Part shown: piece by piece, positions 1 to 64,000 of the stretch | How the letters are laid out: each line of letters opens with the position of its first letter | Numbering within the stretch: the stretch's first letter is position 1 | Virus record (IMG/VR): IMGVR_UViG_3300021430_000416 | Span: 18,435-82,434 of that record | Length of the DNA stretch: 64,000 nt | From: a virus | Lineage: Duplodnaviria > Heunggongvirae > Uroviricota > Caudoviricetes | Direction: 5' to 3' (one strand) | Made by a program: the position numbers and the translations under genes | The notes under the pieces: generated by a model | The model's database searches: none | What the model was told of the DNA's origin: nothing | Seen by the model: the letters and a program-made list of their open reading frames with translations, nothing else

Positions 1-429
1 GTTGTTGCCGGTACACTGTACGATGACTTGGAAAGAAGAGACTTTACCTTGAACGCATTGGCCAAAGACGAGGATGGAAAAATCATCGATTACTTCAACG
101 GAATGGAAGATTTGAAACGAGGTTACCTACGTACACCGTTAGATTGTAAAATAACATTTAACGATGACCCGCTTCGTATTTTAAGAGCCATTAGATTTTG
201 TATCACCAAAGGATTTTGGATTGGACCACACATGGATGGTGTAATTCAAGATTACGATTATGAAAACAAAATGGGTGTGGTGTCTATTGAGAGAATCAGG
301 GAAGAGTTATATAAATGTTTTAAACATGACACAATTAAAACATTACAAACTTTACACGAATACCCGGCACTTAGAAACTATATTTTCAAAAACAATACCT
401 TATGGTTAAAACCAACACTTGAATTATAA
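1..429 (+). CDS. tRNA nucleotidyltransferase (CCA-adding)/poly(A) polymerase family protein, 3' portion; the 5' end lies upstream of the window
   Basis: Frame 1 is open from nt 1. It contains ERRDFTLNAL, matching the class II nucleotidyltransferase RRDFTINA motif, followed by the LRILRAIRF helix typical of this family. Confidence 0.6.
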   Translation, partial: VVAGTLYDDLERRDFTLNALAKDEDGKIIDYFNGMEDLKRGYLRTPLDCKITFNDDPLRILRAIRFCITKGFWIGPHMDGVIQDYDYENKMGVVSIERIREELYKCFKHDTIKTLQTLHEYPALRNYIFKNNTLWLKPTLEL

Positions 430-902
430 TGAAAAACAAAAAAGAACAACTACAATATAGAATGTACGGTTTAGTACCGTACAATATCAGCCCAATTCAA
501 CAAGGTATTCAATTTGGTCATGCTGTTGTTGAGTATGGTCTGAAACACGGTAAGACCGATGAATACCAAAGATGGGCAAAACACGATAAGACATTCATCA
601 TACTAAATGGTGGAACAACAAATAACTCAGGTTATTTGGATAGTATGGGTACAATGAATAAACATTTAGTAACCCTTCAGGAAAATAAAATACCATTGGC
701 AGTATTCCACGAGCCGGACCTCGGGAATCAATTAACCGGTATTGTTTTCTTGGTGGATGAAAGAGTGTTCAATAAAGACAAATATCCGTTGGATACTTTT
801 GAACCAGACCCTGAAAATTTTTGGACAGAGAAACTTCCTAAAAAAGAATTGAGGAAAATTTTGTTTTTACGAGAATTTTTAGTACAATTTAGATTAGCAT
901 GA
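429..902 (+). CDS. hypothetical protein; possible PTH2-type peptidyl-tRNA hydrolase
   Basis: 157 aa. Start overlaps the upstream stop (TAATG). QQGIQFGHAV and EPDLGNQLTGIVF weakly resemble the PTH2 AAQCxHA and DAGxTQ motifs. Confidence 0.35.
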   Translation: MKNKKEQLQYRMYGLVPYNISPIQQGIQFGHAVVEYGLKHGKTDEYQRWAKHDKTFIILNGGTTNNSGYLDSMGTMNKHLVTLQENKIPLAVFHEPDLGNQLTGIVFLVDERVFNKDKYPLDTFEPDPENFWTEKLPKKELRKILFLREFLVQFRLA

Positions 903-957
903 AAGACGCATTAGGAGATAGAATGAACTTTTTTATTCTATCACCATATTTATAAAT

Positions 958-1725
958 ATGGAAAATAAGAAAGATTACTATGTTTATGTGTATTTAAATC
1001 AATTAAAACCTGGAAAATGGTACTACAAAGATTTAATCTTCAATTATGAACCATTTTATGTTGGTAAGGGTAGAAAACAAAGAGACATCAACCACTTGTG
1101 TCCATATATGTTGAAAAAGAAAACATATAAAAGTTCGGTGATAAAATCTATAAAAAATAGAACCGGTGAAAATCCGATACATTATCGAATATTTGAAAAC
1201 ATTACCAATAAAGAGGCAATTGAAATTGAAATTGATTTTATTAAAACATTCGGAAGAAAAGATATTAATACAGGTATTCTAACTAATTGCACTGACGGTG
1301 GTGATGGTGCAAATAATTTCTCGAAAGAAACAAAAAAGAGAACTGGTAATAAACGTAAGAAAATTTATCAATACTCACTTGACGGAAAATTTTTAAAAGA
1401 ATGGGACGGGGTTACGAATGTTGATGTTGGTTGTGAATCCAACGGAAATATCACCACTTCTATTAAAAGAAATGGAACATGGTGTGGGTACATTTGGTCA
1501 TTTGAAAAAAAAGATGTATTTTTACCCAAAAAAAAGTATCAAATGCCGGTTAAATACAAAGAAATTAAACAAATCGATGTATCAACCGGTCAGGTGATTG
1601 AGGTATTTGATGATGCACTTTCAATTGAAAAGAAATTAAATTTAAGAGAAGGCGCGAGAAATAAGATTTACGAGAGTATTAGAAAAAAAATGAAAACGGC
1701 ATATGGGTTTAAATGGGAAGTTTAG
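958..1725 (+). CDS. GIY-YIG homing endonuclease (seg-like) with a NUMOD/IENR-type C-terminal DNA-binding module
   Basis: YYVYVY...KWYY...YVGKG is the GIY...YIG signature. KIYQYSLDGKFLKEW...W is NUMOD1-like. Confidence 0.75.
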   Translation: MENKKDYYVYVYLNQLKPGKWYYKDLIFNYEPFYVGKGRKQRDINHLCPYMLKKKTYKSSVIKSIKNRTGENPIHYRIFENITNKEAIEIEIDFIKTFGRKDINTGILTNCTDGGDGANNFSKETKKRTGNKRKKIYQYSLDGKFLKEWDGVTNVDVGCESNGNITTSIKRNGTWCGYIWSFEKKDVFLPKKKYQMPVKYKEIKQIDVSTGQVIEVFDDALSIEKKLNLREGARNKIYESIRKKMKTAYGFKWEV

Positions 1726-2542
1726 TAAAGATGCGTTAGGAACACGTCTAAAAACATATTATGAAGATAGGTTTAGATACCATCTTCCACGCAGAACATA
1801 TACCATTATTAGGATTGATGGTAAAGCATTCCACACTTACACGAAAGGTTTAAACAGACCTTTTGATGATGGGTTGATTGAGGATATGGATGAAACAACG
1901 GCATACTTATGTAAGAACATACAAGGGGTTAAGTTTGGTTATGTACAATCAGATGAGATAAGTTTATTACTTACCGACTTTGATGACATATCAACCGACG
2001 CTTGGTTTGATGGTAACTTACAAAAGATGTGTAGTATTGCAGCATCATTGGCAACAGCAAAGTTTAATCAACTAAGAATGATGAGAAAGTGTTGGGAGGG
2101 TAATGACGTTGAGGGATACCTCGACCAAAAAGATTTGGAGAATTTTAAACTGGCAATGTTCGATGCTCGTGTATTTCAAATATCATCACCAATTGAAGTT
2201 GAAAACTACTTTATTTGGAGACAACAAGATGCTACTCGTAACTCAATCTCTTCAGTCGCACAAAGCATGTATTCACCTAAAGAATTACACGGAGTAAAAA
2301 CCGATGAGATGCAAGAGATGATTTTCCAAAAAGGAACTAATTGGAATGATTTCTCACCAAGAAAAAAACGTGGTGGGTTCGTTACAAAGATGTTAATGGT
2401 TAATGGAAAACCAAAACAAGAAAATCAAGAAATCTATATCGAAGATGTGGTTAGGAACAAGTGGATTGGAATTGATTGTCCCGTGTTCACACAAGATAGA
2501 GAATTTTTAAGAAGTGGAATACCGGTACAACATGAAAATTAA
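1703..2542 (+). CDS. Thg1-like protein (tRNA-His guanylyltransferase / 3'-5' polymerase family)
   Basis: YEDRFRYHLPRRTYTIIRIDGKAFHTYT...PFDDGLIEDM...GYVQSDEISLLL matches the Thg1/TLP core, including the metal-binding D and SDE motifs. The 5' end overlaps the GIY-YIG ORF by 23 nt. Confidence 0.65.
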   Translation: MGLNGKFSKDALGTRLKTYYEDRFRYHLPRRTYTIIRIDGKAFHTYTKGLNRPFDDGLIEDMDETTAYLCKNIQGVKFGYVQSDEISLLLTDFDDISTDAWFDGNLQKMCSIAASLATAKFNQLRMMRKCWEGNDVEGYLDQKDLENFKLAMFDARVFQISSPIEVENYFIWRQQDATRNSISSVAQSMYSPKELHGVKTDEMQEMIFQKGTNWNDFSPRKKRGGFVTKMLMVNGKPKQENQEIYIEDVVRNKWIGIDCPVFTQDREFLRSGIPVQHEN

Positions 2543-3641
2543 TATATCCAACGCAACCTTTTCGTCAATTGTTGGGATAGGTCAAAAAGTAAAACGTGCA
2601 GCTAAGGAGAGTGGTGAACAATATTTAGAACTAAATCGTGGTGTAAATGCCGTTACTGAAATTGATTTGTCAAATGTGATGAATCAAGTTGATTTTAATT
2701 CAAAAGAGTTTCAGGTTTACGCACCGAACTTAGGTATCGAATCACTAAGAAAAGAAATTGTTAATGAATACTTTTATTCATCGAAAGATGACCCTGATTT
2801 CATTAACAATATTGCAATCACTCCCGGTGGGATGCCAGCACTTGATTTGGTGATTCAGTTATTGAATGTTGAGAATATATACTTCCCAAAATTTTATTGG
2901 GGGTCTTATTCTAAGATGGCAACAATAAGAAAGAAGTCATTTTCTTTTTATGATTCATTTTCTGATTTGGATTTCTCACAGTTAAATGAGTCGTCTTGTG
3001 TTTTCATTTGTAATCCAAATAACCCAACAGGAATCGCGTTAGACGATGTTTATCTAATGTCAACTATTGAGAGGATTAGTGAAACGGGTGCAATTGTTAT
3101 AGTTGATTGTCCATACAGAAAACTATTCTTTGAGGATGACTTTTTTGATATTGTTTCAAAGTTCCCGAATGTTATAATCACAGAATCATTCTCAAAGTGG
3201 ATTGGTTTATCAGGTTTAAGACTTGGGTTCATCTATTGTTCAAACAAAGATTTTAATTCCGAGTTAAACATTCGTTTACTATATGAATTCAATGCTGTTT
3301 CATCACCATCACAAATGATTGTTGAAAAGGTTATATCAACACCTGAAGGAAAATCCGCACACAATCAATTCAGGATGATTACGGTTGACAATATCACAAA
3401 AAATATTAATTATTTAGTGGACAACAACCTATTGGTAAATGAACTCTATCCTAACAGTAGACCAATTGGTATTTTTGCGGTGATAAACAAATCGGAAGAC
3501 TTTCTTTTCCAACATAAAATAGGTGCAGTTGGTTTAGACAAATTTGTTTACCACGATAAAGATTTTTGGTCATCCTATTCTAGAATTTGCGTATCAGTTC
3601 AACACGAACTATTCAAAAAATTCATAACAAATATAATTTAA
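2514..3641 (+). CDS. class I/II PLP-dependent aminotransferase
   Basis: FICNPNNPTG is the NPxNPTG motif. SFSKWIGLSGLRLGF carries the PLP-lysine SxSK...G.R.G motif. Confidence 0.7.
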   Translation: MEYRYNMKINISNATFSSIVGIGQKVKRAAKESGEQYLELNRGVNAVTEIDLSNVMNQVDFNSKEFQVYAPNLGIESLRKEIVNEYFYSSKDDPDFINNIAITPGGMPALDLVIQLLNVENIYFPKFYWGSYSKMATIRKKSFSFYDSFSDLDFSQLNESSCVFICNPNNPTGIALDDVYLMSTIERISETGAIVIVDCPYRKLFFEDDFFDIVSKFPNVIITESFSKWIGLSGLRLGFIYCSNKDFNSELNIRLLYEFNAVSSPSQMIVEKVISTPEGKSAHNQFRMITVDNITKNINYLVDNNLLVNELYPNSRPIGIFAVINKSEDFLFQHKIGAVGLDKFVYHDKDFWSSYSRICVSVQHELFKKFITNII

Positions 3642-3651
3642 AATAAAAAAA

Positions 3652-3870
3652 ATGCAAACATTATTATTCAACACAACAACAAAAGAAGCTAAACTTTACG
3701 CTGATGAAAAACACGCCTCTAAAATGTTAGAGATGTTCACAAATGTACCTACAGTAAGAATTTCTGAACAAGGATATTACGAGGTAATGAAAAAATTGGA
3801 CGGAGAAGAAAAAAACGTACCGGTTTTGAGAGTACCAATTGCAAACACAAACATGGTAATTGAAAAATAA
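3652..3870 (+). CDS. hypothetical protein
   Basis: 72 aa ORF with tight packing. Confidence 0.4.
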   Translation: MQTLLFNTTTKEAKLYADEKHASKMLEMFTNVPTVRISEQGYYEVMKKLDGEEKNVPVLRVPIANTNMVIEK

Positions 3871-4891
3871 CATGGAAAGAAAATTAGCAAGTGTAAGAAA
3901 AATTTTAAACCTATCACCAATCGAGGGTGCCGATAAAATCGAACTAGTAACAGTTGATGGATGGAAAGTTGTTGTTGCTAAAGATGTCGGTCACAAAGTT
4001 GGTGACTTGGTTATCTATTGTGAGATAGATTCATTTCTCCCGATTAGAGAAGAGTTTGAATTCTTACGTAAGAGTTCATACAAAAAAATGTCAGATGGGA
4101 CCGAAGGATTCAGATTGAAAACAATTAGACTTCGTGGACAAATTTCACAAGGTCTGATTTTACCAATGAGTGTCTTTGGTGATTTTGGATGGACCGCATA
4201 TGAGGGTCTTGATGTTACCGAAAGATTAGGTATCGTAAAATACGAACCACCAATCCCTGCGGAACTTGCTGGTAAGGTTAAAGGTATGTTCCCATCATTC
4301 ATTCCGAAAACGGATGAAGAAAGAATTCAGAACTTCACGAATGAATATGATGGTTGGAAATTACAATCTAAACATCAATTCTACGTAACCGAAAAGTTGG
4401 ATGGTTCATCATCAACATTCTACATTAACAATGGTGAGTTCGGTGTATGTTCACGTAATTTGGAATTACTAGAGACCGAAGGAAACACATTTTGGAAAGT
4501 TGCTCGTGAACTTGACCTTGAAAATAAAATGAAATCTTTAGGTAAAAACATTGCACTACAAGGTGAATTAATTGGTGAAGGTATTCAAGGTAACCCATAT
4601 AAAATAAAGGGACAAACTGTTAAGTTTTACACAGGGTTCGACATTGATGAGTACCGAAGACTTACCTTACCTGAATTCGTTTCATTAATTAGTAGTTTAG
4701 ATTTACAATGTGTACCGATTTTGGATGATAACTTCATGTTACCATCAACAATCGAAGACATGTTGAAATATGCTGATAATAAGTCAGTATTAAATCCCGA
4801 AACTAATCGTGAAGGTGTTGTAGTCCGTTCATTGGATTGTACCATTAGTTTTAAATCAATCAGTAACACATTTTTACTAGAAGAAAAATAA
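3860..4891 (+). CDS. ATP-dependent RNA ligase, DraRnl/Rnl5-like (N-terminal OB-like domain + nucleotidyltransferase domain)
   Basis: TEKLDGSSSTFY is ligase motif I (KxDG). GELIGEGIQGNPY and REGVVVRS are motif III/IV-like. The N-terminal GADKIELVTVDGWKVVVAK resembles the DraRnl OB-like module. Confidence 0.6.
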   Translation: MKNNMERKLASVRKILNLSPIEGADKIELVTVDGWKVVVAKDVGHKVGDLVIYCEIDSFLPIREEFEFLRKSSYKKMSDGTEGFRLKTIRLRGQISQGLILPMSVFGDFGWTAYEGLDVTERLGIVKYEPPIPAELAGKVKGMFPSFIPKTDEERIQNFTNEYDGWKLQSKHQFYVTEKLDGSSSTFYINNGEFGVCSRNLELLETEGNTFWKVARELDLENKMKSLGKNIALQGELIGEGIQGNPYKIKGQTVKFYTGFDIDEYRRLTLPEFVSLISSLDLQCVPILDDNFMLPSTIEDMLKYADNKSVLNPETNREGVVVRSLDCTISFKSISNTFLLEEK

Positions 4892-4892
4892 G

Positions 4893-6806
4893 ATGTCAAA
4901 ATTTACTCCAAGTAAGTATCAAAAAGAAATATTCAACTTCATATTAAAAGATGATAAGAATGCGGTTATCTCTGCGGTTGCCGGTAGTGGAAAAACAACC
5001 ACATTATTAAAAGCATTGGATATTATTTCTGATGATAAATCAGTTTTGTTTCTTGCATTTAATAAAAGTATTGCAGAAGAATTAAGTAAACGAGTTCCAC
5101 AAGATAAGAATAACATTTTGGTTAAGACTGTCCATGGTTACGGATACGGTATTCTTAGACAGAGAAACGACCCAAAGATAGATGATAAAAAGTATCGTAA
5201 ATTACTTTGGAGTGTAATTCATCACCTTAATGGTAAAGATGAAAATACAATACAAACTTATGGTTTTGATGAAAAACATAAGAAGTACATTAAGGAAATA
5301 TCAAAACTATTACCGGACGAAAATACAGATGCAAATAAATTTGTAACAGATGTTCTTAGTCTTTGTAATTTAGCTAGACTACATTTAATTAATTTTGATA
5401 TCAAACCAATTGGTGTTGGTGAGATTAATAAACTAGCACAAATACATTCAGTTAGTAATGAAGATAATGAATCTACCGTTGCTTGGTATCTTTCAAATTT
5501 AGGGATTTATTATGATAGGGTAATCGACTATACCGATATGGTGTCATTACCCATCATATTAAATTTGGATTGTGAGAAATACGATTTTGTATTTATTGAT
5601 GAGTGTCAGGATTTGAACACATGTCAGAGAATCTTGATGCAAAAATCAATCAAACCTGATGGTGGTAGATTCATTGCGGTTGGTGACCCGAAACAAGCGA
5701 TTTATGCATTTGCTGGTGCCGACCACGAATCATTCCAAAAACTAAAAGGTATTCCAAACACAATAGAATTACCACTTTCATTTACGTATCGTGTTGCGCC
5801 ACAGATATTGAATTTGGTTAAACACATTAATCCCGCAATTGTTGCTCACTCAAAAAACAAATCGGGTAAAGTTATAGACAACTTCTCATACAAAGATATC
5901 CAAGATGGTGACATGGTTTTGTGTAGAAACACATTCCCAATTGTTGCATTGTGTATTAAATTATTGAGTGAGGGTAAGAAATCTTACATCATCGGTTCTG
6001 ATATTGGTTTATCGTTGAAGAACATGATTTCAGGTTGTAAAAGAGAAAGAGAAGAATTCAACATGAACAATGTCCTTTGTCGATTAATGAAGGATAAGGA
6101 GAAGATGATTGAAAAAATCATGGCCAATCACAACATGAAAAAGAGTGAGGCGATGGAAGATAGTCAGGTTATCATTTTTAGTGAGAGAATACTGGCAATC
6201 GAATCAATTTCAAATGGTATTGACGACCCGAATGTTGTTATTGAAAAAATAGACACAATATTCTCGGATAAGGATAAATCCGGTATCTGTTTAAGTACGA
6301 TACACAAATCCAAAGGTCTTGAGGCGGATAGAGTGTTTATTATTCACCAAGATTTAATCCCATCAAAATATGCATCATTACCTTGGGAATTAGAACAAGA
6401 AAAGAACTTGGAGTATGTTGCTTACACTAGAGCTAAAACCATATTAGGTTTTGTAAATGACTTTGATGCGTTTAAGTCCCATAAAACAAGAGACATCGAC
6501 ACAACAAAAGTTAAGATTAGTAAATACGTCGGTTCTCCAAACATGAAGATGTATTTAACACTGACGGTTGTTGATAAAAGAACAGTTAACGGAATGTACG
6601 GTGAAACCACCGTATTTGATTTGGTGGATGATTCGGGTAACATCTTTTCTAAATTTGGTAATATTGATGCAAGTTACCTCGACGGTGATATTATGGGAAG
6701 TGAAGTTACCATTAATTCTAAGGTTTCTTTTTACGGTATCATAAAAGAACACATGGAATATAGAGGTAACAAAATCAACAAGTTAGGTAAGATATCACAC
6801 TACTAA
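4893..6806 (+). CDS. UvrD/PcrA-like SF1 DNA helicase with a C-terminal extra domain
   Basis: AVAGSGKTTTL (Walker A), FIDECQD (motif II), GDPKQAIYAF, LPLSFTYRV, STIHKSKGLEADRVFII (motif VI). Confidence 0.8.
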   Translation: MSKFTPSKYQKEIFNFILKDDKNAVISAVAGSGKTTTLLKALDIISDDKSVLFLAFNKSIAEELSKRVPQDKNNILVKTVHGYGYGILRQRNDPKIDDKKYRKLLWSVIHHLNGKDENTIQTYGFDEKHKKYIKEISKLLPDENTDANKFVTDVLSLCNLARLHLINFDIKPIGVGEINKLAQIHSVSNEDNESTVAWYLSNLGIYYDRVIDYTDMVSLPIILNLDCEKYDFVFIDECQDLNTCQRILMQKSIKPDGGRFIAVGDPKQAIYAFAGADHESFQKLKGIPNTIELPLSFTYRVAPQILNLVKHINPAIVAHSKNKSGKVIDNFSYKDIQDGDMVLCRNTFPIVALCIKLLSEGKKSYIIGSDIGLSLKNMISGCKREREEFNMNNVLCRLMKDKEKMIEKIMANHNMKKSEAMEDSQVIIFSERILAIESISNGIDDPNVVIEKIDTIFSDKDKSGICLSTIHKSKGLEADRVFIIHQDLIPSKYASLPWELEQEKNLEYVAYTRAKTILGFVNDFDAFKSHKTRDIDTTKVKISKYVGSPNMKMYLTLTVVDKRTVNGMYGETTVFDLVDDSGNIFSKFGNIDASYLDGDIMGSEVTINSKVSFYGIIKEHMEYRGNKINKLGKISHY

Positions 6807-6817
6807 ACTAAAATTTT

Positions 6818-6848
6818 TTTGGATATCACGAAATTTTGAGTATCTTTG
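6818..6848 (+). promoter_or_regulatory. Bacteroidetes-type promoter (-33 TTTGG, -7 TATCTTTG)
   Basis: TTTGG, 18 nt spacer, then TATCTTTG, about 25 nt upstream of the ATG at 6874. Confidence 0.5.
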
Positions 6849-6873
6849 TTTTTGTAAAATCAAAAATAAGGAT

Positions 6874-7476
6874 ATGATAGACAACATTGATATAGTAAAG
6901 TCACTCTTAAACTTTGAAAAGGAGGGTGACTTTTATATGCTGTACGTTTTCAAAAGAAAGAAAGACCAACCTGAAGGTGAGAGAGATAATCACCAATCGG
7001 TTAGAACCATCAAGACATATTGTGTTGAGAGTGTGGAGTATCTTGAGAAAAGATACGAAGAGATTAAACAACTATGTGAGATGTTTAAAGCTCGTGCATA
7101 TATTCATGTTCAAAAGCAAAATCATTATGATGTTTCTTTGGATATGATGGTCACACTTGCGGAAAGAATTCGTTGTGGTCAACACAAACAACAACACATA
7201 TTTGATTCTGTTGTTGGTCAAATAAAGACTCACGAAAAGAGATGGATTGTTGATTTGGATACCAAGGATGAAAGTGAATTGTTAAGAATGACAAAAGTAA
7301 TAAATGTAACTCGTCCTGAAGGTGATAAGATTGAATGTATCATACCAACAAAGAATGGTTACCACTTTATAACCAAAAGATTCGATGTGATGCAATTTAA
7401 GAACGTGTATCCTGATGTTGATATTGCTAAAAAGAACCCAACATTATTATATTATCCAACATCGTTGGATAGATAG
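6874..7476 (+). CDS. hypothetical protein
   Basis: 200 aa ORF downstream of the promoter. Confidence 0.5.
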   Translation: MIDNIDIVKSLLNFEKEGDFYMLYVFKRKKDQPEGERDNHQSVRTIKTYCVESVEYLEKRYEEIKQLCEMFKARAYIHVQKQNHYDVSLDMMVTLAERIRCGQHKQQHIFDSVVGQIKTHEKRWIVDLDTKDESELLRMTKVINVTRPEGDKIECIIPTKNGYHFITKRFDVMQFKNVYPDVDIAKKNPTLLYYPTSLDR

Positions 7477-7524
7477 TCTTTAAGGTTTTTCTTTTGGATA
7501 AGGAGAATTTTTTAGAAAGGTTTA

Positions 7525-7995
7525 TTGAGAATTTTTTTAAACAAAAATAACATGGCAGTAATAGGAATAAACTACGATGGTTGTGACCACGACTATGACG
7601 ATGACGATAACAGAATCGAAATAGACCCATCTGACCCACGATACTTGAAGTACGAGTCAGTGAGACTACATACTCAAAAAGAAAAGTTTGTATTTAACTC
7701 GGGTAATTTTGTTAAAGATTGGTACGATGCGAAAAAGAAATATATGGAAATTATGGACGAAGAACCATTTCTATCCGCATCTTCAGACGTACATCATTTT
7801 CAAGGAGATGGTGGTAAGTTTGATTCGGCATATCTTCACATCGTTGATGAAAAACCGGTGTTGAAATATGTGGATAGAACTGACCCAAATTACCTGTTCA
7901 CACAAAGGGACATTTATGAAAATGGTTGGGAATTTTTTGTTCCTGAAAATACTCAACCAACATGGGAAGAATTAAAAGAAATGTGTAAATCTTAA
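7525..7995 (+). CDS. hypothetical protein
   Basis: 156 aa ORF. Confidence 0.5.
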   Translation: MRIFLNKNNMAVIGINYDGCDHDYDDDDNRIEIDPSDPRYLKYESVRLHTQKEKFVFNSGNFVKDWYDAKKKYMEIMDEEPFLSASSDVHHFQGDGGKFDSAYLHIVDEKPVLKYVDRTDPNYLFTQRDIYENGWEFFVPENTQPTWEELKEMCKS

Positions 7996-8006
7996 ATATT
8001 AAAAAC

Positions 8007-8525
8007 ATGACACCATTTTATTATATAATAGGAGGTTTAGTGTGTTTGATTTTATTATCATCATTCTTTAGTATGTTGAAAATGAACTGTCGTAAAAGTG
8101 AGTTCAAAGATTGGCAAGTGGGTGATTATATCGTACCTCAAGACTACAGTGAAGTATGGTACGAAATTAAAAAGAGAAACCAAGATTATGTGAGAATAGT
8201 TGGGTGGACAAAAGATGATTTGTATTTTGAAATTGATGGTACGATTTGTAAAAGAAGTTGGAAAAACTTTAAACACAATAAGTCCGCATTATGGAGACGT
8301 AATCACGAAGAGTGTAAAAAACAAATGGGTAAAGAACCGGGATTTGACCCAACAGTTCATGTCACTGAATCGACCCGTTCATCAAAAGTATCAGGTCAAA
8401 TTGATGGTAAATCAATCGAAACGATGAATGAAACAGAATGTCAAATCTACTTGAAAAAAGCAATTGAGGAGGAGGATTACCACACCGCAGAATTAATAAG
8501 AAAAAGACTCGAAAATTTTAGATAA
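8007..8525 (+). CDS. hypothetical membrane-anchored protein
   Basis: 172 aa with an N-terminal hydrophobic helix. Confidence 0.5.
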   Translation: MTPFYYIIGGLVCLILLSSFFSMLKMNCRKSEFKDWQVGDYIVPQDYSEVWYEIKKRNQDYVRIVGWTKDDLYFEIDGTICKRSWKNFKHNKSALWRRNHEECKKQMGKEPGFDPTVHVTESTRSSKVSGQIDGKSIETMNETECQIYLKKAIEEEDYHTAELIRKRLENFR

Positions 8526-8526
8526 C

Positions 8527-8847
8527 ATGGCAATAAGATATTTGGACATAGTGAAAAGGTTAGAAACCGAACCACTAAACGAAGAAGAATTGAAGTTAGT
8601 TAAAGAGGCTGAAGAACATATCGACAATGAAATATTAACTAAATTTGGTGTTCGTTATTATGAAGTTGCTATTGATAACTGTATTGTCAACTTTGATTAT
8701 TCACCTAAAACCAAAAAACCTATTAATTCAAAACAACCGAGAAAAAATCTCATGTCGAAGACATTAAAACAAATGTATACTGAATTGGGTTGGAGGTTTC
8801 AATATCCTGATGATAGTGACTACACAATTTTAAGAGGTAAATCATAA
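8527..8847 (+). CDS. hypothetical protein
   Basis: 106 aa ORF, abutting its neighbours. Confidence 0.45.
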   Translation: MAIRYLDIVKRLETEPLNEEELKLVKEAEEHIDNEILTKFGVRYYEVAIDNCIVNFDYSPKTKKPINSKQPRKNLMSKTLKQMYTELGWRFQYPDDSDYTILRGKS

Positions 8848-9398
8848 TGAAAACAATCGAAGTATCGGACGAAATGTATGCTAAGTTAATTGACCTAGCA
8901 ACAGAAATGACAACACAAGACCCGAGAGGTACAAGAGCACCACACATGTTCCAAATTCGTGAGAAGAAAAAAGTTTACGATTGGGGATTGAATGGGGAGT
9001 TTAAAATATGGGTTGATGTTGGTAACCAAGTGGAAGTTGAAACTCTCGATGACTTCATTGAATACCTACAAAATTCAGGACACTTCAATGGTAAAGAAGA
9101 TTACGATGAACAATCTGAAATTGCAGAGATAACTAGGTTGTGGGAAGAAGATTACGATTTTGGTATTTCAGATTTTATCGAAGAAAATTGTAACGATTTG
9201 AAAGAGTGTACATACTCTTGGGAATATGTTTATCACAATCATTTCTTAACCGCCAAAGGTTGTAAAGAACACATTGAAAGAAACCATTACCACTACAATG
9301 AACCTGTTGATTATCTGAACCATGCATGGAGAAATCCCGAAATGGATTTGATATCAGAATTCCTATGTGGTTTGGTGGGAAAAAAACCACACAGTTAA
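8847..9398 (+). CDS. hypothetical protein
   Basis: 183 aa ORF; start overlaps the upstream stop. Confidence 0.5.
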   Translation: MKTIEVSDEMYAKLIDLATEMTTQDPRGTRAPHMFQIREKKKVYDWGLNGEFKIWVDVGNQVEVETLDDFIEYLQNSGHFNGKEDYDEQSEIAEITRLWEEDYDFGISDFIEENCNDLKECTYSWEYVYHNHFLTAKGCKEHIERNHYHYNEPVDYLNHAWRNPEMDLISEFLCGLVGKKPHS

Positions 9399-9444
9399 TT
9401 TTTAATTCACAAAAAAATTTCTTAAATTTTAAAAACAAAAGAAT

Positions 9445-10947
9445 ATGTTTAGACCAAATTCACTTTTCTACACTGACGGATACAAAATCGGTCACAAAAG
9501 AATGTTAGCTAAAGGTACAACACGTTTGTACGGAACATGGATTCCACGTAGCATCAAGTACGCACCAAAGGGTGTTAAGAAAATTGTATCATTCGGACAA
9601 CAACTTGTTGTTAAGTGGTTACACGATGAGTTCCAAGAGAACTTCTTTAATCAACCAATTGAAGTTGCTGAAAGATTCGGAAAAGATATGTCAATGTATC
9701 TTGGTATGGATTATGATGCATCACACTTCGTTGAGTTACACAAATTAGGTTACTTACCTATCCGTATCAAATCATTACCTGAAGGTATTGAAACAAATCC
9801 AAATGTTCCTCACATGACATTCATTAATACCGTTGATGGATTTGCGTGGTTGACATTATATTTGGAAACCATCATTAGTTCATTGTCATGGAAACCTTCA
9901 ACCTCAGCAACAATTGCTCTACAATACAGACGTAATGTTGTTGAATGGGTGATGAAAACCGACCCAGCTAACGCTTGGTTAATCCCTTTCCTTTGTCATG
10001 ACTTCTCGGCTCGTGGATTAAGTCCATGGGATATGTTATCAAGTGGTCTTGGACACGCATCATCATTCTTGGGTTCTGACACAATCATTTGTATCCCCGG
10101 TGCTCGTTACTTCTACAACGAACCTGAAGACCAAGTTTCAATCTACTCTGTGAATGCGTCAGAACACTCAGTATCGACAACTAAAATCTTTACTGTTGGT
10201 GAACAACAAATGATTGCTGATTGGTTGGAAGAGTTCCCTAAAGGAATCCTGTCAATTGTGTCCGACACATTTGACTTGTGGAAGTTGATTACCGAATACT
10301 TACCGGCAAACAAAGAAGCTATTATGGCTCGTGACGGTAAATTGGTAATTCGTCCTGACTCAGGTGACCCTGTAGATATTATCTGCGGAAAACCTGATGA
10401 ATCTGGTGTTTTCAATGACCAAGACTACGCAAAGGCATCTAAAAGTGGGTCACCTGAGCAAAAGGGTGTTATCGAATTACTTTGGGACATCTTTGGTGGT
10501 ACAATCAACGAACAAGGTTACAAAGTTCTTGACCCACACATCGGAGCAATTTATGGTGATTCAATCACATTAGACCGTCAATTAGAAATCTACAAAAGAT
10601 TAGAAGCAAAAGGATTTGCATCAACAAACATCGTGTTAGGTGTTGGTTCATTCACTTACCAAATGAATACCCGTGACACATTAGGTTTCGCAGCCAAAGG
10701 TGCTTGGTTTGAGGTTGAGGAGAACAATACCAAAGTTGGTTACGATATCTACAAAGACCCTGTAACTGATGATGGTACTAAGAAGTCTTTGAAAGGTTTG
10801 ATTTGTGTTACTGAAAACCATGAGGTGTTAACACAATGTACACCTGAACAAGAATCACAAGGTATTCTTCAAACGATTTATGAGAATGGACAGTTCCATA
10901 ATCAAATAACTTTAACTGAGGTTCGTGAACGTTTAAACAAACTTTAA
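9445..10947 (+). CDS. nadV: nicotinamide phosphoribosyltransferase family protein (NadV/NamPT homolog; alternatively a NARP1 Namat-type enzyme)
   Basis: FYTDGYKIGH (TDSYK motif), YSVNASEHS, IVSDTFD, VIRPDSGDP and IYKDPV all match conserved NAMPT blocks. Confidence 0.9.
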   Translation: MFRPNSLFYTDGYKIGHKRMLAKGTTRLYGTWIPRSIKYAPKGVKKIVSFGQQLVVKWLHDEFQENFFNQPIEVAERFGKDMSMYLGMDYDASHFVELHKLGYLPIRIKSLPEGIETNPNVPHMTFINTVDGFAWLTLYLETIISSLSWKPSTSATIALQYRRNVVEWVMKTDPANAWLIPFLCHDFSARGLSPWDMLSSGLGHASSFLGSDTIICIPGARYFYNEPEDQVSIYSVNASEHSVSTTKIFTVGEQQMIADWLEEFPKGILSIVSDTFDLWKLITEYLPANKEAIMARDGKLVIRPDSGDPVDIICGKPDESGVFNDQDYAKASKSGSPEQKGVIELLWDIFGGTINEQGYKVLDPHIGAIYGDSITLDRQLEIYKRLEAKGFASTNIVLGVGSFTYQMNTRDTLGFAAKGAWFEVEENNTKVGYDIYKDPVTDDGTKKSLKGLICVTENHEVLTQCTPEQESQGILQTIYENGQFHNQITLTEVRERLNKL

Positions 10948-10948
10948 T

Positions 10949-11203
10949 ATGAGTATATTAGAAAAAGCTTGGTTGTACTTTCTTATGTTGGTAATCGCAT
11001 CATTTATTGGTGTTGGAATATACTTCATTCTCTCATCTAAAAAAGTTGTGAGATATGAACTTGATGGTCGGTACTCTTATGGAGTACCTGCCATCAACGT
11101 AAATGTTGAAAATGGTATGGATTATACCATTCAATTATCCAAAGATGTTACATGGAATGATGCAGTTCACATGATTGATTCACTTAACAAAACAATTAAA
11201 TAA
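10949..11203 (+). CDS. small membrane protein
   Basis: 84 aa with an N-terminal TM helix. Confidence 0.45.
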   Translation: MSILEKAWLYFLMLVIASFIGVGIYFILSSKKVVRYELDGRYSYGVPAINVNVENGMDYTIQLSKDVTWNDAVHMIDSLNKTIK

Positions 11204-11204
11204 A

Positions 11205-11993
11205 ATGGGATTAGATATATATCTTTATCGTTACGATAATTTCGAAAAAACAAGAGAACTCGAAAAAAAACAAAGTGAGTTCGATGATAGAACATGGGCA
11301 GAAGCCGGTGAGTACGATTCATTAACCGACGAACAAAAAGATGAAGTACGTTCAAAAATTAAAGAACATGCTAAAACTTTAGGTTTGGATGAATGGGGTT
11401 CAGATGAAACAACTTGTGAACAAATCGAAGAACCTCACCCAAGTTATCCTGACCACTACTTCAAAATCGGGTACTTCAGGAGTTCATACAACAATGGTGG
11501 TATCGAAAGAATTCTTCGTAACTTAGGGTTACCAACTATGAGTGATATCTTCAACCATGGAGATGAGGACTATTATTTCCAACCAAATTGGGAAGAGTCT
11601 TTAGTTCGTTGTGAGGATGCCATCCAACAGTTTACACAGAAAGGTGCGTATCGTGTTCACCACGTTAGTAACAACATGTTCAGTGAACCAAAGATACATT
11701 CCGAAAAAGAAGCTCTTGATGTTTTCTTGGAGGAGTTGGGTAAGTACAAACCAAATGGTGAAGGGTACAACTACTCAAACATCAATGGTGAGTTTTCATT
11801 CCATGAACCACAAAAAGTATTGGCGATGATTCCGGGTACATACAAAATATTCAACGAACAACCATGTGTATATGTTGTAACTGAGAGTGATAACACTTGG
11901 TACATAAATGCACTTGAGATTGTCCGTGACACAATCAAGTATGTTTTGTCAAAGGAAAACAAAGAACAATACTACCTTCACTGGTCAGGATAA
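11205..11993 (+). CDS. hypothetical protein of the MGLDIYL N-terminal family
   Basis: The true start is probably the ATG directly after the upstream stop (MGLDIYLY...). Paralogous N-termini occur at 18121 and 52967(-). Confidence 0.5.
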   Translation: MGLDIYLYRYDNFEKTRELEKKQSEFDDRTWAEAGEYDSLTDEQKDEVRSKIKEHAKTLGLDEWGSDETTCEQIEEPHPSYPDHYFKIGYFRSSYNNGGIERILRNLGLPTMSDIFNHGDEDYYFQPNWEESLVRCEDAIQQFTQKGAYRVHHVSNNMFSEPKIHSEKEALDVFLEELGKYKPNGEGYNYSNINGEFSFHEPQKVLAMIPGTYKIFNEQPCVYVVTESDNTWYINALEIVRDTIKYVLSKENKEQYYLHWSG

Positions 11994-12000
11994 AAAAAAA

Positions 12001-12031
12001 TTTGGAATATTCTAGAATATCATTACCTTTG
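12001..12031 (+). promoter_or_regulatory. class-A promoter: TTTGG-AATATTCTAGAATAT (palindrome)-TACCTTTG
   Basis: -33 and -7 consensus at correct spacing. This 40-nt sequence recurs nearly identically at 36623 and in diverged form at 30723. Confidence 0.55.
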
Positions 12032-12060
12032 TAATGTAAACACAATAACAAACTATTATC

Positions 12061-13431
12061 ATGAGTACCCAATTACATAGAGAACTGAAATTATCGAGCG
12101 AAAAATATGTTTCATACGATGAATATTTGGGTGCACACTATACATTTGGTACCGCAAATGCCAAAGAGTTGAAACAATACCTATTGGATAATCTCGAATC
12201 ACAAGGTATTAATCCTGACGAATTTAATCGTGGGGGTGGTGATGATATTTCACAAAACCCACCTGTTGAGATTTATGAATACCAATTGTTTTTTCTATTG
12301 AGAAAAGAGAATGGTGATTTAATTCTTCTTGATGGTTTTAGACGTTTGTTGTGGTACAATTCTCCGAATCATAGAATTAATGTTAGAGTTTACGATGAGG
12401 GCGAATTAAGTAATCAACAAATAATGAAGTTGTTGATTTATTTGAACCACTTTAAATTTTATGGTAGTAGTGGAAAATATTTTGACCGTGGATTTGCACT
12501 TGGAATGCACACAATTTTTGGTTTGAACATACCAAAATACTATAACACTTTTGATGCATATCTCACGTTGAGTGATACTGAAAAAAAATATTGGAGTGAA
12601 AGTACTACCGACACAAAAGAGAATCTTAGTGTAAAGGAGAGAATGTTGAACCCAATGTTTATTTCCGACATGAAGTTCATTGAGTCTTTACTCGGTACTG
12701 ATGTGATGATTACCCCAATTATGGGAGCATTAATCCATAACACCAGACTTCAACACCCTGACAAAGAATTTTCAAGTGAGTTCTTTTTGAATAAGGTGAA
12801 TGAAAATGAAATCTTGAAAAAACTGCATGAGAAATTTCATAAAGTCGGTGATGGACACGGTGTAGATTCTCAGAAAATTGTCAATCAAATCGTACCTCTT
12901 TACAAAAACATTTTCAACGAAATGTTGGGTGGTGAAATTACATTAACATACGCCGAGAAAAAGGACGAAGTTAAAAAATTGGTTGAGCAATTGAAGAAGG
13001 ATAAAGCTCATACCAAACTAACTGGTAGTAAGAGCGCGTACCTAATGGAATGGGTTATGGAAGATAGAATCAAAAATAACCAACCAATCAATTTTAAATG
13101 TGTTATTCCCCCAAAGGAACTTGACCCACATCGTTGGAATCGAAATGGTGAAAATAATGACCCATTGGAACACGGTTTATTGAAACACGAGGTGAAAGTC
13201 CTTGGTAAAACGAGAGGGAAATCATATGGTTCATCAGAATTAAAAATTGGTTTTACCGATGAAGAAGGTCGTGAATTTATATTCCGACACAACTACGGAG
13301 ATTGGCACAGTTACGGTAAAAAATATACAACAATAGAAGGTGGTGGAATACCATGTATACGATATGATGTCGACCTTTTTGTTGATATCACCAAATCGGA
13401 AATTGAAGAAAAAGACAAAAACAGATATTAA
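12061..13431 (+). CDS. hypothetical protein with a ParB/Srx-like motif
   Basis: 456 aa. ILLDGFRRLL resembles the ParB nuclease-domain DGxxR motif. Weak. Confidence 0.5.
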   Translation: MSTQLHRELKLSSEKYVSYDEYLGAHYTFGTANAKELKQYLLDNLESQGINPDEFNRGGGDDISQNPPVEIYEYQLFFLLRKENGDLILLDGFRRLLWYNSPNHRINVRVYDEGELSNQQIMKLLIYLNHFKFYGSSGKYFDRGFALGMHTIFGLNIPKYYNTFDAYLTLSDTEKKYWSESTTDTKENLSVKERMLNPMFISDMKFIESLLGTDVMITPIMGALIHNTRLQHPDKEFSSEFFLNKVNENEILKKLHEKFHKVGDGHGVDSQKIVNQIVPLYKNIFNEMLGGEITLTYAEKKDEVKKLVEQLKKDKAHTKLTGSKSAYLMEWVMEDRIKNNQPINFKCVIPPKELDPHRWNRNGENNDPLEHGLLKHEVKVLGKTRGKSYGSSELKIGFTDEEGREFIFRHNYGDWHSYGKKYTTIEGGGIPCIRYDVDLFVDITKSEIEEKDKNRY

Positions 13432-13434
13432 AAT

Positions 13435-14358
13435 ATGGCAGAAGTATTAAACTTAGTCAACCCAAATGACACCTTATCTTTCAAGTATGAGATAAGTAGA
13501 TTCCCCGATGGGCAACAATCGTTACGATTGATTGAAGAGGGGTATAACACCTTTCACTCACTCAAAGATAATCCATACGGAATAACAATCAAATCACGTT
13601 TAAATGATTTCCGTGATTTGGAAATTATCATATGTGCAACACAAGCACTTAAAGAAGTTGGTGTCCAAAGAATCAGATTATATATTCCATATTGTACCGG
13701 AGCAAGAAGTGACCGTAAATTTATGGAGGGTGGAATTAATTATGTGAAACACGTAATCGCACCAATCATCAATTCACAAGGTTATGAACAGGTGATAATT
13801 ATGGACCCACATTCGGATGTTCTTGAAGCTTGCATCAACAACTTCGTTAAGGTTGATAACATTAGACTTGCGGAATTCACATTCAAAGATTATTTCTTAT
13901 CAAAAGGATTTGAAACTTGGTCAAATAGTAACTTTCAAAATGTTCGTTTGGTGTCACCCGATGCTGGCGCATTGAAGAAAGTGTTCCATGTTGCTGATAA
14001 ATTTGGTTATAAAAACGATATTGTTATTGCATCAAAACATAGAAATCTTGAAACTGGTAAAATTGATTTTACCAACGTACCTATGTCATTAAATGATGCG
14101 GATAAGGATGTGTTTATTTTCGACGACATTGGGGATGGTTTTGGTACATTTATAAACATCGCAAATGAAATTGAAGAAAAAAGAAAATTATCAAGTGATG
14201 TTCATCCATCACAACACGGAAAAAATTATTTGGTTGTCACACATTCAATACAAGAGATTGGTTTAAAAAGAGCATTAAATGTTTTTGATAAAATCTACAC
14301 CACAAATTCTATTAACGATTGGGAAATAGAGAATGTTGTTGTTTTAAATGTCTTTTAA
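13435..14358 (+). CDS. prs: ribose-phosphate pyrophosphokinase (PRPP synthetase) family protein, divergent (Prs or ADPR-pyrophosphokinase-like)
   Basis: YIPYCTGARSDRK matches PRS VIPYfGYARQDRK. IIMDPHSD, VSPDAGALKK and DDIGDGFGT match the PRPP-binding loop. The N-terminal FPDGQ region is divergent. Confidence 0.75.
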   Translation: MAEVLNLVNPNDTLSFKYEISRFPDGQQSLRLIEEGYNTFHSLKDNPYGITIKSRLNDFRDLEIIICATQALKEVGVQRIRLYIPYCTGARSDRKFMEGGINYVKHVIAPIINSQGYEQVIIMDPHSDVLEACINNFVKVDNIRLAEFTFKDYFLSKGFETWSNSNFQNVRLVSPDAGALKKVFHVADKFGYKNDIVIASKHRNLETGKIDFTNVPMSLNDADKDVFIFDDIGDGFGTFINIANEIEEKRKLSSDVHPSQHGKNYLVVTHSIQEIGLKRALNVFDKIYTTNSINDWEIENVVVLNVF

Positions 14359-15175
14359 AAAGTTCTTCCATATTTATGATAAATATGCGACCATGAAAGA
14401 ACTTAAAAAACCACAAATTAAATGGACAGAAGAAAAAAAACAATATCTAATTGAAAATTACCCATATGGTGATAAAAAAAAGATGTGTTTGGAATTAGGG
14501 TGTACATACAAATCTTTAAAAAGTATGGCAAGATTGTTAGGTGTAAAATCACTAACTGATAATAAACATTATAAATTAAAAACATTGATTGATGATAATG
14601 TTTATAACAATTACTGGTGGGGATACGTCTTGGCAGATGGCCATATAAATGAAAAAAATCAATTAAGTGTGGTTATTAAAGAATCTGATTCACATCATTT
14701 AAAAAAATTATCAGATTATTTAGGTGTAAATTTAAAATGTAGAAAAATTAAAACCGAATACTCTGAAGGTGTTTATTGTAACTTTACATGTCAAGATGTG
14801 ACATATGGTAAAATATTAAAAGAAAATTTGGGGGTAACTAAAAATAAAACATATGAATGTTTCGATTTTACTTGGATTAACACCGAAAAAAAATTTTTAA
14901 GTGTTTTTGCAGGATTTTATGATGGTGATGGGTGTTTAACATTGTCTAAAAACAAGACACCGGTAACAATGAAAATTGAATGTCACTACAATTGGTTCAT
15001 TTTTTTGGAGTTTTGTGGTTTGATGTTGAAAAAATATTATAACATAGAGTCAACGGTATATATCACAACAAAGGGTTCGTCGGCATTAAGGATATATGGT
15101 AAAAAAAACATAAATCTTTTATATGAAAAATGTAAAAAAAATAATTTACCTTTGTTGGAAAGAAAATGGAATTAA
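14348..15175 (+). CDS. LAGLIDADG homing endonuclease (two-motif, monomeric type)
   Basis: WWGYVLADGHI and FAGFYDGDGCLTL are two LAGLIDADG-like motifs about 100 aa apart. Confidence 0.6.
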   Translation: MSFKKFFHIYDKYATMKELKKPQIKWTEEKKQYLIENYPYGDKKKMCLELGCTYKSLKSMARLLGVKSLTDNKHYKLKTLIDDNVYNNYWWGYVLADGHINEKNQLSVVIKESDSHHLKKLSDYLGVNLKCRKIKTEYSEGVYCNFTCQDVTYGKILKENLGVTKNKTYECFDFTWINTEKKFLSVFAGFYDGDGCLTLSKNKTPVTMKIECHYNWFIFLEFCGLMLKKYYNIESTVYITTKGSSALRIYGKKNINLLYEKCKKNNLPLLERKWN

Positions 15176-15328
15176 ACAATTCACAGTTTGGTTAAACAAT
15201 TAAACGTATTTTAATATGGAATCATTACATCCCGCGGCTCAGGTAACTGCCATTATAGTGATTGGGGTAATTGTATGTGTTTTTATATTATCGGCACTAA
15301 CAACATTCTTCGATAAAAATTAAAAGAA

Positions 15329-15808
15329 ATGAAGACAACTAACAAACATGTGTTTTTTTGGAATGGTATATATTCCCAATGGCACAAAGCACCAATGACA
15401 ATCGATGGTGTTACATACAATTGTTGTGAACAGTATATGATGCATCAAAAAGCACTCCTTTTTGGTGATGTGGAAATTGCTCGACAAATTTTAAGAGTGA
15501 GCGACCCAAGAGAACAAAAAGAATTAGGTAGAAAAGTTAAAGGTTTCAATAAGGAGAAGTGGGATAAGGCTTGTGTTGGTATTGTTTACAAAGGTAACTA
15601 CGCAAAGTTCTCACAAAACGAAGATTTGAAAACCGAACTTCTAAACACAGGTAACAGAATTCCTGTTGAGGCATCACCCGTTGATTACATTTGGGGTATT
15701 GGAATGCATGAGGACGATAACGGTGTGGAGAACCCAGCAAATTGGAAAGGTACTAACCTTTTAGGTTGGTCAATTATGTTGGTACGTAACGAATTATCAA
15801 ATGAGTAA
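15329..15808 (+). CDS. NADAR (YbiA-like, DUF1768) domain protein
   Basis: FFW..SQWH, DGVTYNCCEQYMMHQKALLFGD, LGRKVKGF..EKW, KFSQNEDLKTELLNTGNRIPVEASPVDYIWGIG match the NADAR conserved blocks. Confidence 0.7.
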   Translation: MKTTNKHVFFWNGIYSQWHKAPMTIDGVTYNCCEQYMMHQKALLFGDVEIARQILRVSDPREQKELGRKVKGFNKEKWDKACVGIVYKGNYAKFSQNEDLKTELLNTGNRIPVEASPVDYIWGIGMHEDDNGVENPANWKGTNLLGWSIMLVRNELSNE

Positions 15809-16154
15809 TTTAATTTTCATATCATCACCATACTCAAATCCCGACCCTAAAGTTGTTGAAGAAAATTATATCAAGGTTGCAGAATTGGTTGCACATTTAA
15901 CACTAAATGGAATGACACCAATCTCACCAATAGTTTACGGTCATAATATTTTAAAGTTCGTTAGTCTTAATAATGATTGGGAAACTTGGAAGGACTTCTG
16001 TTTGACCTTCCTAAAAAAATCCGATGAGTTATGGGTCTACAAGATGGACGGTTGGAATCATTCGAGGGGTGTTGCAGAAGAAATTGAATTTGCGGTAAAA
16101 AACAATTTACACATAAAATATATCGAATATGAATACTTCAAAAAAGTTTTATAG
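15801..16154 (+). CDS. DUF1937-like protein (nucleoside 2-deoxyribosyltransferase/SLOG-like fold)
   Basis: N-terminus LIFISSPYSNPDP...GMTPISPIVYGH resembles the DUF1937 signature. Confidence 0.45.
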   Translation: MSNLIFISSPYSNPDPKVVEENYIKVAELVAHLTLNGMTPISPIVYGHNILKFVSLNNDWETWKDFCLTFLKKSDELWVYKMDGWNHSRGVAEEIEFAVKNNLHIKYIEYEYFKKVL

Positions 16155-16476
16155 GGTTTCACATGTCAACACACAACAAGGATTGTGGTACAACATGAAT
16201 GGCATCTTCACCGGGTTGATTCATAATGAATTCAATTTCTGTAAGAACAATAGTTTAGCAATGGATTTTGACGATACTATTGTGGGTTATCTATCGGCAA
16301 CACCAACACTTGATGAACTGTTTAATTGGTTCACAAAAGAAGACATTACAAAGTTACAGGAACATGATTATTATATTCATGTTTACGAATCTGACGACTA
16401 CAAGTTTTATGACAGATTCCAACACTTTGTAATCAACAAAGAATCATCCAAATTATTAGAAAAAATAGTATTATAA
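16129..16476 (+). CDS. hypothetical protein
   Basis: 115 aa ORF. Confidence 0.45.
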   Translation: MNTSKKFYRVSHVNTQQGLWYNMNGIFTGLIHNEFNFCKNNSLAMDFDDTIVGYLSATPTLDELFNWFTKEDITKLQEHDYYIHVYESDDYKFYDRFQHFVINKESSKLLEKIVL

Positions 16477-16913
16477 TGAAAGAATATTTCTATAAAAATC
16501 CGGAATCCATTCCGTACCTTGAGAGGTTAGAACAAGAATGGAGACAATATGGTAAGATAATCATCGCTTGCGATTATGACGATACCATTTCACCATGGAA
16601 AATGACTAACACAGATTTCAAACGAGTTTTTGATGTTCTGAATGTGGCAAAACAAACAGGTGCATATGTTGTAATCTTCACGGCATGTAAGGAAGATAGA
16701 TATCCTGAGATAACAAAATATTGTTTAGACAATGGTTTGGAGATTGACGGTATCAACACCACACCGATTGATTTACCATATGGTAACAACAAAAAGATTT
16801 ACGCAAACATCTTCATTGATGATAGGGCAGGTCTGAACGAATCATTAAACATACTCGAATTGGCTATGTACCGTATTCGTGGTAGTAAACAATTAAACAA
16901 TTTTGATTTTTAA
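16476..16913 (+). CDS. HAD-superfamily phosphatase-like protein
   Basis: IIIACDYDDTIS contains the DxDxT motif I, and the downstream VVIFTACKED resembles motif II. Confidence 0.45.
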   Translation: MKEYFYKNPESIPYLERLEQEWRQYGKIIIACDYDDTISPWKMTNTDFKRVFDVLNVAKQTGAYVVIFTACKEDRYPEITKYCLDNGLEIDGINTTPIDLPYGNNKKIYANIFIDDRAGLNESLNILELAMYRIRGSKQLNNFDF

Positions 16914-17373
16914 AATTATGGCAATATTTAAACCACCACACAACATTGCACATAGGAATACAAGAATGAAATCTGTATTTTTAGCCGGTTCAATTGAAAT
17001 GGGTAAAGCAGAAGATTGGCAAACAAATCTTTCAAATTTTTTCAACGACAATGGTTGGAATGTTTTTAACCCTCGTAGAGATGATTGGGATTCATCTTGG
17101 ACTCAGGATTTTGAAAACCCACAGTTTTACCAACAAGTAAGTTGGGAACTCAACGCATTAAGTCAATCCGATTTAATCATAATGTATTTTGCACCGGGAA
17201 CGCAGTCACCTATTTCATTATTGGAGATGGGTCTTTATGCAAATTCAGAAAAACTTCATGTGGTTTGTCCCGATGGTTTTTGGAGAAAAGGGAATGTGGA
17301 AATCGTATGTAATCATTACAACATTCCATTAACAAATACAATTGATGAATTATTAGAAAAATTAATACCATGA
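16903..17373 (+). CDS. nucleoside 2-deoxyribosyltransferase-like protein (start possibly at the internal MKSVFLAGS)
   Basis: VFLAGSIEMGKAEDW...NVFNP...SPISLLEMGLYANSEKLHVVCPDGFW matches the Nuc_deoxyrib_tr fold signature, including the catalytic Glu region. Confidence 0.6.
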   Translation: MIFKIMAIFKPPHNIAHRNTRMKSVFLAGSIEMGKAEDWQTNLSNFFNDNGWNVFNPRRDDWDSSWTQDFENPQFYQQVSWELNALSQSDLIIMYFAPGTQSPISLLEMGLYANSEKLHVVCPDGFWRKGNVEIVCNHYNIPLTNTIDELLEKLIP

Positions 17374-17876
17374 AAGAATTAATTGAAAATGCATTCGTTA
17401 TAATAATAGGTCTTATTCTTTTCTTTGGAATATGGTTGGTGATTGGTATGTTGATAGCATCTTGGTTTTCAAAATATGAATGGTATGAAAAAATTAAGTA
17501 CATTCACAAATTTGAAATACCAAAAAAATACCAAACCAAAGTCAGTCCAATTTACGAATTAACTGAAGACGATTGGAATAACGGGATGAGCATCAGGAAG
17601 TGGTCACTACGATATCACGAAAAAGAAGGACACCAAATACTATCACTATTTTTATTTTATCCGATTCAATTTTTAACGTATGGTTATCAAATTGATGATA
17701 CGGTTTTTGTATGTAAGAAAAAAGATATTGATTCTATTGTGGGAACTTTAGAAGAAAACTATGAGAGAATTTGGGGTAAAGAGAATGCGGAATATCTTCG
17801 AGAAAAAGAAATAAAAGACAAACAAAAACAAAAGATAAAAGATTTGAATCATATATTTGATGAGAATTATGAGTAA
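17370..17876 (+). CDS. hypothetical membrane protein
   Basis: 168 aa with an N-terminal TM helix. Confidence 0.5.
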   Translation: MKELIENAFVIIIGLILFFGIWLVIGMLIASWFSKYEWYEKIKYIHKFEIPKKYQTKVSPIYELTEDDWNNGMSIRKWSLRYHEKEGHQILSLFLFYPIQFLTYGYQIDDTVFVCKKKDIDSIVGTLEENYERIWGKENAEYLREKEIKDKQKQKIKDLNHIFDENYE

Positions 17877-18084
17877 GAAAAAATTTGATTGTCAGAGAGT
17901 GTTTGAGATGGAATCAAGGTGCAACGTACAGTGTGACCATTGTAAAGAATACTATAAAGGTAGAGACCCATTAACTTCGGATGATTTAGTTAGATTAAAT
18001 ATACTAAGATGGTTAAAGAAGAAGGATTTAATAACCGATGAAGTTGATGTTATTTGGTCTGAGTACGTTAAAGAGAATCCATAA
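17857..18084 (+). CDS. hypothetical protein (CxxC...CxxC)
   Basis: 75 aa ORF. Confidence 0.4.
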   Translation: MMRIMSKKKFDCQRVFEMESRCNVQCDHCKEYYKGRDPLTSDDLVRLNILRWLKKKDLITDEVDVIWSEYVKENP

Positions 18085-18120
18085 TTTTGTTTTCAGAAAA
18101 AAATTAATTATATTTTACAC

Positions 18121-18723
18121 ATGGGTGCGGACATTCACGTTTTCTTAGAAAAGAAAACCACAATCAACAACGAATCTAAGTGGGTCAACATAGACTACTG
18201 GCAATTAAATCCATACTATGACGGTGTGGATGAGTACGAAAAAGAATACGACCACGTACCGGTTTATAGTGGTCGTGATTACGAACTATTCAACCTACTC
18301 GCGGGAGTGAGAGGTTCGGGTAATGGTATGGTTGATGAACCTAGAGGTTTACCTGAAGATGTTTCGGAAGCAACAAAGAAAGAATCGGACAGATGGAGTT
18401 CCGATGGTCACACACATTCTCACTTTACTCTATTTGAATTAAAAGAGTATTTGGAAAAGAATCCAACAACTGTATATGGTGGAATGGTTACACCTGAAGA
18501 TGCCGAAAAAATTGATAAGGGTGAAGGTACACCTAATTCATGGGCAGGATGGGTTAGTGATAGTTTAGGTTGGGTATATAGAGATTGGTTAGAACCATCA
18601 CCACTTAATAGAATTGTTAATAAAATAAACGAGAGATTTAAGGATGAATTTTATATTTATGATGATAATAGACATCCTGAAAAAGAAAAATCAATAAGAA
18701 TCGTTTTTTGGTTTGACAACTAA
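18121..18723 (+). CDS. hypothetical protein of the MG(A/L)D(I/M)(H/Y) N-terminal family
   Basis: Starts MGADIHVFLEKK. Compare MGLDIYLYRY at 11205 and MGLDMYLHKK at 52967(-). Confidence 0.5.
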   Translation: MGADIHVFLEKKTTINNESKWVNIDYWQLNPYYDGVDEYEKEYDHVPVYSGRDYELFNLLAGVRGSGNGMVDEPRGLPEDVSEATKKESDRWSSDGHTHSHFTLFELKEYLEKNPTTVYGGMVTPEDAEKIDKGEGTPNSWAGWVSDSLGWVYRDWLEPSPLNRIVNKINERFKDEFYIYDDNRHPEKEKSIRIVFWFDN

Positions 18724-18952
18724 TATGGGTAACTACACAACAGAAACTAAAGACTACTACGAATGTGAAAGATGTGGTGTAACAACTGCAACCGAAAATA
18801 GGTTATGTCCTTGTAACAGAAGAGTCTGCGATGCGGTAAAAAAGGGGACATTAAGGATAACTAAGACTATAACCCTTGATGGTGAAGGTGGTAATTCGAA
18901 CCAGTTGTTTAATGATGACATCGGTCAAATGATTGCATCAATGAATTTATGA
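18713..18952 (+). CDS. small zinc-ribbon-like protein
   Basis: CERC...CPCNRRVC. Confidence 0.4.
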   Translation: MTTNMGNYTTETKDYYECERCGVTTATENRLCPCNRRVCDAVKKGTLRITKTITLDGEGGNSNQLFNDDIGQMIASMNL

Positions 18953-19007
18953 TTTGTAAATTGTAAATTCATTTGTTTTTCTCAAAAAAAATTCTTATAT
19001 TTTAAAC

Positions 19008-19259
19008 ATGAAACAATTCATTTTTGTTTGTTTGGTATCATTTGTTCTTGTATCGTGCAGTAATAACACACGTTACGATGAAATCAAACTTAAATACGTG
19101 ATTGACTCTGTGGAGTATCACCCCATAGGTCATGACAATACGTTACAAACCTCACCTTATTGGAAACTCCACATTAATGATGGAAAAAATAAAATAGTGT
19201 CACGACAACCTTATGAAAAGGGTGACAGTATTGAAGTTATTGTAAGAAAGATTAAATAA
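19008..19259 (+). CDS. small lipoprotein
   Basis: Signal peptide ending LVSCSNN (lipobox). Confidence 0.5.
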   Translation: MKQFIFVCLVSFVLVSCSNNTRYDEIKLKYVIDSVEYHPIGHDNTLQTSPYWKLHINDGKNKIVSRQPYEKGDSIEVIVRKIK

Positions 19260-19265
19260 TAAATT

Positions 19266-20132
19266 ATGGTTATAAATACTTTTTCACCTGAATGGAAATT
19301 ATGGATTTGGTCTAACATCACCAACGGATATGATAGGGAATCCATCTTTAATGTACTATTAAATTATGGTTTTGATTACCAATTAATCAAACGAGAATTG
19401 GAAATTGAACCAACAAACACATTAATTTGGCAAAGACAATACACTCAAGAAACTTTGAATCAACAGTACGAAGTTGAGTTGCATCCACTAAACAAATCGG
19501 TGTGTGATAACCCAAGGTCATATAGAATTGAAAGTAACTTCGTTGAGATATACCATTTCCCTGAAATGTTAACTCTACAGGAGTGTGATGATTTGATTGA
19601 GATTACCGATAAGAAGTTAGGTAAGAAACAAAAAGATGCACAAACACCTTTAATCCATAAATTAGATAAAAAAAGTGAACTTTATAAAACTATCGACCAA
19701 AGATTATGTCAAAATGTTGGTATGTCTGAGGGACTTGGTGAAGATATTTACATTCAAAAATTCACACCTGAGTTTGAATATAACGACAAATACGATTTCA
19801 CTTTACCAAATGCGGTTGATGAAATGTTCACGAAGCACGGTCACAGAGCGTGGAGTGTTCAAATCACTTTGAATAACATTACCGAAGGTGGTCATTTAAA
19901 TTTCCCATCAATTGACCGTAGTGTCAAACCGGTTAAAGGTGATGGTGTAATTTGGAAAAACATATACAACGATTACAGTCCAAATCCTTACACAAAACAC
20001 ACATACAATAAAACAGTTGAAGGTGATAAATATGTTTTATTCAAATACTTTAGACAAAGTATCGACATGACAAATTCGGTTGTTAAAGAAGGAACACAAG
20101 AAATCGAAATTGAATTAAATGAAGTTAAGTAG
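19266..20132 (+). CDS. 2OG-Fe(II) oxygenase-like protein (prolyl 4-hydroxylase-like)
   Basis: HGHRAWSVQITLNNITEGGHLNFP...VKPVKGDGVIW...KHTYNKTVEGDKYVLF resembles the P4H jelly-roll pattern, but the HxD motif is atypical. Confidence 0.4.
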   Translation: MVINTFSPEWKLWIWSNITNGYDRESIFNVLLNYGFDYQLIKRELEIEPTNTLIWQRQYTQETLNQQYEVELHPLNKSVCDNPRSYRIESNFVEIYHFPEMLTLQECDDLIEITDKKLGKKQKDAQTPLIHKLDKKSELYKTIDQRLCQNVGMSEGLGEDIYIQKFTPEFEYNDKYDFTLPNAVDEMFTKHGHRAWSVQITLNNITEGGHLNFPSIDRSVKPVKGDGVIWKNIYNDYSPNPYTKHTYNKTVEGDKYVLFKYFRQSIDMTNSVVKEGTQEIEIELNEVK

Positions 20133-20352
20133 TATTCTAATATTAATGTTGGTAATATTGGGTTCATGCCAGCAACCAAATGCAAGATATGTAATTGATG
20201 AGGAGAAACACCAACAAAAAATTATAACACCAAGCAAAACGGAATATGACCTTTATGAATGGGAACATAAAGGTCACACATATATCTTAATTGATAGACC
20301 TAATGGTTCAGGAATTGCACACGCAGGACATTGTAGATGTTACCAACAATAA
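20119..20352 (+). CDS. small lipoprotein
   Basis: Signal peptide ending ILGSCQQ. Confidence 0.45.
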   Translation: MKLSSILILMLVILGSCQQPNARYVIDEEKHQQKIITPSKTEYDLYEWEHKGHTYILIDRPNGSGIAHAGHCRCYQQ

Positions 20353-20426
20353 GTTGACACCTGAACAGGAAGACACCTTATGGTGGGAACATTACCAAAA
20401 AACAATCTATTTGGAGGAAAACGATA

Positions 20427-20927
20427 GTGGCACATTACCAATTTAAAAAGGACATAACGGACGGGGAAAAAGGTGAGAATTTATTAATCGAATACCTAAC
20501 CACGAATTATGGTGCAACTTTTATTGGTAAGTCCGAATCGGAAGAGTTCAAATTTTGGGATTTAAAGTTCAATAAAAATCAAACTGAGGTAACATACGAA
20601 GTGAAAACTGATGTGTATGTTGCTAAAGGTAGAATGTTACCAAACGGTCTTTACGCTAAAGGTTATGATACCGGTAACATATTCATTGAGTTCGAAACCA
20701 GAGGTAAAGATAGTGGAATCGGTGTGACTAAGGCGGATTGGTGGGCTAATATCTTCTATTACTTAGGTGAGATTTGGTTCATTAAAGTTAATGACCTGAA
20801 GAAGTTAATTTCAGAAAATGAATTTGAAATAAAAGCGGATGGTGTTGGGGATGAGGGTAGTAACACAAAGGGTTATGTCATTCCAAGAGAGAAATTTAGG
20901 AAACACTTCATCGTGAAGCGGTTTTAA
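20427..20927 (+). CDS. hypothetical protein
   Basis: 166 aa ORF. Confidence 0.5.
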   Translation: MAHYQFKKDITDGEKGENLLIEYLTTNYGATFIGKSESEEFKFWDLKFNKNQTEVTYEVKTDVYVAKGRMLPNGLYAKGYDTGNIFIEFETRGKDSGIGVTKADWWANIFYYLGEIWFIKVNDLKKLISENEFEIKADGVGDEGSNTKGYVIPREKFRKHFIVKRF

Positions 20928-21246
20928 ATACCAATCTCATTGTGTTAATTGCACCGACACCGATACATAGGTAAACACCCCAAATTGGTAAGTCATGTAA
21001 CTCGTGACACATCCAAAAGACGTTCATTAAAACCCAAGATAATAGTGTAATGTTCGCATCTCTATTATCTTTTTCCATATAGAGTATATAAAGTGTTAAT
21101 AAAATGGTTGGTCCTATCATAAAAGTGGCCAACCATTTTAGTTTTAAACACCAAAATACGTCTTTAAACAACCACGAGGTAAAATGGATTGTTTGAATAT
21201 TAGATAATACCTTCTTGAACAATTTTAGGGGATTCATTTCTATCAA
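20908..21246 (-). CDS. hypothetical membrane protein
   Basis: 112 aa with multiple hydrophobic helices. Confidence 0.45.
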   Translation of the reverse strand: MIEMNPLKLFKKVLSNIQTIHFTSWLFKDVFWCLKLKWLATFMIGPTILLTLYILYMEKDNRDANITLLSWVLMNVFWMCHELHDLPIWGVYLCIGVGAINTMRLVFKTASR

Positions 21247-21595
21247 TCATGACCCACTCGGCTCTGATTAAACCCCAAGGTCTAAAACATTCAACAACCT
21301 GTTCTAATTCAAAACACTTACAACTGTAGATGTCGAATTGTAACATTGGGAATTTTAAGTTATCCCAAATGTGGATTGATGCGTGTGATGTCGCTAATGT
21401 TACTGTTCCGGTTAACCCCTCATTACCGGGGTCTGATACGTAAACACTTGTTGGTCCTGCCACAACCTTCATTCCTACCGTCTCAACCAAGTTTACAAAC
21501 CAATTATTTAAAACTTCAACTTCTTTTGGTGGGTTCTCAACCCAGCATTTCATCAATAAATGTTGATGGAAAGGGACGAATTTTTCTGTATCCAA
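21200..21595 (-). CDS. S-adenosylmethionine decarboxylase-like pyruvoyl proenzyme (SpeH/SpeD family)
   Basis: GLTGTVTLATSHASIHIWDN matches the AdoMetDC self-processing motif (L.ESH.SIHTWPE), where Ser is the cleavage/pyruvoyl site. Confidence 0.55.
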   Translation of the reverse strand: MDTEKFVPFHQHLLMKCWVENPPKEVEVLNNWFVNLVETVGMKVVAGPTSVYVSDPGNEGLTGTVTLATSHASIHIWDNLKFPMLQFDIYSCKCFELEQVVECFRPWGLIRAEWVMIDRNESPKIVQEGII

Positions 21596-21644
21596 TGTTA
21601 TAATAATTTACATAACATATATATCGGAAAAAGATAAAAAAATA

Positions 21645-22046
21645 TCATTTACCTGATATGAAATCAGATAAAATTTTGTTCATTACATTAGCAAATTTCA
21701 TGTTAGGGATTTCCTCAGCGGTTACAAACTTTAGATATTGACCCTCATTAAGTGGAATCTCCTCAATAGGTTTATCAATTATACCGTGGAACATGTATTT
21801 TATATTTTCTGAAACATCACCATCTAAACAGATATACTTTTTCCAAAATCGAAAATCAACTAAGTTAAATTCAATTTCTTCCATTACTTCTCTTTTTAAT
21901 GCAACTACAGGTAATTCACCCTTTTCTACGTGACCACCGATTAAATCCCAATGATTGGGGAAAGGTATTGATGGGTCATTATCTCTTAGGTACACAAGGA
22001 ATTCACCCTTTGGATTTTGAAATATTATTTGAGATATCTTAAACAT
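21645..22046 (-). CDS. Nudix hydrolase
   Basis: GGHVEKGELPVVALKREVMEEIEF is the Nudix box Gx5Ex7REUxEExGU. Confidence 0.8.
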   Translation of the reverse strand: MFKISQIIFQNPKGEFLVYLRDNDPSIPFPNHWDLIGGHVEKGELPVVALKREVMEEIEFNLVDFRFWKKYICLDGDVSENIKYMFHGIIDKPIEEIPLNEGQYLKFVTAEEIPNMKFANVMNKILSDFISGK

Positions 22047-22262
22047 AATTTGGTACTTTAAAAATAAATACTTACATTTGAAACATGAAGAGTATTTTTA
22101 TCATTATAGGATTGATATGTTTAGTGTTTTGTTGGTTATTTTCAACATCATTAACAGTAAACGGAAAACACGACTCAACTGCGTTCAAATTAAAAACATT
22201 TTTTTTCATTTGTGGCGTTGTAATTTCATATTGTATCGGTTACGTAATTTCAAAATAAACAT

Positions 22263-22976
22263 ATGGACACAATAAAAAATCATCCAAATTTCGAAAAAAT
22301 GGTTCGGTCATTTGCATCTAACGATGATTTCCGAATTAGTATAACTCAACCAATTTGTTATGAAAATGGTTGGGTTGCATCAACAAATTCACATAAATTA
22401 ATTTGGTTTCACGACCCTGAGTTTGTGAAGAAAGAAAATATTTTAGACTACAGTAAAGGTGAGGGTGCCAATGCACAAGGTATTCTTGAGAAGTACCAAA
22501 ACATTTACCAAGGTGACCGACAACCAATTGGTAGAATTGATTTGGAAAAGGTTAGAGAAGTGTTTTCAGAAATTCAAAAAGAACCTGAGTACGAGAAAAA
22601 ATATAGAGACTGTGATGAGTGTGAGGGATTCGGTACTGTTGAATGTAACTGTTGTGGTCATGAAACTTCATGTGACGAATGTGACGGTGAAGGTACGGTA
22701 GAATGTGGTCAAGAGGAGACCGGTTATTATAAATTCCCTCAAGGACATTACATTAAAATTGGTGATAATCATTTCTCATTGAATGAATTTAGTGAGGTTC
22801 TTGAATATTTCGATTTGGTTGGTGTAAAAGAACTTGACGTTTATGTCGATAACGATTCCCTTAAATCGTTTTTCGGTGTACCAAATGACACAGTTTACTT
22901 GTTATTTATGGGTTGTATAGTTAACAACCAAGATGACGTTGAAAAATTTTATAACATCCCTTATTTATTATCATGA
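22263..22976 (+). CDS. hypothetical protein with a DnaJ-type CxxCxGxG zinc-finger repeat
   Basis: CDECEGFGTVECNCCGHETSCDECDGEGTVEC. Confidence 0.5.
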   Translation: MDTIKNHPNFEKMVRSFASNDDFRISITQPICYENGWVASTNSHKLIWFHDPEFVKKENILDYSKGEGANAQGILEKYQNIYQGDRQPIGRIDLEKVREVFSEIQKEPEYEKKYRDCDECEGFGTVECNCCGHETSCDECDGEGTVECGQEETGYYKFPQGHYIKIGDNHFSLNEFSEVLEYFDLVGVKELDVYVDNDSLKSFFGVPNDTVYLLFMGCIVNNQDDVEKFYNIPYLLS

Positions 22977-23383
22977 GAAACACAATTAACGTATTTTTAG
23001 AGGAAGCTCCGTTGTGGCAAGTTTTTGTTGCATTGTTCTTAATCATGACGGTAATCACATTCCCACTCTTTTTTATGTTTACGGAACTAACAGAGTCGGA
23101 GTTTAATTTGGGATTACAAGTTAAATTATCGGTGTCTATAGGTGTACTATTTGGTGCAATCGGAACATCATTAACATACCTAAGTAGGAAAAGTGGTCAG
23201 TTTTGGGATTTCGCTGAAAGGTTAGAATGTAAGGTTGAAGATGCCGATTGTAAGGAGTCTTTGGATTTACTTTATAACACAGACTTCCAAGTGTTAAAAA
23301 ACATGTCATTCGGACACCCACACTACGAAGAGTTAAGAAAAATACACACCATAATCAAGACCAAGTACAAGTATGTCAAATGA
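22973..23383 (+). CDS. hypothetical membrane protein
   Basis: 136 aa with TM helices. Confidence 0.45.
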   Translation: MRNTINVFLEEAPLWQVFVALFLIMTVITFPLFFMFTELTESEFNLGLQVKLSVSIGVLFGAIGTSLTYLSRKSGQFWDFAERLECKVEDADCKESLDLLYNTDFQVLKNMSFGHPHYEELRKIHTIIKTKYKYVK

Positions 23384-23610
23384 GCAACGAGGAAATTCAC
23401 GAGTACTATGGATGGTTAGCTCACAGGTTAGGTTTTTTCGAGGAATGGAGAGAATCGGTGGGTGAAAAAATAAAAACCCTACAAGTCATTGGACACCAAA
23501 TCTCAAATTATCGTGCAGATTATGCGAGACAGGTGTTTGATGAAATTTTAGTTGTTAAACAAGAAAATGGTGAAATATCCGATTTTAATTTAATCGGAAT
23601 AGTAGAATAA
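23380..23610 (+). CDS. hypothetical protein
   Basis: 76 aa ORF. Confidence 0.4.
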   Translation: MSNEEIHEYYGWLAHRLGFFEEWRESVGEKIKTLQVIGHQISNYRADYARQVFDEILVVKQENGEISDFNLIGIVE

Positions 23611-23614
23611 TATA

Positions 23615-23803
23615 ATGCAAACAATATTTTTAATAATTTGTGTCTTTTTAATACCATATTTGGTTGGTAAAACTTTTAGTTATGTCTTCAAACTTGAAGG
23701 GTATAACGATTACCCTAATTCTTGGTACTTAGGTCTAATTGGTATCGCATTAATGGGGATACTTTATCTAATTGGCACGTTGTTTTTCATTTTCCTTTTA
23801 TAG
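23615..23803 (+). CDS. small membrane protein
   Basis: 62 aa, two TM helices. Confidence 0.4.
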   Translation: MQTIFLIICVFLIPYLVGKTFSYVFKLEGYNDYPNSWYLGLIGIALMGILYLIGTLFFIFLL

Positions 23804-24278
23804 TATGAATTTTAAAGAAAAACTAAAAGTAACAACAGATAAGGTATATATCTCCTCACAGTATAAAAAACACAATGATAACTATTATTGTAACAAATGG
23901 TGGTGTTACAAGGGTAAACTTATTACGGTTGCGTTATCAGATTTAAAACCAAACGTTAAAGATGTACCATTTAAACCACACCACCGAGTTATCGAATATG
24001 AGATACTTGAAAAGGGATTCAATTACAATATGGGATATATCACAGTTAATGGTGATAACCGTATAATAGATGGTCACCACAGATATTTCATACTAAAGAA
24101 ACACTTTGATGATACCACACACATTACCGTGCTGAAATTATCGGAGATTAAAAGTATTTTCCCGAGGTTTATTATTAAAATGTCCGTAATTTATCTTTTT
24201 GTTAAAATCTATTCTCTTCTAACAGGTAAGAAAAAAACTGTTAGAGAAATAGAATTGGATATTCCAGAAAATTTATAG
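23772..24278 (+). CDS. ParB-like nuclease domain protein
   Basis: VNGDNRIIDGHHRYFIL is the DGHHR ParB N-terminal domain motif. Confidence 0.5.
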   Translation: MARCFSFSFYSMNFKEKLKVTTDKVYISSQYKKHNDNYYCNKWWCYKGKLITVALSDLKPNVKDVPFKPHHRVIEYEILEKGFNYNMGYITVNGDNRIIDGHHRYFILKKHFDDTTHITVLKLSEIKSIFPRFIIKMSVIYLFVKIYSLLTGKKKTVREIELDIPENL

Positions 24279-24346
24279 GTTGTTGAAAATATTTTTTTGG
24301 ATTTTAAAAAAATATTTTGTATTATTGAATAACGAAATTAATCGTT

Positions 24347-24673
24347 ATGCCAAATACACAAAAATTCGATACCAACATCGATGTAACAGAACATTTTTCC
24401 TCACATTATAAATGGGGTTTAGTCTCATTAGGATTCTGTGATAGAATCATGATGGTTATGGTTCTTCCCGGTTGTACAAAAACGGAATACAAAGGTATTG
24501 AAGATTATCTGTTGGTAAACTACTTCTTTAAAGATGGTCACAATAGTGTTTACTGTAGATTTAAATCGAGAGACGGGAATTACATTACACCTGAAGAGTT
24601 CGACAAAGAGAACTACGGCATCAGAGAAGAAATGACAAAAAGATTAATCGGTAAAAACAAATTATATGTCTAG
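24347..24673 (+). CDS. hypothetical protein
   Basis: 108 aa ORF. Confidence 0.45.
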   Translation: MPNTQKFDTNIDVTEHFSSHYKWGLVSLGFCDRIMMVMVLPGCTKTEYKGIEDYLLVNYFFKDGHNSVYCRFKSRDGNYITPEEFDKENYGIREEMTKRLIGKNKLYV

Positions 24674-25568
24674 AATTGATGATTTAAAAAGACAGAACCC
24701 ACAACTCAATGTTAATCTAATTGATTTGATTGCGGAAGCCGACCCTAGTGGGACTTACAAGTACTTGGGTTTTCTAATTAAGATGTTGAAAGAAAATTCT
24801 TCTAACAACAACATGAATATTCTTCGTCATCTTTTTGGTGAAGAAAACATATTGGCACTTAGTAAGTTTGAAGAACATTCAATCGCAAACCGAATTAAAG
24901 TTAAAGATATTGGTTTATACAACTCATTTAAACAAATTAAAGATGAGGTTGCTGAAGCTGATGAAATTGTCAGGACAAAAGAAATGGAAAAACAAGCCAA
25001 AGTTATCTATAAAGATGATGAATGGTTGGTTCTTATTCCTCTTTCATATGAGGCATCTCATCTGTATGGTAGAAACACAAAATGGTGTACAACCCAAGAA
25101 AAATATTGGACACAATATAAATCTGAATATAAATTAATATACATCATCAACAAAAAAAATGATAATGTGAAATATGCAATTTCAAGCAAAACATCACACG
25201 ATTTAGTTCAGGGATGGAGACCAGACGATTCTGAAATAAATCCTTTTATGATACCAATACCATCACAAATTTTAAGTGTTGTTATAATGGAGATTAGGGA
25301 TAAAGAATCCATTGATGAAATGGATGAGTACATAAAAATTAATGGTAGGTCCACACAACTTTATCAAAGTGAATTATCGGATTTAAGAACCTATCAAACA
25401 CCTCCTTATTTTAGTGGGTCAACTTATCATAATGATTTAGTTGAATACGCTTTTGATGCGGATAGTTTTATGGGTGACTTTATTCAAAATAGAGAAATGG
25501 ATATCAGTGATATTCTTGACACCAATAGGATAGCTCAAATCATCAATAAACTTAAAATAAGGCAATAA
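24666..25568 (+). CDS. hypothetical protein
   Basis: 300 aa ORF. Confidence 0.5.
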   Translation: MSRIDDLKRQNPQLNVNLIDLIAEADPSGTYKYLGFLIKMLKENSSNNNMNILRHLFGEENILALSKFEEHSIANRIKVKDIGLYNSFKQIKDEVAEADEIVRTKEMEKQAKVIYKDDEWLVLIPLSYEASHLYGRNTKWCTTQEKYWTQYKSEYKLIYIINKKNDNVKYAISSKTSHDLVQGWRPDDSEINPFMIPIPSQILSVVIMEIRDKESIDEMDEYIKINGRSTQLYQSELSDLRTYQTPPYFSGSTYHNDLVEYAFDADSFMGDFIQNREMDISDILDTNRIAQIINKLKIRQ

Positions 25569-25741
25569 TAAATGAAAACGAAATTACTCATAGTTAGTTT
25601 ATCACTATGTTTTTTCATGGTGGGTTTTCTAACATCAAGGTCAATTTACGGCAATACCGAAATACCATACTTTAAACTTTTATTGTATATAATGTTCGGT
25701 TTCTATTTTTTATACCAATACAGAACTGAAATTAAAAAACC

Positions 25742-26317
25742 ATGAAATATAAATTAAACTGTTATGGATGGGAAGGTGAGTTTCTCGCCAAGACTTTAAC
25801 AAACGAACAAGTTGAAAAAGTAAAACAATTTAAAGAAGAAAGAGGGGTTGATGAACTTTGGGAAATACGTTTCGACTTAGAAGAACTTGGTATCGACATT
25901 TGGAATGGGGATTTATTTCATATATCCAAACCTTTGGACAACGGTACTTTAATATTTGAAGTGGAGGATGAAAACGGTGAAATTGTTTTGAAGTTTGGGT
26001 ACGAAGATATCACTGACATTCATGACATGATTGAAGACTTCGATGAATATGTGTCACATGAAGCATATCCTGAAGAAAATAAAAACGTCTACATCAGTAT
26101 AGACGAATCTAAAGGTGGTTTGTTTTATTGTGAATTTGAATCTGACGAACCCCCAAAACCAATGGACTTTGCATGTGCACCGGGTTCGGTTGACACTCCT
26201 GATGGTGAGTGGGACATTATTGATTCGATTTATTTCAGAGGTCAAAAATTAGAAGTCACTGACTATCTTGACAATCGAGGAAAATCTTCGAGTGTGGAGA
26301 TTTATGAGGTGGAATAA
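25742..26317 (+). CDS. hypothetical acidic protein
   Basis: 191 aa ORF. Confidence 0.5.
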   Translation: MKYKLNCYGWEGEFLAKTLTNEQVEKVKQFKEERGVDELWEIRFDLEELGIDIWNGDLFHISKPLDNGTLIFEVEDENGEIVLKFGYEDITDIHDMIEDFDEYVSHEAYPEENKNVYISIDESKGGLFYCEFESDEPPKPMDFACAPGSVDTPDGEWDIIDSIYFRGQKLEVTDYLDNRGKSSSVEIYEVE

Positions 26318-26480
26318 TAATTTGTTTTTTTCTATATTTGATTATTATGGAAGAAGATTCACAAGGAAAAACACCGGAACAAATTAAGTTCAATGAAAAG
26401 GTTGCATTTTGGTCATTAATAGCTATCTTTTTAATTTATGTGGTTTACACAATTATTAACCTATTTTCAAATTTAAAAGT

Positions 26481-26717
26481 GTGAGTTTAATTCAAACAGT
26501 AAAAGAAGCATCAAGTAAAACATTTTACGAGATGGAAAAGTATAGTCAATTGGTTATTGACTTGATTGAAGAAATCGAAGACACCGATTTAGATAATGCA
26601 GAAAACAGAGGTGCATTAGTTTATGAAATCGAGAATGTGTTGGAGATTATTGACCCTAAAAGAATTGATGACATTAAAGTATTGTCCGATTTAAAATTGG
26701 CATTAAGGAGAAACTAA
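26481..26717 (+). CDS. hypothetical protein
   Basis: 78 aa ORF. Confidence 0.4.
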   Translation: MSLIQTVKEASSKTFYEMEKYSQLVIDLIEEIEDTDLDNAENRGALVYEIENVLEIIDPKRIDDIKVLSDLKLALRRN

Positions 26718-27121
26718 TGAAAAAGGTTATTAACTTTTTATTGAATCTGCAGTTCATATTCAGACCAAGTTATTGGGTGATGAACTATAGATACTCGAAA
26801 GAATGGGACGAACTTCTTAATCTTCTAATGGAGAAAGAGAAACCTGTTTTCGAAAGAATAAACGGTTTGGATGGTAAGATATATAACGTATCTTTTCTTG
26901 ACATCATGGTATGGGTAGGTAATTACCCATACGCATATGCAACACCGTCACCAACCGACACAAAGTATAGAGGGGAAAAAAGATTCAGACCATCAAGGTT
27001 AACAATTCTAAAGTTTCATAATTTTATTGAACCATTGAAAAGAGAATTGGAATATGAACATTCTCCCGATAAAGAATTTGTGAAGTTATTTGAGGATTAT
27101 AGTAAGAGACAAAGTAACTAA
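26717..27121 (+). CDS. hypothetical protein
   Basis: 134 aa ORF. Confidence 0.45.
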   Translation: MKKVINFLLNLQFIFRPSYWVMNYRYSKEWDELLNLLMEKEKPVFERINGLDGKIYNVSFLDIMVWVGNYPYAYATPSPTDTKYRGEKRFRPSRLTILKFHNFIEPLKRELEYEHSPDKEFVKLFEDYSKRQSN

Positions 27122-27180
27122 AAACTCGAATAGGAATATTTTTCAGAAATTTTGGATATCCCAAAAATACCCTTATATTT

Positions 27181-27765
27181 GTGTCAGAAAGGAGAAATAT
27201 TATGAACAAATCACAATGGTGTATAAATCAACACCACAACACAAATCATTACTACGACACGTACCTTCCGTATGAATTTCATTTACGAATGGTTCACCAA
27301 GTGGCGATGGATTTCAAACATCTTTTAGATGACACAAAAGACTACTTTACCGGTGAACGATACCGAGGACCCAATCAAGACCAAGTTACACTACAAGATG
27401 CTTGTTTAAATGCAACATGGGGTCACGACCTTATTGAAGATTGTCGTGTTTCATACAATGATGTTAAGAGTCATTTAGGTCAAGAAGCTGCCGATATTAT
27501 CTATGCAGTTACCAATGAGAAAGGTAAAACAAGGTCTGAACGTGCTAATGACAAATACTATGAGGGAATTAGAAATACTCCCGGTGCTGTATTTGTTAAG
27601 TTATGTGACCGAATTGCCAACGTACAATATTCAAAGATGACCAAGAGTCGTATGTTTGAAATGTACAAAAAAGAAAACGAACATTTTATCAAATCTTTGG
27701 GTGGACATCCACAACACGAACTCCATTCAATGTTTGATTACCTTATCAACCTCTTCAACGATTAA
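27181..27765 (+). CDS. HD-domain phosphohydrolase
   Basis: H..H...WGHDLIED and VKLCDRIANV are the HD and downstream D motifs. Confidence 0.65.
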   Translation: MSERRNIMNKSQWCINQHHNTNHYYDTYLPYEFHLRMVHQVAMDFKHLLDDTKDYFTGERYRGPNQDQVTLQDACLNATWGHDLIEDCRVSYNDVKSHLGQEAADIIYAVTNEKGKTRSERANDKYYEGIRNTPGAVFVKLCDRIANVQYSKMTKSRMFEMYKKENEHFIKSLGGHPQHELHSMFDYLINLFND

Positions 27766-27767
27766 TC

Positions 27768-28010
27768 ATGTCAGAATTAAAAGAAGAACACATGGTTTAC
27801 ATGTCGGATGACATGTACCTACCAATCCACTATAAAGGAATGAAAGTTGAACAACCTTTCTATTCGGGTGACGGTAATCATTCCGTTGCCGAACTTGAGA
27901 AGATTTGTCGACAGTTCCAAGAGTATACCCACCAACAACAAGTTATAAAACAAAATTGCATGAAGCATATTGTTGAATTGAAATTTGGTGTTGAATTTCC
28001 AAACGAATAA
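27768..28010 (+). CDS. hypothetical protein
   Basis: 80 aa ORF. Confidence 0.4.
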   Translation: MSELKEEHMVYMSDDMYLPIHYKGMKVEQPFYSGDGNHSVAELEKICRQFQEYTHQQQVIKQNCMKHIVELKFGVEFPNE

Positions 28011-28022
28011 ATTTTTAAAAAT

Positions 28023-28370
28023 ATGATGAGAGGAATATTTGGTTTCCAAATTTTAGTTGTTGTCTTGATTATTGTGGGAATTTTCTTTTCGGTATCAAGA
28101 TACAACAACAAACAAACTATAAAAACTAAAGTCACAGACAAAGAAAGAATCACTCAGGGTGGTGGGGACGGTCGAGTGGAATCATATTACTTGATATTCA
28201 CCGAAGCCGGCACATTTAAACTTGAGGATGATTTAATCTATGGTAATTTTAACTCTAGTGATTGGTATGGTAGAATCAAAAGAGATTCAACATACACATT
28301 TGATGTGATTGGTTATCGCATCGGGTACATGAGTGAGTATCCAAACATTGTGAATTTTAAGGAGAATTAA
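28023..28370 (+). CDS. hypothetical membrane protein
   Basis: 115 aa with an N-terminal TM helix. Confidence 0.45.
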   Translation: MMRGIFGFQILVVVLIIVGIFFSVSRYNNKQTIKTKVTDKERITQGGGDGRVESYYLIFTEAGTFKLEDDLIYGNFNSSDWYGRIKRDSTYTFDVIGYRIGYMSEYPNIVNFKEN

Positions 28371-28371
28371 T

Positions 28372-28590
28372 ATGGATATTGAAGTAACTAAAGATTGTCT
28401 ATGTGAACACTATGTTCACGAAATAATGAACTACCCAAGACCCGGGTTAGTTGAGAAGAAATTCACAGTTGGTGAAAAATTTGAAGATGTAAAAGAGTGG
28501 AGTAACTTTTATGGTTCATACTACCGAGTTAAGGTAGGTGATAAATACCATGACATTTCTACATTGAATGCAAAAATTATTAAACGATAA
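28372..28590 (+). CDS. hypothetical protein
   Basis: 72 aa ORF. Confidence 0.4.
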   Translation: MDIEVTKDCLCEHYVHEIMNYPRPGLVEKKFTVGEKFEDVKEWSNFYGSYYRVKVGDKYHDISTLNAKIIKR

Positions 28591-29006
28591 TGAAAACAAG
28601 AATAGAGGAACATTTTGATGTTAGTTCCATAATTGGAATTGAGATTACCGATAAGAGAGAAACAAGTTATCGTTGGTTACCAAAGAAACAAAAAACATTC
28701 TTCTTTGGAATGTGGAAAAGGGATGCGTGGCATTCTGAGGGTTTTTATGACTACGGTTCTTACTATGAAGGTTACATGGGTGATAGTTGGGATGCAACCC
28801 CATACACTAAAGAAGACCTCATAATGAATGGATACATTGTTGATGAAAACAACGTGGTATGGAGAAAACCATACGCAACGGTTTACCTTAGAAATAAGTA
28901 TGAAGTTACAACATACTTCAACACATTCGAAGATGGTATTGAGTGGTGTGAAAATCTGAAATTAAAGAGTGGTAAAAAATTTGAAATCGTGAGACATGAG
29001 AAATAG
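28590..29006 (+). CDS. hypothetical protein
   Basis: 138 aa ORF. Confidence 0.45.
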   Translation: MKTRIEEHFDVSSIIGIEITDKRETSYRWLPKKQKTFFFGMWKRDAWHSEGFYDYGSYYEGYMGDSWDATPYTKEDLIMNGYIVDENNVVWRKPYATVYLRNKYEVTTYFNTFEDGIEWCENLKLKSGKKFEIVRHEK

Positions 29007-29463
29007 TATTGACAAACAAGAAATGGCAGATATGATGAACAGTATTGTTCATTATGAGGGTATACCAAATTACTTTTCACAAATGGGTATGGGTGAAACT
29101 GTTGAAGGATTAGAGATTTATTGGAATACCAAAATTGTAAAAAGGGATAAATCAACTTGGATGACCCAATCCGAATACGAACAATGGAAAGATATTAATC
29201 TACATTTAGTTTCACAAACATGGGGTAACACTTCATGTGGTTGGGAAGGTATTGGTGGTTCGGCGATGAGTAGTGACTACACACTTATACTTGAGAACAA
29301 ATGGTACAACTTAGTATTCATTTACTACCGTGGTAAACTTGCATACATCTGTGAGAACGATGAGAAATACCAATCAATAAAACAAAAGAACTATCTAGGT
29401 TTACCGGGTTATAATAGTTGTTTAGATAAATTAACAGTCATCTATAGAAACAAGATACGATAA
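28996..29463 (+). CDS. hypothetical protein
   Basis: 155 aa ORF. Confidence 0.45.
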   Translation: MRNSIDKQEMADMMNSIVHYEGIPNYFSQMGMGETVEGLEIYWNTKIVKRDKSTWMTQSEYEQWKDINLHLVSQTWGNTSCGWEGIGGSAMSSDYTLILENKWYNLVFIYYRGKLAYICENDEKYQSIKQKNYLGLPGYNSCLDKLTVIYRNKIR

Positions 29464-29687
29464 TGAAATATCTAGGACAAAACGAATTAGGACAAGAAGT
29501 ATTCCATAACCAACCAAAAGAAGTTGATTGGGCTGGTGTTGATTATGATGGTGAGTTGAAGTTTGGTAGAGCAATCAATCCAAGATACACATGGGCATCA
29601 GAAGTTTGGAGAGGATACGAACCAATTGGTGAAACGGTTGAGAATAGTGGATATAAACCATTAACACAAATAAAGAGAGAACAATGA
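29463..29687 (+). CDS. hypothetical protein
   Basis: 74 aa ORF. Confidence 0.4.
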   Translation: MKYLGQNELGQEVFHNQPKEVDWAGVDYDGELKFGRAINPRYTWASEVWRGYEPIGETVENSGYKPLTQIKREQ

Positions 29688-29920
29688 AAAAGTTAGTTTG
29701 GAAATTAATTAATATCCTTGATAATAATCACGGGTATTCAACACCACTACAAAAGAGATTTGATGTTGGTGATATTGTTAAGATGTCAATACATAAGAAA
29801 CCCGATACCATTTTTAGAATAAACGAGGAAGTCAAGATATTAGAAACGGGAAGACATGACTACCTTGTTGAAAACATAAGAGGTTTAAAGGCGGTTGTTT
29901 ATCAATTTGAATTATCATGA
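29684..29920 (+). CDS. hypothetical protein
   Basis: 78 aa ORF. Confidence 0.4.
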   Translation: MKKLVWKLINILDNNHGYSTPLQKRFDVGDIVKMSIHKKPDTIFRINEEVKILETGRHDYLVENIRGLKAVVYQFELS

Positions 29921-30348
29921 AAATAAAACTATTATTAATTGCAACATTGTTATTGTCCGCATGTGGTCCTTCTTACACACCTGAAGAAGAGGTAAGACTG
30001 AAAAGAGAAATCACCCGTTTAAGTGGTGAGAGAAGTGGGTTGGTTCAAGATGTAAGAACACTCCAAGGTCAACACGATATCTTAAAGAATGAGGTTTCTG
30101 TTTACCAAACTGAAAAAAAGATTTACGATTCGGGAAAAACGCCGGTCTATATTTTAACTCTCCATTTCCAAGAACATAAGATGGAACTATCCTTTGATAG
30201 AATCAGTTTCAGTTTCGATGTTCCGGTTGATGAGCAGTTCTACAAGGAAAGTAAAATCGGTTCAGAATTGGGTCATGGTTCTCGTTCATTTAAATTATTC
30301 CATAGTGGTGATATTACAATTGAGGATAAGAGAATAGAATATCGTTAA
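29917..30348 (+). CDS. lipoprotein
   Basis: Signal peptide LLSACGPS. Confidence 0.5.
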   Translation: MKIKLLLIATLLLSACGPSYTPEEEVRLKREITRLSGERSGLVQDVRTLQGQHDILKNEVSVYQTEKKIYDSGKTPVYILTLHFQEHKMELSFDRISFSFDVPVDEQFYKESKIGSELGHGSRSFKLFHSGDITIEDKRIEYR

Positions 30349-30716
30349 TGGGTGGATTCAAATTCTTACGTGGTTACGAAGGGGTAAGATTTGTTCCGGT
30401 ATTAGAACCGGGTGTGAGGTGGATTGATAGACCTGAACTTGAAATAAGTTATTTTGATGGAGGTGTGATTCACACAAGAAGATATCATAGTCAAATTTAT
30501 AATTTACGAGATTCTTCATTAAGGTCTTTTATTGACAATAACCCCGATGCGTATATAGCAATATTCCAAGCGATGCACGTACCCACAGGTACTTTAATAT
30601 CGGTTAGAGAGGGAAACGTAGAGCAACTAGATTTTAGACAACCAGACATGAATTATAGAATGGTGGTCATTAACGATTTAACCATACCTGAAAGAGAAAT
30701 TGATAGAATATTTTAA
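30348..30716 (+). CDS. FKFLRGY-family small protein
   Basis: N-terminus MGGFKFLRGYEG. One of six paralogs sharing this N-terminal peptide. Confidence 0.55.
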   Translation: MGGFKFLRGYEGVRFVPVLEPGVRWIDRPELEISYFDGGVIHTRRYHSQIYNLRDSSLRSFIDNNPDAYIAIFQAMHVPTGTLISVREGNVEQLDFRQPDMNYRMVVINDLTIPEREIDRIF

Positions 30717-30722
30717 AAAAAA

Positions 30723-30754
30723 TTTGGAATATACTAGAATTCGTTTTACATTTG
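30723..30754 (+). promoter_or_regulatory. class-A promoter (TTTGG-AATATACTAGAATTCG-TACATTTG)
   Basis: Diverged copy of the 12001/36623 promoter. Confidence 0.5.
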
Positions 30755-30791
30755 TCTTCACAAACAAACAAACAATAATGGTTTAAAACTA

Positions 30792-30944
30792 TGGAAAAGT
30801 ACAAAGTAACACTTTTAAATTCAAAGGATGAAGAAGTGTTAGTCACATTAGTTTACGCTACAGATTACGCAGATGCCGACAGAAAGGCCAAAGCGTTGGT
30901 TGAAAGTTCAAGAGATAAGAGTGTTGTATCTTATAGAATATTAT
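30792..30944 (+). CDS. small hypothetical protein (50 aa, below the ORF-track cutoff)
   Basis: ATG about 38 nt after the -7 box. MEKYKVTLLNSKDEEVLVTLVYATDYADADRKAKALVESSRDKSVVSYRIL. Confidence 0.3.
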
Positions 30945-30949
30945 AACCA

Positions 30950-31156
30950 ATGATTAAGTGTACAGACAAAGGTAAGTGGACTTGTATTGGTAGAAACGGT
31001 GTACCAAAGAAATCATTTAATGATGATAAGTCAGCAATAAGTGCTGCGAAAATTATAAATGAAAACACACCCGACTCACCAACTAAACTGGTGGCTTATA
31101 AGTGCACCCATTGTCAGAAATATCATTTATTATCAGTTAGAAGAAAAAAACAATGA
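30950..31156 (+). CDS. small zinc-ribbon protein
   Basis: CTDKGKWTC...CTHCQKYH. Confidence 0.45.
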   Translation: MIKCTDKGKWTCIGRNGVPKKSFNDDKSAISAAKIINENTPDSPTKLVAYKCTHCQKYHLLSVRRKKQ

Positions 31157-31443
31157 AACTATTTGGAAAACTTTTAATTCTATTACTCATAGTTTTGAGT
31201 AGTTGCGAAGAAGGTAATGTGAAATATTCTTGTGTTGAAGGAAACATTAGGATATTAAATAAAGAAAAGTATCCTTGTGCTAGAGGCGGTGGTGATTGCG
31301 TTTTCAAATTTTATCTTTACGATGGGAAAAACGCATATTGGTGCAACACCGATAAAACTACGTGGGATAACTACAATGTGAACGATACTTTACCAACAAT
31401 AGTAATTACAAAAACAGTTGTAGTTTCGGAGGGACATCAATAA
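31153..31443 (+). CDS. lipoprotein
   Basis: Signal peptide VLSSCEEG. Confidence 0.5.
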   Translation: MKLFGKLLILLLIVLSSCEEGNVKYSCVEGNIRILNKEKYPCARGGGDCVFKFYLYDGKNAYWCNTDKTTWDNYNVNDTLPTIVITKTVVVSEGHQ

Positions 31444-31715
31444 CATGACACACTATCCAATATTAATCATCAGGAAAGATGACAACGAAGAGTTTATTCA
31501 TTTGGGTGAAGGTATGTACAGAACGAAGTGGGGACTAATGAATAACAGTATTCAAGAGACTCCACTTTCTGCATTTGATGCGAATCATTTCACATTCTAT
31601 TATAAATGAAAAAAATTCTTATCATAGGGTTATCGTTATTACTAATGTCTTGTTCTGTTAAGAAAAGACAGATGCCCTATCGATATCAATATAAAAACAT
31701 TCCACATTTTAAAGT

Positions 31716-32021
31716 ATGATTGCATATAAATTAATCAGGAAGTTGAAGGATGGTTCGTTATCACCATTGTTCATCAACAAGAAGAGTAGAATACCCGTTG
31801 GTGTTTGGATGGATGCTGAATATCACCCAACAAAAGGATATGCCGGTAGAAAAGGTTGGCATTGTACATTGAAACCCAACGCACCACACCTATCAGAAAA
31901 GAACCGAGTATGGGTTGAGGTTGAGGTGGAAAACTATGAATACTACAATAGACCCGAATCACAAGGTGGTACTTGGGTGTTAGCACAAAGAATGAAAGTC
32001 ATTCGAGAATTAAACTCGTAG
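31716..32021 (+). CDS. hypothetical protein
   Basis: 101 aa ORF. Confidence 0.45.
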   Translation: MIAYKLIRKLKDGSLSPLFINKKSRIPVGVWMDAEYHPTKGYAGRKGWHCTLKPNAPHLSEKNRVWVEVEVENYEYYNRPESQGGTWVLAQRMKVIRELNS

Positions 32022-32045
32022 AAAATAAAATATTTTCATTATTTT

Positions 32046-32077
32046 TTTGGATATTCCGAAAAAATCAATTACCTTTG
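32046..32077 (+). promoter_or_regulatory. Bacteroidetes-type promoter (TTTGG-N19-TACCTTTG)
   Basis: Consensus -33 and -7 elements about 24 nt upstream of the ATG at 32101. Confidence 0.5.
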
Positions 32078-32100
32078 AAGTCAAATAAAAAAGAAAAGTT

Positions 32101-32325
32101 ATGATGAAATTTGTAATCATTGTCCTACTAATTGTGGGAGTAATTTCGGCACTAGTTTACATTGGTCAATTGATATTTGGCCAAAAGAAAACCCCTAACA
32201 CCACACTATCGGGATTAAAGACCGAGGTTGAGGAAACCGTTTCTAAAGTGAAAGAAACAAAGGAAAAAGTAAAAGACATCAATCAAGAGGTTGATGAAAT
32301 AAACGAAACACTTAAAAACTCTTAA
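32101..32325 (+). CDS. small membrane/coiled-coil protein
   Basis: 74 aa with an N-terminal TM helix. Confidence 0.45.
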   Translation: MMKFVIIVLLIVGVISALVYIGQLIFGQKKTPNTTLSGLKTEVEETVSKVKETKEKVKDINQEVDEINETLKNS

Positions 32326-32353
32326 TTAATCAAAACAAAACAAAAAAACAAAA

Positions 32354-33547
32354 ATGGAAAATCAAGTAAAAAACATCATTAAGATTGTCGTAGTTGCGGT
32401 TTTAGCAATCACTACACTGTTCGTAGCCCCAAAATTATTCGAGGACGTGGATGCCGGTGAAGTTGTAATCATCCAAGACCCGTTTGATGGTGAACTACAC
32501 GTTAACACAGAACCTGGTTTTGTTTGGCAAGGTGGTGGACGAGCGACTCACTATCGTAAATCAAATCAGTTTTGGTTCTCAGCACCTACTGAAGAAGGTC
32601 AACCAAACTTATCAATCCCTGTAAAATGGAATGACGGTGGTCACGCATCTATCTCGGGTTCTGTTCGTTATGACCTACCTACCGACCAAGTGAGTTTAAT
32701 TAAGATTCACTCAATCTTCGGTTCACAAGAAGCATTGGAAACTCAATTAATTAAAACAAACATTGAGAAGGCAATCTACATGACAGGTCCACTTATGACA
32801 TCTAAAGAATCATACGCAGAAAAACGTAACGATTTGATTTTCTACATCGAAGACCAAGCATCTCGTGGTGTGTATAAAACAAAACAGATTGAGGTGAAAG
32901 AAGTTGATGCACTTACTAACGAAGAAAAGTTGGTGACTAAAGTTGAGATTGTTGAGAAGACACCGGGTCAACCTATTCGTCAGGAAGAATCACCAATTAA
33001 ATCTTATGGTGTTCGTTTATATAACATCTCAATCAACGGCATCACCTATGATAAAGCAGTTGAGAAACAAATCCAAACTCAACAACAAGCAATCATGAAC
33101 GTACAGACCGCTATCGCAAACGCTAAGAAAGCAGAACAAGACGCTATCACCATTGCTAAACAAGGTGAGGCTGAAGCAGCAAAAGCTAAGTGGGAACAAG
33201 AGGTTATCAAGGCTAAGATGGTGACTGAAGCTGAAGCGAAACGTAAAGTTGCTGAAGAAGATGTTAAAACCGCTGAATTAAACAAACGTCGTGACATCCT
33301 TGAAGGTGAGGGTATTGCAGCTAAGAAAAGATTGGTGATGCAGGCGGACGGTGCATTGGAACAAAAACTTGCGGCTTGGAAATTTGCCGAAGAAAAGAAA
33401 TGGGATGCATTCTCTAAATTCTCAGGTAATATGGTTCCTCTTTATCAATCAGGTAATGGTAGTGGTAACAACAACGCCATGAATTGGATGGAGATTATGG
33501 GAATGAAAGCAGCTAAGGATTTAAACTTAGACCTTAAAGCGAAGTAA
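32354..33547 (+). CDS. SPFH/band-7 (prohibitin/HflK-like) membrane protein
   Basis: N-terminal TM helix. GEVVIIQDPFDGELHV..PGF is an SPFH core. The C-terminus is an Ala/Lys/Glu-rich coiled coil typical of HflK/C. Confidence 0.65.
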   Translation: MENQVKNIIKIVVVAVLAITTLFVAPKLFEDVDAGEVVIIQDPFDGELHVNTEPGFVWQGGGRATHYRKSNQFWFSAPTEEGQPNLSIPVKWNDGGHASISGSVRYDLPTDQVSLIKIHSIFGSQEALETQLIKTNIEKAIYMTGPLMTSKESYAEKRNDLIFYIEDQASRGVYKTKQIEVKEVDALTNEEKLVTKVEIVEKTPGQPIRQEESPIKSYGVRLYNISINGITYDKAVEKQIQTQQQAIMNVQTAIANAKKAEQDAITIAKQGEAEAAKAKWEQEVIKAKMVTEAEAKRKVAEEDVKTAELNKRRDILEGEGIAAKKRLVMQADGALEQKLAAWKFAEEKKWDAFSKFSGNMVPLYQSGNGSGNNNAMNWMEIMGMKAAKDLNLDLKAK

Positions 33548-33599
33548 TAAATATGGGTGTTGTTACCCTTGGTTACGACCAAAAATAAAAACAAAAGTT

Positions 33600-33624
33600 G
33601 GGGAGACTATTCTCCCCAATATTT
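33600..33624 (+). terminator. rho-independent terminator after the SPFH gene
   Basis: GGGGAGA-ctat-TCTCCCC hairpin followed by a T-rich tract. Confidence 0.5.
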
Positions 33625-34345
33625 CCCCGATTGTCGGTCAGTCCTAAACACGGTGTTCGAGTCACCATAAAAACGGTAGTGTTGCGGATGGTAGGTTCGA
33701 GTCCTATGTCGGGGGCAAACCTCAGAAGTAATTAATCTGAGACTGAGTGATTCGAAGCACTCGATTGGTTATGGTGTATTGGGCACAGTAGAACGGAGTA
33801 CCGACAGTTCACATGAGGACGGGGAAAGGGGATACGGGATTGGGTTCGACTCCCTTTAATCAACTAAAGACCCCACAATTGACGGACGTACTCATCTGTC
33901 ATGGTGTGTGAACCCGGCATGAAGGCTCCGGGGCTATGGGGGAGGCTACACAAAAAGTGAAACTCACATAATCTCTAATAAACGGGGTTAACTGATTTGG
34001 GGAAGTTCAATCAGGTGTGTTGGAATCGAAACCATGAGTTCCTCATTATGGGTTGAGAGGGTTAGGGACTTTAATTAGTCGTGTTGTAATCCACAAGTCG
34101 TAAAGATACTGAACAACTTTACGGTACACACTCTTCTTCCGAGTGAGACTCCCACGTAACTTTGGGGGTAGGGTGAAGATGTTCTGAGGGTATCCCTGAA
34201 AGATGGGAGAGAGTAGAGACCTATCGTGGATGGTTACTAAGTCTTAACGAATCTTGAGACTATCGGTAGGGATATTATGTCGCCAAATATAACTTTCAAA
34301 AGGTTCTCCCAAAATGGCGTGGGGATGGTTCAGGACCTTTTTTTA
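33625..34345 (+). ncRNA. candidate large structured non-coding RNA (class unknown) with an embedded tRNA-like T-arm/acceptor motif
   Basis: About 720 nt with no ORF of 60 aa or more on either strand. Locally much more G+C-rich than the flanks. Contains several GTTCGAGTC / GTTCGACTC T-loop hairpins and many G-rich helices, and ends in a T7 run at about 34338. Confidence 0.4.
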
Positions 34346-34358
34346 CATTAACCTTAAT

Positions 34359-34790
34359 ATGAAAAAACAATTTATAAAAGACTTACCAATTTACCTAAAT
34401 GGGTTTGCAGTTGGATTTATATTTTGGAGTCTCCCGAAGTACGATATAATAAGTATATTAATGTACATTCTATCAATGGTGACTTTCTTTTGGTACGGAA
34501 AAACTTTAACCAAAAAAGAAGAAGGGAGATTCATACCAAGAAAGTACAGAATATTCAATGTTGATGTTTTCAACGAATGGTTTAATGATAAAGAGAACGG
34601 TGCGGTTTATGCTAACTCCGGCATTTTCCTAAGATTGGATAAACTTTCAATCTCACACATCGAAGATTATTTAGTTAAATGTCACGGGTTGGAATTATCC
34701 AATTGGGATATTGATGAGGATGTGAGAAATTTCTACGAGGAAATTAGAAAAGACTGGTTAAACAAACTTAATCAAAACGAAACAAAATAA
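34359..34790 (+). CDS. hypothetical membrane protein
   Basis: Start taken at MKKQF. The upstream in-frame extension overlaps the ncRNA/terminator region. Confidence 0.5.
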   Translation: MKKQFIKDLPIYLNGFAVGFIFWSLPKYDIISILMYILSMVTFFWYGKTLTKKEEGRFIPRKYRIFNVDVFNEWFNDKENGAVYANSGIFLRLDKLSISHIEDYLVKCHGLELSNWDIDEDVRNFYEEIRKDWLNKLNQNETK

Positions 34791-34948
34791 TGGAACAGAA
34801 ATTTTTAATAACAGATGACCCACATACTGTACAGGGTTATTTAGATAAGGGTTGGAGGGTAGTGTCTGTAACTGCACAGGTGGTATCAACAGGGAAAGAT
34901 TATTCTTCTGAGAAAGGTAAATTTGCAATTGTTTTAGAAAGAGCACTA
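34790..34948 (+). CDS. small hypothetical protein (52 aa, below the ORF-track cutoff)
   Basis: MEQKFLITDDPHTVQGYLDKGWRVVSV... ATGA overlaps at both ends. Confidence 0.4.
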
Positions 34949-35397
34949 TGACACCAAAGATAAAAAGAAAGTGGATTAAAGAGGAGAAACGAATCGTTTA
35001 TCTCTTATATAGAAAAGGACTCTTAAAAGATTTTAAGGTGTCCGATTTGTATTGGGCCGAATATCATTGGTATCGTAAAAAATGTTATAAAACTAAGAAA
35101 AACAAATACGACGGTAAAAGATATAGATTCCCCATATACATGCCGGAGATTCATTATTGCACCACAGATTATTGGGGTGAGAGTGATGAACATAGCATCG
35201 TTTCACACGTACTTGATATGTTGCATTGGCAACATGTTGACATGGATAATTGGGATGACACATCAGGTGAGTGGCCTAAGTCAACATTCAAGAAAATGAA
35301 TAGAAGTCAATTCATTCATTACCTGAAAAAACTACCGACAGTAGTTCCCGACAATAAAGTAAACAAACTATTAAAAAAATGTTCATATGATGAATAA
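34948..35397 (+). CDS. hypothetical protein
   Basis: 149 aa ORF. Confidence 0.5.
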   Translation: MTPKIKRKWIKEEKRIVYLLYRKGLLKDFKVSDLYWAEYHWYRKKCYKTKKNKYDGKRYRFPIYMPEIHYCTTDYWGESDEHSIVSHVLDMLHWQHVDMDNWDDTSGEWPKSTFKKMNRSQFIHYLKKLPTVVPDNKVNKLLKKCSYDE

Positions 35398-35857
35398 TAT
35401 AGATAAGAAAAAATACGTCACATATGACCAAGCCGTAAAACTCAAAGAAAAAGAATTCAATGAGGAGTGTAAGTATTTTTACGACATGGAATTTAAAGAA
35501 CTAACATTCCACATTGGTGATGTTGGGGATATATATAGGAATTCAGAAATTGTGAATGGTTATGGTAAATTAAATTACCCAATGATATCTGCACCTAGAC
35601 TAACAGATGTGGTTGATTGGTTATTAAAACATCACGATATATGGGTTTACACTTACCCGGTTAAACCATTCAATCCTTTTGAGGGTGATGAACATTATCC
35701 AAATATTGTGTGGGTTAGTAAGGTTTTGTCACTTAAACAAGTTAACTTTGAAAAGTTTATCGATGCGGACAACGGTCTTGCGGTGAATCATCATCACACA
35801 CCCGAAGATGCAATCTCTGCGGCGTTAGACTTTTTATTGAAAGATAACACAAAGTAG
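35387..35857 (+). CDS. hypothetical protein
   Basis: 156 aa ORF. Confidence 0.5.
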   Translation: MMNNIDKKKYVTYDQAVKLKEKEFNEECKYFYDMEFKELTFHIGDVGDIYRNSEIVNGYGKLNYPMISAPRLTDVVDWLLKHHDIWVYTYPVKPFNPFEGDEHYPNIVWVSKVLSLKQVNFEKFIDADNGLAVNHHHTPEDAISAALDFLLKDNTK

Positions 35858-35870
35858 AATTAAACGGTGA

Positions 35871-36350
35871 ATGAATAACATTTTCAAATTCGGTCGAGGT
35901 TATTTAGATGGTCTCAAATATAGAATCACTGAAGAACATGGTGTAACTTATGTTGTTCACATTGATTTTGCTGAATTGTCTGAATGTTTAGACAGAAATG
36001 GTGTGAACAGTGTTGATACTCTATTCAATTATTGGAATAGTATGAATCGAAACCATTACGAGGTTATCGATTACACAAGACCCACCGAACAGATTAGGGT
36101 TGGTGTGGTTACCAACACTAGAGATTCATTTAGACGTTGGTTAGAGAGTAACAACATGGCATCTGTTATAAGAACGGTTCGTCAATCAGGACAGAATGTT
36201 CGTTTGGGAAATACTTTTTATAGGAACATAACAACTTCAACCGATTTTAGGGGATATACTTTTGATTATTTTATTGATACCGATAGTGCACATCTGAATC
36301 GTGAATTTAATGAGATTAATGAACAAAAAAGATACCGTTTAATCCAATAA
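35871..36350 (+). CDS. hypothetical protein, diverged member of the FKFLRGY family
   Basis: N-terminus MNNIFKFGRGYLDG. Confidence 0.5.
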   Translation: MNNIFKFGRGYLDGLKYRITEEHGVTYVVHIDFAELSECLDRNGVNSVDTLFNYWNSMNRNHYEVIDYTRPTEQIRVGVVTNTRDSFRRWLESNNMASVIRTVRQSGQNVRLGNTFYRNITTSTDFRGYTFDYFIDTDSAHLNREFNEINEQKRYRLIQ

Positions 36351-36355
36351 TAGTT

Positions 36356-36604
36356 ATGGCATACAAAATATACACCGAACAAAACCTAGCCGACACATCA
36401 AGAGACCCCGATGATGTTGTCATTGAAGAATTGGGTTACAAAAATAACTTAGATGATGCATTATTGTTAGGTAACAACTTCATAAAAGACAATTTCTTTC
36501 ACAAGGACACCACAATTAGACAAAGAACTGATGACACATACACCGCAACAGATTTTTGTAGTTACGGTAAAACCTTGATAATCAAGGAGATTGTAATTGA
36601 TTAG
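36356..36604 (+). CDS. hypothetical protein
   Basis: 82 aa ORF. Confidence 0.45.
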   Translation: MAYKIYTEQNLADTSRDPDDVVIEELGYKNNLDDALLLGNNFIKDNFFHKDTTIRQRTDDTYTATDFCSYGKTLIIKEIVID

Positions 36605-36622
36605 AAAAAAATCAAAAAAAAA

Positions 36623-36653
36623 TTTGGAATATTCTAGAACATCACTACCTTTG
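36623..36653 (+). promoter_or_regulatory. class-A promoter: TTTGG-AATATTCTAGAACAT-TACCTTTG
   Basis: Near-identical to the promoter at 12001. Confidence 0.55.
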
Positions 36654-36679
36654 TGATGTAAAATTAAATTTTAAAAATC

Positions 36680-37030
36680 ATGGCAAACAAAAACATTACC
36701 AACGGAATGAAAGCATTAGAGCTTTTGAAATCCAACAAGACAGTAGCAGAACGTGCTGAGAATTATGCAACCGCAGTGAAGCGTAACATTCAACGTGATG
36801 TTATCGACACCCTAACCGCCAAAAAAGAGGCTATCGAAGATGAGTTGTTTGAGTTGACAAACTTCAATCTTGAGACCGATGTGAACAAAGGTTTTCAAGC
36901 GATGACCAAAGACTCTGTTGAGACTCGTTTCAAGAAAATCATCGACCTTGAGTACAAGTTGAAATTGGTTACTCTTGAGTTGACAGCAAAACAAGAATCA
37001 TTCAACAAATACTTCGGAGATGGCGAATAA
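36680..37030 (+). CDS. hypothetical coiled-coil protein
   Basis: 116 aa ORF. Confidence 0.5.
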   Translation: MANKNITNGMKALELLKSNKTVAERAENYATAVKRNIQRDVIDTLTAKKEAIEDELFELTNFNLETDVNKGFQAMTKDSVETRFKKIIDLEYKLKLVTLELTAKQESFNKYFGDGE

Positions 37031-37520
37031 ACGGATATACATAAGTTGTCCGATAGCTGTTGACGAAGAAGTATTGGACGAGTTCGCCGATTTGGTGGAC
37101 AGTATAGATGGTTTAACTTCATATCATTGGGAACGTGGAACAAGATATGACCAAAAGATGTTTGATACATCTGATGCGTATCTTTTCATCTTACCTTACA
37201 ACAAGTTCAAAGCGGGAAATTCTGAATTACCAATTGGACTAAAAAGGGAATTAGATGCGGCACATAAAACCGGTAAGAAAATCTTTGTTGGGTACATAAC
37301 CAAGAGTGGTGAGTTCGCAATCTATTTAGCATCATCAAATGGTTATTACATCGAAGGTATTCCCGGTACAACCCACGAGATTTCATCTATGGTTGATAAT
37401 GTGGTCACAACTAAATACGACCCAACAACCTTTGAGGAAACAACATACCTTAATGGGGAAAAGGTTAAGACCGATACCAATTACACATTCGATGAGAGAG
37501 CACTTCTAATGTTACTGTAA
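37020..37520 (+). CDS. hypothetical protein; possible third nucleoside 2-deoxyribosyltransferase/SLOG-like protein
   Basis: RIYISCPI at the N-terminus and ELPIGLKRELDAAHKTGKKIFVGY resemble the deoxyribosyltransferase fold. Weak. Confidence 0.45.
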   Translation: MANKRIYISCPIAVDEEVLDEFADLVDSIDGLTSYHWERGTRYDQKMFDTSDAYLFILPYNKFKAGNSELPIGLKRELDAAHKTGKKIFVGYITKSGEFAIYLASSNGYYIEGIPGTTHEISSMVDNVVTTKYDPTTFEETTYLNGEKVKTDTNYTFDERALLMLL

Positions 37521-37750
37521 TGAAGAAGCTAATCCTTACCGATGATGATTTTTATTCCTTATACAATGGGAGTTATGATGGTAGGGCTATCAGGGGTGGA
37601 ACTAAAAGACTATTCGATGCGGAGTTGGTTATTAAACTAAACCGAGACGGTAGTTACGAGGTTATCAAAGATAGGTTCGGTTTATCCAAAGAACAAATTG
37701 AATTGGAGATAAATCAACCCGATGAACGCCTACTCCTAATGTTAGGATAA
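37520..37750 (+). CDS. hypothetical protein
   Basis: 76 aa ORF. Confidence 0.4.
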   Translation: MKKLILTDDDFYSLYNGSYDGRAIRGGTKRLFDAELVIKLNRDGSYEVIKDRFGLSKEQIELEINQPDERLLLMLG

Positions 37751-37805
37751 AAAATAACAGTTTACTTGGGCAACGTTCTGTTAATTAAATAATCGGAGCC
37801 CGCCA

Positions 37806-37883
37806 TGGTCAGGTGGTGAATGGTAACACAACTCGCGGTGTACACAAAGGGGTGAAAATGCAGGTTCGAATCCTGTCTTGACC
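37806..37883 (+). tRNA. tRNA-like gene (no encoded CCA); anticodon arm not confidently folded by eye
   Basis: 7-bp acceptor stem GGTCAGG/CTTGACC. U8. D-arm with the GG loop. Canonical T-arm GCAGG-TTCGAAT-CCTGT. Discriminator A. The central 30 nt do not form an obvious 5-bp/7-nt anticodon hairpin. Confidence 0.45.
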
Positions 37884-37901
37884 ACAATAAAAAAATAAAC
37901 C

Positions 37902-38207
37902 GTGGAAACAAAATTAGAGAATCCATTTTGGATTAACGGTGATTTCAAATGGTATCGTGATGAGAAAACTCAGAAGTTTCTTTCATCGGAAAACGATTTT
38001 AATTTACCGGCATTGAGTGGACTACATTGTTGTATTGTCATCAATGAAAAAGAGGGTGTGAAGGATTATGTTTTGTTGGATGAAAAACAAAACATTATTT
38101 GTGCGTATGATTACCCAAGTCAATTCCACGAATACGAAACAAAAATTAAGATGTTAAAGATTATCAAACATTATGATGACAGTGAAAAAAGAAATGACAT
38201 TCAATGA
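37902..38207 (+). CDS. hypothetical protein
   Basis: 101 aa ORF. Confidence 0.45.
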   Translation: METKLENPFWINGDFKWYRDEKTQKFLSSENDFNLPALSGLHCCIVINEKEGVKDYVLLDEKQNIICAYDYPSQFHEYETKIKMLKIIKHYDDSEKRNDIQ

Positions 38208-38472
38208 TTTCTGTTATAAAATCATGGATGGTATGTATGAACCAAGATTACCATTGGAAAGTCAATGTACGGGTTACAAACTCTTGAGACAAATGGTGAT
38301 TAAGGATATCACACCGGCAACAAAAGAAGAGTTTGATAGATGGAAGAATAACCCAACAACCGAGGAACTACTGTCAGCACCTGATATCAAGTACTTAACA
38401 TTTTTACACGAACTATCAAGACCAATTGTTAGAGAACATTGGGATAAAATAAAACAGTTGAAGATTGATTAA
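38173..38472 (+). CDS. hypothetical protein
   Basis: 99 aa ORF. Confidence 0.45.
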   Translation: MMTVKKEMTFNDFCYKIMDGMYEPRLPLESQCTGYKLLRQMVIKDITPATKEEFDRWKNNPTTEELLSAPDIKYLTFLHELSRPIVREHWDKIKQLKID

Positions 38473-38687
38473 TGCGGGAGTTTAAATTCTTACGTGGATA
38501 TACCGGTAGACTTGAACAAGGTATTGTGTGGGTACCATATATTATACGTGAGACGGAACCGGTTGTGATTGAAACAAACATGGATTTAAGAAGACCCATA
38601 AGTGCAAGGTATTATGGAGCAATCGACCCGGCAACAAATCACTTTCAAACATTTAGAGTAACAGAACGAGATGGAAGAGAATTATAG
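38472..38687 (+). CDS. FKFLRGY-family small protein
   Basis: N-terminus MREFKFLRGYTG. Confidence 0.5.
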   Translation: MREFKFLRGYTGRLEQGIVWVPYIIRETEPVVIETNMDLRRPISARYYGAIDPATNHFQTFRVTERDGREL

Positions 38688-38934
38688 AATCATAGTTGAT
38701 GCTACAATAAAGGACGGTAGGATTTACCTAAACCTACAACAACCAACCGAGGGTTACACTTCAATATTAACTATTGAGGAAATGAGACCATTACTTGCTG
38801 GTGCATTGGCAATGACAATAAGAGCATCACATGACGAAGGTAAGGCAATGAAAGAAACTATGGATTATTTGACAGAAGAATTTGTTAATACAGATTCTTT
38901 TTCCGACCTTCGAAAAAGAAAATTTGGTGAATAG
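38671..38934 (+). CDS. hypothetical protein
   Basis: 87 aa ORF. Confidence 0.45.
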   Translation: MEENYRIIVDATIKDGRIYLNLQQPTEGYTSILTIEEMRPLLAGALAMTIRASHDEGKAMKETMDYLTEEFVNTDSFSDLRKRKFGE

Positions 38935-38935
38935 T

Positions 38936-39319
38936 ATGAAAGCAATCATCGCAGTAAACAATCTTGGATTCATTGGAATCGGTAACAGAATGTTATGGAA
39001 GTCGCCTGAAGACTTCAAACACTTCAAGGAGAAAACCATGGGTGGAAGACTATTGGTTGGTTACAACACATCATTGGAACTACCACCATTAAAAGGTCGT
39101 GAGGTTGTTATTGATACCCGAGGTTATTGGAATCCCGGTGTTGAAGTAATTGATTGGTGTATCGGTGGAAAGAAAACCTATGAGAAGTATTGTCATATGT
39201 TTACCGAACTTCATATCTCACACATTGATGATAATTCAATTGGTGACGTAACATTCCCTGATTTATCAAAGTTAAATTCGGACTGTAAAATATATCATTA
39301 TTATTTTAAATCTATATGA
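38936..39319 (+). CDS. folA: dihydrofolate reductase (short form); start at the internal MKAIIAV
   Basis: IIAVNNLGFIGIGNRMLW..EDFKHFKEKTMGGRLLVGYNT...IGGKKTYEKY...GDVTFPD match the DHFR N-terminal substrate/NADPH blocks and the C-terminal GG motif. Confidence 0.7.
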   Translation: MKAIIAVNNLGFIGIGNRMLWKSPEDFKHFKEKTMGGRLLVGYNTSLELPPLKGREVVIDTRGYWNPGVEVIDWCIGGKKTYEKYCHMFTELHISHIDDNSIGDVTFPDLSKLNSDCKIYHYYFKSI

Positions 39320-40026
39320 TTTACATACAATCAAATAACGAGAAGACATTACCACATCACTTCGATTGTGCATGTGGTTTATATGGTGCAATGGATTTGG
39401 GGATGGATTACAGATTGACAACCTTTGATGAGGTGTTGTCAGGTAAGTTCGATACCCTAATCAAAAGAAACCTATTCATTGGTTCAGTTGAATTTATGAA
39501 TGAAGTATTTTCTCGTGTTGGAAAGAAAGTAAATGCAATAGAGAATACCACAAGACCTTTTCAAGTTACATCTTTGGGTGAAGCATTATTGAGAGGTAAA
39601 TCGGGTGAAAAAATATTCATCAAACCAAAAGAAATAAAACTATTTACGGGTTTTGTGTTGGATGGGTACAATTATCCATCAATAGAATCCCTTCCACAGG
39701 ACACAGAGGTGTTTGTTTATGATGCATTTGATAGGAGTATCTTATCGGAGTGGAGAATTTATGTTCATAAAGGTGAAATTATCGATGCAAGAAACTATGC
39801 CGGTGATGTAATGACACTTCCCGATATCAATTTCATCACCCATATAATCAACACATACGGTAAAGATTTACCGGTTGCGTACACAATCGATGTGGGTATA
39901 TTAACATACACACAAGAGAACGTAGTAATTGAATTTAATGATATGTGGGCGATTGGTAACTACGGTATACCAAATGACCTATACATAAAACTATTGAGGA
40001 GTAGATACGAACAAATAATGTCATGA
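39316..40026 (+). CDS. hypothetical protein, possibly ATP-grasp-like
   Basis: KIFIKPKEIKLFTGFV...WRIYVHKGEIIDA...IEFNDMW resembles the ATP-grasp central/C-terminal pattern. Weak. Confidence 0.45.
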   Translation: MIYIQSNNEKTLPHHFDCACGLYGAMDLGMDYRLTTFDEVLSGKFDTLIKRNLFIGSVEFMNEVFSRVGKKVNAIENTTRPFQVTSLGEALLRGKSGEKIFIKPKEIKLFTGFVLDGYNYPSIESLPQDTEVFVYDAFDRSILSEWRIYVHKGEIIDARNYAGDVMTLPDINFITHIINTYGKDLPVAYTIDVGILTYTQENVVIEFNDMWAIGNYGIPNDLYIKLLRSRYEQIMS

Positions 40027-40232
40027 GAGAATTCAAATTCTTGAGAGGATATGAAGAGAAAAGGGTGTTCCATATTGATGTTGGGAATTTGGATGGTGAT
40101 GTGGAATACTTTACGGAACAATTGAGGAGAGCAATGTCAATTCCCGCTGCATATTTTAGACGAGAAATGTTGAACGAACCATTACAAGTAACAGAGGATA
40201 TTTTTATACCAGTAAGAAACAATGAACTTTAG
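40023..40232 (+). CDS. FKFLRGY-family small protein
   Basis: N-terminus MREFKFLRGYEE. Confidence 0.5.
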   Translation: MREFKFLRGYEEKRVFHIDVGNLDGDVEYFTEQLRRAMSIPAAYFRREMLNEPLQVTEDIFIPVRNNEL

Positions 40233-40590
40233 AACAAGAAAATTAGTAAAGCACGGTGACCTAAACCCAAATGAGACATTGTTTGGTGGTAGGTTACTTG
40301 AATGGATTGACGAAGAAGTTGCAATCTATGTGATTTGTCAGTTAGGAACAAAGAGAGTGGTTACCAAAGTAATCTCCGAGATTAACTTCATGAAACCAGC
40401 AAGGTTAAATGATGTTGTTGAGATTGGTGTGGATGTGGTTGAGTTCGGGAGAACTTCAATAACAGTTGAGGTGGTTGCACGTATCAAAGATAGTAAGGAT
40501 GAAATCCTGAGAATAAATAAGATGGTGTTTGTTTGTGTTGATGAAAATGGAAAACCAACCCCACATGGAAAAACAAAGAAAACTCGTTAA
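40222..40590 (+). CDS. hotdog-fold acyl-CoA thioesterase (4HBT/YbgC-like)
   Basis: LFGGRLLEWIDEEVAIYV...VVTKVISEINFMKPARLNDVVEIGVDVVEFGRTSITVEV matches the 4HBT fold pattern. Confidence 0.6.
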   Translation: MNFRTRKLVKHGDLNPNETLFGGRLLEWIDEEVAIYVICQLGTKRVVTKVISEINFMKPARLNDVVEIGVDVVEFGRTSITVEVVARIKDSKDEILRINKMVFVCVDENGKPTPHGKTKKTR

Positions 40591-40593
40591 AAT

Positions 40594-40836
40594 ATGGAAT
40601 TGGATGGATTTGGAAAGAAAGTGTGGAAACATAAAACAAACAAAAGATTGTTTTTGGAGCAATCATATGTTTGGAAAGAAAGGTTAACCTTAATAGAAGA
40701 GTTTAAGGATGAAAGAAATGTTGTTATGACATTTGATATTAACACATTTGATTTCTCAGCATGGACACCGATGACCAAAGAAGAGTTTAATTCAGTTAAA
40801 TCACAATATAAAGAAATATATAATGGACAATTATAA
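40594..40836 (+). CDS. hypothetical protein
   Basis: 80 aa ORF. Confidence 0.4.
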   Translation: MELDGFGKKVWKHKTNKRLFLEQSYVWKERLTLIEEFKDERNVVMTFDINTFDFSAWTPMTKEEFNSVKSQYKEIYNGQL

Positions 40837-41218
40837 ATTAAGAGATAAGGTTACTTGTGGTCGTGGATATAACCACGGAGAAGTATTCACGGTTGTTGGA
40901 ATTCGTGAACATGAATTGGAGTTGGAGGGTGATTGGAGTGGTGGTACTCATAATGTTTCCCAGAAGGATTGGGTTCCAATCGATGACTGCAAACTTTACA
41001 AAAGAGAAAAGGTTGTTGGTGATTTAGTTTGGTTGGATGGATATACCAGCATGGCACAACAAAATGCTAGAGAATATACAATTGAAAAGATTGAACATAA
41101 GTTCGACAAGGACACCGGTGTGAAATTCCCAATATACTTTGTTGCTGACAAATGGTTTGATGGAAGAGATGGTAGTCCATATGAGGATGATAAATCTATG
41201 TATTATATAGAATTTTAA
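40823..41218 (+). CDS. hypothetical protein
   Basis: 131 aa ORF. Confidence 0.45.
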   Translation: MDNYKLRDKVTCGRGYNHGEVFTVVGIREHELELEGDWSGGTHNVSQKDWVPIDDCKLYKREKVVGDLVWLDGYTSMAQQNAREYTIEKIEHKFDKDTGVKFPIYFVADKWFDGRDGSPYEDDKSMYYIEF

Positions 41219-41222
41219 TAAG

Positions 41223-41807
41223 ATGGGACAAAAAGGGATATTAGAAAAAAAGGATGACAAGTGGATGGTTAAATGGTCCGACTTACATTCTTTTGCACAT
41301 GGTACGCATTGGATGTACACGGAACTTTCACCGGAGTCAGATTCAATAAAGTATATTGATATGGGAGATATTATATGTAAACCATTGGAAGAGGGATTGA
41401 ATGTTGATTTCGAACTTCAGACCTTGGGTTATGATACCGAGAGTTTTGTTCCAACCAATATTGCTAAACTAGTATTCCCTGAAGTTGAAGAGTTTGAAAA
41501 ACAACAATGGATAAAAGAATATGTTATTAAAGGTAATCTTTTATTCTCAATAAGTGATGTCTCGGTAATGCGTGACGGTGGTACTATTATACTTTACAAC
41601 AGAGGTGCAAAACAAAAACCGTTCTATATCCATAAAGATAATTGGACATTACACAATGATTACCCAACAACCGATGATAACTTGGTAACAGATAAATCTG
41701 TACAAGTTTATGTTATGGATAGGTTGGGGAGGTATAAAGAGGATTGTGAATTTAATTTGAAAGAGATAAGAACCATTATTGAAAAAGTGAAAATATGCAA
41801 ATACTAA
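41223..41807 (+). CDS. hypothetical protein
   Basis: 194 aa ORF. Confidence 0.5.
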   Translation: MGQKGILEKKDDKWMVKWSDLHSFAHGTHWMYTELSPESDSIKYIDMGDIICKPLEEGLNVDFELQTLGYDTESFVPTNIAKLVFPEVEEFEKQQWIKEYVIKGNLLFSISDVSVMRDGGTIILYNRGAKQKPFYIHKDNWTLHNDYPTTDDNLVTDKSVQVYVMDRLGRYKEDCEFNLKEIRTIIEKVKICKY

Positions 41808-41971
41808 ATTTTTTAATCGTAGCAATATTCAATTTATATTGGTACTTTAAGGGTCCTGAGAATTATAAGAGACTATACAACGGTGGTTATTCCACATGGT
41901 TGAGTGCACTATTTTGGTTGTATGCGATATGGGGTGTGGTTAATTTATTCTACTCAATATTAACTCTATAA
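41795..41971 (+). CDS. small membrane protein (58 aa, below the ORF-track cutoff)
   Basis: MQILNFLIVAIFNLYWYF...WLSALFWLYAIWGVVNLFYSILTL. Two TM helices. Confidence 0.35.
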   Translation: MQILNFLIVAIFNLYWYFKGPENYKRLYNGGYSTWLSALFWLYAIWGVVNLFYSILTL

Positions 41972-42066
41972 TATGGTTGAAATTGCAAATGCGTTAGGGA
42001 TACTAGCTATCGGTGCGGCCATTTGGGGTCTTTATAAACTGTACAAAATAGAAAAGGAGATAAAAG

Positions 42067-42375
42067 ATGAAGAAATATAGATTCAAAATACAAAAATATA
42101 CCTTGAATAATGGTAGAATATACTATATTTGTAGGGTAAAGATTTTCCATCCATTTGTTTTGACTAGTGATGGGGTTGGTTTGTGGTTGAGAAACTACAC
42201 CGATAATGAGAGGAATCTCAATAAATACGGTGGTTCGTATTGGAATGAAGACAATGATGTGAAGTTTAAAAGTAGACAAGAAGTTTTGGATGGTATTGAA
42301 CTTTATATGAAAAACCGAGAAGATGAGGACGGTGATGAAATCAAATCAATTGAAACCGAAATAATTTGGAGGTAA
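42067..42375 (+). CDS. hypothetical protein
   Basis: 102 aa ORF. Confidence 0.45.
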   Translation: MKKYRFKIQKYTLNNGRIYYICRVKIFHPFVLTSDGVGLWLRNYTDNERNLNKYGGSYWNEDNDVKFKSRQEVLDGIELYMKNREDEDGDEIKSIETEIIWR

Positions 42376-42424
42376 TTGGATATACCATGATGATATCTCA
42401 CCCTTAAATAGATTAATTGGTAAA

Positions 42425-43906
42425 ATGAATCTTAAAGAAGAAAAATATAGAAAAAGAAAGAATTTCAGAACTAAGGAGGAATGTCACCAATACGCTCTGA
42501 AATATAAATCTATTAAAGAATTTATTGAGGGTGATGGTCATGTTTATTTATATGCTTCACGTAGAGGATGGTCACATGAGATAACATCTCATATGAGAAA
42601 AAATATCCGTTGGGTTGATAAAAAAGACGAGATTCGCCAAGCAGCATTAAAATATCAAAATAGAGGAGAATTTTGTTTAAAAGATGGAAGGTACTATGAA
42701 GTTGCTAGACGACGTGGTTGGCTTGATGATATTTGTGGTCACATGGTTTCGGTGGGTAATAAATTTAAAAGATTGGTGTATGTTTATGAATTTGAGGATA
42801 AAACGGTTTATGTTGGTTTAACATTAAATGACATAAAAAGAAGTCATTCACATAGTACATCAAACGATAGTCCGGTATATAGATATCAACAAGAAAAGGG
42901 TTTAAAACCTGTAAAAAAGATAGTAACCGATGGTTATATTGATTCAGAAGAGGCTAAGAAAGTTGAACACGATACTGTTGAGAAATATAAAAAATTGGGT
43001 TGGAATGTTCTAAATAAAACCAAAACGGGTGGATTAGGTGGGACAGATAGAATTTGGACAGATGAAAAAATAAAGGAAACAATATCTAAATACACGTATG
43101 AGAGTGAAGTAAGAAAGAATGAACCTAAATTGATAATGAAATTACGTAATATAGGTAAGATTGACGAATATTTAGGTGTTTTGATTAAAGATACTCCAAT
43201 TTATTGGAATGAAGAAAAGGTTAAGAAGGTAATTTCGGAACACACACATCTATTGGATTTTAATAATCAATATCCCGGTGCTAGAGCATGGATTCGGGTT
43301 AACAAAATGGAACATTTGTTGGATGGTTTGATTAGTAAAAATCGAGTAAGGCAAGTAAAGATTAGATGGAACAACAAAGAGGAAATTTTGAACATGGCAT
43401 CAAAGTATGATAACATCAGTAAGTTCCAAAAAGAAAACAGGGGGATGTATAATTCCGCCAAACAAAACGGTTGGTTAGATGATATAAAAAGGATTATACC
43501 ACCAAAGTTTTTATGGACAAAAGAAAAGGCCATGGAGGTTACAAAGAGATATACGGATTACCAATCGTTTAGGGTTGAGAATAAGAATGTATATGATGCG
43601 ATTAAGAAATATGGGTGGGACGAATGTTTAACTCACTTAAAAAGAACATTTAAAGAATTTTCATATGAATTGGTTAAAGAGGAGGCATTAAAATATAAAT
43701 GTAGAAATGATTTTTTTAATGGTTCCAACAACGCTTACGCATATGCGAATAGACATAATATTTTAGATGAGATAACAACTCACATGGAAAAAAGGAACGT
43801 AAAAGGACATAAAGAAGAAATTTTTACATGTAGTGTATGTGGTAAAAATGTGGGTGGTTATACCAATCTTAAAAGATGGCACGAAGATAATTGTAAATCA
43901 AAATAA
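42425..43906 (+). CDS. large tandem-repeat protein with a central GIY-YIG/T5orf172-like nuclease motif
   Basis: Central RLVYVYEFEDKTVYVGLTLNDIKRSHSH, flanked by at least 8 copies of a ~35-45 aa repeat (ALKYxxxxEFxxxxxxxYxxAxxxGWxDxIxxHM). Confidence 0.6.
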   Translation: MNLKEEKYRKRKNFRTKEECHQYALKYKSIKEFIEGDGHVYLYASRRGWSHEITSHMRKNIRWVDKKDEIRQAALKYQNRGEFCLKDGRYYEVARRRGWLDDICGHMVSVGNKFKRLVYVYEFEDKTVYVGLTLNDIKRSHSHSTSNDSPVYRYQQEKGLKPVKKIVTDGYIDSEEAKKVEHDTVEKYKKLGWNVLNKTKTGGLGGTDRIWTDEKIKETISKYTYESEVRKNEPKLIMKLRNIGKIDEYLGVLIKDTPIYWNEEKVKKVISEHTHLLDFNNQYPGARAWIRVNKMEHLLDGLISKNRVRQVKIRWNNKEEILNMASKYDNISKFQKENRGMYNSAKQNGWLDDIKRIIPPKFLWTKEKAMEVTKRYTDYQSFRVENKNVYDAIKKYGWDECLTHLKRTFKEFSYELVKEEALKYKCRNDFFNGSNNAYAYANRHNILDEITTHMEKRNVKGHKEEIFTCSVCGKNVGGYTNLKRWHEDNCKSK

Positions 43907-43924
43907 TGAAAATACATTTATAAT

Positions 43925-44194
43925 ATGAAAACTAATGAAGAAATAATTCAGCATTTAGAACCCTACATTAGAATGAAGGGTGAGGAATTGAGGACCAAGG
44001 TAACCATTGATAAGGTTACGAACCTATTTGAGGAGTATCTATGTGTCATGGTTGACATAAAATCCTCTTGGGTTGGTGTAAATGGAATCAACAACCGGGA
44101 TGTCACCATTAAGAGATTCCTAAAAAGAAATGGATTTACATATCATTCAATTGATTCCACATACAGGAGACCGTTTAATTATGAGAACATTTAA
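43925..44194 (+). CDS. hypothetical protein
   Basis: 89 aa ORF. Confidence 0.4.
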   Translation: MKTNEEIIQHLEPYIRMKGEELRTKVTIDKVTNLFEEYLCVMVDIKSSWVGVNGINNRDVTIKRFLKRNGFTYHSIDSTYRRPFNYENI

Positions 44195-44411
44195 TTATCC
44201 CGTTCCCGCATCGTTCTATGTAAAGAATGGTGGGAATATAATGGATAAGGTAATATTAACCACACCGGACATAACCGGTGCAAATCATCATATAAAGAAC
44301 CGAATCGGTGGGGATGGTTCTATTCTAAATCTCATTAATAAGGAAAACCCCGAAAATGAGACAAAGGTTCATATTGATATGTGTTGGGTAATTGCGGAGG
44401 TAAATCTCTAA
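44181..44411 (+). CDS. hypothetical protein (start chosen at MRTFNYP, overlapping the upstream stop)
   Basis: Alternative to the longer overlapping 44130 ORF. Confidence 0.35.
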   Translation: MRTFNYPVPASFYVKNGGNIMDKVILTTPDITGANHHIKNRIGGDGSILNLINKENPENETKVHIDMCWVIAEVNL

Positions 44412-44432
44412 AAAAACCATATATATGGATTC

Positions 44433-46505
44433 GTGATTTTAAAGAAAATAAATAACATGCCACGTAAATTAACATATGAATTATGTAAAGAAATAATCTC
44501 CCAATATAAAACCTATACGGATTTATATAAAAATGATGTTTCAGTTATAATGAAAGTGAAACAAAAAAAATGGGATGAGTTATTATCACACTTCGGACCA
44601 ATATATTCGAATAAAAATCCGAAGTGGACATATGAAAAGTGTAAAGAAGAGGTTTCAAAGTTTACTCACCTTAGTGAATTACAGGGGACAAGTGTGTCAC
44701 ACGCATTATTAAGAGAGGGTTGGTATGATGAGTTAACATCTCATCTTATTAGGGTACAACATAAAACATATACTAAAGAGGAAGTTTTAAATGAATCCAT
44801 AAAGTATAAAACAAGAGATAATTTTAGAGTGGGTTCTCCCAGTGCATATAATGCGGCAAAGAGATTAAACATTATGTTAGAGGCAACAAAACATATGGGT
44901 AAATCTCCAAATGAAAAACAATACACAAAAGAAGAAATATTAGAATCAGCTAAAAGATATGGAAACCAAAGGGATTGGAAAAATTCTGAAAGGTCAATTT
45001 TTAATTCTGCAAAGACTTACGATAAACCAAATGGTAAAGAAAGAGAATTTTGGTTGCAGTGTATAAGTCACATGGAGTATATATACAAACCTAACGGGTT
45101 TTGGACATATGAAAAGTGTGCGGAGATATCTAAAAAATTTAAAACTCTTAAAGAATTTAGGGAAGATTTAGAATTTAGAGTGGTTTACAGAAAAATAAAG
45201 GTTAATAAATGGGATGAATTATTATCTCATTTAGTATATCTCAATAAACCAAAAGGATTTTGGACATATGAAAGATGTAAGGAGTATGCTTTAAAGTATA
45301 CGTACCTTTCGGATTTTTATAATGAATGTGGTGCGGCATTAACTAAAATAAGAAAAAATAAATGGGATGAGTTAATTTCACATCTTAAACATAAATCAAG
45401 CAATCAAAACAGATACATATATGCGTTTGAATTTCCTGATAACCATGTATATGTTGGTTTAACATATAATTTGGAAAAGAGATTATCTGACCATTTAACA
45501 TCTAAAAGAGTAAAATCACCTGTTTTAATCCACAAGGAAAAGACGGGTTTGGATTTTGTTTACAAGAAAGTATATGAAGAAAAGTTCCATAAGGATATTG
45601 CGGGTAACATGGAAGGTCAAGCGATAAAACATTACCAAAAGAACGGTTGGATTTTATTGAACAAATCAAAGGCTGGTGGATTGGGTGGTGATAAAATGAA
45701 GTGGACCCACGAAAAAATACAACAGGAACTAATAGGTATAAAAACATTGACTGAAGTTAGAAAAAAACTACCTACACATGTTTTCAATGTTATCAGGAAA
45801 AAGGGTTGGTGGGATGAGTTTATCGCACCTCTTATTGATGATACTGGTAGAACTAAGTGGACGGTAGAATTGGCGATAGAGGAGATAAAGAAATATAAAA
45901 CAAGAAGAGAGATTCAACTCAATGCCAATGGTTTATATAAATTTCTTTACGCTAATGACTTATTAAAACACATACCCACTGTTAATTCATGGGCCCACAC
46001 GATAAAGGTAAAAGACATGTTCACCAAAGACGAGGTTTATGAATTTTTTCTACAGTTTAATTCGGGTGAAGAGGCTCGCAAAATTAATCATTCGTATTAT
46101 ACATGTGCCAAAGAAAATGGTTGGTTAAAAGACATTACCCGTTTATTAAAAGAAAAAAGGGGACCGGTTAGAATTAAAAAAAGAAACAATAAACTATTAA
46201 CGATATACACTAAAGAAATGTGTATTGAACGTGCATTGAATTATAAACATAAGATTGATTTTCAAATAGAAAACTCGGCAATGTACTCAGCGTGTAAGAG
46301 ATACGGGTGGTGGGAAGATGTTACAAAACACATGGTAAAAAAACCAAACAGGGTTGAGACTTATACATATGAGAAGGTTAGGGAATTAAGTAAAGGGTTT
46401 AAACATAGGAGTGAATTCCAAAAAAAACTACCGGGTGCGTTTAAATTTGTAAAAAAACACCAATTAATGGATGAATTATTCCCAATAAAATTTCGTAAAA
46501 TATAA
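44433..46505 (+). CDS. large tandem-repeat protein with a central GIY-YIG/T5orf172-like nuclease motif (paralog of 42425..43906)
   Basis: Central NRYIYAFEFPDNHVYVGLTYNLEKRLSDHL, with about 11 repeats of WTYEKCKE...KWDELLSHL / GWWEDVTKHM type. Confidence 0.6.
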   Translation: MILKKINNMPRKLTYELCKEIISQYKTYTDLYKNDVSVIMKVKQKKWDELLSHFGPIYSNKNPKWTYEKCKEEVSKFTHLSELQGTSVSHALLREGWYDELTSHLIRVQHKTYTKEEVLNESIKYKTRDNFRVGSPSAYNAAKRLNIMLEATKHMGKSPNEKQYTKEEILESAKRYGNQRDWKNSERSIFNSAKTYDKPNGKEREFWLQCISHMEYIYKPNGFWTYEKCAEISKKFKTLKEFREDLEFRVVYRKIKVNKWDELLSHLVYLNKPKGFWTYERCKEYALKYTYLSDFYNECGAALTKIRKNKWDELISHLKHKSSNQNRYIYAFEFPDNHVYVGLTYNLEKRLSDHLTSKRVKSPVLIHKEKTGLDFVYKKVYEEKFHKDIAGNMEGQAIKHYQKNGWILLNKSKAGGLGGDKMKWTHEKIQQELIGIKTLTEVRKKLPTHVFNVIRKKGWWDEFIAPLIDDTGRTKWTVELAIEEIKKYKTRREIQLNANGLYKFLYANDLLKHIPTVNSWAHTIKVKDMFTKDEVYEFFLQFNSGEEARKINHSYYTCAKENGWLKDITRLLKEKRGPVRIKKRNNKLLTIYTKEMCIERALNYKHKIDFQIENSAMYSACKRYGWWEDVTKHMVKKPNRVETYTYEKVRELSKGFKHRSEFQKKLPGAFKFVKKHQLMDELFPIKFRKI

Positions 46506-46511
46506 AAACAA

Positions 46512-46697
46512 ATGAGTAGAAGAACATATATTACTAAGTCAGAGTTAAATAAGGTGATGAAGTACCTCAAGGATAATACATTAATAACCGAAGTGGAAAA
46601 TGAGGTAATGACATTGAGGTTGTTGGATATTGATATAGAGGAGGTTTCACCCAGTCTAATGTCTAAAAACCATATATATAACATCGCGTGGGAATAA
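46512..46697 (+). CDS. hypothetical protein
   Basis: 61 aa ORF. Confidence 0.35.
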   Translation: MSRRTYITKSELNKVMKYLKDNTLITEVENEVMTLRLLDIDIEEVSPSLMSKNHIYNIAWE

Positions 46698-46720
46698 ACT
46701 AAATAATAATACTTCAACTA

Positions 46721-47059
46721 ATGAAATTAAAAACATTCATAGAAGAACTAAGGAATACAGATTTATATATCCAACACATATACACACAAGGAGGATGTTA
46801 TAAATTCTATATATTATTATCAAAGATGTATAAGAACTGCACCCCATATATATCCCAACATAAAAACCATATAATAACAAGGTACAAAAATAAGTACTAT
46901 GATATAAATGGAGAAGTAACAAACTTGGATGGATATACCCTATTAACCATAGAGGAAAAGTTAATGGTAGAAAGATGGTCATTCCATAAGAATAACCTAT
47001 TACAGTTAACAGAATGTCCGGTATGTGAAGAACCCATAGTATATGAGATAAACAAATGA
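46721..47059 (+). CDS. hypothetical protein (C-terminal CPVCEE)
   Basis: 112 aa ORF. Confidence 0.45.
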   Translation: MKLKTFIEELRNTDLYIQHIYTQGGCYKFYILLSKMYKNCTPYISQHKNHIITRYKNKYYDINGEVTNLDGYTLLTIEEKLMVERWSFHKNNLLQLTECPVCEEPIVYEINK

Positions 47060-47346
47060 TGGATGGTTTCAGATTATTAAGAGGGTATAATGTAAAAACC
47101 GCATATAATAATGGTTTAAAAGTAACCCTATATGAAGTTGGAAACAATAAGATGAATCTAACATTATCCTATTATGGTTTACCTAATCTATATGAAAGGA
47201 AAGATGTAATTGATATGGTAGGAACATTCAGGGAATATGAAATGTATGCAGATTTGATTGTAAGGATGCACAAACTAAATCCTGAAATGGGTCATTGGGA
47301 AATAAGACTTTATATGGAAGAACTATTCGATAATTTTGTAACATGA
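47056..47346 (+). CDS. FKFLRGY-family small protein (variant FRLLRGY)
   Basis: N-terminus MMDGFRLLRGYNV. Confidence 0.5.
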   Translation: MMDGFRLLRGYNVKTAYNNGLKVTLYEVGNNKMNLTLSYYGLPNLYERKDVIDMVGTFREYEMYADLIVRMHKLNPEMGHWEIRLYMEELFDNFVT

Positions 47347-47627
47347 TAGAATTTAAATTCCTAAGAGGTAACTTAAAGACGACATCACACTATGGAGATT
47401 ATACCCTGACATTGGAAACATTGGATGATAATTTACTCTTCATTGAGGTGACTCACAATAATGGAAATGAGTCCGCACTCATGTCCGAGATTATAGAAAT
47501 GGAGTATGATTATAAAGACTACTTGGAGTCAGGTAGAAACGCAATGGAGTACTTTAGTGAAGTTCCTGTAATGAGATTAAGGGAGAGAATGAGAAGGATA
47601 ATCAGTGCGACGTTTACGATAATGTAG
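47343..47627 (+). CDS. FKFLRGY-family small protein
   Basis: N-terminus MIEFKFLRGNLK. Confidence 0.5.
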   Translation: MIEFKFLRGNLKTTSHYGDYTLTLETLDDNLLFIEVTHNNGNESALMSEIIEMEYDYKDYLESGRNAMEYFSEVPVMRLRERMRRIISATFTIM

Positions 47628-47863
47628 GATGTAATACAAAAATAACCCCTAAAAAAACCCCGTTTTTAATAGTACTATAAAGACATTTTTTGTCGTAAGG
47701 ATTTTTTCCACCGGAAAGTAGTCGTATCCACAAAAAATCCATCTGGTCGTATTACAATCCACAAATACCCACTTTTTACCACTTAGTGACCTAGATACGA
47801 GGGATTGACCCTTTCGTGAAGTAACGGTTATATTTTTATATTTTTCAGAAAACAGTACCAAAT

Positions 47864-47897
47864 AAAAAACCCCGAGTGTTATACTCAGGGTCATTTT
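47864..47897. terminator. bidirectional rho-independent terminator at the strand-switch point
   Basis: AAAAAACCCCGAGTG-ttata-CTCAGGGTCATTTT: a hairpin flanked by an A-run and a T-run, lying between the convergent gene blocks. Confidence 0.5.
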
Positions 47898-47920
47898 ATA
47901 TATACATATATGTAATACAG

Positions 47921-48658
47921 TTAATCGAAAACGTAGATGTCTATGTCCTGTTTTTTAAATTTAGGTTTCAGTTCATCTGCGATGCGAACCACTAAATGAT
48001 GCGGAAAGTTTTCATCTTCGTGAGAAATTCCATCTATACTTTTCACTGTGGTTTCTATTTCGGGGTGAATGGTTGCGGGATTAAAAATGTTCCCATACCC
48101 ACCTCTCGGTGTTAGTTTTATTTTAGGGTCGTCAGATAGTTCATATTTCATTCCCCCTACTGTACCATTTTTAAGTAAGGTGTAATACACCATGGACTTT
48201 TTCTTTCTCGACTTTAACATGGTGGTCATATCATCGGTCAGGTTCAGAGTTGCGGTCTTAGGTATTACAAGAGAGTACTGAGACTTCAGGATACTAGACA
48301 CCGGTGGTAAATCATATTTCAAACGATTATATATCTCACGAGGTAATACACTGATACCTTCAACCTTTAAACCCGATTCGTGTTCCACCGTAAAATAGTT
48401 AACGGATATGGAAACCGATTCCAAGTCTGTGGTGTACCCTGCATTAAGAATCATCTCTGCAACGGTCCCGTAGAATATGTTAAATGTATCGGGGGTAAGT
48501 TCTCTCAATATAAGATGAAATTCGAAAATAACATACTTTTCTTTATCCACAACACTAACGTTAGTAACTTTAAATCTTTCGTTGTCTATGGTATAGAGGG
48601 TATCAATTAACTTATCCCAACTCTGTTCTTCGTTCAGTGTGTTCAATAATTTAATCAT
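47921..48658 (-). CDS. hypothetical protein
   Basis: 245 aa ORF, the first gene of the minus-strand block. Confidence 0.55.
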   Translation of the reverse strand: MIKLLNTLNEEQSWDKLIDTLYTIDNERFKVTNVSVVDKEKYVIFEFHLILRELTPDTFNIFYGTVAEMILNAGYTTDLESVSISVNYFTVEHESGLKVEGISVLPREIYNRLKYDLPPVSSILKSQYSLVIPKTATLNLTDDMTTMLKSRKKKSMVYYTLLKNGTVGGMKYELSDDPKIKLTPRGGYGNIFNPATIHPEIETTVKSIDGISHEDENFPHHLVVRIADELKPKFKKQDIDIYVFD

Positions 48659-48967
48659 CTTCTGTTCTCTAAGTTATTAAGACGGTCATGCGTCTTTCTG
48701 TTTATTCTTGCTTGGACTGATATGGTTACAAACTGCACCATTATAATTCCTAATAATATTACGTACATCATATATGATAAATATTCTTGCCAAACAATAT
48801 TGACCATCTCCTGTCCCGTCGATTCCCGCCAAACAAATTCCGGATTCGTCCTCCTCCCCGGGTCATCTGTCATACGCCAAACAAATTCCGGATTCTGGGA
48901 TACAGGTGAAAAAAAAATCCCATGATTTGTGGTCACGGGATTTGTTGCTAGAATCCAGAGGTCCGAA

Positions 48968-49240
48968 CTACGCTTTGTTCAAAAGACTCTTACGGAACTC
49001 GAACGCTTTCTTCTTAGATGAGAAGTTAGCTGAATGTTTAGTCCCGTTAACACTAGCACGTACACGGTATGAATAACCGTCGAAATAGATGTGATGAGAT
49101 ACCGGTTCGTATGTACTTACCGACTCTTTCTTAACAGTCAACTTCGCTGTTGCTTTCTTAGTACTTCCACCTTTCTTGGTGGTCGTAGGTTTAGCTGCAG
49201 GTTTGCTAGCTGGTTTCTTTGTGGTTTTCTTAGTTGCCAT
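48968..49240 (-). CDS. lysine-rich small DNA-binding-like protein (AP2-like C-terminus?)
   Basis: N-terminal KKTTKKPASKPAAKPTTTKKGGSTKK tail. C-terminal YRVRASVNGTKHSANFSSKKKAFEFRK is reminiscent of an AP2/integrase-type DNA-binding fold. Confidence 0.5.
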   Translation of the reverse strand: MATKKTTKKPASKPAAKPTTTKKGGSTKKATAKLTVKKESVSTYEPVSHHIYFDGYSYRVRASVNGTKHSANFSSKKKAFEFRKSLLNKA

Positions 49241-49488
49241 AATTAAATTTATTTGATATTCAAAATATAACCAAAAATTTCCACATTACCAAATCACCGA
49301 TGCAAAATATGTAAAAGAACTGGCCAAACAATATTCAGGGTCACCTGTCCCGTCGATTCGATTCTTGCCAAACAAATTCCAGAGTCCCTGTCTTCAGGAT
49401 GGGTCATCGACCGTGTATACCTGATAGAAGAGATGTTCAGGAGACCGAATCCCCTGAACACCACATGTGTTATTACTGTACCGAAGAG

Positions 49489-49932
49489 TTAGTAAGAGTT
49501 GAAGACATCCAAGTCACGAATACCCATTTCTTTCCTACTCTCCATTGCAACCTCCTGTAGGAATTCAACTAGAGTCTCACCCATGTCAGTTCCGTAGAAG
49601 ACCAATGTAGTTTTATATTGTTCTGAAGTACTCACCGAGATGATAGATAATCCGAAGAGTCTCATCCAAAGAGGTTCGTCCATCATTACGGATTTAATCC
49701 TGAAGTAGTTTACGGTCCTGCGGGAAACGTCAAATACTCCCTTCACCTCCACGACGTAGTCATCATAGAACTCGTACCTCCAACACATAATCTCCAAGTA
49801 CTTGTATCCGTATACTAAGAGACCACCGATTCCGGCGTATGGATGTACAAAGAATAATCCTACAGCTAAGATTAGCCAACCAATATTCAACCACTGAGAT
49901 GGTGAAGCTACGTGTTCAGGTTTCGTACTCAT
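49489..49932 (-). CDS. membrane protein with a bacterial PH (bPH_2/DUF304-like) domain
   Basis: Two TM helices, then YEFYDDYVVEVKGVFDVSRRTVNYFRIKSV. Confidence 0.5.
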   Translation of the reverse strand: MSTKPEHVASPSQWLNIGWLILAVGLFFVHPYAGIGGLLVYGYKYLEIMCWRYEFYDDYVVEVKGVFDVSRRTVNYFRIKSVMMDEPLWMRLFGLSIISVSTSEQYKTTLVFYGTDMGETLVEFLQEVAMESRKEMGIRDLDVFNSY

Positions 49933-49939
49933 ATCAATA

Positions 49940-50230
49940 TTATTTAGTTACCACATTACTATTGGAGATTTGTTTTATTGATGCACTTGTGGATGTCATC
50001 ACTGGTATTTGATAGAACATCACCGAGTCCACTAAGTGTGGTTTGGTTTCGTTACCAAATAAACCTTTGGTCCACATCCTGTGAATCATGTTTCCTGTTT
50101 CATTGTTCAAGAAGTAAACGTGTTTACCATTTACTGTTCTTTTTGCCACAGGTGAAACTTGGACACAAGTCTGGGTGCTTGAACACCCAGACATAATACC
50201 TACTACTAAGATTAAAATATATTTTTTCAT
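49940..50230 (-). CDS. lipoprotein
   Basis: Signal peptide IMSGCSST. Confidence 0.5.
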   Translation of the reverse strand: MKKYILILVVGIMSGCSSTQTCVQVSPVAKRTVNGKHVYFLNNETGNMIHRMWTKGLFGNETKPHLVDSVMFYQIPVMTSTSASIKQISNSNVVTK

Positions 50231-50232
50231 TG

Positions 50233-50805
50233 TTACAAATTTACGGGGTCTTTATAAAATTCAAAATCAATTGTTTCTTCTTCCTCCACACCGAAGTCGA
50301 TACAGAATCCAACCACGGTATCATCATCACTTGTAAGAACGAACAGTTGGTAAGAACCATCTCCGAATCCTGAAGAAGAAACCATACCCTCGTCATACGA
50401 ACCCCATCGTAATACACCAAGAGTTCGTTGACACATTTTCATGTACCATCCATCACCTTCTTCTTCTCTACCGTAATAAAAGTCCGCTTCACCTTTTTCA
50501 ATCGGGTGATTGTCGTTCCTGTATGACGCCATTGAGAAGATACCCGCTTGACCCGAGTCAACACCGACAGTTCCCCCGTGTTCAACCCATTCCAAGGATA
50601 ATTCATCTTCCTTACCCACATATGCTTCGTGGATACACATCAACATGGATGTACGATTACCCCAATCACCACAGTCGTGTTTCTTGACGAATGGTTCGTA
50701 ATAACCCGGTAAAACATTGTTGACAATAACTTGGCACCATGTCGGGATGGTGTAACAAGGGTCAGATACTACGACCTCTGTTCCTAATTTGATTTTTTGT
50801 GACAT
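50233..50805 (-). CDS. hypothetical protein
   Basis: 190 aa ORF. Confidence 0.55.
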   Translation of the reverse strand: MSQKIKLGTEVVVSDPCYTIPTWCQVIVNNVLPGYYEPFVKKHDCGDWGNRTSMLMCIHEAYVGKEDELSLEWVEHGGTVGVDSGQAGIFSMASYRNDNHPIEKGEADFYYGREEEGDGWYMKMCQRTLGVLRWGSYDEGMVSSSGFGDGSYQLFVLTSDDDTVVGFCIDFGVEEEETIDFEFYKDPVNL

Positions 50806-50899
50806 ATACTTGTTCGATTTAAAGTTGTTTCGAAATTAGTGAATCCGCTGGAATATTCCAAATAATATTATGATATAATTGCCAAACAATATCCGGAGT

Positions 50900-51385
50900 C
50901 TACTTCCTGAAGGTCGACTTGAAGACCCTGATGTTTTCCTCTATCTCAGCATCCATGGCCTGAATCAACTTGGTCTTAGCTCGTTCCATGAATTCTTCGT
51001 TGCCAAACAATATTTCAAGGTTACCATCTGCCTCGGGATGAAACTCAATCTTCTTGACAATTACACGTACATCTTTAGACTTCTTATCCTTCCTATAGAA
51101 TGGAGTCCTTGCGTAGATGTATTCACGTACCTGAGATAACTTGATATCCTCTAGGTTCTCACGTATACGCATTTGCATTATGATTTCTTCAAGAGCTGCA
51201 AGTTGTTCGAAAGTACTTTTGTTTTTGGTAACCATTCCTTTATAAACGTTTACCATGTCAGTTAACTCCTTAGAGTTGACCACTTCACTACCTTGGTTAA
51301 GGAATTGGTCATAACCACTTACCTCACTCGGTGACCCAACGATGTCGATGAATACACCTTCAATTGTTTTATTTACTCGTCCCAT
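50900..51385 (-). CDS. hypothetical protein
   Basis: 161 aa ORF. Confidence 0.5.
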   Translation of the reverse strand: MGRVNKTIEGVFIDIVGSPSEVSGYDQFLNQGSEVVNSKELTDMVNVYKGMVTKNKSTFEQLAALEEIIMQMRIRENLEDIKLSQVREYIYARTPFYRKDKKSKDVRVIVKKIEFHPEADGNLEILFGNEEFMERAKTKLIQAMDAEIEENIRVFKSTFRK

Positions 51386-51386
51386 T

Positions 51387-51647
51387 TTAAAATTGATTCA
51401 AAAAATTCTTTATGCCAAACAAAATTGAGGGCTTGGCTTCCTCCTGAGTCTTCTTCTCTCTCTCGAATTCCTGTTTGTACAATGCTGCGTCCTCTGCTTT
51501 AATTCTCTCCTCGATGGTTTTAGCGTGAAATTTACCCGACACTACAACATTGAATTCTTTTTTCAATGAGTCTACCCACTCGTGATATGAAAGTTTCACA
51601 TCAGGATACACAGTGGTTCTTGGTTTAGGTTCTTGAGTCTGTATCAT
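51387..51647 (-). CDS. hypothetical protein
   Basis: 86 aa ORF, translationally coupled to the upstream gene. A GCCAAACAA box lies inside its 3' end. Confidence 0.45.
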   Translation of the reverse strand: MIQTQEPKPRTTVYPDVKLSYHEWVDSLKKEFNVVVSGKFHAKTIEERIKAEDAALYKQEFEREKKTQEEAKPSILFGIKNFLNQF

Positions 51648-51652
51648 ATGTC

Positions 51653-52258
51653 TTATTTTTCAGATAAACTTGTTTCGTACATTTGTTTGATTTCGTTATA
51701 GTCTTCCTCATCAACAAAGTTAAACTTCTCAATGAAATCATCAAGTGATATATCATCATCAATTGCGTATTGAATATCACTTTCGACCTCATACCAAAAC
51801 GCCTCGTTGTCCAAATGATATTTCCCCTCAAGGAAACTATAATCCTCCTCGACCAAATTTTCATTCTCTATTGTGGTTCTACCACAGAAATCACAACCAG
51901 GTTCCTCATATTGAAGTTCCACATTCACACCATACTTCTCGTGTAACCTCACACCGAAACCGATTGGTGGCGACCACGCTGTTTGGGGACTCATAGTGAT
52001 GGTGTTCTCACTGAACTCGAATTGACATTCATTGTATGACACATCCCACTTCGTTCCAAACCATCCGATATTGGCGTTATACCATCCACCTTTGTTATAT
52101 TCTTCTTCACCAATTTCAGGTTCACGACCGATTAGGGTTTCAAAGACATTTGCGTTATCTCTTTCTTCCTGTGGGATACCTTCCAACACACGAGTTAGTA
52201 ACCCGATGGTTTTAGGGTCACCAGTTATTGTTATATAATTTGAACACCAGTTTGGCAT
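51653..52258 (-). CDS. hypothetical protein (MPNWCSNYITI N-terminus, DUF1281/Api92-like?)
   Basis: 201 aa ORF. The N-terminal MPNWCxN motif recurs in a plasmid/phage protein family. Confidence 0.55.
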   Translation of the reverse strand: MPNWCSNYITITGDPKTIGLLTRVLEGIPQEERDNANVFETLIGREPEIGEEEYNKGGWYNANIGWFGTKWDVSYNECQFEFSENTITMSPQTAWSPPIGFGVRLHEKYGVNVELQYEEPGCDFCGRTTIENENLVEEDYSFLEGKYHLDNEAFWYEVESDIQYAIDDDISLDDFIEKFNFVDEEDYNEIKQMYETSLSEK

Positions 52259-52280
52259 AATCTTGTTATTTAATTTATTT

Positions 52281-52359
52281 GTAGTCGGGATAGGACTCGA
52301 ACCTATATTAAGATGCCCTTATGGACTTACACTTTTCCTATTCCATTAGAAGACCCGAC
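52281..52359 (-). tRNA. tRNA-like gene embedded between the promoter and the start codon of the downstream gene; anticodon arm not canonical by eye
   Basis: On the minus strand: GGTCGGG acceptor, U8, D-arm TTCT/AGGA with the AATGGAAT loop, T-arm ATAGG-TTCGAGT-CCTAT, acceptor 3' CCCGACT, discriminator A, no CCA. It lies immediately after a TATCTTTG -7 box. Confidence 0.45.
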
Positions 52360-52421
52360 CATTTGTGATACAAAGATAAAACAGGGATACCATTTTACCA
52401 AACAATACCCCTGTTTTTTTA

Positions 52422-52967
52422 TTACCAAGAGGATTGGTAGTAGAAGTCACCACCTTTTTCTTCCAACAGTGGTTCGAGTTGGTTAATGGTATTGTCCAAA
52501 TCTTTTATATACCATTGGTCATACTCTGTTCCACCAAAGAAAAAACCTGGTTGTGTCGGGAGTAGTTCTTCCGCAAGTGATGTGTCCTCAAATACTTCCA
52601 CATCGTCATACATCTTCTCACCATTCTGCCAACCAACTTCCATCCGAACCTTCTTCTTCGGAGAATTTTCCAAACTCTCCTTAACTTTCTTACAGGTGTC
52701 CACCAACTCTCGAAGTTGTTCCCTGTCCACATAATACTCTCGACAGTTGTCTTCACCACCCTGAACATTCTCAACAAACCATTGGTGAATGTGGTTTGCT
52801 TTACGCCAATACGCCACACTTTCTTCGATTGAGGAAATACGTTCCTTCTTAATGTGGGGAACTTCTTGACCGTTCTTCTTCACGGTTATTTCGTGAAGTT
52901 CTTCGGGTGACATATGTTCCCAATTCTTAACATATGTCTTTTTGTGTAGATACATATCTAATCCCAT
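52422..52967 (-). CDS. hypothetical protein of the MGLDMYL N-terminal family
   Basis: Start moved to the internal MGLDMYLHKK. The annotated 5' extension runs through the promoter/repeat region. Confidence 0.5.
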   Translation of the reverse strand: MGLDMYLHKKTYVKNWEHMSPEELHEITVKKNGQEVPHIKKERISSIEESVAYWRKANHIHQWFVENVQGGEDNCREYYVDREQLRELVDTCKKVKESLENSPKKKVRMEVGWQNGEKMYDDVEVFEDTSLAEELLPTQPGFFFGGTEYDQWYIKDLDNTINQLEPLLEEKGGDFYYQSSW

Positions 52968-53055
52968 AATAGTATTTTGTTTTTTTGTTGATACAAAGAT
53001 ATAACTGTTTTTTCTTTTTACAAAATTTATTTTGCCAAACAAATTGTGGGTCTTC

Positions 53056-53394
53056 TTACCCCTGTAGGATTTTGAAGTAGTCAACTCCTTTTGCAATTAG
53101 GTCTTCTGCACGTTTCAATCGTTTTGCATCATTCCAAATATTATATGAAGACCTTTCAGGTTCAACACCCAAGTCCAACATTGAAAAAAGATGTTCCCAT
53201 TTACCACCAACGTAAAGTTCACCCGTAAATCTTTCGACTGCATTGTAACTTTCGTAGGTCATTTTTAATTTAACACCTCGAACAACATCAGATTGTTGAA
53301 CGATGCACACATCGTGTGATTTTTCTTTCTTGTGGTGTTCACTTCTGTAGATTTGTTTTACCTTTACCATATCTTGATTGATTTGTTGATACAA
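53056..53394 (-). CDS. hypothetical protein
   Basis: 112 aa. Canonical -33/-7 promoter plus box upstream. Confidence 0.5.
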   Translation of the reverse strand: MYQQINQDMVKVKQIYRSEHHKKEKSHDVCIVQQSDVVRGVKLKMTYESYNAVERFTGELYVGGKWEHLFSMLDLGVEPERSSYNIWNDAKRLKRAEDLIAKGVDYFKILQG

Positions 53395-53477
53395 AGATAT
53401 AACCTTTATTTCTTTTTACCAAATTTATTTTACCAAACAAATTCCACAGTTCGTCACCTCCGTCGGGTTCTGAGTAA

Positions 53478-53512
53478 AAAAGAAAACCCCCACCATTTCT
53501 GATGAGGGTTTA
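53478..53512 (-). terminator. rho-independent terminator (conserved AAACCCTCA..CAGAAATGgtGGGGGTTTT family)
   Basis: Hairpin plus T-run on the minus strand after gene 53534..54043. Similar hairpins recur at 58838, 60226 and 62551. Confidence 0.5.
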
Positions 53513-53533
53513 ACCAATTAAACAATATATGAA

Positions 53534-54043
53534 CTAATCAAAAACAATACGTCCTTGTTTTTCTGTAACATCGTTGTCAACAACAACAATCTTACCAATG
53601 TCACCACTATCTTCACCTTGCCATGTAACCTCACCATTGAGTATTACATCCCACTTTGAGAAGAAGTGTTTGATGAGGTATTCCAACCATTCTGTATAAG
53701 AATAGAATTTCTCACCACCATCCCACTCCAATTCAGTTCCTTCCTTATTGATAGTCCATTGACACCATAAACCTGGTTGTCCTTGTGGGGGTTGGTTGTA
53801 ATCTATGATAGTTATATCACTAAATGATTCACGTCCACCAACAAAGTACCCACCATCCACACCATATGTTTCCTCTTTAGGTAAAAAAGGGTTTCCATTC
53901 TCACCATTTTCAAATTCCATAAGTTTTGAAACATCTCGTTTCATTCTACGAGTTTCATTGAACTCCCTAATAAAGTTTCCTTCTTGCGTTGTAAGTGGTC
54001 GGTTAAACTTAAACGAACCACTAAAGTCTGTCGTATATCCCAT
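53534..54043 (-). CDS. hypothetical protein
   Basis: 169 aa ORF. Confidence 0.5.
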   Translation of the reverse strand: MGYTTDFSGSFKFNRPLTTQEGNFIREFNETRRMKRDVSKLMEFENGENGNPFLPKEETYGVDGGYFVGGRESFSDITIIDYNQPPQGQPGLWCQWTINKEGTELEWDGGEKFYSYTEWLEYLIKHFFSKWDVILNGEVTWQGEDSGDIGKIVVVDNDVTEKQGRIVFD

Positions 54044-54151
54044 ATTCTTATTGATTAATTGTACTACAAAGATAAAACATTTATTTAATTATACAAAATT
54101 TTTATTGCCAAACAAAATCCCCCCGTCGGTTCTCCTTCAGGGGGATTAGTT

Positions 54152-54754
54152 TTAATTTTCTTTCAAGTCGAAAACAATCTCGGTATAGTCCATCATACCG
54201 TGTAATACTTTCGGACTATCTTTCTCCACAGAGATAACATCACGAGCCCATGACCCAACAATACCTTTTTCATCACCTCTGAAATCTCCTCCACCTCTAC
54301 CGTTACCCTCACAAGTTAATAATGGTAACGGGTGAATCTTTGTACCTTCCCATCCCACAATCTCGGGGATATTGTTTTTATCCACGAACTGTTTTTTGGT
54401 GTGGTTCACCACAAACTGATACTCTTCTGTATCTGTTACCTTTGGATTAACTTTGTTTTCGTCATTACAAAGTGAATACAGATTTGCATCATACTCTTTA
54501 CCCTCATCAATAATTTTTAAACCCGGTTCTTCATCCGCATAATCACCAGCCCACACTACACGACTTTTGTAATGTCCACCTGTACGTGATAAAAGTTTCT
54601 CGAATGCCGAAACGAAGTTGTTCCCTTGATAGGAATGTTCCATTAATTTAAGACCGTTGTCGTATTCGTGTGAATATACCCATGCCTTAACTGTTTCGTG
54701 TTGTCCTTCTTCTGGTTTACTACCTAGAATGATTGGTTTGAAATACTGTCCCAT
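54152..54754 (-). CDS. hypothetical protein
   Basis: 200 aa ORF. Confidence 0.55.
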   Translation of the reverse strand: MGQYFKPIILGSKPEEGQHETVKAWVYSHEYDNGLKLMEHSYQGNNFVSAFEKLLSRTGGHYKSRVVWAGDYADEEPGLKIIDEGKEYDANLYSLCNDENKVNPKVTDTEEYQFVVNHTKKQFVDKNNIPEIVGWEGTKIHPLPLLTCEGNGRGGGDFRGDEKGIVGSWARDVISVEKDSPKVLHGMMDYTEIVFDLKEN

Positions 54755-54825
54755 AATATTGTTTGATTAAAATGTTACACAAAAATAAAACAGTTCAGGA
54801 TATAATCCAAATACTTTTTTATTTA

Positions 54826-55030
54826 TTTTGCCAAACAAAAGTGGGATACCAGACTCACATCCAGATTCCAGCTAGATTCACAGCGCGGTCCTGCTCCTGA
54901 TATTGTTTGGCGGAAACACTACCATTGATAATCAACAACTTAAAGAATGCCAAACAAATTCCGGAGCTACAGCTGAGCTGCGTGCAACCAGCAAGCAAAC
55001 TATATAGCAATAAAAAACCCCCTAATCAAG
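54826..55030. repeat. intergenic repeat element (family copy A), ~200 nt, containing inverted GCCAAACAA boxes
   Basis: Shares GTGGGATACC..TCACATCCAGATTC..CCAGC..TTGTTTGGCGG..GCCAAACAAATTCC..CAGCAAGCAAACTA blocks with 58633..58862 and 63466..63640. Confidence 0.55.
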
Positions 55031-55792
55031 GGGGTCAATTACAAACCTACTATTTTTATCGGGTCGTTTTCGGGTCGTCTTATACTTCAACCCTACAATT
55101 ATACCGCCCTTATCTTTGTACCTCATATCGTAAAGGTCACCATCGATAACTTCTCTACCCCAAAATGATTCGGGTAAATGTTTTTTAAATACCACTGCGA
55201 CTCTAACTCCACTATTCAACATATTAAGACAATCGGTAAAGTTCTCACCACTAAAAGAAAAGGTAAGGTCATAGTTGGTATACTTGTTAATAAGTTCCAC
55301 CCTCTTTGGTACTTTCGAATAATCATAAAACATTACAGTCGGAAACAATTGTAAGATGTTTTTTTTCTCACCGTTCACATCCATATAAAATGATTCGGGA
55401 GAGATGTCAGATGTATTGTTTAATCGAACACTGAAAGTGTATCCCAATTTCTCAGCTTTCTTTTTTGCTGCGGTTATTTCAGATACCATCCATTTCATAA
55501 AATACTCACGGTGTTCAAAAAACAATTTTGTTTTTTTGATTCTACCTTTGGTAATCATGTCATCCTTCATGTTCATTCGATTCATACCTGATTCGTTTAA
55601 ACACAATGCGGTACACTCTTGTGTTCTCATTGGGCAAACCTCATAACCACTCAACTTGGCGGGTGCAAGGTAAAGACTGTAGGTCAACTCATCATATTTG
55701 AGTGACTTAACGTGTTTGGTTGTCATTGATACCGAACCCAAATAATTGATGCCGGTTTCAATCTTGGCTTGTGTTCTACTTTTAAATTCCAT
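55022..55792 (-). CDS. hypothetical protein
   Basis: 256 aa. TATCTTTG -7 box 22 nt upstream of the ATG. Confidence 0.55.
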   Translation of the reverse strand: MEFKSRTQAKIETGINYLGSVSMTTKHVKSLKYDELTYSLYLAPAKLSGYEVCPMRTQECTALCLNESGMNRMNMKDDMITKGRIKKTKLFFEHREYFMKWMVSEITAAKKKAEKLGYTFSVRLNNTSDISPESFYMDVNGEKKNILQLFPTVMFYDYSKVPKRVELINKYTNYDLTFSFSGENFTDCLNMLNSGVRVAVVFKKHLPESFWGREVIDGDLYDMRYKDKGGIIVGLKYKTTRKRPDKNSRFVIDPLD

Positions 55793-56018
55793 ATGTATGT
55801 TGGTTTAACAGGTACAAAGATAATTCTATTTTTGGTATAATCCAAATACTTTTTTATTTTTTTTTTCTGAAGGAAGGAGATGACCTGAGATGGAAAATAT
55901 TGTTTGGCGTAATACGTGCCAAACAAAATCCGGAGTCTGAGCTATCCCCGGAATCTTCAGACATAAAAAAAGGGGAAGTAGAAACTCCCCCTTTGTCTAA
56001 GTTAAACACTATTAGAAA

Positions 56019-56765
56019 TTAGAAACGAAGATTAAGTTTTTCGTCATTTCGTCTACGATAGTTGTAGATTTCCTCAATCATTTCGGTGTATAATTCTACC
56101 GAACCACAAAGGTGAATCATACCCGGACGAAGTTGAACTTTGTGTAGGAACTCCTCGAATTTAAATTCGGGTTTCTTCGACATAATCTTAATCAACGCTC
56201 TAACGAAGATTGATTTATTGTAACCTTTCTCGAAGTAAGGTTTAAGTTGTTGAATGTTCTTAGCCCACTCCTTACCTTTCTCAATGTTTTTTACTTGGAA
56301 GTTTCCACTTTCAAATACATCACGATGAACCGGATTTGAATTGTTCTGTAAAAACATCAATGCCTCGGTTACACGGAAGTCGGGGAACTCATTGATGAAG
56401 TTATCTAACTTCATGTAGTGTGGGTTGTTTTCTTTTACGTAACCATGAATGTGGTCAGCTAAAGACCAATTCTTTTGGTTTTGGTTTAGTCCACGAATTG
56501 CATCAAAACCAGCTTTACGTTCAATGGTGTAAGTAATAGGTACTCCTGCATTGATAGCCGCTTTTACTCGGTGTTGTCCGTCAATGATTTCACCTTTCTC
56601 ATTGATAACAACATAAGAACCCGGAATCCAACCAGTGTTTTTCATTTTGTCGGTCAACTTGGTGATGTGGGTTTTGTTAAGAACACGATTGTCTTCACGG
56701 AATTTAAACATTCCGTAGTTTTTGGTTTGGAACACTTGGTTCACTTTTTTTGAGTTCTGAATCAT
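56019..56765 (-). CDS. ParB/DUF262-like nuclease-domain protein (start at the internal MIQNSKK)
   Basis: GEIIDGQHRVKAAINAG is the DGQ(Q/H)R ParB/Srx-superfamily motif. The N-terminal extension of the track ORF overlaps the promoter. Confidence 0.5.
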   Translation of the reverse strand: MIQNSKKVNQVFQTKNYGMFKFREDNRVLNKTHITKLTDKMKNTGWIPGSYVVINEKGEIIDGQHRVKAAINAGVPITYTIERKAGFDAIRGLNQNQKNWSLADHIHGYVKENNPHYMKLDNFINEFPDFRVTEALMFLQNNSNPVHRDVFESGNFQVKNIEKGKEWAKNIQQLKPYFEKGYNKSIFVRALIKIMSKKPEFKFEEFLHKVQLRPGMIHLCGSVELYTEMIEEIYNYRRRNDEKLNLRF

Positions 56766-57061
56766 ACGAAATTGATTTTTTATTTGTTGTACAAAGATAT
56801 AATTGTTTTTTCTTTTTTCCAAATACTATTTTATTTTTTTTCAAAAATAACTTTGACTTTGTTTTGAGAACCAAATGTAATAAGAATATCAATAAAATCC
56901 AAGAAATATTTTATCTTTTTTGCCAAACAAAATCCCACCTGAAATGACCCCGGCGTAAACAGAAACGGGGTTTTTAAACAAAAAAATGGGGGTAAAACTA
57001 CCCCCAATGTTAAACCAAACACAAATTACAACTATGAAATGTAACCGTATTTAAAAGTTAA

Positions 57062-57250
57062 TCAAACCAATTTATATTGTAAACCCCTTTTGATGTTTTT
57101 TTCCGAAATCTTTGTGTAGAGGTTTTTAAACTTCGGGTGTTCAACAAAGTAATCATTACCACTCTTGAAGTAATTTAACTCTGTATTACTTGGGAACACA
57201 ATGTCAAACTTCTTTGACTTTACTTTTCTTTTTAAAACGATGCAGTCCAT
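57062..57250 (-). CDS. hypothetical small protein
   Basis: 62 aa ORF. Confidence 0.35.
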   Translation of the reverse strand: MDCIVLKRKVKSKKFDIVFPSNTELNYFKSGNDYFVEHPKFKNLYTKISEKNIKRGLQYKLV

Positions 57251-57253
57251 ATC

Positions 57254-57679
57254 TTATCGTATTACGTTACCATTAATAAATTCACCATCACTTTTGAAAA
57301 GTTCTTCTGTCGGTTCACCACCATTATCCTCAACACTCATAACCTCTTTGGTGTCCATAACTTCATCCCACGGTAATTCTGAAATCTCATTCCCTTTTGA
57401 AAACTCTATCGCTTTAAGCTTTGCATCTTCTTCATCGACTGCATCAATCTCAAAGTTAGTTCTCATCCAAGTAGTTACCTTTTGGTCAAGGTAGAAGCTG
57501 AAGGTTGTGGTTGGAAGGTCATACAACATTCTCTCCACGATTAAGTTCCAAGTGCTCTCGGGTTCATCGTTCTCATAACTGATGTAGTTCTCCAAAACCC
57601 AGTTAATCTCTTTCTCGGTTAATTGTTTGTTGATAGAGTTACCTACACTGATAACATCTTCTCTTGAAATTCTTGACAT
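57254..57679 (-). CDS. hypothetical acidic protein (start at MSRISRED)
   Basis: The track ORF's N-terminal 18 aa are read through the promoter region. Confidence 0.5.
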   Translation of the reverse strand: MSRISREDVISVGNSINKQLTEKEINWVLENYISYENDEPESTWNLIVERMLYDLPTTTFSFYLDQKVTTWMRTNFEIDAVDEEDAKLKAIEFSKGNEISELPWDEVMDTKEVMSVEDNGGEPTEELFKSDGEFINGNVIR

Positions 57680-57748
57680 AATATTATTGATTAGTTGTGA
57701 TACAAAAGTATAATGTTTTTTTCTTTTTACCAAATGTTTGTTGCCAAA

Positions 57749-58066
57749 CTAATTCCAGTCTTCGTCCCTGCAACTGTCCATCGTTTTGTCCATCCCAACG
57801 TCATACGCTTCCAACTCGGTGTAGATGTCATGTAACAAATCATCGTTAAGGTCTTCATACTCCACAGTGAATGTATCGACCTCTTGTTCATGTACATAAG
57901 TTACCACCTCAACATAATCTCGGTAAAACCTTTCAATGGTTGAATAATGGTCTTTACTTATCTGGTTGTAAATCGGTGATGATTCACACTCCATATCTCG
58001 TGTGCTGATTGAACCCCACTTTTCGATAATGGTTTTAATTTCTCTGATGGTTGCAGTTCTTTTCAT
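57749..58066 (-). CDS. hypothetical protein
   Basis: 105 aa ORF. Confidence 0.45.
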   Translation of the reverse strand: MKRTATIREIKTIIEKWGSISTRDMECESSPIYNQISKDHYSTIERFYRDYVEVVTYVHEQEVDTFTVEYEDLNDDLLHDIYTELEAYDVGMDKTMDSCRDEDWN

Positions 58067-58070
58067 ATTG

Positions 58071-58346
58071 TTATAATGTTATAAATTCACAAAAATCTTC
58101 GAGGTCAAGTAAATCAATACGACCGTGTTTTGCTGAGGAATAATAACCCTGTTGTTTGTAGTTATCCTTCCACTTGTTGAAAGCCTCCATAGCCTTCTTT
58201 CTACTTGTATAGGTTACAACATCCCTTTCAATGGTGAAACCATCGGGTGATAATACCTGATACATTTTTCTTTTAGGAGTAAATGATGCAATTGCATTGT
58301 CGCAATTGTGTTTACCGCCATCCATTCCATCTAAATAAGTTGCCAT
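58071..58346 (-). CDS. hypothetical protein
   Basis: 91 aa ORF. Confidence 0.45.
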   Translation of the reverse strand: MATYLDGMDGGKHNCDNAIASFTPKRKMYQVLSPDGFTIERDVVTYTSRKKAMEAFNKWKDNYKQQGYYSSAKHGRIDLLDLEDFCEFITL

Positions 58347-58347
58347 A

Positions 58348-58572
58348 TTATTTTTTAATTTTATTCCAAAAATGATTAACTACTTCGGGTATATACTTTT
58401 TATAGCCTGGTTGATTATCCATACACCACTTCTTTAATTCCTCTTTTGTGGTAAAAGGTTTCTGCCACGAATTACCACTCATTATCTGATTAAACAAGGG
58501 TTCAAGGTCATTAATAAAACTACCTACTGTCCAACCTTCCCAAATGTGTTTGTTTAAATTGATTGATGCCAT
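58348..58572 (-). CDS. hypothetical protein (start at MASINLNK)
   Basis: The 5' extension (...RFIFVQQIK...) is promoter read-through. Confidence 0.4.
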   Translation of the reverse strand: MASINLNKHIWEGWTVGSFINDLEPLFNQIMSGNSWQKPFTTKEELKKWCMDNQPGYKKYIPEVVNHFWNKIKK

Positions 58573-58632
58573 AATTAATTTGATTTGTTGAACAAAGATA
58601 AATCTATTTTCGATATAATCCAAATACTTTTT

Positions 58633-58862
58633 TATTTATTTTGCCAAACAAAAGTGGGATACCGGGGTCACATCCAGATTCACCAGCAAAATCCCCAGCA
58701 GCAACCAGCAGGCAAGCCAGGTGATTTTGTTTGGCAGAAATCGTAGTATTGAAAATCAATGAGTTAAGTCCGCCAAACAAATTCTACAGTTCCAGCTGTT
58801 GCTGCTGGATAACAGCAAACTAGCAAGCAAGAAAAAACCCCCGACTTTCATCGAGGGTTTCC
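58633..58862. repeat. intergenic repeat element (family copy B)
   Basis: See 54826..55030. Contains inverted TTTGTTTGGCAG / CCGCCAAACAA boxes and ends in a terminator hairpin. Confidence 0.55.
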
Positions 58863-58911
58863 GACACCTGTCGCCAATTAATTGGTATTAGCAGGACTAC
58901 CAATCAATGTC

Positions 58912-59760
58912 TTACACCAACTCTACAAGTTGTTTGAAGATACTTCTCTCACGATTTCCGTAAGTACCGAACATTTTGTTCTCGGTATTATCTTCTTTAC
59001 TCAATGAGTGGGTTGTATATTTTGTTACACCACTGAACAACCCCCAAAGGTTATCACCTTTCTCTTTCAACTCACCGTTAAGGTCTACATAGAAACGAGT
59101 TAAACGATTTCGGGTAACTGATGATACACCATCTTCATCGTTCAAGTCAATTTCTCTTGCTATGTTGAACAATAATTTGGTAGCCCAATCTTCGGTTTGT
59201 TTTGAGAAACGAGTTTCAGCAAGTTTCTTAATGTCTTGGAACATTTCTTGTTCTTCTTGTAGTACACCTTCCAATCCACGACAAATGTCGTCAATCTTCA
59301 TTTGCATGTTCTTTGTGTGACGAACCTTTGTGTTCAAGTTGCGGAACGCTGCGAAGAACGTATTCATACAACTGATAGTAATGTTACTCGGTCCGAATGC
59401 CAAACTAGTTGAACCATCGAATGAGTTCACACCGGTAATGTAACCTTCGATACGGTCATCACCCAACTTCAAATCATTTGATTTAAGTTGTAGGAACACT
59501 TTCTCACCCTCACCAAAGTAACCACCTTTGTGAATAGGTAAACCAACTTGTTGAGATACCTTATCAAGTAACTCAATCATCTGATGGTTTTGGAATGGTT
59601 GATAACCCTCACCATGTACTGATAACACCGAATTGTTATCATCACGAATGATTGCTTTTGTTTTCGGAACAATGATACCACTTTCGGTAGTAACTGTTTC
59701 TTCACGGACTGTCCAATTCAAACCTGTTTGATTAAGGACTTGGTTAATTCTTTCTGACAT
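58912..59760 (-). CDS. DUF932-family protein (phage/plasmid-associated)
   Basis: LNWTVREE...AIIRDDNNSVLSVHGEGYQPFQNHQ...KVRHTKNM match the DUF932 N-terminal and central RHT blocks. Confidence 0.55.
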   Translation of the reverse strand: MSERINQVLNQTGLNWTVREETVTTESGIIVPKTKAIIRDDNNSVLSVHGEGYQPFQNHQMIELLDKVSQQVGLPIHKGGYFGEGEKVFLQLKSNDLKLGDDRIEGYITGVNSFDGSTSLAFGPSNITISCMNTFFAAFRNLNTKVRHTKNMQMKIDDICRGLEGVLQEEQEMFQDIKKLAETRFSKQTEDWATKLLFNIAREIDLNDEDGVSSVTRNRLTRFYVDLNGELKEKGDNLWGLFSGVTKYTTHSLSKEDNTENKMFGTYGNRERSIFKQLVELV

Positions 59761-59837
59761 TTGATTATGATTTAATTGTTGAACAAAGATAAATCTATTT
59801 TGGGTATAAACCTAATTTTTTTTTACTTTTTTTTGAA

Positions 59838-60035
59838 TTAACTTGCCAAAGGAATTTCCCTCCACTCTAGATTCCCACAGTAATCTTCGATGTACTCTTT
59901 TGCATCGGATAACCCGATAACCGAATAATCATGGTCTCCATTCTCTACCACGATTTTTTTAACAAAATCAATGAAATCATTTTCATTACCAGTGAAGATT
60001 GTTTTATCTTCTACGTTGTTGTAAACTGTTACCAT
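59838..60035 (-). CDS. hypothetical small protein (start at MVTVYNN)
   Basis: The 5' extension is promoter read-through. Confidence 0.4.
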   Translation of the reverse strand: MVTVYNNVEDKTIFTGNENDFIDFVKKIVVENGDHDYSVIGLSDAKEYIEDYCGNLEWREIPLAS

Positions 60036-60326
60036 AATTGTATTATTTGATTTAACGAGGACAAAGATAAATCTATTTTCGGTATAAACCAAATATTTTT
60101 TTATTTTTTTTTTTTAGGTGAGTCTAAATCCTGTCGTCGAGCTTGGGATATTGTTTGGCGTAATACAGTGCCAAACAAAATTCAGGCACCCGGGTCATCA
60201 GACTCACCTTTAGGTAATACAAATAAAAAACCCCCACATTTCTGTGAGGGTTTAACCAATTAACATTATGAACCACAACCAAATCTATTCAATCATATGA
60301 ACAAATTCAGATATTTTAAATACTTT

Positions 60327-60662
60327 TTAGTAGTTTTTTTCGTAGTTATGTTCACGAAAACCTCTTTTGTGGAATGAGTTCCTCTTTGGTCGTTCCGTGT
60401 AGTGATTGAATGATGTTTCAATCATTGTGTCGACTGACGGTGTTTCCCAATCCATGTTGCAAGAACCGTTCATCATCAACCACTGGATTTCAAATATCTC
60501 TTTCACACTTTCTTCCACGTTGACGTAAGTTCCATCCATGTACTCAATCTTGGTAACAACTTGGTTGTTCCGTTTATCCAATACGGGATAGATGTTCTTC
60601 ACATTTTGAAGATTAACCAATGTGGGAGTTCCCTTTCCTTGATACGTAAGTCTAATTAACAT
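60327..60662 (-). CDS. hypothetical protein
   Basis: 111 aa ORF. Confidence 0.45.
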   Translation of the reverse strand: MLIRLTYQGKGTPTLVNLQNVKNIYPVLDKRNNQVVTKIEYMDGTYVNVEESVKEIFEIQWLMMNGSCNMDWETPSVDTMIETSFNHYTERPKRNSFHKRGFREHNYEKNY

Positions 60663-60755
60663 TTTAATTTAGATTTAAAATTTGAACAAATATACAACTA
60701 AAAATTTATGATATTCTAATTTTGTTGCCAAACAATTTTTACTGTCCGGTCTTCT

Positions 60756-60995
60756 TCAGACATTCCCTGAGAAGACGAGATTGTTTTTTTCGGGTAATAC
60801 ATTATCGGGATGGTCGATAATCTCGTACTTGTCTTCACCGATTATAAGTCCGATGGTTCTACCGTTATCCCAATTCACATTGATTACACCTCCACCAACG
60901 TGTCTAATAGTTCCCATCTGTCCTTTCTCGATGGGTTGAGGGTCATTTGACATTGTTTCTGTCATACGAATTCTTTTACCTACGATGTTGTTCAT
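60756..60995 (-). CDS. hypothetical protein
   Basis: 79 aa ORF. Confidence 0.45.
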   Translation of the reverse strand: MNNIVGKRIRMTETMSNDPQPIEKGQMGTIRHVGGGVINVNWDNGRTIGLIIGEDKYEIIDHPDNVLPEKNNLVFSGNV

Positions 60996-61120
60996 ATCTA
61001 TTGTTCTTTTTTGTTATACAAATATACAACTTATTTCCGTTTACACAAGAAAAATCTTTAGGAAAGATGCCAAACAATTTTTGGAGGACCGCCGGTCTTC
61101 AGACTCAAGATACGGAAATA

Positions 61121-61150
61121 AAAAAACCCCGATGTTACTCGGGGTCTTTC
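61121..61150 (-). terminator. rho-independent terminator
   Basis: CCCCGAgtaacaTCGGGG hairpin plus T-run on the minus strand after gene 61152..61484. Confidence 0.5.
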
Positions 61151-61151
61151 T

Positions 61152-61484
61152 TTATTCGTTGATGTCTGTGTAGACTTCATCTTTAGTCTTAAACAGACTA
61201 TTCGGTCTACGTCTGTCACCTTTTTTGAGTTCATAGTAACCCTCACCATGTACCCCATCAGGGAAGTAACGATAGGTGGTGTCACCATACAACACATTCG
61301 GTGTGTCTTTCACGAAATCCTCCATAGAAATTTTGGTGTCACCCATTGATACTCGGTAACTACCTTTCTCAATTTTTTCCATGATGAAATCTTTCTTTCC
61401 GTTCTTTTCCTCGAAATGACGGATTGCTCTGTACGCCGCACTTGACGACTTGTACATCTTTGGGAATTTAACTTCTGTACTCAT
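61152..61484 (-). CDS. hypothetical protein
   Basis: 110 aa ORF. Confidence 0.5.
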   Translation of the reverse strand: MSTEVKFPKMYKSSSAAYRAIRHFEEKNGKKDFIMEKIEKGSYRVSMGDTKISMEDFVKDTPNVLYGDTTYRYFPDGVHGEGYYELKKGDRRRPNSLFKTKDEVYTDINE

Positions 61485-61578
61485 ACGATATAATTTAATT
61501 GTTGAACAAAGGTAATGCAGGTTTCCGATATAACCAAATAATTTTTTTATTTTTTTAGAATTATTATGCCAATCAAAT

Positions 61579-62361
61579 TTAGGATACCTTCTGTCCCGTG
61601 GTCATCTTCTGTGATAATCTCTTGATACCTCCTTTGGTGTAAGGTTCGATGAAGATAAACTTAAACAACTTTCTACCTTTACCATAAGGTTGTAAACGGA
61701 AGTGTCCTCTTACTGAAAATTCATCTAAACGAATAATAGTGGTGTTCCAATTCGTATTAACTAAAATAAACTTACTACGAGTGTCATTCTTAACCTTACC
61801 TTGTTTGTTAGTTCCAAACGATGCTCCGCCAATCAAAATGTCAAGGGTCACGTCGGTGAGCTCCAAGTAAGTCACAACAACTAAAAACTTCGAGTAAAAT
61901 TCCTCAATCATTCTCTCCAAGTTCATATCTTGTCCATCATCCGATTTCTTATTGTCGGTTGTAACTTTACCCGTAACCAAATTAACCTCGAAGAAATAAA
62001 GATAAATCATATCATCATTGGGTTTCGTGTAGTGAAACGATACCAATAACATCTCATCAGTCTTTCTGTATTTGATACAAGTCATCTCATCCAACTGAAT
62101 AACATCTTTTCGGTTGGGTAAGGTTCTCAATACATCTATTCTTAATTGTTTCGGTACGATATAGTTCTCCAAGTTCTGAATAGACTTCTTAGAAAATACG
62201 AGTTTCCTAACATCAGTTTCTTTTAATAAACTAATTTTATTTAAGTACACATCTTCTCTCGGTGAATCGAACACACAACATTTTGTCAAAAAATCTACGT
62301 GATGTTTGATGTAGTGTTCTTTCTCTACTACGTTGATAAGACTATCTTCTTTAATTCTCAT
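61579..62361 (-). CDS. hypothetical protein
   Basis: 260 aa ORF. Confidence 0.55.
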   Translation of the reverse strand: MRIKEDSLINVVEKEHYIKHHVDFLTKCCVFDSPREDVYLNKISLLKETDVRKLVFSKKSIQNLENYIVPKQLRIDVLRTLPNRKDVIQLDEMTCIKYRKTDEMLLVSFHYTKPNDDMIYLYFFEVNLVTGKVTTDNKKSDDGQDMNLERMIEEFYSKFLVVVTYLELTDVTLDILIGGASFGTNKQGKVKNDTRSKFILVNTNWNTTIIRLDEFSVRGHFRLQPYGKGRKLFKFIFIEPYTKGGIKRLSQKMTTGQKVS

Positions 62362-62604
62362 AACTTAATTGATTTAACGAGTACAAAAATAAATCTATTT
62401 TCCGTATAATCCAAATTTTTTTTTACTTTTTTTCCTGAAGAATCCGGGGACAGCGCAGACTCCACATATTGTTTGGCGTACTACAACCGATATGTAATAC
62501 GATGCCAAACAAAATTCAGACGCCCGGGTCATCAGACTCACCTTCGGGTAATACAAAAAAAAATCCCCGACTTTCATCGAGGATTTCCTAACCAAAAAAC
62601 AAAC

Positions 62605-63006
62605 CTATTCAGAATCTTGTAACTCACCAGTAAGGTACATGTCGTAAGTTTTAACTTCATTAACCAAAAGTTCGGTAACCTTTTCAATAAGTTTTTTGTC
62701 GATACGTTTAACTCCGTATTCCTCCCTAACTTTTTTCTTCGATACGAAAATGAAACCAACTTGTCCACTATCACAACGACAACTAAAACCTGTCGTGTTC
62801 ATAGTAATTCCCGAGTGGTCGTAAAGGTAAAGTGGTAAGATTACACAAGCATCTTCATTCTTGATAATTGCACTTTCCATTTCATCCCAACCACTATAAT
62901 CTCTGTGGTCGTATTCGTGTTTATCCCCCAAATCATAACGATTGTGGAAACACACCATTGTTCCTAAATTGTCCCAACTACGTGGGTTGTCGAAGTCTTG
63001 ATACAT
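62605..63006 (-). CDS. hypothetical protein (start at MYQDFDNPRSW)
   Basis: The 5' extension is promoter read-through. Contains PLYLYDHSG and CRCDSGQVGF. Confidence 0.5.
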   Translation of the reverse strand: MYQDFDNPRSWDNLGTMVCFHNRYDLGDKHEYDHRDYSGWDEMESAIIKNEDACVILPLYLYDHSGITMNTTGFSCRCDSGQVGFIFVSKKKVREEYGVKRIDKKLIEKVTELLVNEVKTYDMYLTGELQDSE

Positions 63007-63082
63007 AACTTTATTTTTAATTGGTTTATACAAATATAATACTAATAACCGAATACACCAAATCTTTTTTGCCAAACAATTT

Positions 63083-63421
63083 CTACTGTCCGGTCATCTC
63101 CTCATCCTTCTTGACCATCTCATTCATAATTGAGGGTACTAAGTCTTTCAATAGTGAAATCTTTTTCTTCTCCAATTCAATTAGTTCACATAGGTTATCC
63201 ACAACCTTTTTTACTTTCTCATATTCATCGGAAGTTAAAAGAAATACCATACGAGGTTTATTATTATACTCATACCCATTCAATGGTTTAGTAAACTCAT
63301 GTAACCCAAAGTTCTTTCCCTCTTCTCTGTTGAAGTAATAAGGGGTAAGACCCATAGATTTGAAACGTACCAAATCCATACTCTTGATGTTGCCATCCAT
63401 TAAACGTCTTGACTTTTCCAT
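63083..63421 (-). CDS. hypothetical protein
   Basis: 112 aa ORF. The true start may be an internal Met, because the -7 box lies only about 5 nt upstream. Confidence 0.45.
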   Translation of the reverse strand: MEKSRRLMDGNIKSMDLVRFKSMGLTPYYFNREEGKNFGLHEFTKPLNGYEYNNKPRMVFLLTSDEYEKVKKVVDNLCELIELEKKKISLLKDLVPSIMNEMVKKDEEMTGQ

Positions 63422-63465
63422 GATGCAAATATAAACCTATTTTTGTTATAGACAAATTCTTTTTT

Positions 63466-63640
63466 GCCAAACAAATGTGGGATACTGCGGTCCACCGGTT
63501 TCCACCAGCAAAATCACCAGAATTTCCCAGCAGGTCCCAGCCGAGAATTTGTTTGGCGGACTAATACGTTAGCCAAACAAAAAGTTGGATTCCAGCTACA
63601 GCCGGCGCAATCTTCAAGCAAAAAAAAAAGGATAACATTT
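63466..63640. repeat. intergenic repeat element (family copy C)
   Basis: See 54826..55030. Carries the inverted pair TTTGTTTGGCGGactaatacgttaGCCAAACAAA. Confidence 0.55.
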
Positions 63641-63679
63641 CTGTTACCCTCTCTTCATCACAACCATGTGTTAAACCAA

Positions 63680-64000
63680 TTAAATCGACAAGTATAGTCG
63701 GTTGTGATTATATAGTGCGACTGGGTTTTCTTCCGCAATCTTACCATAATTCTTTCTGATTTCTTCGTACATTTTCTCTTGTGGTTCGTTGATACATTCA
63801 GACAACAACTCACAGAAACCGAAGTTACTTTCATCTACCACCTCTTGTTTAGTTCCGGGTAAACCACAATAGTAAGCTTCTCCTACCTCACTGATGAACA
63901 TCCCGCTGAAAAAACCTTTCAGCTTAAAGTTATTTACGAATTGGTCAGCATTACACCAAATGAAAATTGAATTGTCTTTTTTGGATAACACCTCAACCAT
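63680..64000 (-). CDS. hypothetical protein; the Met codon sits at the window edge, so the 5' end may be truncated
   Basis: 106 aa ORF whose ATG occupies 63998..64000. Confidence 0.4.
   Translation of the reverse strand: MVEVLSKKDNSIFIWCNADQFVNNFKLKGFFSGMFISEVGEAYYCGLPGTKQEVVDESNFGFCELLSECINEPQEKMYEEIRKNYGKIAEENPVALYNHNRLYLSI

Follow-up and report, generated by a model that had tools for sequence, protein, structure and literature searches.

In a large, uncultivated Bacteroidota phage, nearly all promoters of one small-gene block carry a short conserved box, which is probably the recognition site of a phage-specified, sequence-specific DNA-binding factor and would both mark these promoters and control them coordinately. 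In the window (the whole stretch of 64,000 nucleotides analysed), this block, block B, starts at a GC-skew switch at ~47.6 kb and extends past the window end, with a coding share of 77%. Its minus strand holds 16 full -33/-7 promoters, and terminator-like sites are abundant (30 observed, 10.1 expected). The usual order of a unit is terminator, GC-rich arm, box, A-rich spacer, and Bacteroidota -33/-7 promoter.

On the gene strand the box reads (A/G)(A/T)T-TTGTTTGGC-(A/G), with a length of 9–13 bp. Exact copies (GCCAAACAA/TTGTTTGGC) occur 31 times in the window, 29 of them between 48789 and 63580, whereas dinucleotide shuffles average 0.55 copies and never exceed 4. With the variants TTGTTTGGT (52397 and 53432), TAGTTTGGC (57743), and TTGATTGGC (61568-61576), the total for block B reaches ~33, in agreement with the more than 30 copies of the original prediction, and all real boxes lie within the block (Table 1). 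The positions predicted for exact copies hold within a few nucleotides, whereas those of variants were up to 11 nt off (52395, 53443, and 57736 become 52397, 53432, and 57743); the coding copy at 51002 had been missed, and a supposed divergent form at 59846 is outside the family pattern. The TCCGGA/TCCAGA flank, described as typical, is a tendency: CCGGA is 12-fold enriched in the arms, yet found in 13% of them.

Table 1. Block B, candidate readers, and box sites (window positions).
Feature	Position	Strand	Details
Block B, ~30 small genes, own promoter each	47640..64000	-	ORF map and GC-skew switch
Candidate reader 1, 90-aa Lys-rich protein	48968..49240	-	box arrays on both flanks; modelled fold
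Candidate reader 2, ParB-like protein with DGQHR motif	56019..56822	-	phrog_12305, E = 4e-32
Box, gene strand TTGTTTGGC	48789..48797	-	third of 3 direct repeats, downstream of 90-aa gene
Box	48828..48836	-	second of 3 direct repeats, 39 nt start-to-start from next
Box	48876..48884	-	first of 3 direct repeats, then gTATGACA (motif 2); after terminator 48915-48943
Box	49323..49331	-	53 nt upstream of -7-like TATATTTT, 90-aa gene promoter
Box	49367..49375	-	direct repeat, 44 nt upstream of 49323 box
Box	50881..50889	-	42 nt from -7-like TAATTTCG, promoter of gene 50233..50805; arm within 3' end of gene 50900..51385
Box	51002..51010	-	within coding sequence of gene 50900..51385, read I-L-F-G-N
Box	51414..51422	-	read L-F-G within 3' end of gene 51387..51647; 28 nt before ATG (51385) of following gene; kept in L045 and L046
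Doubtful member, TTGTTTGGT	52397..52405	-	in terminator hairpin loop
Box	53034..53042	-	32 nt from -7 motif 52994-53001
Variant box, TTGTTTGGT	53432..53440	-	32 nt from -7 motif 53392-53399
Box	54107..54115	-	32 nt from -7 motif 54067-54074; T-rich part also follows GC hairpin
Box	54830..54838	-	42 nt from -7 motif 54780-54787
Reverse box	54903..54911	+	partner of 54949 box
Forward box	54949..54957	-	convergent pair with 54903 box, gap 37 nt
Reverse box	55900..55908	+	convergent pair, 77 nt from -7 motif 55815-55822
Forward box	55918..55926	-	convergent pair, gap 9 nt, loop acGTATTAC
Box	56922..56930	-	42 nt from -7 motif 56872-56879
Variant box, TAGTTTGGC	57743..57751	-	32 nt from -7 motif 57703-57710; form dominant in sister lineages
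Box	58643..58651	-	42 nt from -7 motif 58593-58600
Reverse box	58727..58735	+	partner of 58772 box
Forward box	58772..58780	-	convergent pair with 58727 box, gap 36 nt
Reverse box	60151..60159	+	convergent pair, 81 nt from -7 motif 60062-60069
Forward box	60170..60178	-	convergent pair, gap 10 nt, loop actGTATTAC
Box	60727..60735	-	32 nt from -7 motif 60687-60694, promoter without -33 TTTG; arm within 3' end of gene 60756..60995
Box	61069..61077	-	42 nt from -7 motif 61019-61026, -33 reduced to TTG
Degenerate box, TTGATTGGC	61568..61576	-	53 nt from -7 motif 61507-61514, spacing counted from sequence
Reverse box	62469..62477	+	convergent pair, 77 nt from -7 motif 62384-62391
Forward box	62504..62512	-	convergent pair, gap 26 nt
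Box	63071..63079	-	32 nt from -7 motif 63031-63038; arm within 3' end of gene 63083..63421
Box	63466..63474	-	32 nt from -7 motif 63426-63433
Reverse box	63549..63557	+	partner of 63572 box
Forward box	63572..63580	-	convergent pair with 63549 box, gap 14 nt

The distribution of the copies is that of a promoter-linked cis-regulatory site. Far from being equally frequent in coding sequence, 28 of the 31 family copies in block B are non-coding (P = 3e-15), and 25 of the 31 follow the gene-strand orientation. A forward box stands at a fixed distance from 14 of the ~19 recognisable promoters of the block, an upstream inverted pair takes its place at three, and two (50243 and 59791) have no box, which bears out the claim that nearly every minus-strand promoter is preceded by one. 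The box also marks one promoter class, as had been proposed, since none of the seven plus-strand host-type promoters of block A carries it.

Measured from the end of a single box to the TA of the -7 motif, the distance takes exact values of 32 (eight cases), 42 (eight), or 53 bp (two), classes one helical turn apart. The predicted 8 to 18 nt between the box and the -33 element was correct, but this gap is quantised (8/9, 18/19, and 29) and offsets the length of the -33/-7 spacer (8+20 or 9+19; R = 0.83 at a 10-bp period, p < 1e-4). The distance peaks persist when no -33 is required (15 of 39 pairs, ~5% expected), and two promoters without the -33 TTTG (60727 and 61069) keep the canonical distance. 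As the sequences between the box and the promoter elements are unrelated among sites, paralogy does not explain the phasing. Box centres at proximal sites lie near -50, -60, and -71, so that the class-I-activator-like position originally suggested is a fair description, and no box overlaps the core promoter elements. The T4 MotA box replaces the -35 element, while the phage box is placed upstream of a whole -33/-7 promoter, so that this earlier analogy fails on position.

The same geometry weighs against the box being a -35-like or other part of a non-host promoter, read by a phage-encoded sigma factor or RNA polymerase. The relative L058 does have an ECF-type sigma factor in a neighbouring block, the box contains TTTG, which in the 52397 copy also supplies the -33 element to a tRNA-like element's promoter, and the GTATTAC found after the box resembles phiKZ-type early promoters. 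However, the spacing to the -7 motif takes three discrete values instead of one, the boxes are followed by complete host-type promoters and occur in both orientations and in arrays, and the TAGTCTGGA variant of a relative lacks TTTG. A scan of ORFs in the window revealed neither a sigma factor nor a polymerase gene. This explanation is thus very improbable, and the alternative sigma/anti-sigma element of the original prediction is likewise unsupported.

The architecture is retained in related phage contigs, in which the box variant has been switched genome-wide. The TTGTTTGGC form is shared by the window, a 310-kb contig, C55, L007, and L014; TAGTTTGGC is found in L045, L046, L057, and L058, TAGTTTTGC in L061, TTGTCTGGA in L060, and TAGTCTGGA, which also lacks much of the A/T run, in L059. 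Even the in-gene copy (51002) tracks the lineage variant, with an amino-acid cost (ILFGN to ILSGN), and retains TTG at the point where a stop codon would result from TAG. Relatives differ completely in their arms and loops, whereas the 9–13 nt box is unchanged. The same pattern of concerted variation has been documented for stoperators and their repressors (PMC6550527). In the four distant relatives (the 310-kb contig, C55, L007, and L014), convergent pairs 50–137 nt from the -7 motif dominate and phasing is weak (R = 0.56, p = 0.003), which confines the tight box/-7 geometry to one subclade.

Concerted variation is also the expected product of gene conversion among repeats, and the units could be selfish or recombinogenic cassettes of arm and box (with or without promoter), comparable to the T4 PeSL promoter/stem-loop cassettes or to REP/BIME elements, spread and homogenised by recombination and serving gene shuffling rather than transcription control. 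The near-identity over ~70 nt of the 54830 and 58643 cassettes and of the 60170 and 62504 arms, enriched arm words (GGGACA 19x, CTGAAG 11x), inverted-pair units in intergenic DNA, and arms that in some cases encode the C-terminal end of the upstream gene product (with the shared ending ...TGQ* in two unrelated genes) are consistent with this possibility. Nevertheless, it is considered unlikely, given that the box stays fixed while arms and loops diverge, the exact 32/42/53 spacing survives unrelated spacers, and the orientation grammar is strict. In addition, terminal inverted repeats and target duplications are absent, no transposase or RAYT-like gene was found among ~60 proteins scanned, and the boxes of the 310-kb contig are limited to one 42 kb block.

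A host-read element, such as an UP-like sequence contacted by the alpha C-terminal domain of the host RNA polymerase or by another host factor, would boost promoters without any phage protein, which suits immediate-early genes that need to fire ahead of one. The E. coli UP consensus is nnAAAWWTWTTTTnnAAAAnnn, and the box of the 32-nt class together with its A-rich spacer (GGAATTTGTTTGGCAAAATAAA, at ~-59 to -38) resembles it; moreover, UP elements displaced by whole turns still work on the same face of the helix, in keeping with the whole-turn spacings. Against this, the invariant box positions G3, G7, G8, and C/A9 are not UP-like, distal convergent pairs are unlike an UP element, the host-type promoters of block A manage without the box, and close relatives with the same -33/-7 grammar differ in their box genome-wide, TAGTCTGGA included. 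A host-read element is therefore a rather improbable explanation.

All six inverted pairs predicted in the window were confirmed; their gaps measure 9, 10, 14, 26, 36, and 37 nt. Clade-wide, forward copies outnumber reverse ones (176:78), the latter being almost exclusively partners of forward boxes, and pairs are convergent (49), direct forward (25), divergent (4), or direct reverse (1), with convergent gaps that range between 4 and 54 nt. Such free spacing of convergent pairs characterises hairpin-forming elements more often than protein sites. It could accordingly be proposed that the stem of a pair, as RNA or single-stranded DNA, is read by RNase III or by a protein that binds dsRNA or hairpins, in processing, stability, priming, or as a hairpin promoter. 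Convergent pairs prevail in the distant relatives, loop length is irrelevant to a hairpin and awkward for two DNA-bound protomers, and a protein encoded beside the boxes (see below) has dsRBDs among its fold matches and homologues with weak dsrm matches. This explanation is nonetheless quite improbable, since single and direct-repeat copies, about half of the total, are unable to pair, the boxes between intrinsic terminators and promoters occupy the least-transcribed DNA, and the stems lack compensatory variation, their sequence being fixed within a genome. Exact spacing to the -7 motif is, furthermore, a property of double-stranded DNA, and an Rfam search, hammerhead included, gave no match to the box units despite CUGAnGA-like words in 24% of the arms.

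The asymmetry of the box and its occurrence as singles, direct repeats, and convergent pairs with variable gaps point to one reader per box, and the dimeric regulator originally proposed is not supported. Monomer-type reading of an asymmetric site is known for the L5 repressor (PMC9283540). The closest analogues of the box are mycobacteriophage stoperators, P2 Ogr sites, and CRP class I sites. In the favoured model of a phage-specified factor, one molecule would bind each box at promoters that appear to be of the host-RNA-polymerase type (Bacteroidota -33 TTTG / -7 TAnnTTTG), in a small-gene block that is presumably early. When bound to a proximal box, on one face of the helix, the factor would touch RNA polymerase, with the alpha C-terminal domain as the probable contact, in the manner of class I or P2-Ogr-type promoters, and the upstream convergent pairs and direct-repeat arrays may provide extra occupancy or action at a distance. 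We lean slightly towards recruitment or activation over a Cro-, p4-, or stoperator-like shut-off, because no box lies on core elements and two boxes keep the canonical distance to promoters without a -33. Conversely, the -33/-7 elements of most box promoters are close to consensus and preceded by A-tract regions, and at such promoters an activator should be superfluous.

The best candidate for the reader, although a tentative one, is the 90-aa Lys-rich protein. As predicted, its gene is flanked by boxes, three downstream and two upstream; 2–3 boxes on either side are found in all lineages with box 1, and the gene adjoins boxes in the 310-kb contig and L007 too. The protein is modelled as a disordered Lys/Pro/Ala/Thr-rich N-terminal tail followed by a C-terminal beta-beta-beta-alpha domain (pLDDT 80–91), which superposes at 1.8–2.0 Å on AP2/ERF and Tn916-Int-N DNA-binding domains; dsRBDs are also among the fold matches, and 10 of 36 homologues give weak dsrm matches (best E = 0.039). 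Across lineages, no residues tracking the box variant were found, and the beta-sheet core is invariant although the box changes. The most divergent homologue, in L062, has no recognisable box 1 nearby, and one distant family member is fused with NUMOD4 and HNH_3. Next in order comes the ParB-like protein, a doubtful candidate to which Pfam and PDB sequence searches gave no match, and which is found clade-wide at 41–61% identity.

The nine-nucleotide form of the box, GCCAAACAA, occurs 31 times in the window, against 0.55 expected copies and a maximum of four in shuffled sequences, and 29 of these copies lie in block B, the minus-strand block of small genes. The other two belong to block A (the plus-strand genes), where they appear to lie inside ORFs and lack the usual flanks, being probably a chance or coding coincidence. 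Once variants—TTGTTTGGT (twice), TAGTTTGGC, and TTGATTGGC—are included, the total rises to about 33 in 16 kb. By information content, the core extends over some 13 nt, reading (G/A)(A/T)T-TTGTTTGGC-(A/G) on the gene strand. Although about 77% of the block is coding, 28 of the 31 copies of the family are non-coding (P = 3e-15), and the TTGTTTGGC reading falls on the gene strand 25:6 in the window and 176:78 across the clade; in both, reverse-oriented boxes are almost always the partner of a forward box. The promoter link of the original prediction is borne out by this placement and by fixed distances to the -7 motif, and its six inverted pairs all proved real; its coordinates are accurate where the copies are exact and deviate by a few nucleotides for variants. 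The dimeric site that it proposed, however, does not agree with the asymmetry of the box or with gaps of 4–54 nt between paired copies. In full-text literature, the 9-mer was found in primers and unrelated sequences only.

Minus-strand intergenic regions typically follow the order stop codon, intrinsic terminator, arm (the DNA 5' of the box), box, A-rich spacer, -33 TTTG, -7 TAnnTTTG, and start codon. In an alternative layout, a box, a loop, and an inverted box with its own arm precede the A-rich tract and the promoter. Terminator-like sites are enriched three-fold, each strong one lying 5' of a box cluster. Boxes thus come after an intrinsic terminator and before the promoter that follows, a position that makes a role in stopping elongation unlikely. 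The arms span 30–40 nt, are moderately GC-rich (mean of 44% GC vs. 35% in the background), and in some cases double as the 3' coding ends of upstream genes. The words GGGACA (19x), CTGAAG (11x), and CCGGA (12x) are loosely enriched in them, and the arms were dropped as a strict second motif because the register of these words is not conserved.

Near-identical cassettes of arm, box, and promoter are duplicated within the block, and two unrelated genes share an arm-encoded C-terminal end (...TGQ*), which hints at recombination at box elements. That the box belongs to a recombinogenic cassette is nevertheless unlikely: unlike REP, BIME, or MITE elements, the arms lack conserved palindromy, neither TIRs nor TSDs were observed, and the scan of the window proteins found no transposase. 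Integron attC-like sites were rejected by inspection, since the core-like halves run in the opposite order, single copies exist, and no integrase was found. A hairpin acting as RNA or single-stranded DNA is very unlikely, as Rfam (hammerhead included) returned no family at gathering score and weak terminator-like matches only (E <= 5). A hammerhead ribozyme was rejected as well; CUGAnGA is present in 24% of the arms vs. 8% in the background, without helix II/I geometry or an Rfam match.

The -7 TAnnTTTG and -33 TTTG elements are those of the published Bacteroidota promoter consensus (PMC2483708). A scan with the pattern TTTG-N17-22-TAnnTTTG detected 16 full promoters in block B (minus strand) and seven in block A (plus strand), and the box lies upstream of block B promoters and of none of the seven in block A. 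Among some 19 recognisable promoters of block B, 14 carry a forward box at a fixed distance, three an inverted pair, and two no box. When the single forward boxes of the window are pooled with those of its closer relatives, the gap between the box and the -33 TTTG is of 8–10, 18–19, or 27–30 nt (R = 0.83 at a 10-bp period, p < 1e-4), while the box end is exactly 32 (eight cases), 42 (eight), or 53 bp (two) away from the TA of the -7 motif, because the box/-33 gap compensates the -33/-7 spacer (8 with 20, 9 with 19). The peaks at 32 and 42 persist when no -33 element is required (15 of 39 pairs, with about 5% expected), two boxes keep a canonical distance to the -7 motif at promoters lacking a proper -33 element, and a degenerate copy is located at 53. 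Across at least four or five promoter families, the DNA that separates box and promoter shows no sequence relationship, and the constant distance is thus not accounted for by paralogy. If the -7 motif covers about -12 to -5, the box centres fall at about -50, -60, and -71. The spacing of the box is a double-stranded-DNA, face-of-the-helix geometry, which links the box to promoter-bound RNA polymerase; distal reverse boxes are weakly phased.

This geometry bears on several alternatives. A promoter element of a non-host sigma factor or polymerase, which the original prediction had contemplated as an alternative sigma element, is extremely improbable, since such an element would have a single fixed spacing and no need of a host-type promoter, whereas the box exhibits three spacing classes with complete -33/-7 promoters downstream. 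A host-read UP-like element is quite unlikely: its position fits the 32-nt class only, and UP elements are A/T-rich sequences without conserved G/C at about -40 to -60, whereas the box holds invariant G/C and lineage-specific variants. In T4, the 9-bp MotA box takes the place of the -35 element, with its centre at -30, and requires AsiA. The likeness lies in a 9-bp box that defines a promoter class (temporal in T4) in a large lytic phage, but the proposed analogy breaks down because the box ends at least 8 nt upstream of an intact -33 TTTG, with its centre at -50 or beyond.

Scanning IMG/VR for the palindromic form of the box yielded a 310-kb contig, with 13 of 13 palindromes inside 227.8–270.0 kb, and several other box-rich contigs. 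These contigs share block B genes at 67–76% nucleotide identity; the box and its A/T flank are invariant, and arms and loops are unrelated. Convergent pairs dominate in the more distant relatives, 50–137 nt from the -7 motif and with weak phasing (R = 0.56, p = 0.003). The pair grammar of the clade is strict, comprising 49 convergent pairs (GGC ends facing, gaps of 4–54 nt) and four divergent ones, together with 25 direct forward repeats (gaps of 30–48 nt) and one direct reverse repeat.

Closer syntenic relatives, located via the Lys-rich 90-aa protein encoded in block B, hold boxes at homologous intergenic positions, with a different sequence genome-wide in each lineage (see the table). Variants such as TAGTCTGGA, without TTTG, rule out the box as a decoy -33 element. 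A copy that lies inside a gene in the window (ILFGN) becomes TTGTCTGGA (ILSGN) in L059, thus tracking the lineage variant despite the amino-acid change, and TTG is kept where TAG would be a stop codon. Because this copy follows the variant at an amino-acid cost, the constraint acts on the nucleic-acid sequence and is lineage-specific, which speaks against a conserved host reader. The boxes may owe part of their homogeneity to gene conversion, although this process does not explain box-only conservation and the phase-lock with promoters. The same lineage-specific behaviour has been described for the stoperators and repressors of Cluster A mycobacteriophages (PMC6550527, PMC9283540).

The two gene blocks of the window are convergent (plus strand to ~47.6 kb, minus strand from there to the end), and the GC skew changes sign at their junction. 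According to profile scans of the window proteins, block A holds auxiliary functions, a helicase included, and several homing endonucleases, while block B comprises about 30 small genes, mostly orphan, with few family matches (GP88, DUF932, DUF4241, bPH_2, an Api92-like domain, and a ParB-like protein). Searches of GenBank phages found no match to the block (megablast) or to the 90-aa protein (tblastn), distant matches alone for the DUF932 protein (tblastn), and no close cultured relative. The helicase is 38% identical in amino acids to those of large Bacteroides thetaiotaomicron phages, followed by Chryseobacterium and Flavobacterium phages (range 33–39%). The IMG/VR relatives are contigs of up to 335 kb from a clade of large freshwater phages. 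The source is thus a large uncultivated Bacteroidota phage, which looks like a large lytic phage rather than a temperate siphovirus.

Regarding the reader (the putative box-binding factor), block B encodes two candidates. The gene of the 90-aa protein has two to three direct-repeat boxes upstream and two to three downstream in all lineages with the box, and its homologues also adjoin boxes in the 310-kb contig and in L007, another related locus. The N-terminal half of the protein is disordered and rich in Lys, Pro, Ala, and Thr, and its C-terminal domain is modelled as beta-beta-beta-alpha (E51-53, E58-64, E67-73, and H76-89; pLDDT 80–91), a three-stranded antiparallel sheet on a C-terminal helix, as in AP2/integrase Arm-type DNA-binding domains. 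The modelled domain can be superposed on those of AP2/ERF proteins and on the N-terminal DNA-binding domain of Tn916 integrase (2gcc, 1.8 Å over 42 residues; 1bb8, 2.0 Å over 43; 6sy0, 1.8 Å over 41), with scores that are not significant for a domain this small and dsRBDs fitting about equally well. The family comprises about 100 clusters of tiny stand-alone proteins, and one distant member occurs as a fusion with NUMOD4 and HNH_3, a setting in which DNA-binding modules are typically found. Against this protein as the reader, the box varies without any change in the sheet core, and no residue tracks the box variant in the lineages compared. The most divergent homologue, in L062, has no box nearby, only a second motif (CGTATGACA/GTATTAC).

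The second candidate is the ParB-like protein, which has a DGQHR motif and a match at PHROG level only; again, the pattern of its similarity among the related phages is not linked to the box variant. No clean rule of co-variation was obtained between the box and the 90-aa residues or ParB-like similarity, and the reader may be encoded outside the window. Among related loci, one carries the gene of an ECF-type sigma factor in the neighbouring block, and another that of a DnaA C-terminal-domain protein directly upstream of the 90-aa gene; the window showed neither.

The data fit a phage-specified putative factor that reads the asymmetric box with one molecule per box, the box marking one class of host-polymerase promoters. 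Bound to a proximal box, this factor would be placed to contact the polymerase from one face of the helix. As for the sign of its effect, recruitment or activation is slightly favoured over shut-off. The former is suggested by the geometry, the lack of overlap with core elements, and the boxes found at canonical distance where the -33 element is missing, and the latter by promoters that are close to consensus, by the box arrays on both sides of the gene of the 90-aa candidate, and by the H1-like tail of this protein.

A more specific proposal, possible but doubtful, is that the reader is a stand-alone beta-beta-beta-alpha (AP2/Arm-like) domain with a histone-H1-like tail, functioning as a monomeric global switch of about 30 host-polymerase promoters. 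Perhaps together with the ParB-like protein, this tiny basic-tailed domain would occupy, as a monomer, the asymmetric boxes specific to each lineage at -50, -60, or -71, or in distal convergent pairs, and the whole block of promoters would be turned on or off together. Box and reader would diversify jointly between sister phages, resulting in a specificity code, for example, against cross-regulation in co-infection. If true, the -33/-7 promoter type would thereby gain its first described upstream-activator grammar.

Among known systems, the box is closest in behaviour to stoperators and also resembles class I and P2 Ogr sites, while failing defining features of each. The stoperators of L5 and other Cluster A phages are asymmetric sites of ~13 bp, present in more than 20–30 copies in short intergenic spaces and read by a gp71-type repressor as a monomer; their orientation is tied to the direction of transcription, and the motif differs between lineages together with the repressor (PMC9283540, PMC6550527). 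The box is likewise asymmetric, present in tens of copies, mostly intergenic, orientation-linked, and lineage-specific. However, unlike stoperators, which lie inside transcription units, it is located between a terminator and the next promoter, many boxes are phase-locked upstream of promoters, and convergent pairs and arrays are common. No HTH/Stoperator-domain repressor was found among the ~60 window proteins (Pfam and PHROGs).

CRP class I sites are centred at -61.5, -71.5, or -82.5, and the late-promoter elements of P2 Ogr and P4 Delta near -55; in these systems, a small activator contacts the alpha subunit of the polymerase from a site present at every promoter of the class. Class I sites are dyad-symmetric and dimer-bound, Ogr-type proteins are zinc-finger proteins acting on a TGT-N12-ACA dyad, and the -35 elements are weak. 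Like them, the box occupies one helix face in whole-turn steps (32, 42, 53) and lies upstream of the core promoter, but it is asymmetric, most box promoters have a consensus -33 element, and the host uses promoters of the Bacteroidota sigma-A type.

The C1 operators of the temperate phage P1 are asymmetric and scattered over many promoters, single or in inverted pairs, features that the box shares; unlike the box, they are 17 bp long, overlap core promoters, and exhibit no helical phasing upstream. The phi29 protein p4, a small protein bound upstream, contacts the alpha-CTD and activates or represses depending on promoter strength, and KorB from RK2 is a ParB-family regulator with operators at variable distances from many promoters; both proteins bind inverted repeats as dimers. 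The ParB-like protein of block B offers a parallel with KorB, although its link to the box is conjectural. The box is best classed as a multi-copy regulator box defining a phage promoter class, a known kind of system that is not known from this phylum or phage clade.

The control of transcription at Bacteroidota -33/-7 promoters has been little explored, and the literature searched yielded no account of geometrically defined upstream factor sites in phages of this phylum. The clade represents a natural experiment, with dozens of promoters holding the box at exact one-turn steps, sister lineages with single-base box switches, and a short list of candidate readers, where the coordination of a whole early-type gene block in a Bacteroidota phage is directly testable. 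In metagenomic contigs, the box is also a practical marker to annotate promoters and the gene block. Joint diversification of box and reader, if it occurs, would parallel the evolution of immunity specificity in mycobacteriophages in a very different, probably lytic system.

Location of the features described in the text (window coordinates unless a related IMG/VR locus or contig, such as L058 or C55, is named) and box forms by lineage
Feature	Location	Strand	Details
Exact box copies, block B	48789-63580		29 of 31
Exact 9-mers, block A	32520-32528; 43457-43465	+; -
Boxes at promoters without proper -33	60727; 61069
Degenerate box copy	61568-61576
In-gene box copy	51002		gene 50900..51385
90-aa protein gene	48968..49240	-
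ParB-like protein gene	56019..56822	-
Duplicated cassettes	54780-54860 and 58593-58673; 60179-60220 and 62513-62554
Genes sharing the TGQ* end	60756..60995; 63083..63421
GACGGGAC(A/C) word	48805-48815; 49343-49353		also L046, L057, L058, L061, L063
Second motif, block B examples	62548-62554; 60214-60220; 55909-55915		also all related loci
Block A class promoters	12024; 30747; 36646; also 6841; 27174; 32070	+
Auxiliary-metabolism cluster	1703-2542; 3860-4891; 9445-10947; 13435-14358; 15329-15808; 16903-17373	+
Homing-endonuclease-like genes	958-1725; 14348-15175; 42425-43906; 44433-46505	+	three GIY-YIG, one LAGLIDADG
tRNA genes	33625-33716; 37807-37884	+
tRNA-like element	52283-52361	-
ECF-type sigma factor	L058 14564-15085	- (of locus)
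DnaA C-terminal-domain protein	L063 2671-3024
Box form TTGTTTGGC	window, 310-kb contig, C55, L007, L014
Box form TAGTTTGGC	L045, L046, L057, L058
Box form TAGTTTTGC	L061; L063		L063 mixed
Box form TAGTCTGGA	L059
Box form TTGTCTGGA	L060

Some further elements of the window were observed. The auxiliary-metabolism cluster of block A encodes a Thg1-like tRNA-His guanylyltransferase, an RNA ligase, NAMPT, a PRPP synthetase, NADAR, and a nucleoside 2-deoxyribosyltransferase, which suggests NAD salvage and tRNA repair. Of its four homing-endonuclease-like genes, two encode large GIY-YIG proteins that are paralogues, with relatives in Vibrio and Rhizobium phages. Two tRNA genes are also located in this block, with ARAGORN calling tRNA-Ser(CGA) only and Rfam the second gene only. 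In block B, a tRNA-like element with its own promoter, called by neither program, has an 8-bp acceptor stem, a D-like arm, a perfect T-arm with a TTCGAGT loop, and an aberrant anticodon region.

The word GACGGGAC(A/C) recurs in most lineages in the arms of the box arrays flanking the 90-aa gene, 12–25 nt 5' of the boxes, and may be a third conserved element of these arrays. The second motif, GTAT(G/T)AC and often (C/T)GTATGACA, is enriched 3–10x in every lineage with a gene-strand bias; as GTATTAC/GTAATAC, it has 16 copies in block B vs. 2.3 expected and one in block A vs. 7.7 expected. Near a box, it lies 0–8 nt past the GGC end, and it clusters immediately downstream of the 90-aa gene. Unlike the box, it is invariant between lineages, and many of its copies lie in coding sequence. 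Finally, the promoters of block A form a class of their own, with a long A-run, TTTGG, a conserved palindromic spacer (GAATATTCTAGAATAT; TTTGGAATATTCTAGAATATCAT-TACCTTTG), and then TACCTTTG; this spacer may be the operator of a different regulator.

What the first reader, a model, noticed from the sequence alone, without database searches (positions are those of the whole stretch)
54826..63640. Family of ~150-200 nt GC-richer intergenic repeat cassettes (terminator, CCAGC-rich core, inverted box pair) between minus-strand genes
Three long copies share, in the same order:
- TTGCCAAACAAA(A/T)GTGGGATAC(C/T)
- TCACATCCAGATTC
- CCAGCAAAATC(C/A)CCAG
- an inverted box pair
- TTCCAGCT
- CAGCAA(G)CAAACTA(G)CAAGCAAG / AAAAAACCCCC terminator-like hairpin

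The long copies are at 54826..55030, 58633..58862 and 63466..63640.

Shorter related cassettes share ...GGCGTAATAC(A)GTGCCAAACAAAAT(T/C)C..CCCGGGTCATCAGACTCACCTT..GGTAATACAAA..AAAAACCCCC hairpin... These are at 55860..55995, 60100..60270 and 62400..62600. The 48.78-48.95 and 49.31-49.49 kb regions carry further fragments: CTCCTGTCCCGTCGATTC is repeated, as is CCCCGGGTCATCTGTCATAC.

These are not simple promoter duplications. They are long, GC-richer than coding sequence, and located between the upstream terminator and the promoter-proximal box.

Possibilities are miniature mobile elements (MITE-like), small RNA genes (each has its own hairpin/terminator), or enhancer-like arrays of regulator binding sites.
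Basis: seen in the sequence. Interest (0 to 1): 0.6.

Follow-up and report, generated by a model that had tools for sequence, protein, structure and literature searches.

The report
Phased regulator-box arrays upstream of phage promoters
The repeated GC-rich stretches between the small genes of this uncultured Bacteroidota phage are most likely docking sites on double-stranded DNA for a phage regulator, placed between each gene's terminator and the next promoter, and are not mobile elements or small RNA genes.

Summary
The minus-strand block of small genes (47.6-64 kb) has conserved intergenic cassettes at the stated coordinates. They are GC-richer (45-51%) than the genes (39%). Read on the minus strand, each cassette runs: G/C hairpin terminator with T-run, GC-rich arm, 9-mer box TTGTTTGGC (usually a head-to-head pair, often around GTAWTAC), second GC-rich arm, A-run, then a Bacteroidota host-type promoter (-33 TTTG, -7 TAnnTTTG).

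The box occurs 31 times against 0.55 expected; 29 copies lie in this block. Related uncultured phages, mostly from freshwater, keep the same architecture at the same gene junctions, but each lineage uses its own box (TTGATTGGC, TTGTTTCGC, TTAGTCTGG, TTACTGGGG, TTCTGTGGC, TTTGTCGAC and others).

Across 151 box pairs the box-to-box distance is 10.5-bp periodic. Arm lengths and the distance to the promoter fall in narrow classes. Neither strand folds better. Arms of one cassette are no more complementary to each other than to arms of other cassettes.

This points to phased protein-binding sites on duplex DNA, read by a co-evolving phage factor that controls these promoters. It does not fit MITEs or sRNAs. 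The closest known kind is the PeSL terminator-promoter cassette of T4-type phages, here extended by an operator/UAS array. The reader protein is not identified, and the direction of regulation is inferred only.

The parts
54755..55040 (-). Long cassette upstream of gene 54152-54754. Terminator hairpin 55016-55036. Distal sense box 54949-54957. Inverted box 54903-54911; outer-edge distance of the pair is 55 bp, with a TTGATTATCAA centre. CTGG-rich arm. Promoter-proximal sense box 54830-54838. A-run. -7 box 54780-54787. ATG at 54754.
55793..56018 (-). Short cassette upstream of the GP88-family gene 55022-55792. Terminator 55969-55994. Box pair 55918-55926 (sense) and 55900-55908 (inverted) around GTATTAC, 27 bp apart. 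A-run. -7 box 55815-55822.
58573..58911 (-). Long cassette downstream of DUF932 gene 58912-59760 and upstream of gene 58348-58572. Terminator 58833-58862. Boxes 58772-58780 (sense) and 58727-58735 (inverted), 54 bp apart. CTGG repeats about 10-12 nt apart. Proximal box 58643-58651. -7 box 58593-58600.
60036..60326 (-). Short cassette. Terminator 60228-60253. Box pair 60170-60178 and 60151-60159 around GTATTAC, 28 bp apart. A-run. -7 box 60062-60069. ATG at 60035.
62362..62604 (-). Short cassette. Terminator 62558-62589. Box pair 62504-62512 and 62469-62477, 44 bp apart, with a spacer holding GTATTAC and GTAGTAC. -7 box 62384-62391. Chimeric: its left arm matches the left arm of the 60.1 kb cassette, and its right arm matches the inverted left arm of the 55.9 kb cassette.
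   Evidence: (D17)
63422..63660 (-). Long cassette. Terminator 63623-63656. Boxes 63572-63580 and 63549-63557, 32 bp apart. CTGG-rich arm. Proximal box 63466-63474. -7 box 63426-63433.
48789..48884 (-). Three sense boxes in direct repeat (48789-48797, 48828-48836, 48876-48884; spacing 39 and 48 nt), downstream of the small basic-protein gene.
49323..49375 (-). Two sense boxes in direct repeat, 44 nt apart, upstream of gene 48968-49240. The homologous gene in L012 and L007 has the same two-box, 44-nt layout, built from their own box TTACTGGGG.
50881..63079 (-). Single boxes at other promoters: 50881-50889, 51414-51422, 53034-53042, 53432-53440 (variant ACCAAACAA), 54107-54115, 56922-56930, 57743-57751 (variant), 60727-60735, 61069-61077, 61568-61576 (variant) and 63071-63079. 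Where a -7 box was scored, the 5' end of the box lies 41, 51 or 62 nt before it. The exception is 56922-56930, which lies 131 nt upstream.
56019..56765 (-). ParB-like protein gene (248 aa, DGQHR motif) inside the cluster. It is a candidate box-binding factor, with no direct evidence.
48968..49240 (-). 90-aa basic protein with a predicted three-strand-plus-helix core resembling AP2 and the Tn916-Int N-terminal DNA-binding domains. The gene is flanked by the direct box arrays. It is a candidate DNA-binding factor, but too conserved between lineages to set box specificity.

Best explanation
What it is. Each cassette is the upstream regulatory region of a host-RNA-polymerase promoter, set in a terminator-promoter module. 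These modules separate the small genes of a variable gene block in a large T4-related phage of Bacteroidota.

What is shown. The 9-13 bp box (TTGTTTGGC in this phage) behaves as a recognition site on double-stranded DNA. Boxes occur as head-to-head pairs whose separation follows the helical repeat. The pairs lie at fixed distances from the terminator T-run on one side and from the A-run and promoter on the other. In this lineage a further box sits 41, 51 or 62 nt before the -7 element. The box sequence changes from one phage lineage to the next while the geometry stays the same.

What is inferred. A sequence-specific protein encoded by the phage binds the boxes as an oligomer on one face of the helix. 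A second, conserved factor may read GTAWTAC. The complex modulates transcription from the adjacent promoter. The upstream position, about -50 to -100 and never over the core promoter, favours activation or architectural boosting, as at class I activator sites. A timed shut-off or a roadblock/insulator role is not excluded.

A by-product. The shared boxes, promoters and terminators also act as short homologies along which the cassettes and their genes recombine.
For: Box enrichment and location.
- The box occurs 31 times against 0.55 expected, and 29 copies lie in the minus-strand block.
- 23 of those 29 are in gene-sense orientation.

Host-type module.
- Canonical minus-strand terminators are followed by an A-rich tract, -33 TTTG and -7 TAnnTTTG, about 20-30 nt before each ATG.

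Lineage-specific boxes in one architecture.
- Boxes seen are TTGATTGGC, TAGTTTGGC, TTGTTTCGC, TTAGTCTGG, TTACTGGGG, TTGCGGGGC, TTCTGTGGC, TTAGTGTGGC, TTTGTCGAC, TTATCCGGG and CATTGCCGT.
- Cassettes sit at the same gene junctions in different lineages.

Helical phasing.
- The outer-edge distance of 151 unique head-to-head pairs peaks at 22, 33, 43, 54, 63, 75 and 85 bp.
- After clustering to 107 cassettes the periodogram power is 18.4 at 10.5 bp, reached by 0 of 5000 jittered controls.
- The signal holds separately in the window's lineage (at most 1 of 2000) and in all other lineages pooled (0 of 2000).

Fixed geometry.
- From the T-run to the left box is 36-40 or 43-47 nt.
- From the right box to the A-run is 23-26 or 32-38 nt.
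- The promoter-side box edge lies 76-79 or 85-92 nt before the -7 box in at least four lineages.
- In the TTGTTTGGC-type lineage the proximal box lies 41/42, 50-53 or 61/62 nt before the -7 box.

Composite site. GTAWTAC sits 0-3 nt inside the box and rarely outside it.

Against an RNA or hairpin reading.
- Neither strand folds better (75 versus 76).
- Arms of the same cassette are no more complementary than arms of different cassettes (3.21 versus 3.12).
- The arms are unstructured.
- There is no Rfam family hit.

Candidate DNA-binding proteins in the block.
- A ParB-like protein.
- A small protein with an AP2/Int-N-like predicted fold, flanked by box arrays.
Against: - No binding protein is identified. 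The ParB-like protein does not map one-to-one onto box types and was not found in the sampled loci of two lineages. The small basic protein is nearly identical in lineages that use different boxes.
- Two of the six pairs in this window (27 and 28 bp) are half a turn off the ladder.
- In the smaller lineages taken singly the periodicity is weak or not significant.
- Cassettes in different loci are related by descent. Part of the discrete spacing could therefore be inherited rather than selected, although clustering at 70% identity did not remove the signal.
- The promoter-proximal box classes occur in one lineage group only.
- In L014, L003 and L001 a box followed by GTATTTAT lies only 13-22 nt before an ATG with no recognisable -33/-7 promoter. 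A pure upstream-site model does not explain this.
- There are no expression data. Transcription start sites, timing and the direction of regulation are all inferred.
Confidence: 0.55

Rival explanations
1. Site-specific recombination or transposition sites. The inverted boxes would be recombinase-binding arms around a conserved 7-bp core (GTAWTAC). They would let promoter-gene-terminator cassettes be excised, inverted or exchanged, in an integron- or transposon-like way.
For: - Lineage-specific inverted repeats are typical of recombinase or transposase ends.
- The 33-bp class reads 13-7-13, like lox, FRT or att core sites.
- The 62.4 kb cassette is a chimera of the left arm of the 60.1 kb cassette and the inverted left arm of the 55.9 kb cassette, as an inversion with its crossover between the boxes would give.
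- In L014 and L003 a small opposite-strand gene lies exactly between the inverted boxes.
- A protein whose predicted fold resembles the Tn916-integrase arm-binding domain is encoded in the block.
Against: - Core sites need a fixed spacer. Here the spacing runs from 22 to 88 bp in helical steps.
- No recombinase, integrase or transposase domain was found among the window ORFs scanned.
- Single boxes lie at discrete distances from promoters.
- The GTT of integron core sites is not kept across lineages.
- Arms of one cassette do not pair better than arms of different cassettes, unlike attC.
- Homologous recombination over short shared motifs, as at PeSLs, explains the chimeras equally well.
Confidence: 0.13
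2. PeSL-type terminator-promoter cassettes only. The conserved box would be part of an extended promoter or UP region kept similar by recombination, with no dedicated binding protein.
For: - The G/C stem-loop, AT-rich tract and host-type promoter repeat between small genes of unknown function, as described for PeSLs (PMC2839356, PMC4122927).
- Similarity between copies runs into the promoters and terminators (D14, D17).
- One + strand ORF has a weak Pfam match to the T4-type portal protein.
Against: - This does not explain inverted copies of the box 80-130 bp upstream.
- It does not explain the 10.5-bp ladder.
- It does not explain a wholesale change of box between lineages while -33 and -7 stay the same.
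- It does not explain the GC-rich arms of fixed length.
Confidence: 0.12
3. Promoters for a phage-specified sigma factor or RNA polymerase. The box would be a lineage-specific promoter element, as with the T7 and T3 promoters, giving a second transcription class in tandem with the host-type promoter.
For: - Lineage-specific motifs co-varying with a phage factor are classic for phage polymerases.
- Most boxes point in the sense direction.
- A box plus GTATTTAT lies 13-22 nt before an ATG, without a -33/-7 promoter, in three loci.
- A related aquatic jumbo-phage group is reported to encode a sigma factor (PMC12619734).
Against: - Head-to-head pairs 4-67 bp apart would be convergent promoters.
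- The sequence downstream of the box differs between contexts (an A-run, or GTAWTAC), so no fixed second element or start site exists.
- No polymerase or sigma domain was found in the window.
Confidence: 0.08
4. Miniature mobile elements (MITE or REPIN-like) that have spread through the intergenic regions.
For: - The sequences are repeated, intergenic and partly palindromic.
- Individual cassettes fold as about 100-nt hairpins (z -2 to -5).
- The orthologous site downstream of DUF932 differs in content between relatives.
Against: - The only sequence shared by all copies is the 9-13 nt box, while the arms differ.
- There are no terminal inverted repeats at cassette ends and no apparent target duplication.
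- The position is conserved in lineages that use different boxes.
- Arms are not hairpins, and arms of one cassette are not specifically complementary.
- Helical phasing is not expected of MITEs.
- No transposase or RAYT domain was found among the ORFs scanned.
Confidence: 0.05
5. Small RNA genes or structured RNA elements, each with its own hairpin and terminator.
For: - Stable predicted folds on both strands for some cassettes.
- An adjacent hairpin that could terminate in both directions.
Against: - No Rfam family above threshold.
- No promoter directed into the cassettes.
- The cassettes lie downstream of strong terminators and upstream of promoters.
- No strand bias in stability over 151 cassettes.
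- Partner boxes in relatives differ systematically by non-wobble mismatches (TTGTTTGGC paired with GCCAATCAA or GCCAACCAA).
- Loop lengths follow a DNA helical repeat.
Confidence: 0.04

Closest known systems
PeSL (promoter-early stem-loop) cassettes of T4-type phages (Arbiol et al. 2010, PMC2839356; Comeau et al. 2014, PMC4122927)
   Same: - Repeated intergenic composite of a GGGG...CCCC stem-loop terminator, an AT-rich tract and a host-sigma-type early promoter.
- Concentrated in a block of small genes of unknown function, each with its own promoter and terminator.
- Similarity between copies invites recombination and mosaicism.
   Different: - Here 90-180 bp of GC-rich DNA lies between stem-loop and promoter, carrying lineage-specific boxes in helically phased pairs plus GTAWTAC. 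PeSLs as described have no such module.
- The promoter is of the Bacteroidota -33/-7 type.
- Recombination is only inferred from chimeric arms. No mini-circles or exchange events are shown.
Helix-face-dependent upstream activator sites (class I CRP sites at -61.5, -71.5, -82.5 and -92.5; Fis sites upstream of rrnB P1). From my own knowledge.
   Same: - Sites upstream of an A-rich, UP-like tract.
- Allowed positions differ by about one helical turn.
- Several sites per promoter.
   Different: - No activator is known here.
- The sites are asymmetric boxes in inverted pairs with variable spacing.
- The direction of regulation has not been tested.
Global operator regulons of mobile elements: KorB (ParB family) operators of IncP plasmids, and immunity-specific operators of lambdoid phages. 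From my own knowledge.
   Same: - One element-encoded protein with many sites at varied distances from many promoters.
- Site sequence co-varies with the element lineage.
- A ParB-like gene is present in the block.
   Different: - KorB operators are single 13-bp palindromes. Here the sites are asymmetric boxes paired over 22-88 bp.
- The ParB-like protein is not shown to bind, and it is not found in every sampled lineage.
P1 parS and lambda attP-type nucleoprotein sites. From my own knowledge.
   Same: - Two kinds of short motif (box and GTAWTAC).
- Inverted and direct arrangements.
- Phasing, with A-tract flanks, suggests a wrapped higher-order complex.
   Different: - Those sites occur once per genome. 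Here there are at least 17 promoter-linked copies in 16 kb.
- No recombinase or IHF-type site has been identified.

Membership tests
PeSL cassette | Intergenic stem-loop terminator (G-run/C-run), then an AT-rich tract, then a host-sigma-type early promoter | tested here: met
   Terminator scan gives 31 sites against 10.2 expected, with canonical GGGGG..CCCCC-T7 hairpins on the minus strand. An A-run, -33 TTTG and -7 TAnnTTTG lie 20-30 nt before the ATGs.
PeSL cassette | Repeated within a variable region of small genes of unknown function in a T4-type phage | tested here: inconclusive
   The block has about 28 small genes, most without annotation or carrying only DUF-type domains. T4 relatedness rests only on a weak Portal_T4 match (E 2e-5) and on resemblance to a described T4-related aquatic jumbo-phage group.
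PeSL cassette | Mediates recombination and modular exchange between copies | tested here: inconclusive
   Chimeric arms are seen (62.4 kb cassette = 60.1 kb left arm + inverted 55.9 kb left arm). Content differs at the orthologous junction. No close relative (>90% nt) was available to map exchange points.
MITE | Terminal inverted repeats at the element ends, with a target-site duplication | tested here: not met
   The inverted boxes are central, 4-67 bp apart. The cassette ends are a T-run and an A-run belonging to the terminator and the promoter. No direct duplication is apparent at the cassette ends by inspection; the repeat finder was run for direct repeats only and inverted repeats at the ends were not scanned for. 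The sequence flanking the boxes is itself part of the extended box.
MITE | Multiple near-identical copies at unrelated sites, with presence/absence between relatives | tested here: not met
   Copies share only the box and the promoter/terminator parts. Cassettes occupy the same gene junctions in lineages that use different boxes.
Small RNA / structured RNA | Match to a described family, or a structure supported on one strand | tested here: not met
   No Rfam match reaches the gathering score. The sense strand is more stable in 75 cassettes and the antisense strand in 76. Arm folding z averages -0.48.
Small RNA / structured RNA | Own promoter and a discrete transcript | not testable with these tools
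   No -33/-7 promoter faces into the cassettes by inspection. No expression data are available.
Integron attC | Imperfect palindrome whose two halves pair, with conserved RYYYAAC...GTTRRRY ends | tested here: not met
   GTTTGGC/GCCAAAC is one base off the consensus in this lineage. Other lineages use TTACTGGGG, TTAGTCTGG and the like, which have no GTT. Arms of one cassette are no more complementary than arms of different cassettes.
REP/REPIN with RAYT | Each unit is a short imperfect palindrome, doublets form hairpins, and a cognate HUH transposase is present | tested here: not met
   The 34 nt next to each box is not hairpin-forming. No Y1/HUH domain was found among the ORFs scanned. The rest of the roughly 300-kb genome has not been seen.
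ParB/KorB-type operator regulon | A ParB-family protein encoded by the element | tested here: met
   The protein at window 56019-56765 matches PHROG 12305 'ParB-like partition protein' at E 3e-32 over its full length. Homologs are present in most lineages.
ParB/KorB-type operator regulon | Palindromic 13-16 bp operator bound by that protein | tested here: not met
   The boxes are asymmetric and paired at variable distance. Binding cannot be tested here. Protein clusters do not follow box types.

The most novel reading that the evidence does not exclude
The box pairs around the conserved GTAWTAC core could be recognition sites of a phage-encoded recombination machine that excises, inverts and exchanges whole promoter-gene-terminator cassettes. 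That would be an integron-like shuffling system for early accessory genes in jumbo phages of Bacteroidota, with lineage-specific site recognition.
Probability: 0.1. Interest if true: 0.85.

Novelty: new variant of a known kind. Interest (0 to 1): 0.5.

Why it matters
If the reading is right, a family of uncultured aquatic phages of Bacteroidota, known only from metagenomes, controls a whole block of accessory genes through one phage-specified DNA-binding system. Its recognition sequence has been replaced many times while its geometry has stayed fixed.

This gives three things:
- A way to recognise this promoter class, and probably the early or accessory regulon, directly from sequence in uncultured phages.
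- A natural series of at least ten orthogonal box/reader pairs attached to a Bacteroidota promoter. Such a series would be useful for studying how regulator and site co-evolve, and as parts for Bacteroidota genetics.
- An extension of the PeSL concept beyond enterobacterial and Vibrio T4-type phages.

It does not by itself reveal a new mechanism of gene control.

Tried and rejected
- Near-identity DNA search of 54-64 kb against cultured phage records found nothing.
- An exact-pattern scan of IMG/VR for the 22-nt proximal block found nothing.
- DUF932 tblastn against cultured phages gave only hits below 30% identity, so no cultured relative is available.
- Rfam at a permissive E-value gave only three sub-threshold matches, two on terminator hairpins and one just beside the 55.97 kb terminator.
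- tRNA origin of the arms (GGGGATAGCTCAG resembles a tRNA 5' part): ARAGORN finds only tRNA-Ser at 33.6 kb. Dropped.
- Sigma-54 reading of TGGCAC-N-GC in two pairs: the spacing is not conserved between copies. Dropped on inspection.
- Coding reading: small minus-strand ORFs of 51-66 aa run through the cassettes. Dropped because indels between copies are not in threes and because the box is invariant at DNA level in both orientations.
- Long-hairpin reading: individual cassettes fold well. Across 151 cassettes, however, arms of one cassette are no more complementary than arms of different cassettes, and there is no strand bias. Rejected as a general feature.
- Terminator-like reading of arm plus box: the arms are not hairpins, and most lineage boxes are not U-rich.
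- The small basic protein as the box reader: rejected, because its core is almost unchanged between lineages that use different boxes.
- Pfam and NCBIfam on the block's proteins found no classical transcription-factor domain. Nor did a Pfam survey of 77 + strand ORFs.

Full report
**Setting**

The window is 35% G+C. Genes run on the + strand up to 47.6 kb and on the minus strand from 47.6 to 64 kb.

The + strand part encodes a Dda-like helicase, an RNA ligase, a nicotinamide phosphoribosyltransferase, NADAR, Thg1, DHFR and homing endonucleases. One ORF there has a weak match to the T4 portal protein.

The helicase is at best 39% identical to proteins of Bacteroides phages of about 170 kb. No cultured phage is close at DNA or protein level.

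Relatives exist only in metagenomes, mostly from freshwater, on contigs up to 311 kb. A recently described group of 200-307 kb aquatic phages with predicted Flavobacteriia hosts, T4-like structural genes and no RNA polymerase genes looks similar (PMC12619734). I did not test membership in that group.

The minus-strand block holds about 28 small genes. Most have no annotation or only DUF-type domains: GP88, DUF932, DUF4314, DUF4241, an Api92-like domain and a bacterial PH domain.

They are GC-richer: 45-51% inside, against 39% for the genes.

Read on the transcribed (minus) strand, every intergenic region has the same order:
- a G/C hairpin followed by a T-run, which is the canonical terminator (31 terminator-like sites against 10 expected);
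- a GC-rich stretch;
- one to three copies of TTGTTTGGC;
- an A-run;
- TTTG(G), and about 19 nt further TAnnTTTG, followed 20-30 nt later by the ATG.

TTTG at -33 and TAnnTTTG at -7 are the consensus of the primary sigma factor of Bacteroidota (my own knowledge). So these genes are read by the host polymerase, and the cassettes lie upstream of the promoters and downstream of terminators.

The 9-mer occurs 31 times against 0.55 expected. Of those, 29 are in this block, 27 are intergenic, and 23 are in the sense orientation.

**What is really conserved**

The arms differ between copies. The invariant part is the box with its A/T-rich 5' flank (A-W-T-TTGTTTGGC-A/G), preceded by about 25-30 nt of 50-70% G+C with no consensus.

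Six cassettes carry a head-to-head pair (TTGTTTGGC ... GCCAAACAA). The three long ones add a third box next to the promoter. Eleven other promoters have a single box. The 90-aa protein gene at 48968-49240 is flanked by direct arrays of two and three boxes.

**Relatives change the picture**

In loci retrieved through DUF932 and GP88, the same architecture recurs at the same gene junctions, but each lineage has its own over-represented box:
- TTGTTTGGC with TTGATTGGC or TAGTTTGGC in the nearest relatives;
- TTGTTTCGC;
- TTAGTCTGG;
- TTACTGGGG;
- TTGCGGGGC with TAGTGGGGC;
- TTCTGTGGC;
- TTAGTGTGGC;
- TTTGTCGAC;
- TTATCCGGG;
- CATTGCCGT.

For example, GP88 is flanked by cassettes on both sides in this window and in L012, with TTGTTTGGC here and TTACTGGGG there.

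The palindromic heptamer GTAWTAC is shared by nearly all lineages and enriched four- to eight-fold in most. It sits 0-3 nt inside the box and almost never outside it.

A motif that is uniform within a genome yet replaced between genomes, while -33 and -7 stay the same, points to a trans-acting reader encoded by the phage.

**DNA or RNA?**

I collected 151 unique head-to-head pairs from all loci.
- The sense strand folds better in 75 and the antisense strand in 76 (Wilcoxon p = 0.1).
- The two arms of one cassette are no more complementary to each other than to arms of other cassettes in the same genome (3.21 against 3.12).
- The 34 nt next to a box is not hairpin-forming (mean z -0.48).
- In several relatives the partner box differs systematically by non-wobble mismatches.
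- No Rfam family matches.

So the impressive hairpins predicted for single cassettes of this window (z -2 to -5) are not a general, selected feature.

In contrast, the distance between the outer edges of paired boxes is sharply periodic, with peaks at 22, 33, 43, 54, 63, 75 and 85 bp.
- After collapsing related cassettes to 107 clusters, the power is 18.4 at a period of 10.5 bp. None of 5000 jittered controls reaches it.
- The signal is present in the window's lineage alone (at most 1 of 2000) and in all other lineages pooled (0 of 2000). It is weak or absent in the small lineages taken one by one.

A 10.5-bp ladder is the signature of sites that must face the same side of duplex DNA. Of the six pairs in this window, four fit the ladder (55, 54, 44 and 32 bp) and two do not (27 and 28 bp).

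**Geometry relative to the neighbours**

- From the end of the terminator T-run to the left box is 36-40 or 43-47 nt.
- From the right box to the A-run is 23-26 or 32-38 nt.
- The promoter-side box edge lies 76-79 or 85-92 nt before the -7 box in at least four lineages with different boxes.
- In the TTGTTTGGC-type lineage only, a sense box lies 41/42, 50-53 or 61/62 nt before the -7 box. In this window the counts are 41 nt (five promoters), 51 nt (three promoters, plus the 50.88 kb promoter by hand count) and 62 nt (one).

Part of this discreteness may be inherited. Even so, arm lengths are kept while arm sequences are not.

**Interpretation**

Shown:
- a lineage-specific box on duplex DNA;
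- helical phasing of box pairs;
- fixed placement between terminator and host-type promoter.

Inferred:
- A phage-encoded protein binds the boxes as an oligomer, possibly with a conserved partner on GTAWTAC.
- It modulates the adjacent promoter.

The sites lie at about -50 to -100, upstream of an A-rich tract, and never over the core promoter. I therefore favour activation or architectural boosting, as at helix-face-dependent class I activator sites. A timed shut-off or an insulating roadblock behind the terminator cannot be excluded.

**Candidate readers**

Two candidate DNA-binding proteins are encoded in the block.
- A ParB-like protein (56019-56765; PHROG 12305, E 3e-32). It has homologs in most lineages that diverge unusually fast: 43% identity in L001, where DUF932 is 76% identical. 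Its clusters do not follow box types, and it was not found in the sampled loci of two lineages.
- A 90-aa basic protein (48968-49240). It has a confident three-strand-plus-helix core, with weak matches to AP2 and Tn916-Int N-terminal domains. In two lineages the gene is preceded by two boxes 44 nt apart. It is too conserved between lineages to determine box specificity.

**Comparison with known systems**

The terminator, A/T tract and host-promoter module, repeated between small genes of unknown function, is what Arbiol, Comeau and Krisch named PeSL in T4-type phages. The present cassettes meet that definition.

They add a 90-180 bp operator/UAS module that PeSLs as described lack.

Mosaic arms suggest that recombination between cassettes occurs here too, whether by short homology or otherwise. 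The 62.4 kb cassette combines the left arm of the 60.1 kb cassette (88% over 81 nt) with the inverted left arm of the 55.9 kb cassette.

MITE, REPIN, attC and sRNA memberships each fail at least one defining feature that I could test.

**Unexplained**

- In L014 and L003 a conserved 45-49 aa membrane peptide is encoded on the opposite strand, exactly between the inverted boxes. Its ATG lies 13-22 nt after a box plus GTATTTAT, with no -33/-7 promoter. L001 has the same layout in the sense direction.
- The long cassettes carry CTGG repeats about 10-12 nt apart, whose role is unknown.
- CAGGTGA and CCGG recur near boxes across lineages.

**Verdict**

This is a real and orderly regulatory feature, and it is a new variant of a known kind. 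Interest is moderate.

Noticed in passing
L014 about 9330-9520; L003 about 5530-5700 (between the inverted boxes downstream of DUF932): A conserved 45-49 aa membrane-type peptide (M.EGILYT...LHKE...RFLDDM*) is encoded on the opposite strand, exactly between the two inverted boxes. Its ATG lies 13-22 nt after the antisense box plus GTATTTAT, with no recognisable -33/-7 promoter. This window has only a 36-nt spacer at the orthologous site.
   Followed up: partly
[not shown]
   Followed up: yes
window 56019-56765 (-): A ParB-like protein (DGQHR motif, PHROG 12305) sits inside the block of small genes. Between some lineages it diverges much faster than the neighbouring DUF932 protein.
   Followed up: partly
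window 52285-52420 (-): The sequence upstream of the 52378 promoter ends in a T-arm/acceptor-like stretch (GGTTCGAGTCCTATCCCGACTAC). It looks like a tRNA remnant, but neither ARAGORN nor Rfam calls it. An 18-bp hairpin (52378-52417) encloses a variant box.
   Followed up: no
L004 8880-9120: At the junction downstream of DUF932 this lineage carries direct repeats of perfect palindromes (CCAGATCGATCTGG, CCAGATGAATTCTGG) in addition to its TTAGTCTGG boxes. This looks like a second kind of operator-like site.
   Followed up: no
window 60721-60755 and 63065-63099: The two regions are 91% identical, and the similarity runs from the box into the 3' coding ends of the upstream ORFs. Read in one frame, both ORFs end in ...TGQ*. 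The called ORF 60756-60995, however, stops earlier in another frame. This may be a frameshift or a shared cassette-borne C-terminus.
   Followed up: no
window 42425-43906 and 44433-46505 (+): Two large neighbouring paralogous ORFs (493 and 690 aa), both matching PHROG 20046 of unknown function.
   Followed up: no
window 1-47600 (+): Pfam survey hits include NADAR, Thg1 (tRNA-His guanylyltransferase), DHFR, R2K ATP-grasp domains, LAGLIDADG and GIY-YIG homing endonucleases, and a weak T4 portal match. A tRNA-Ser(CGA) lies at 33625-33716. The box is essentially absent from this part (two copies, at 32.5 and 43.5 kb).
   Followed up: partly
L005, L031, L035, L036 (about 100-150 nt downstream of the basic-protein gene) and L007-L013 (e.g. 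L012 14637-14680): Lineages that use other boxes still keep one or two copies of this window's box TTGTTTGGC at one conserved spot. There it is paired with their own box or with a second copy. This suggests more than one box specificity per genome.
   Followed up: no
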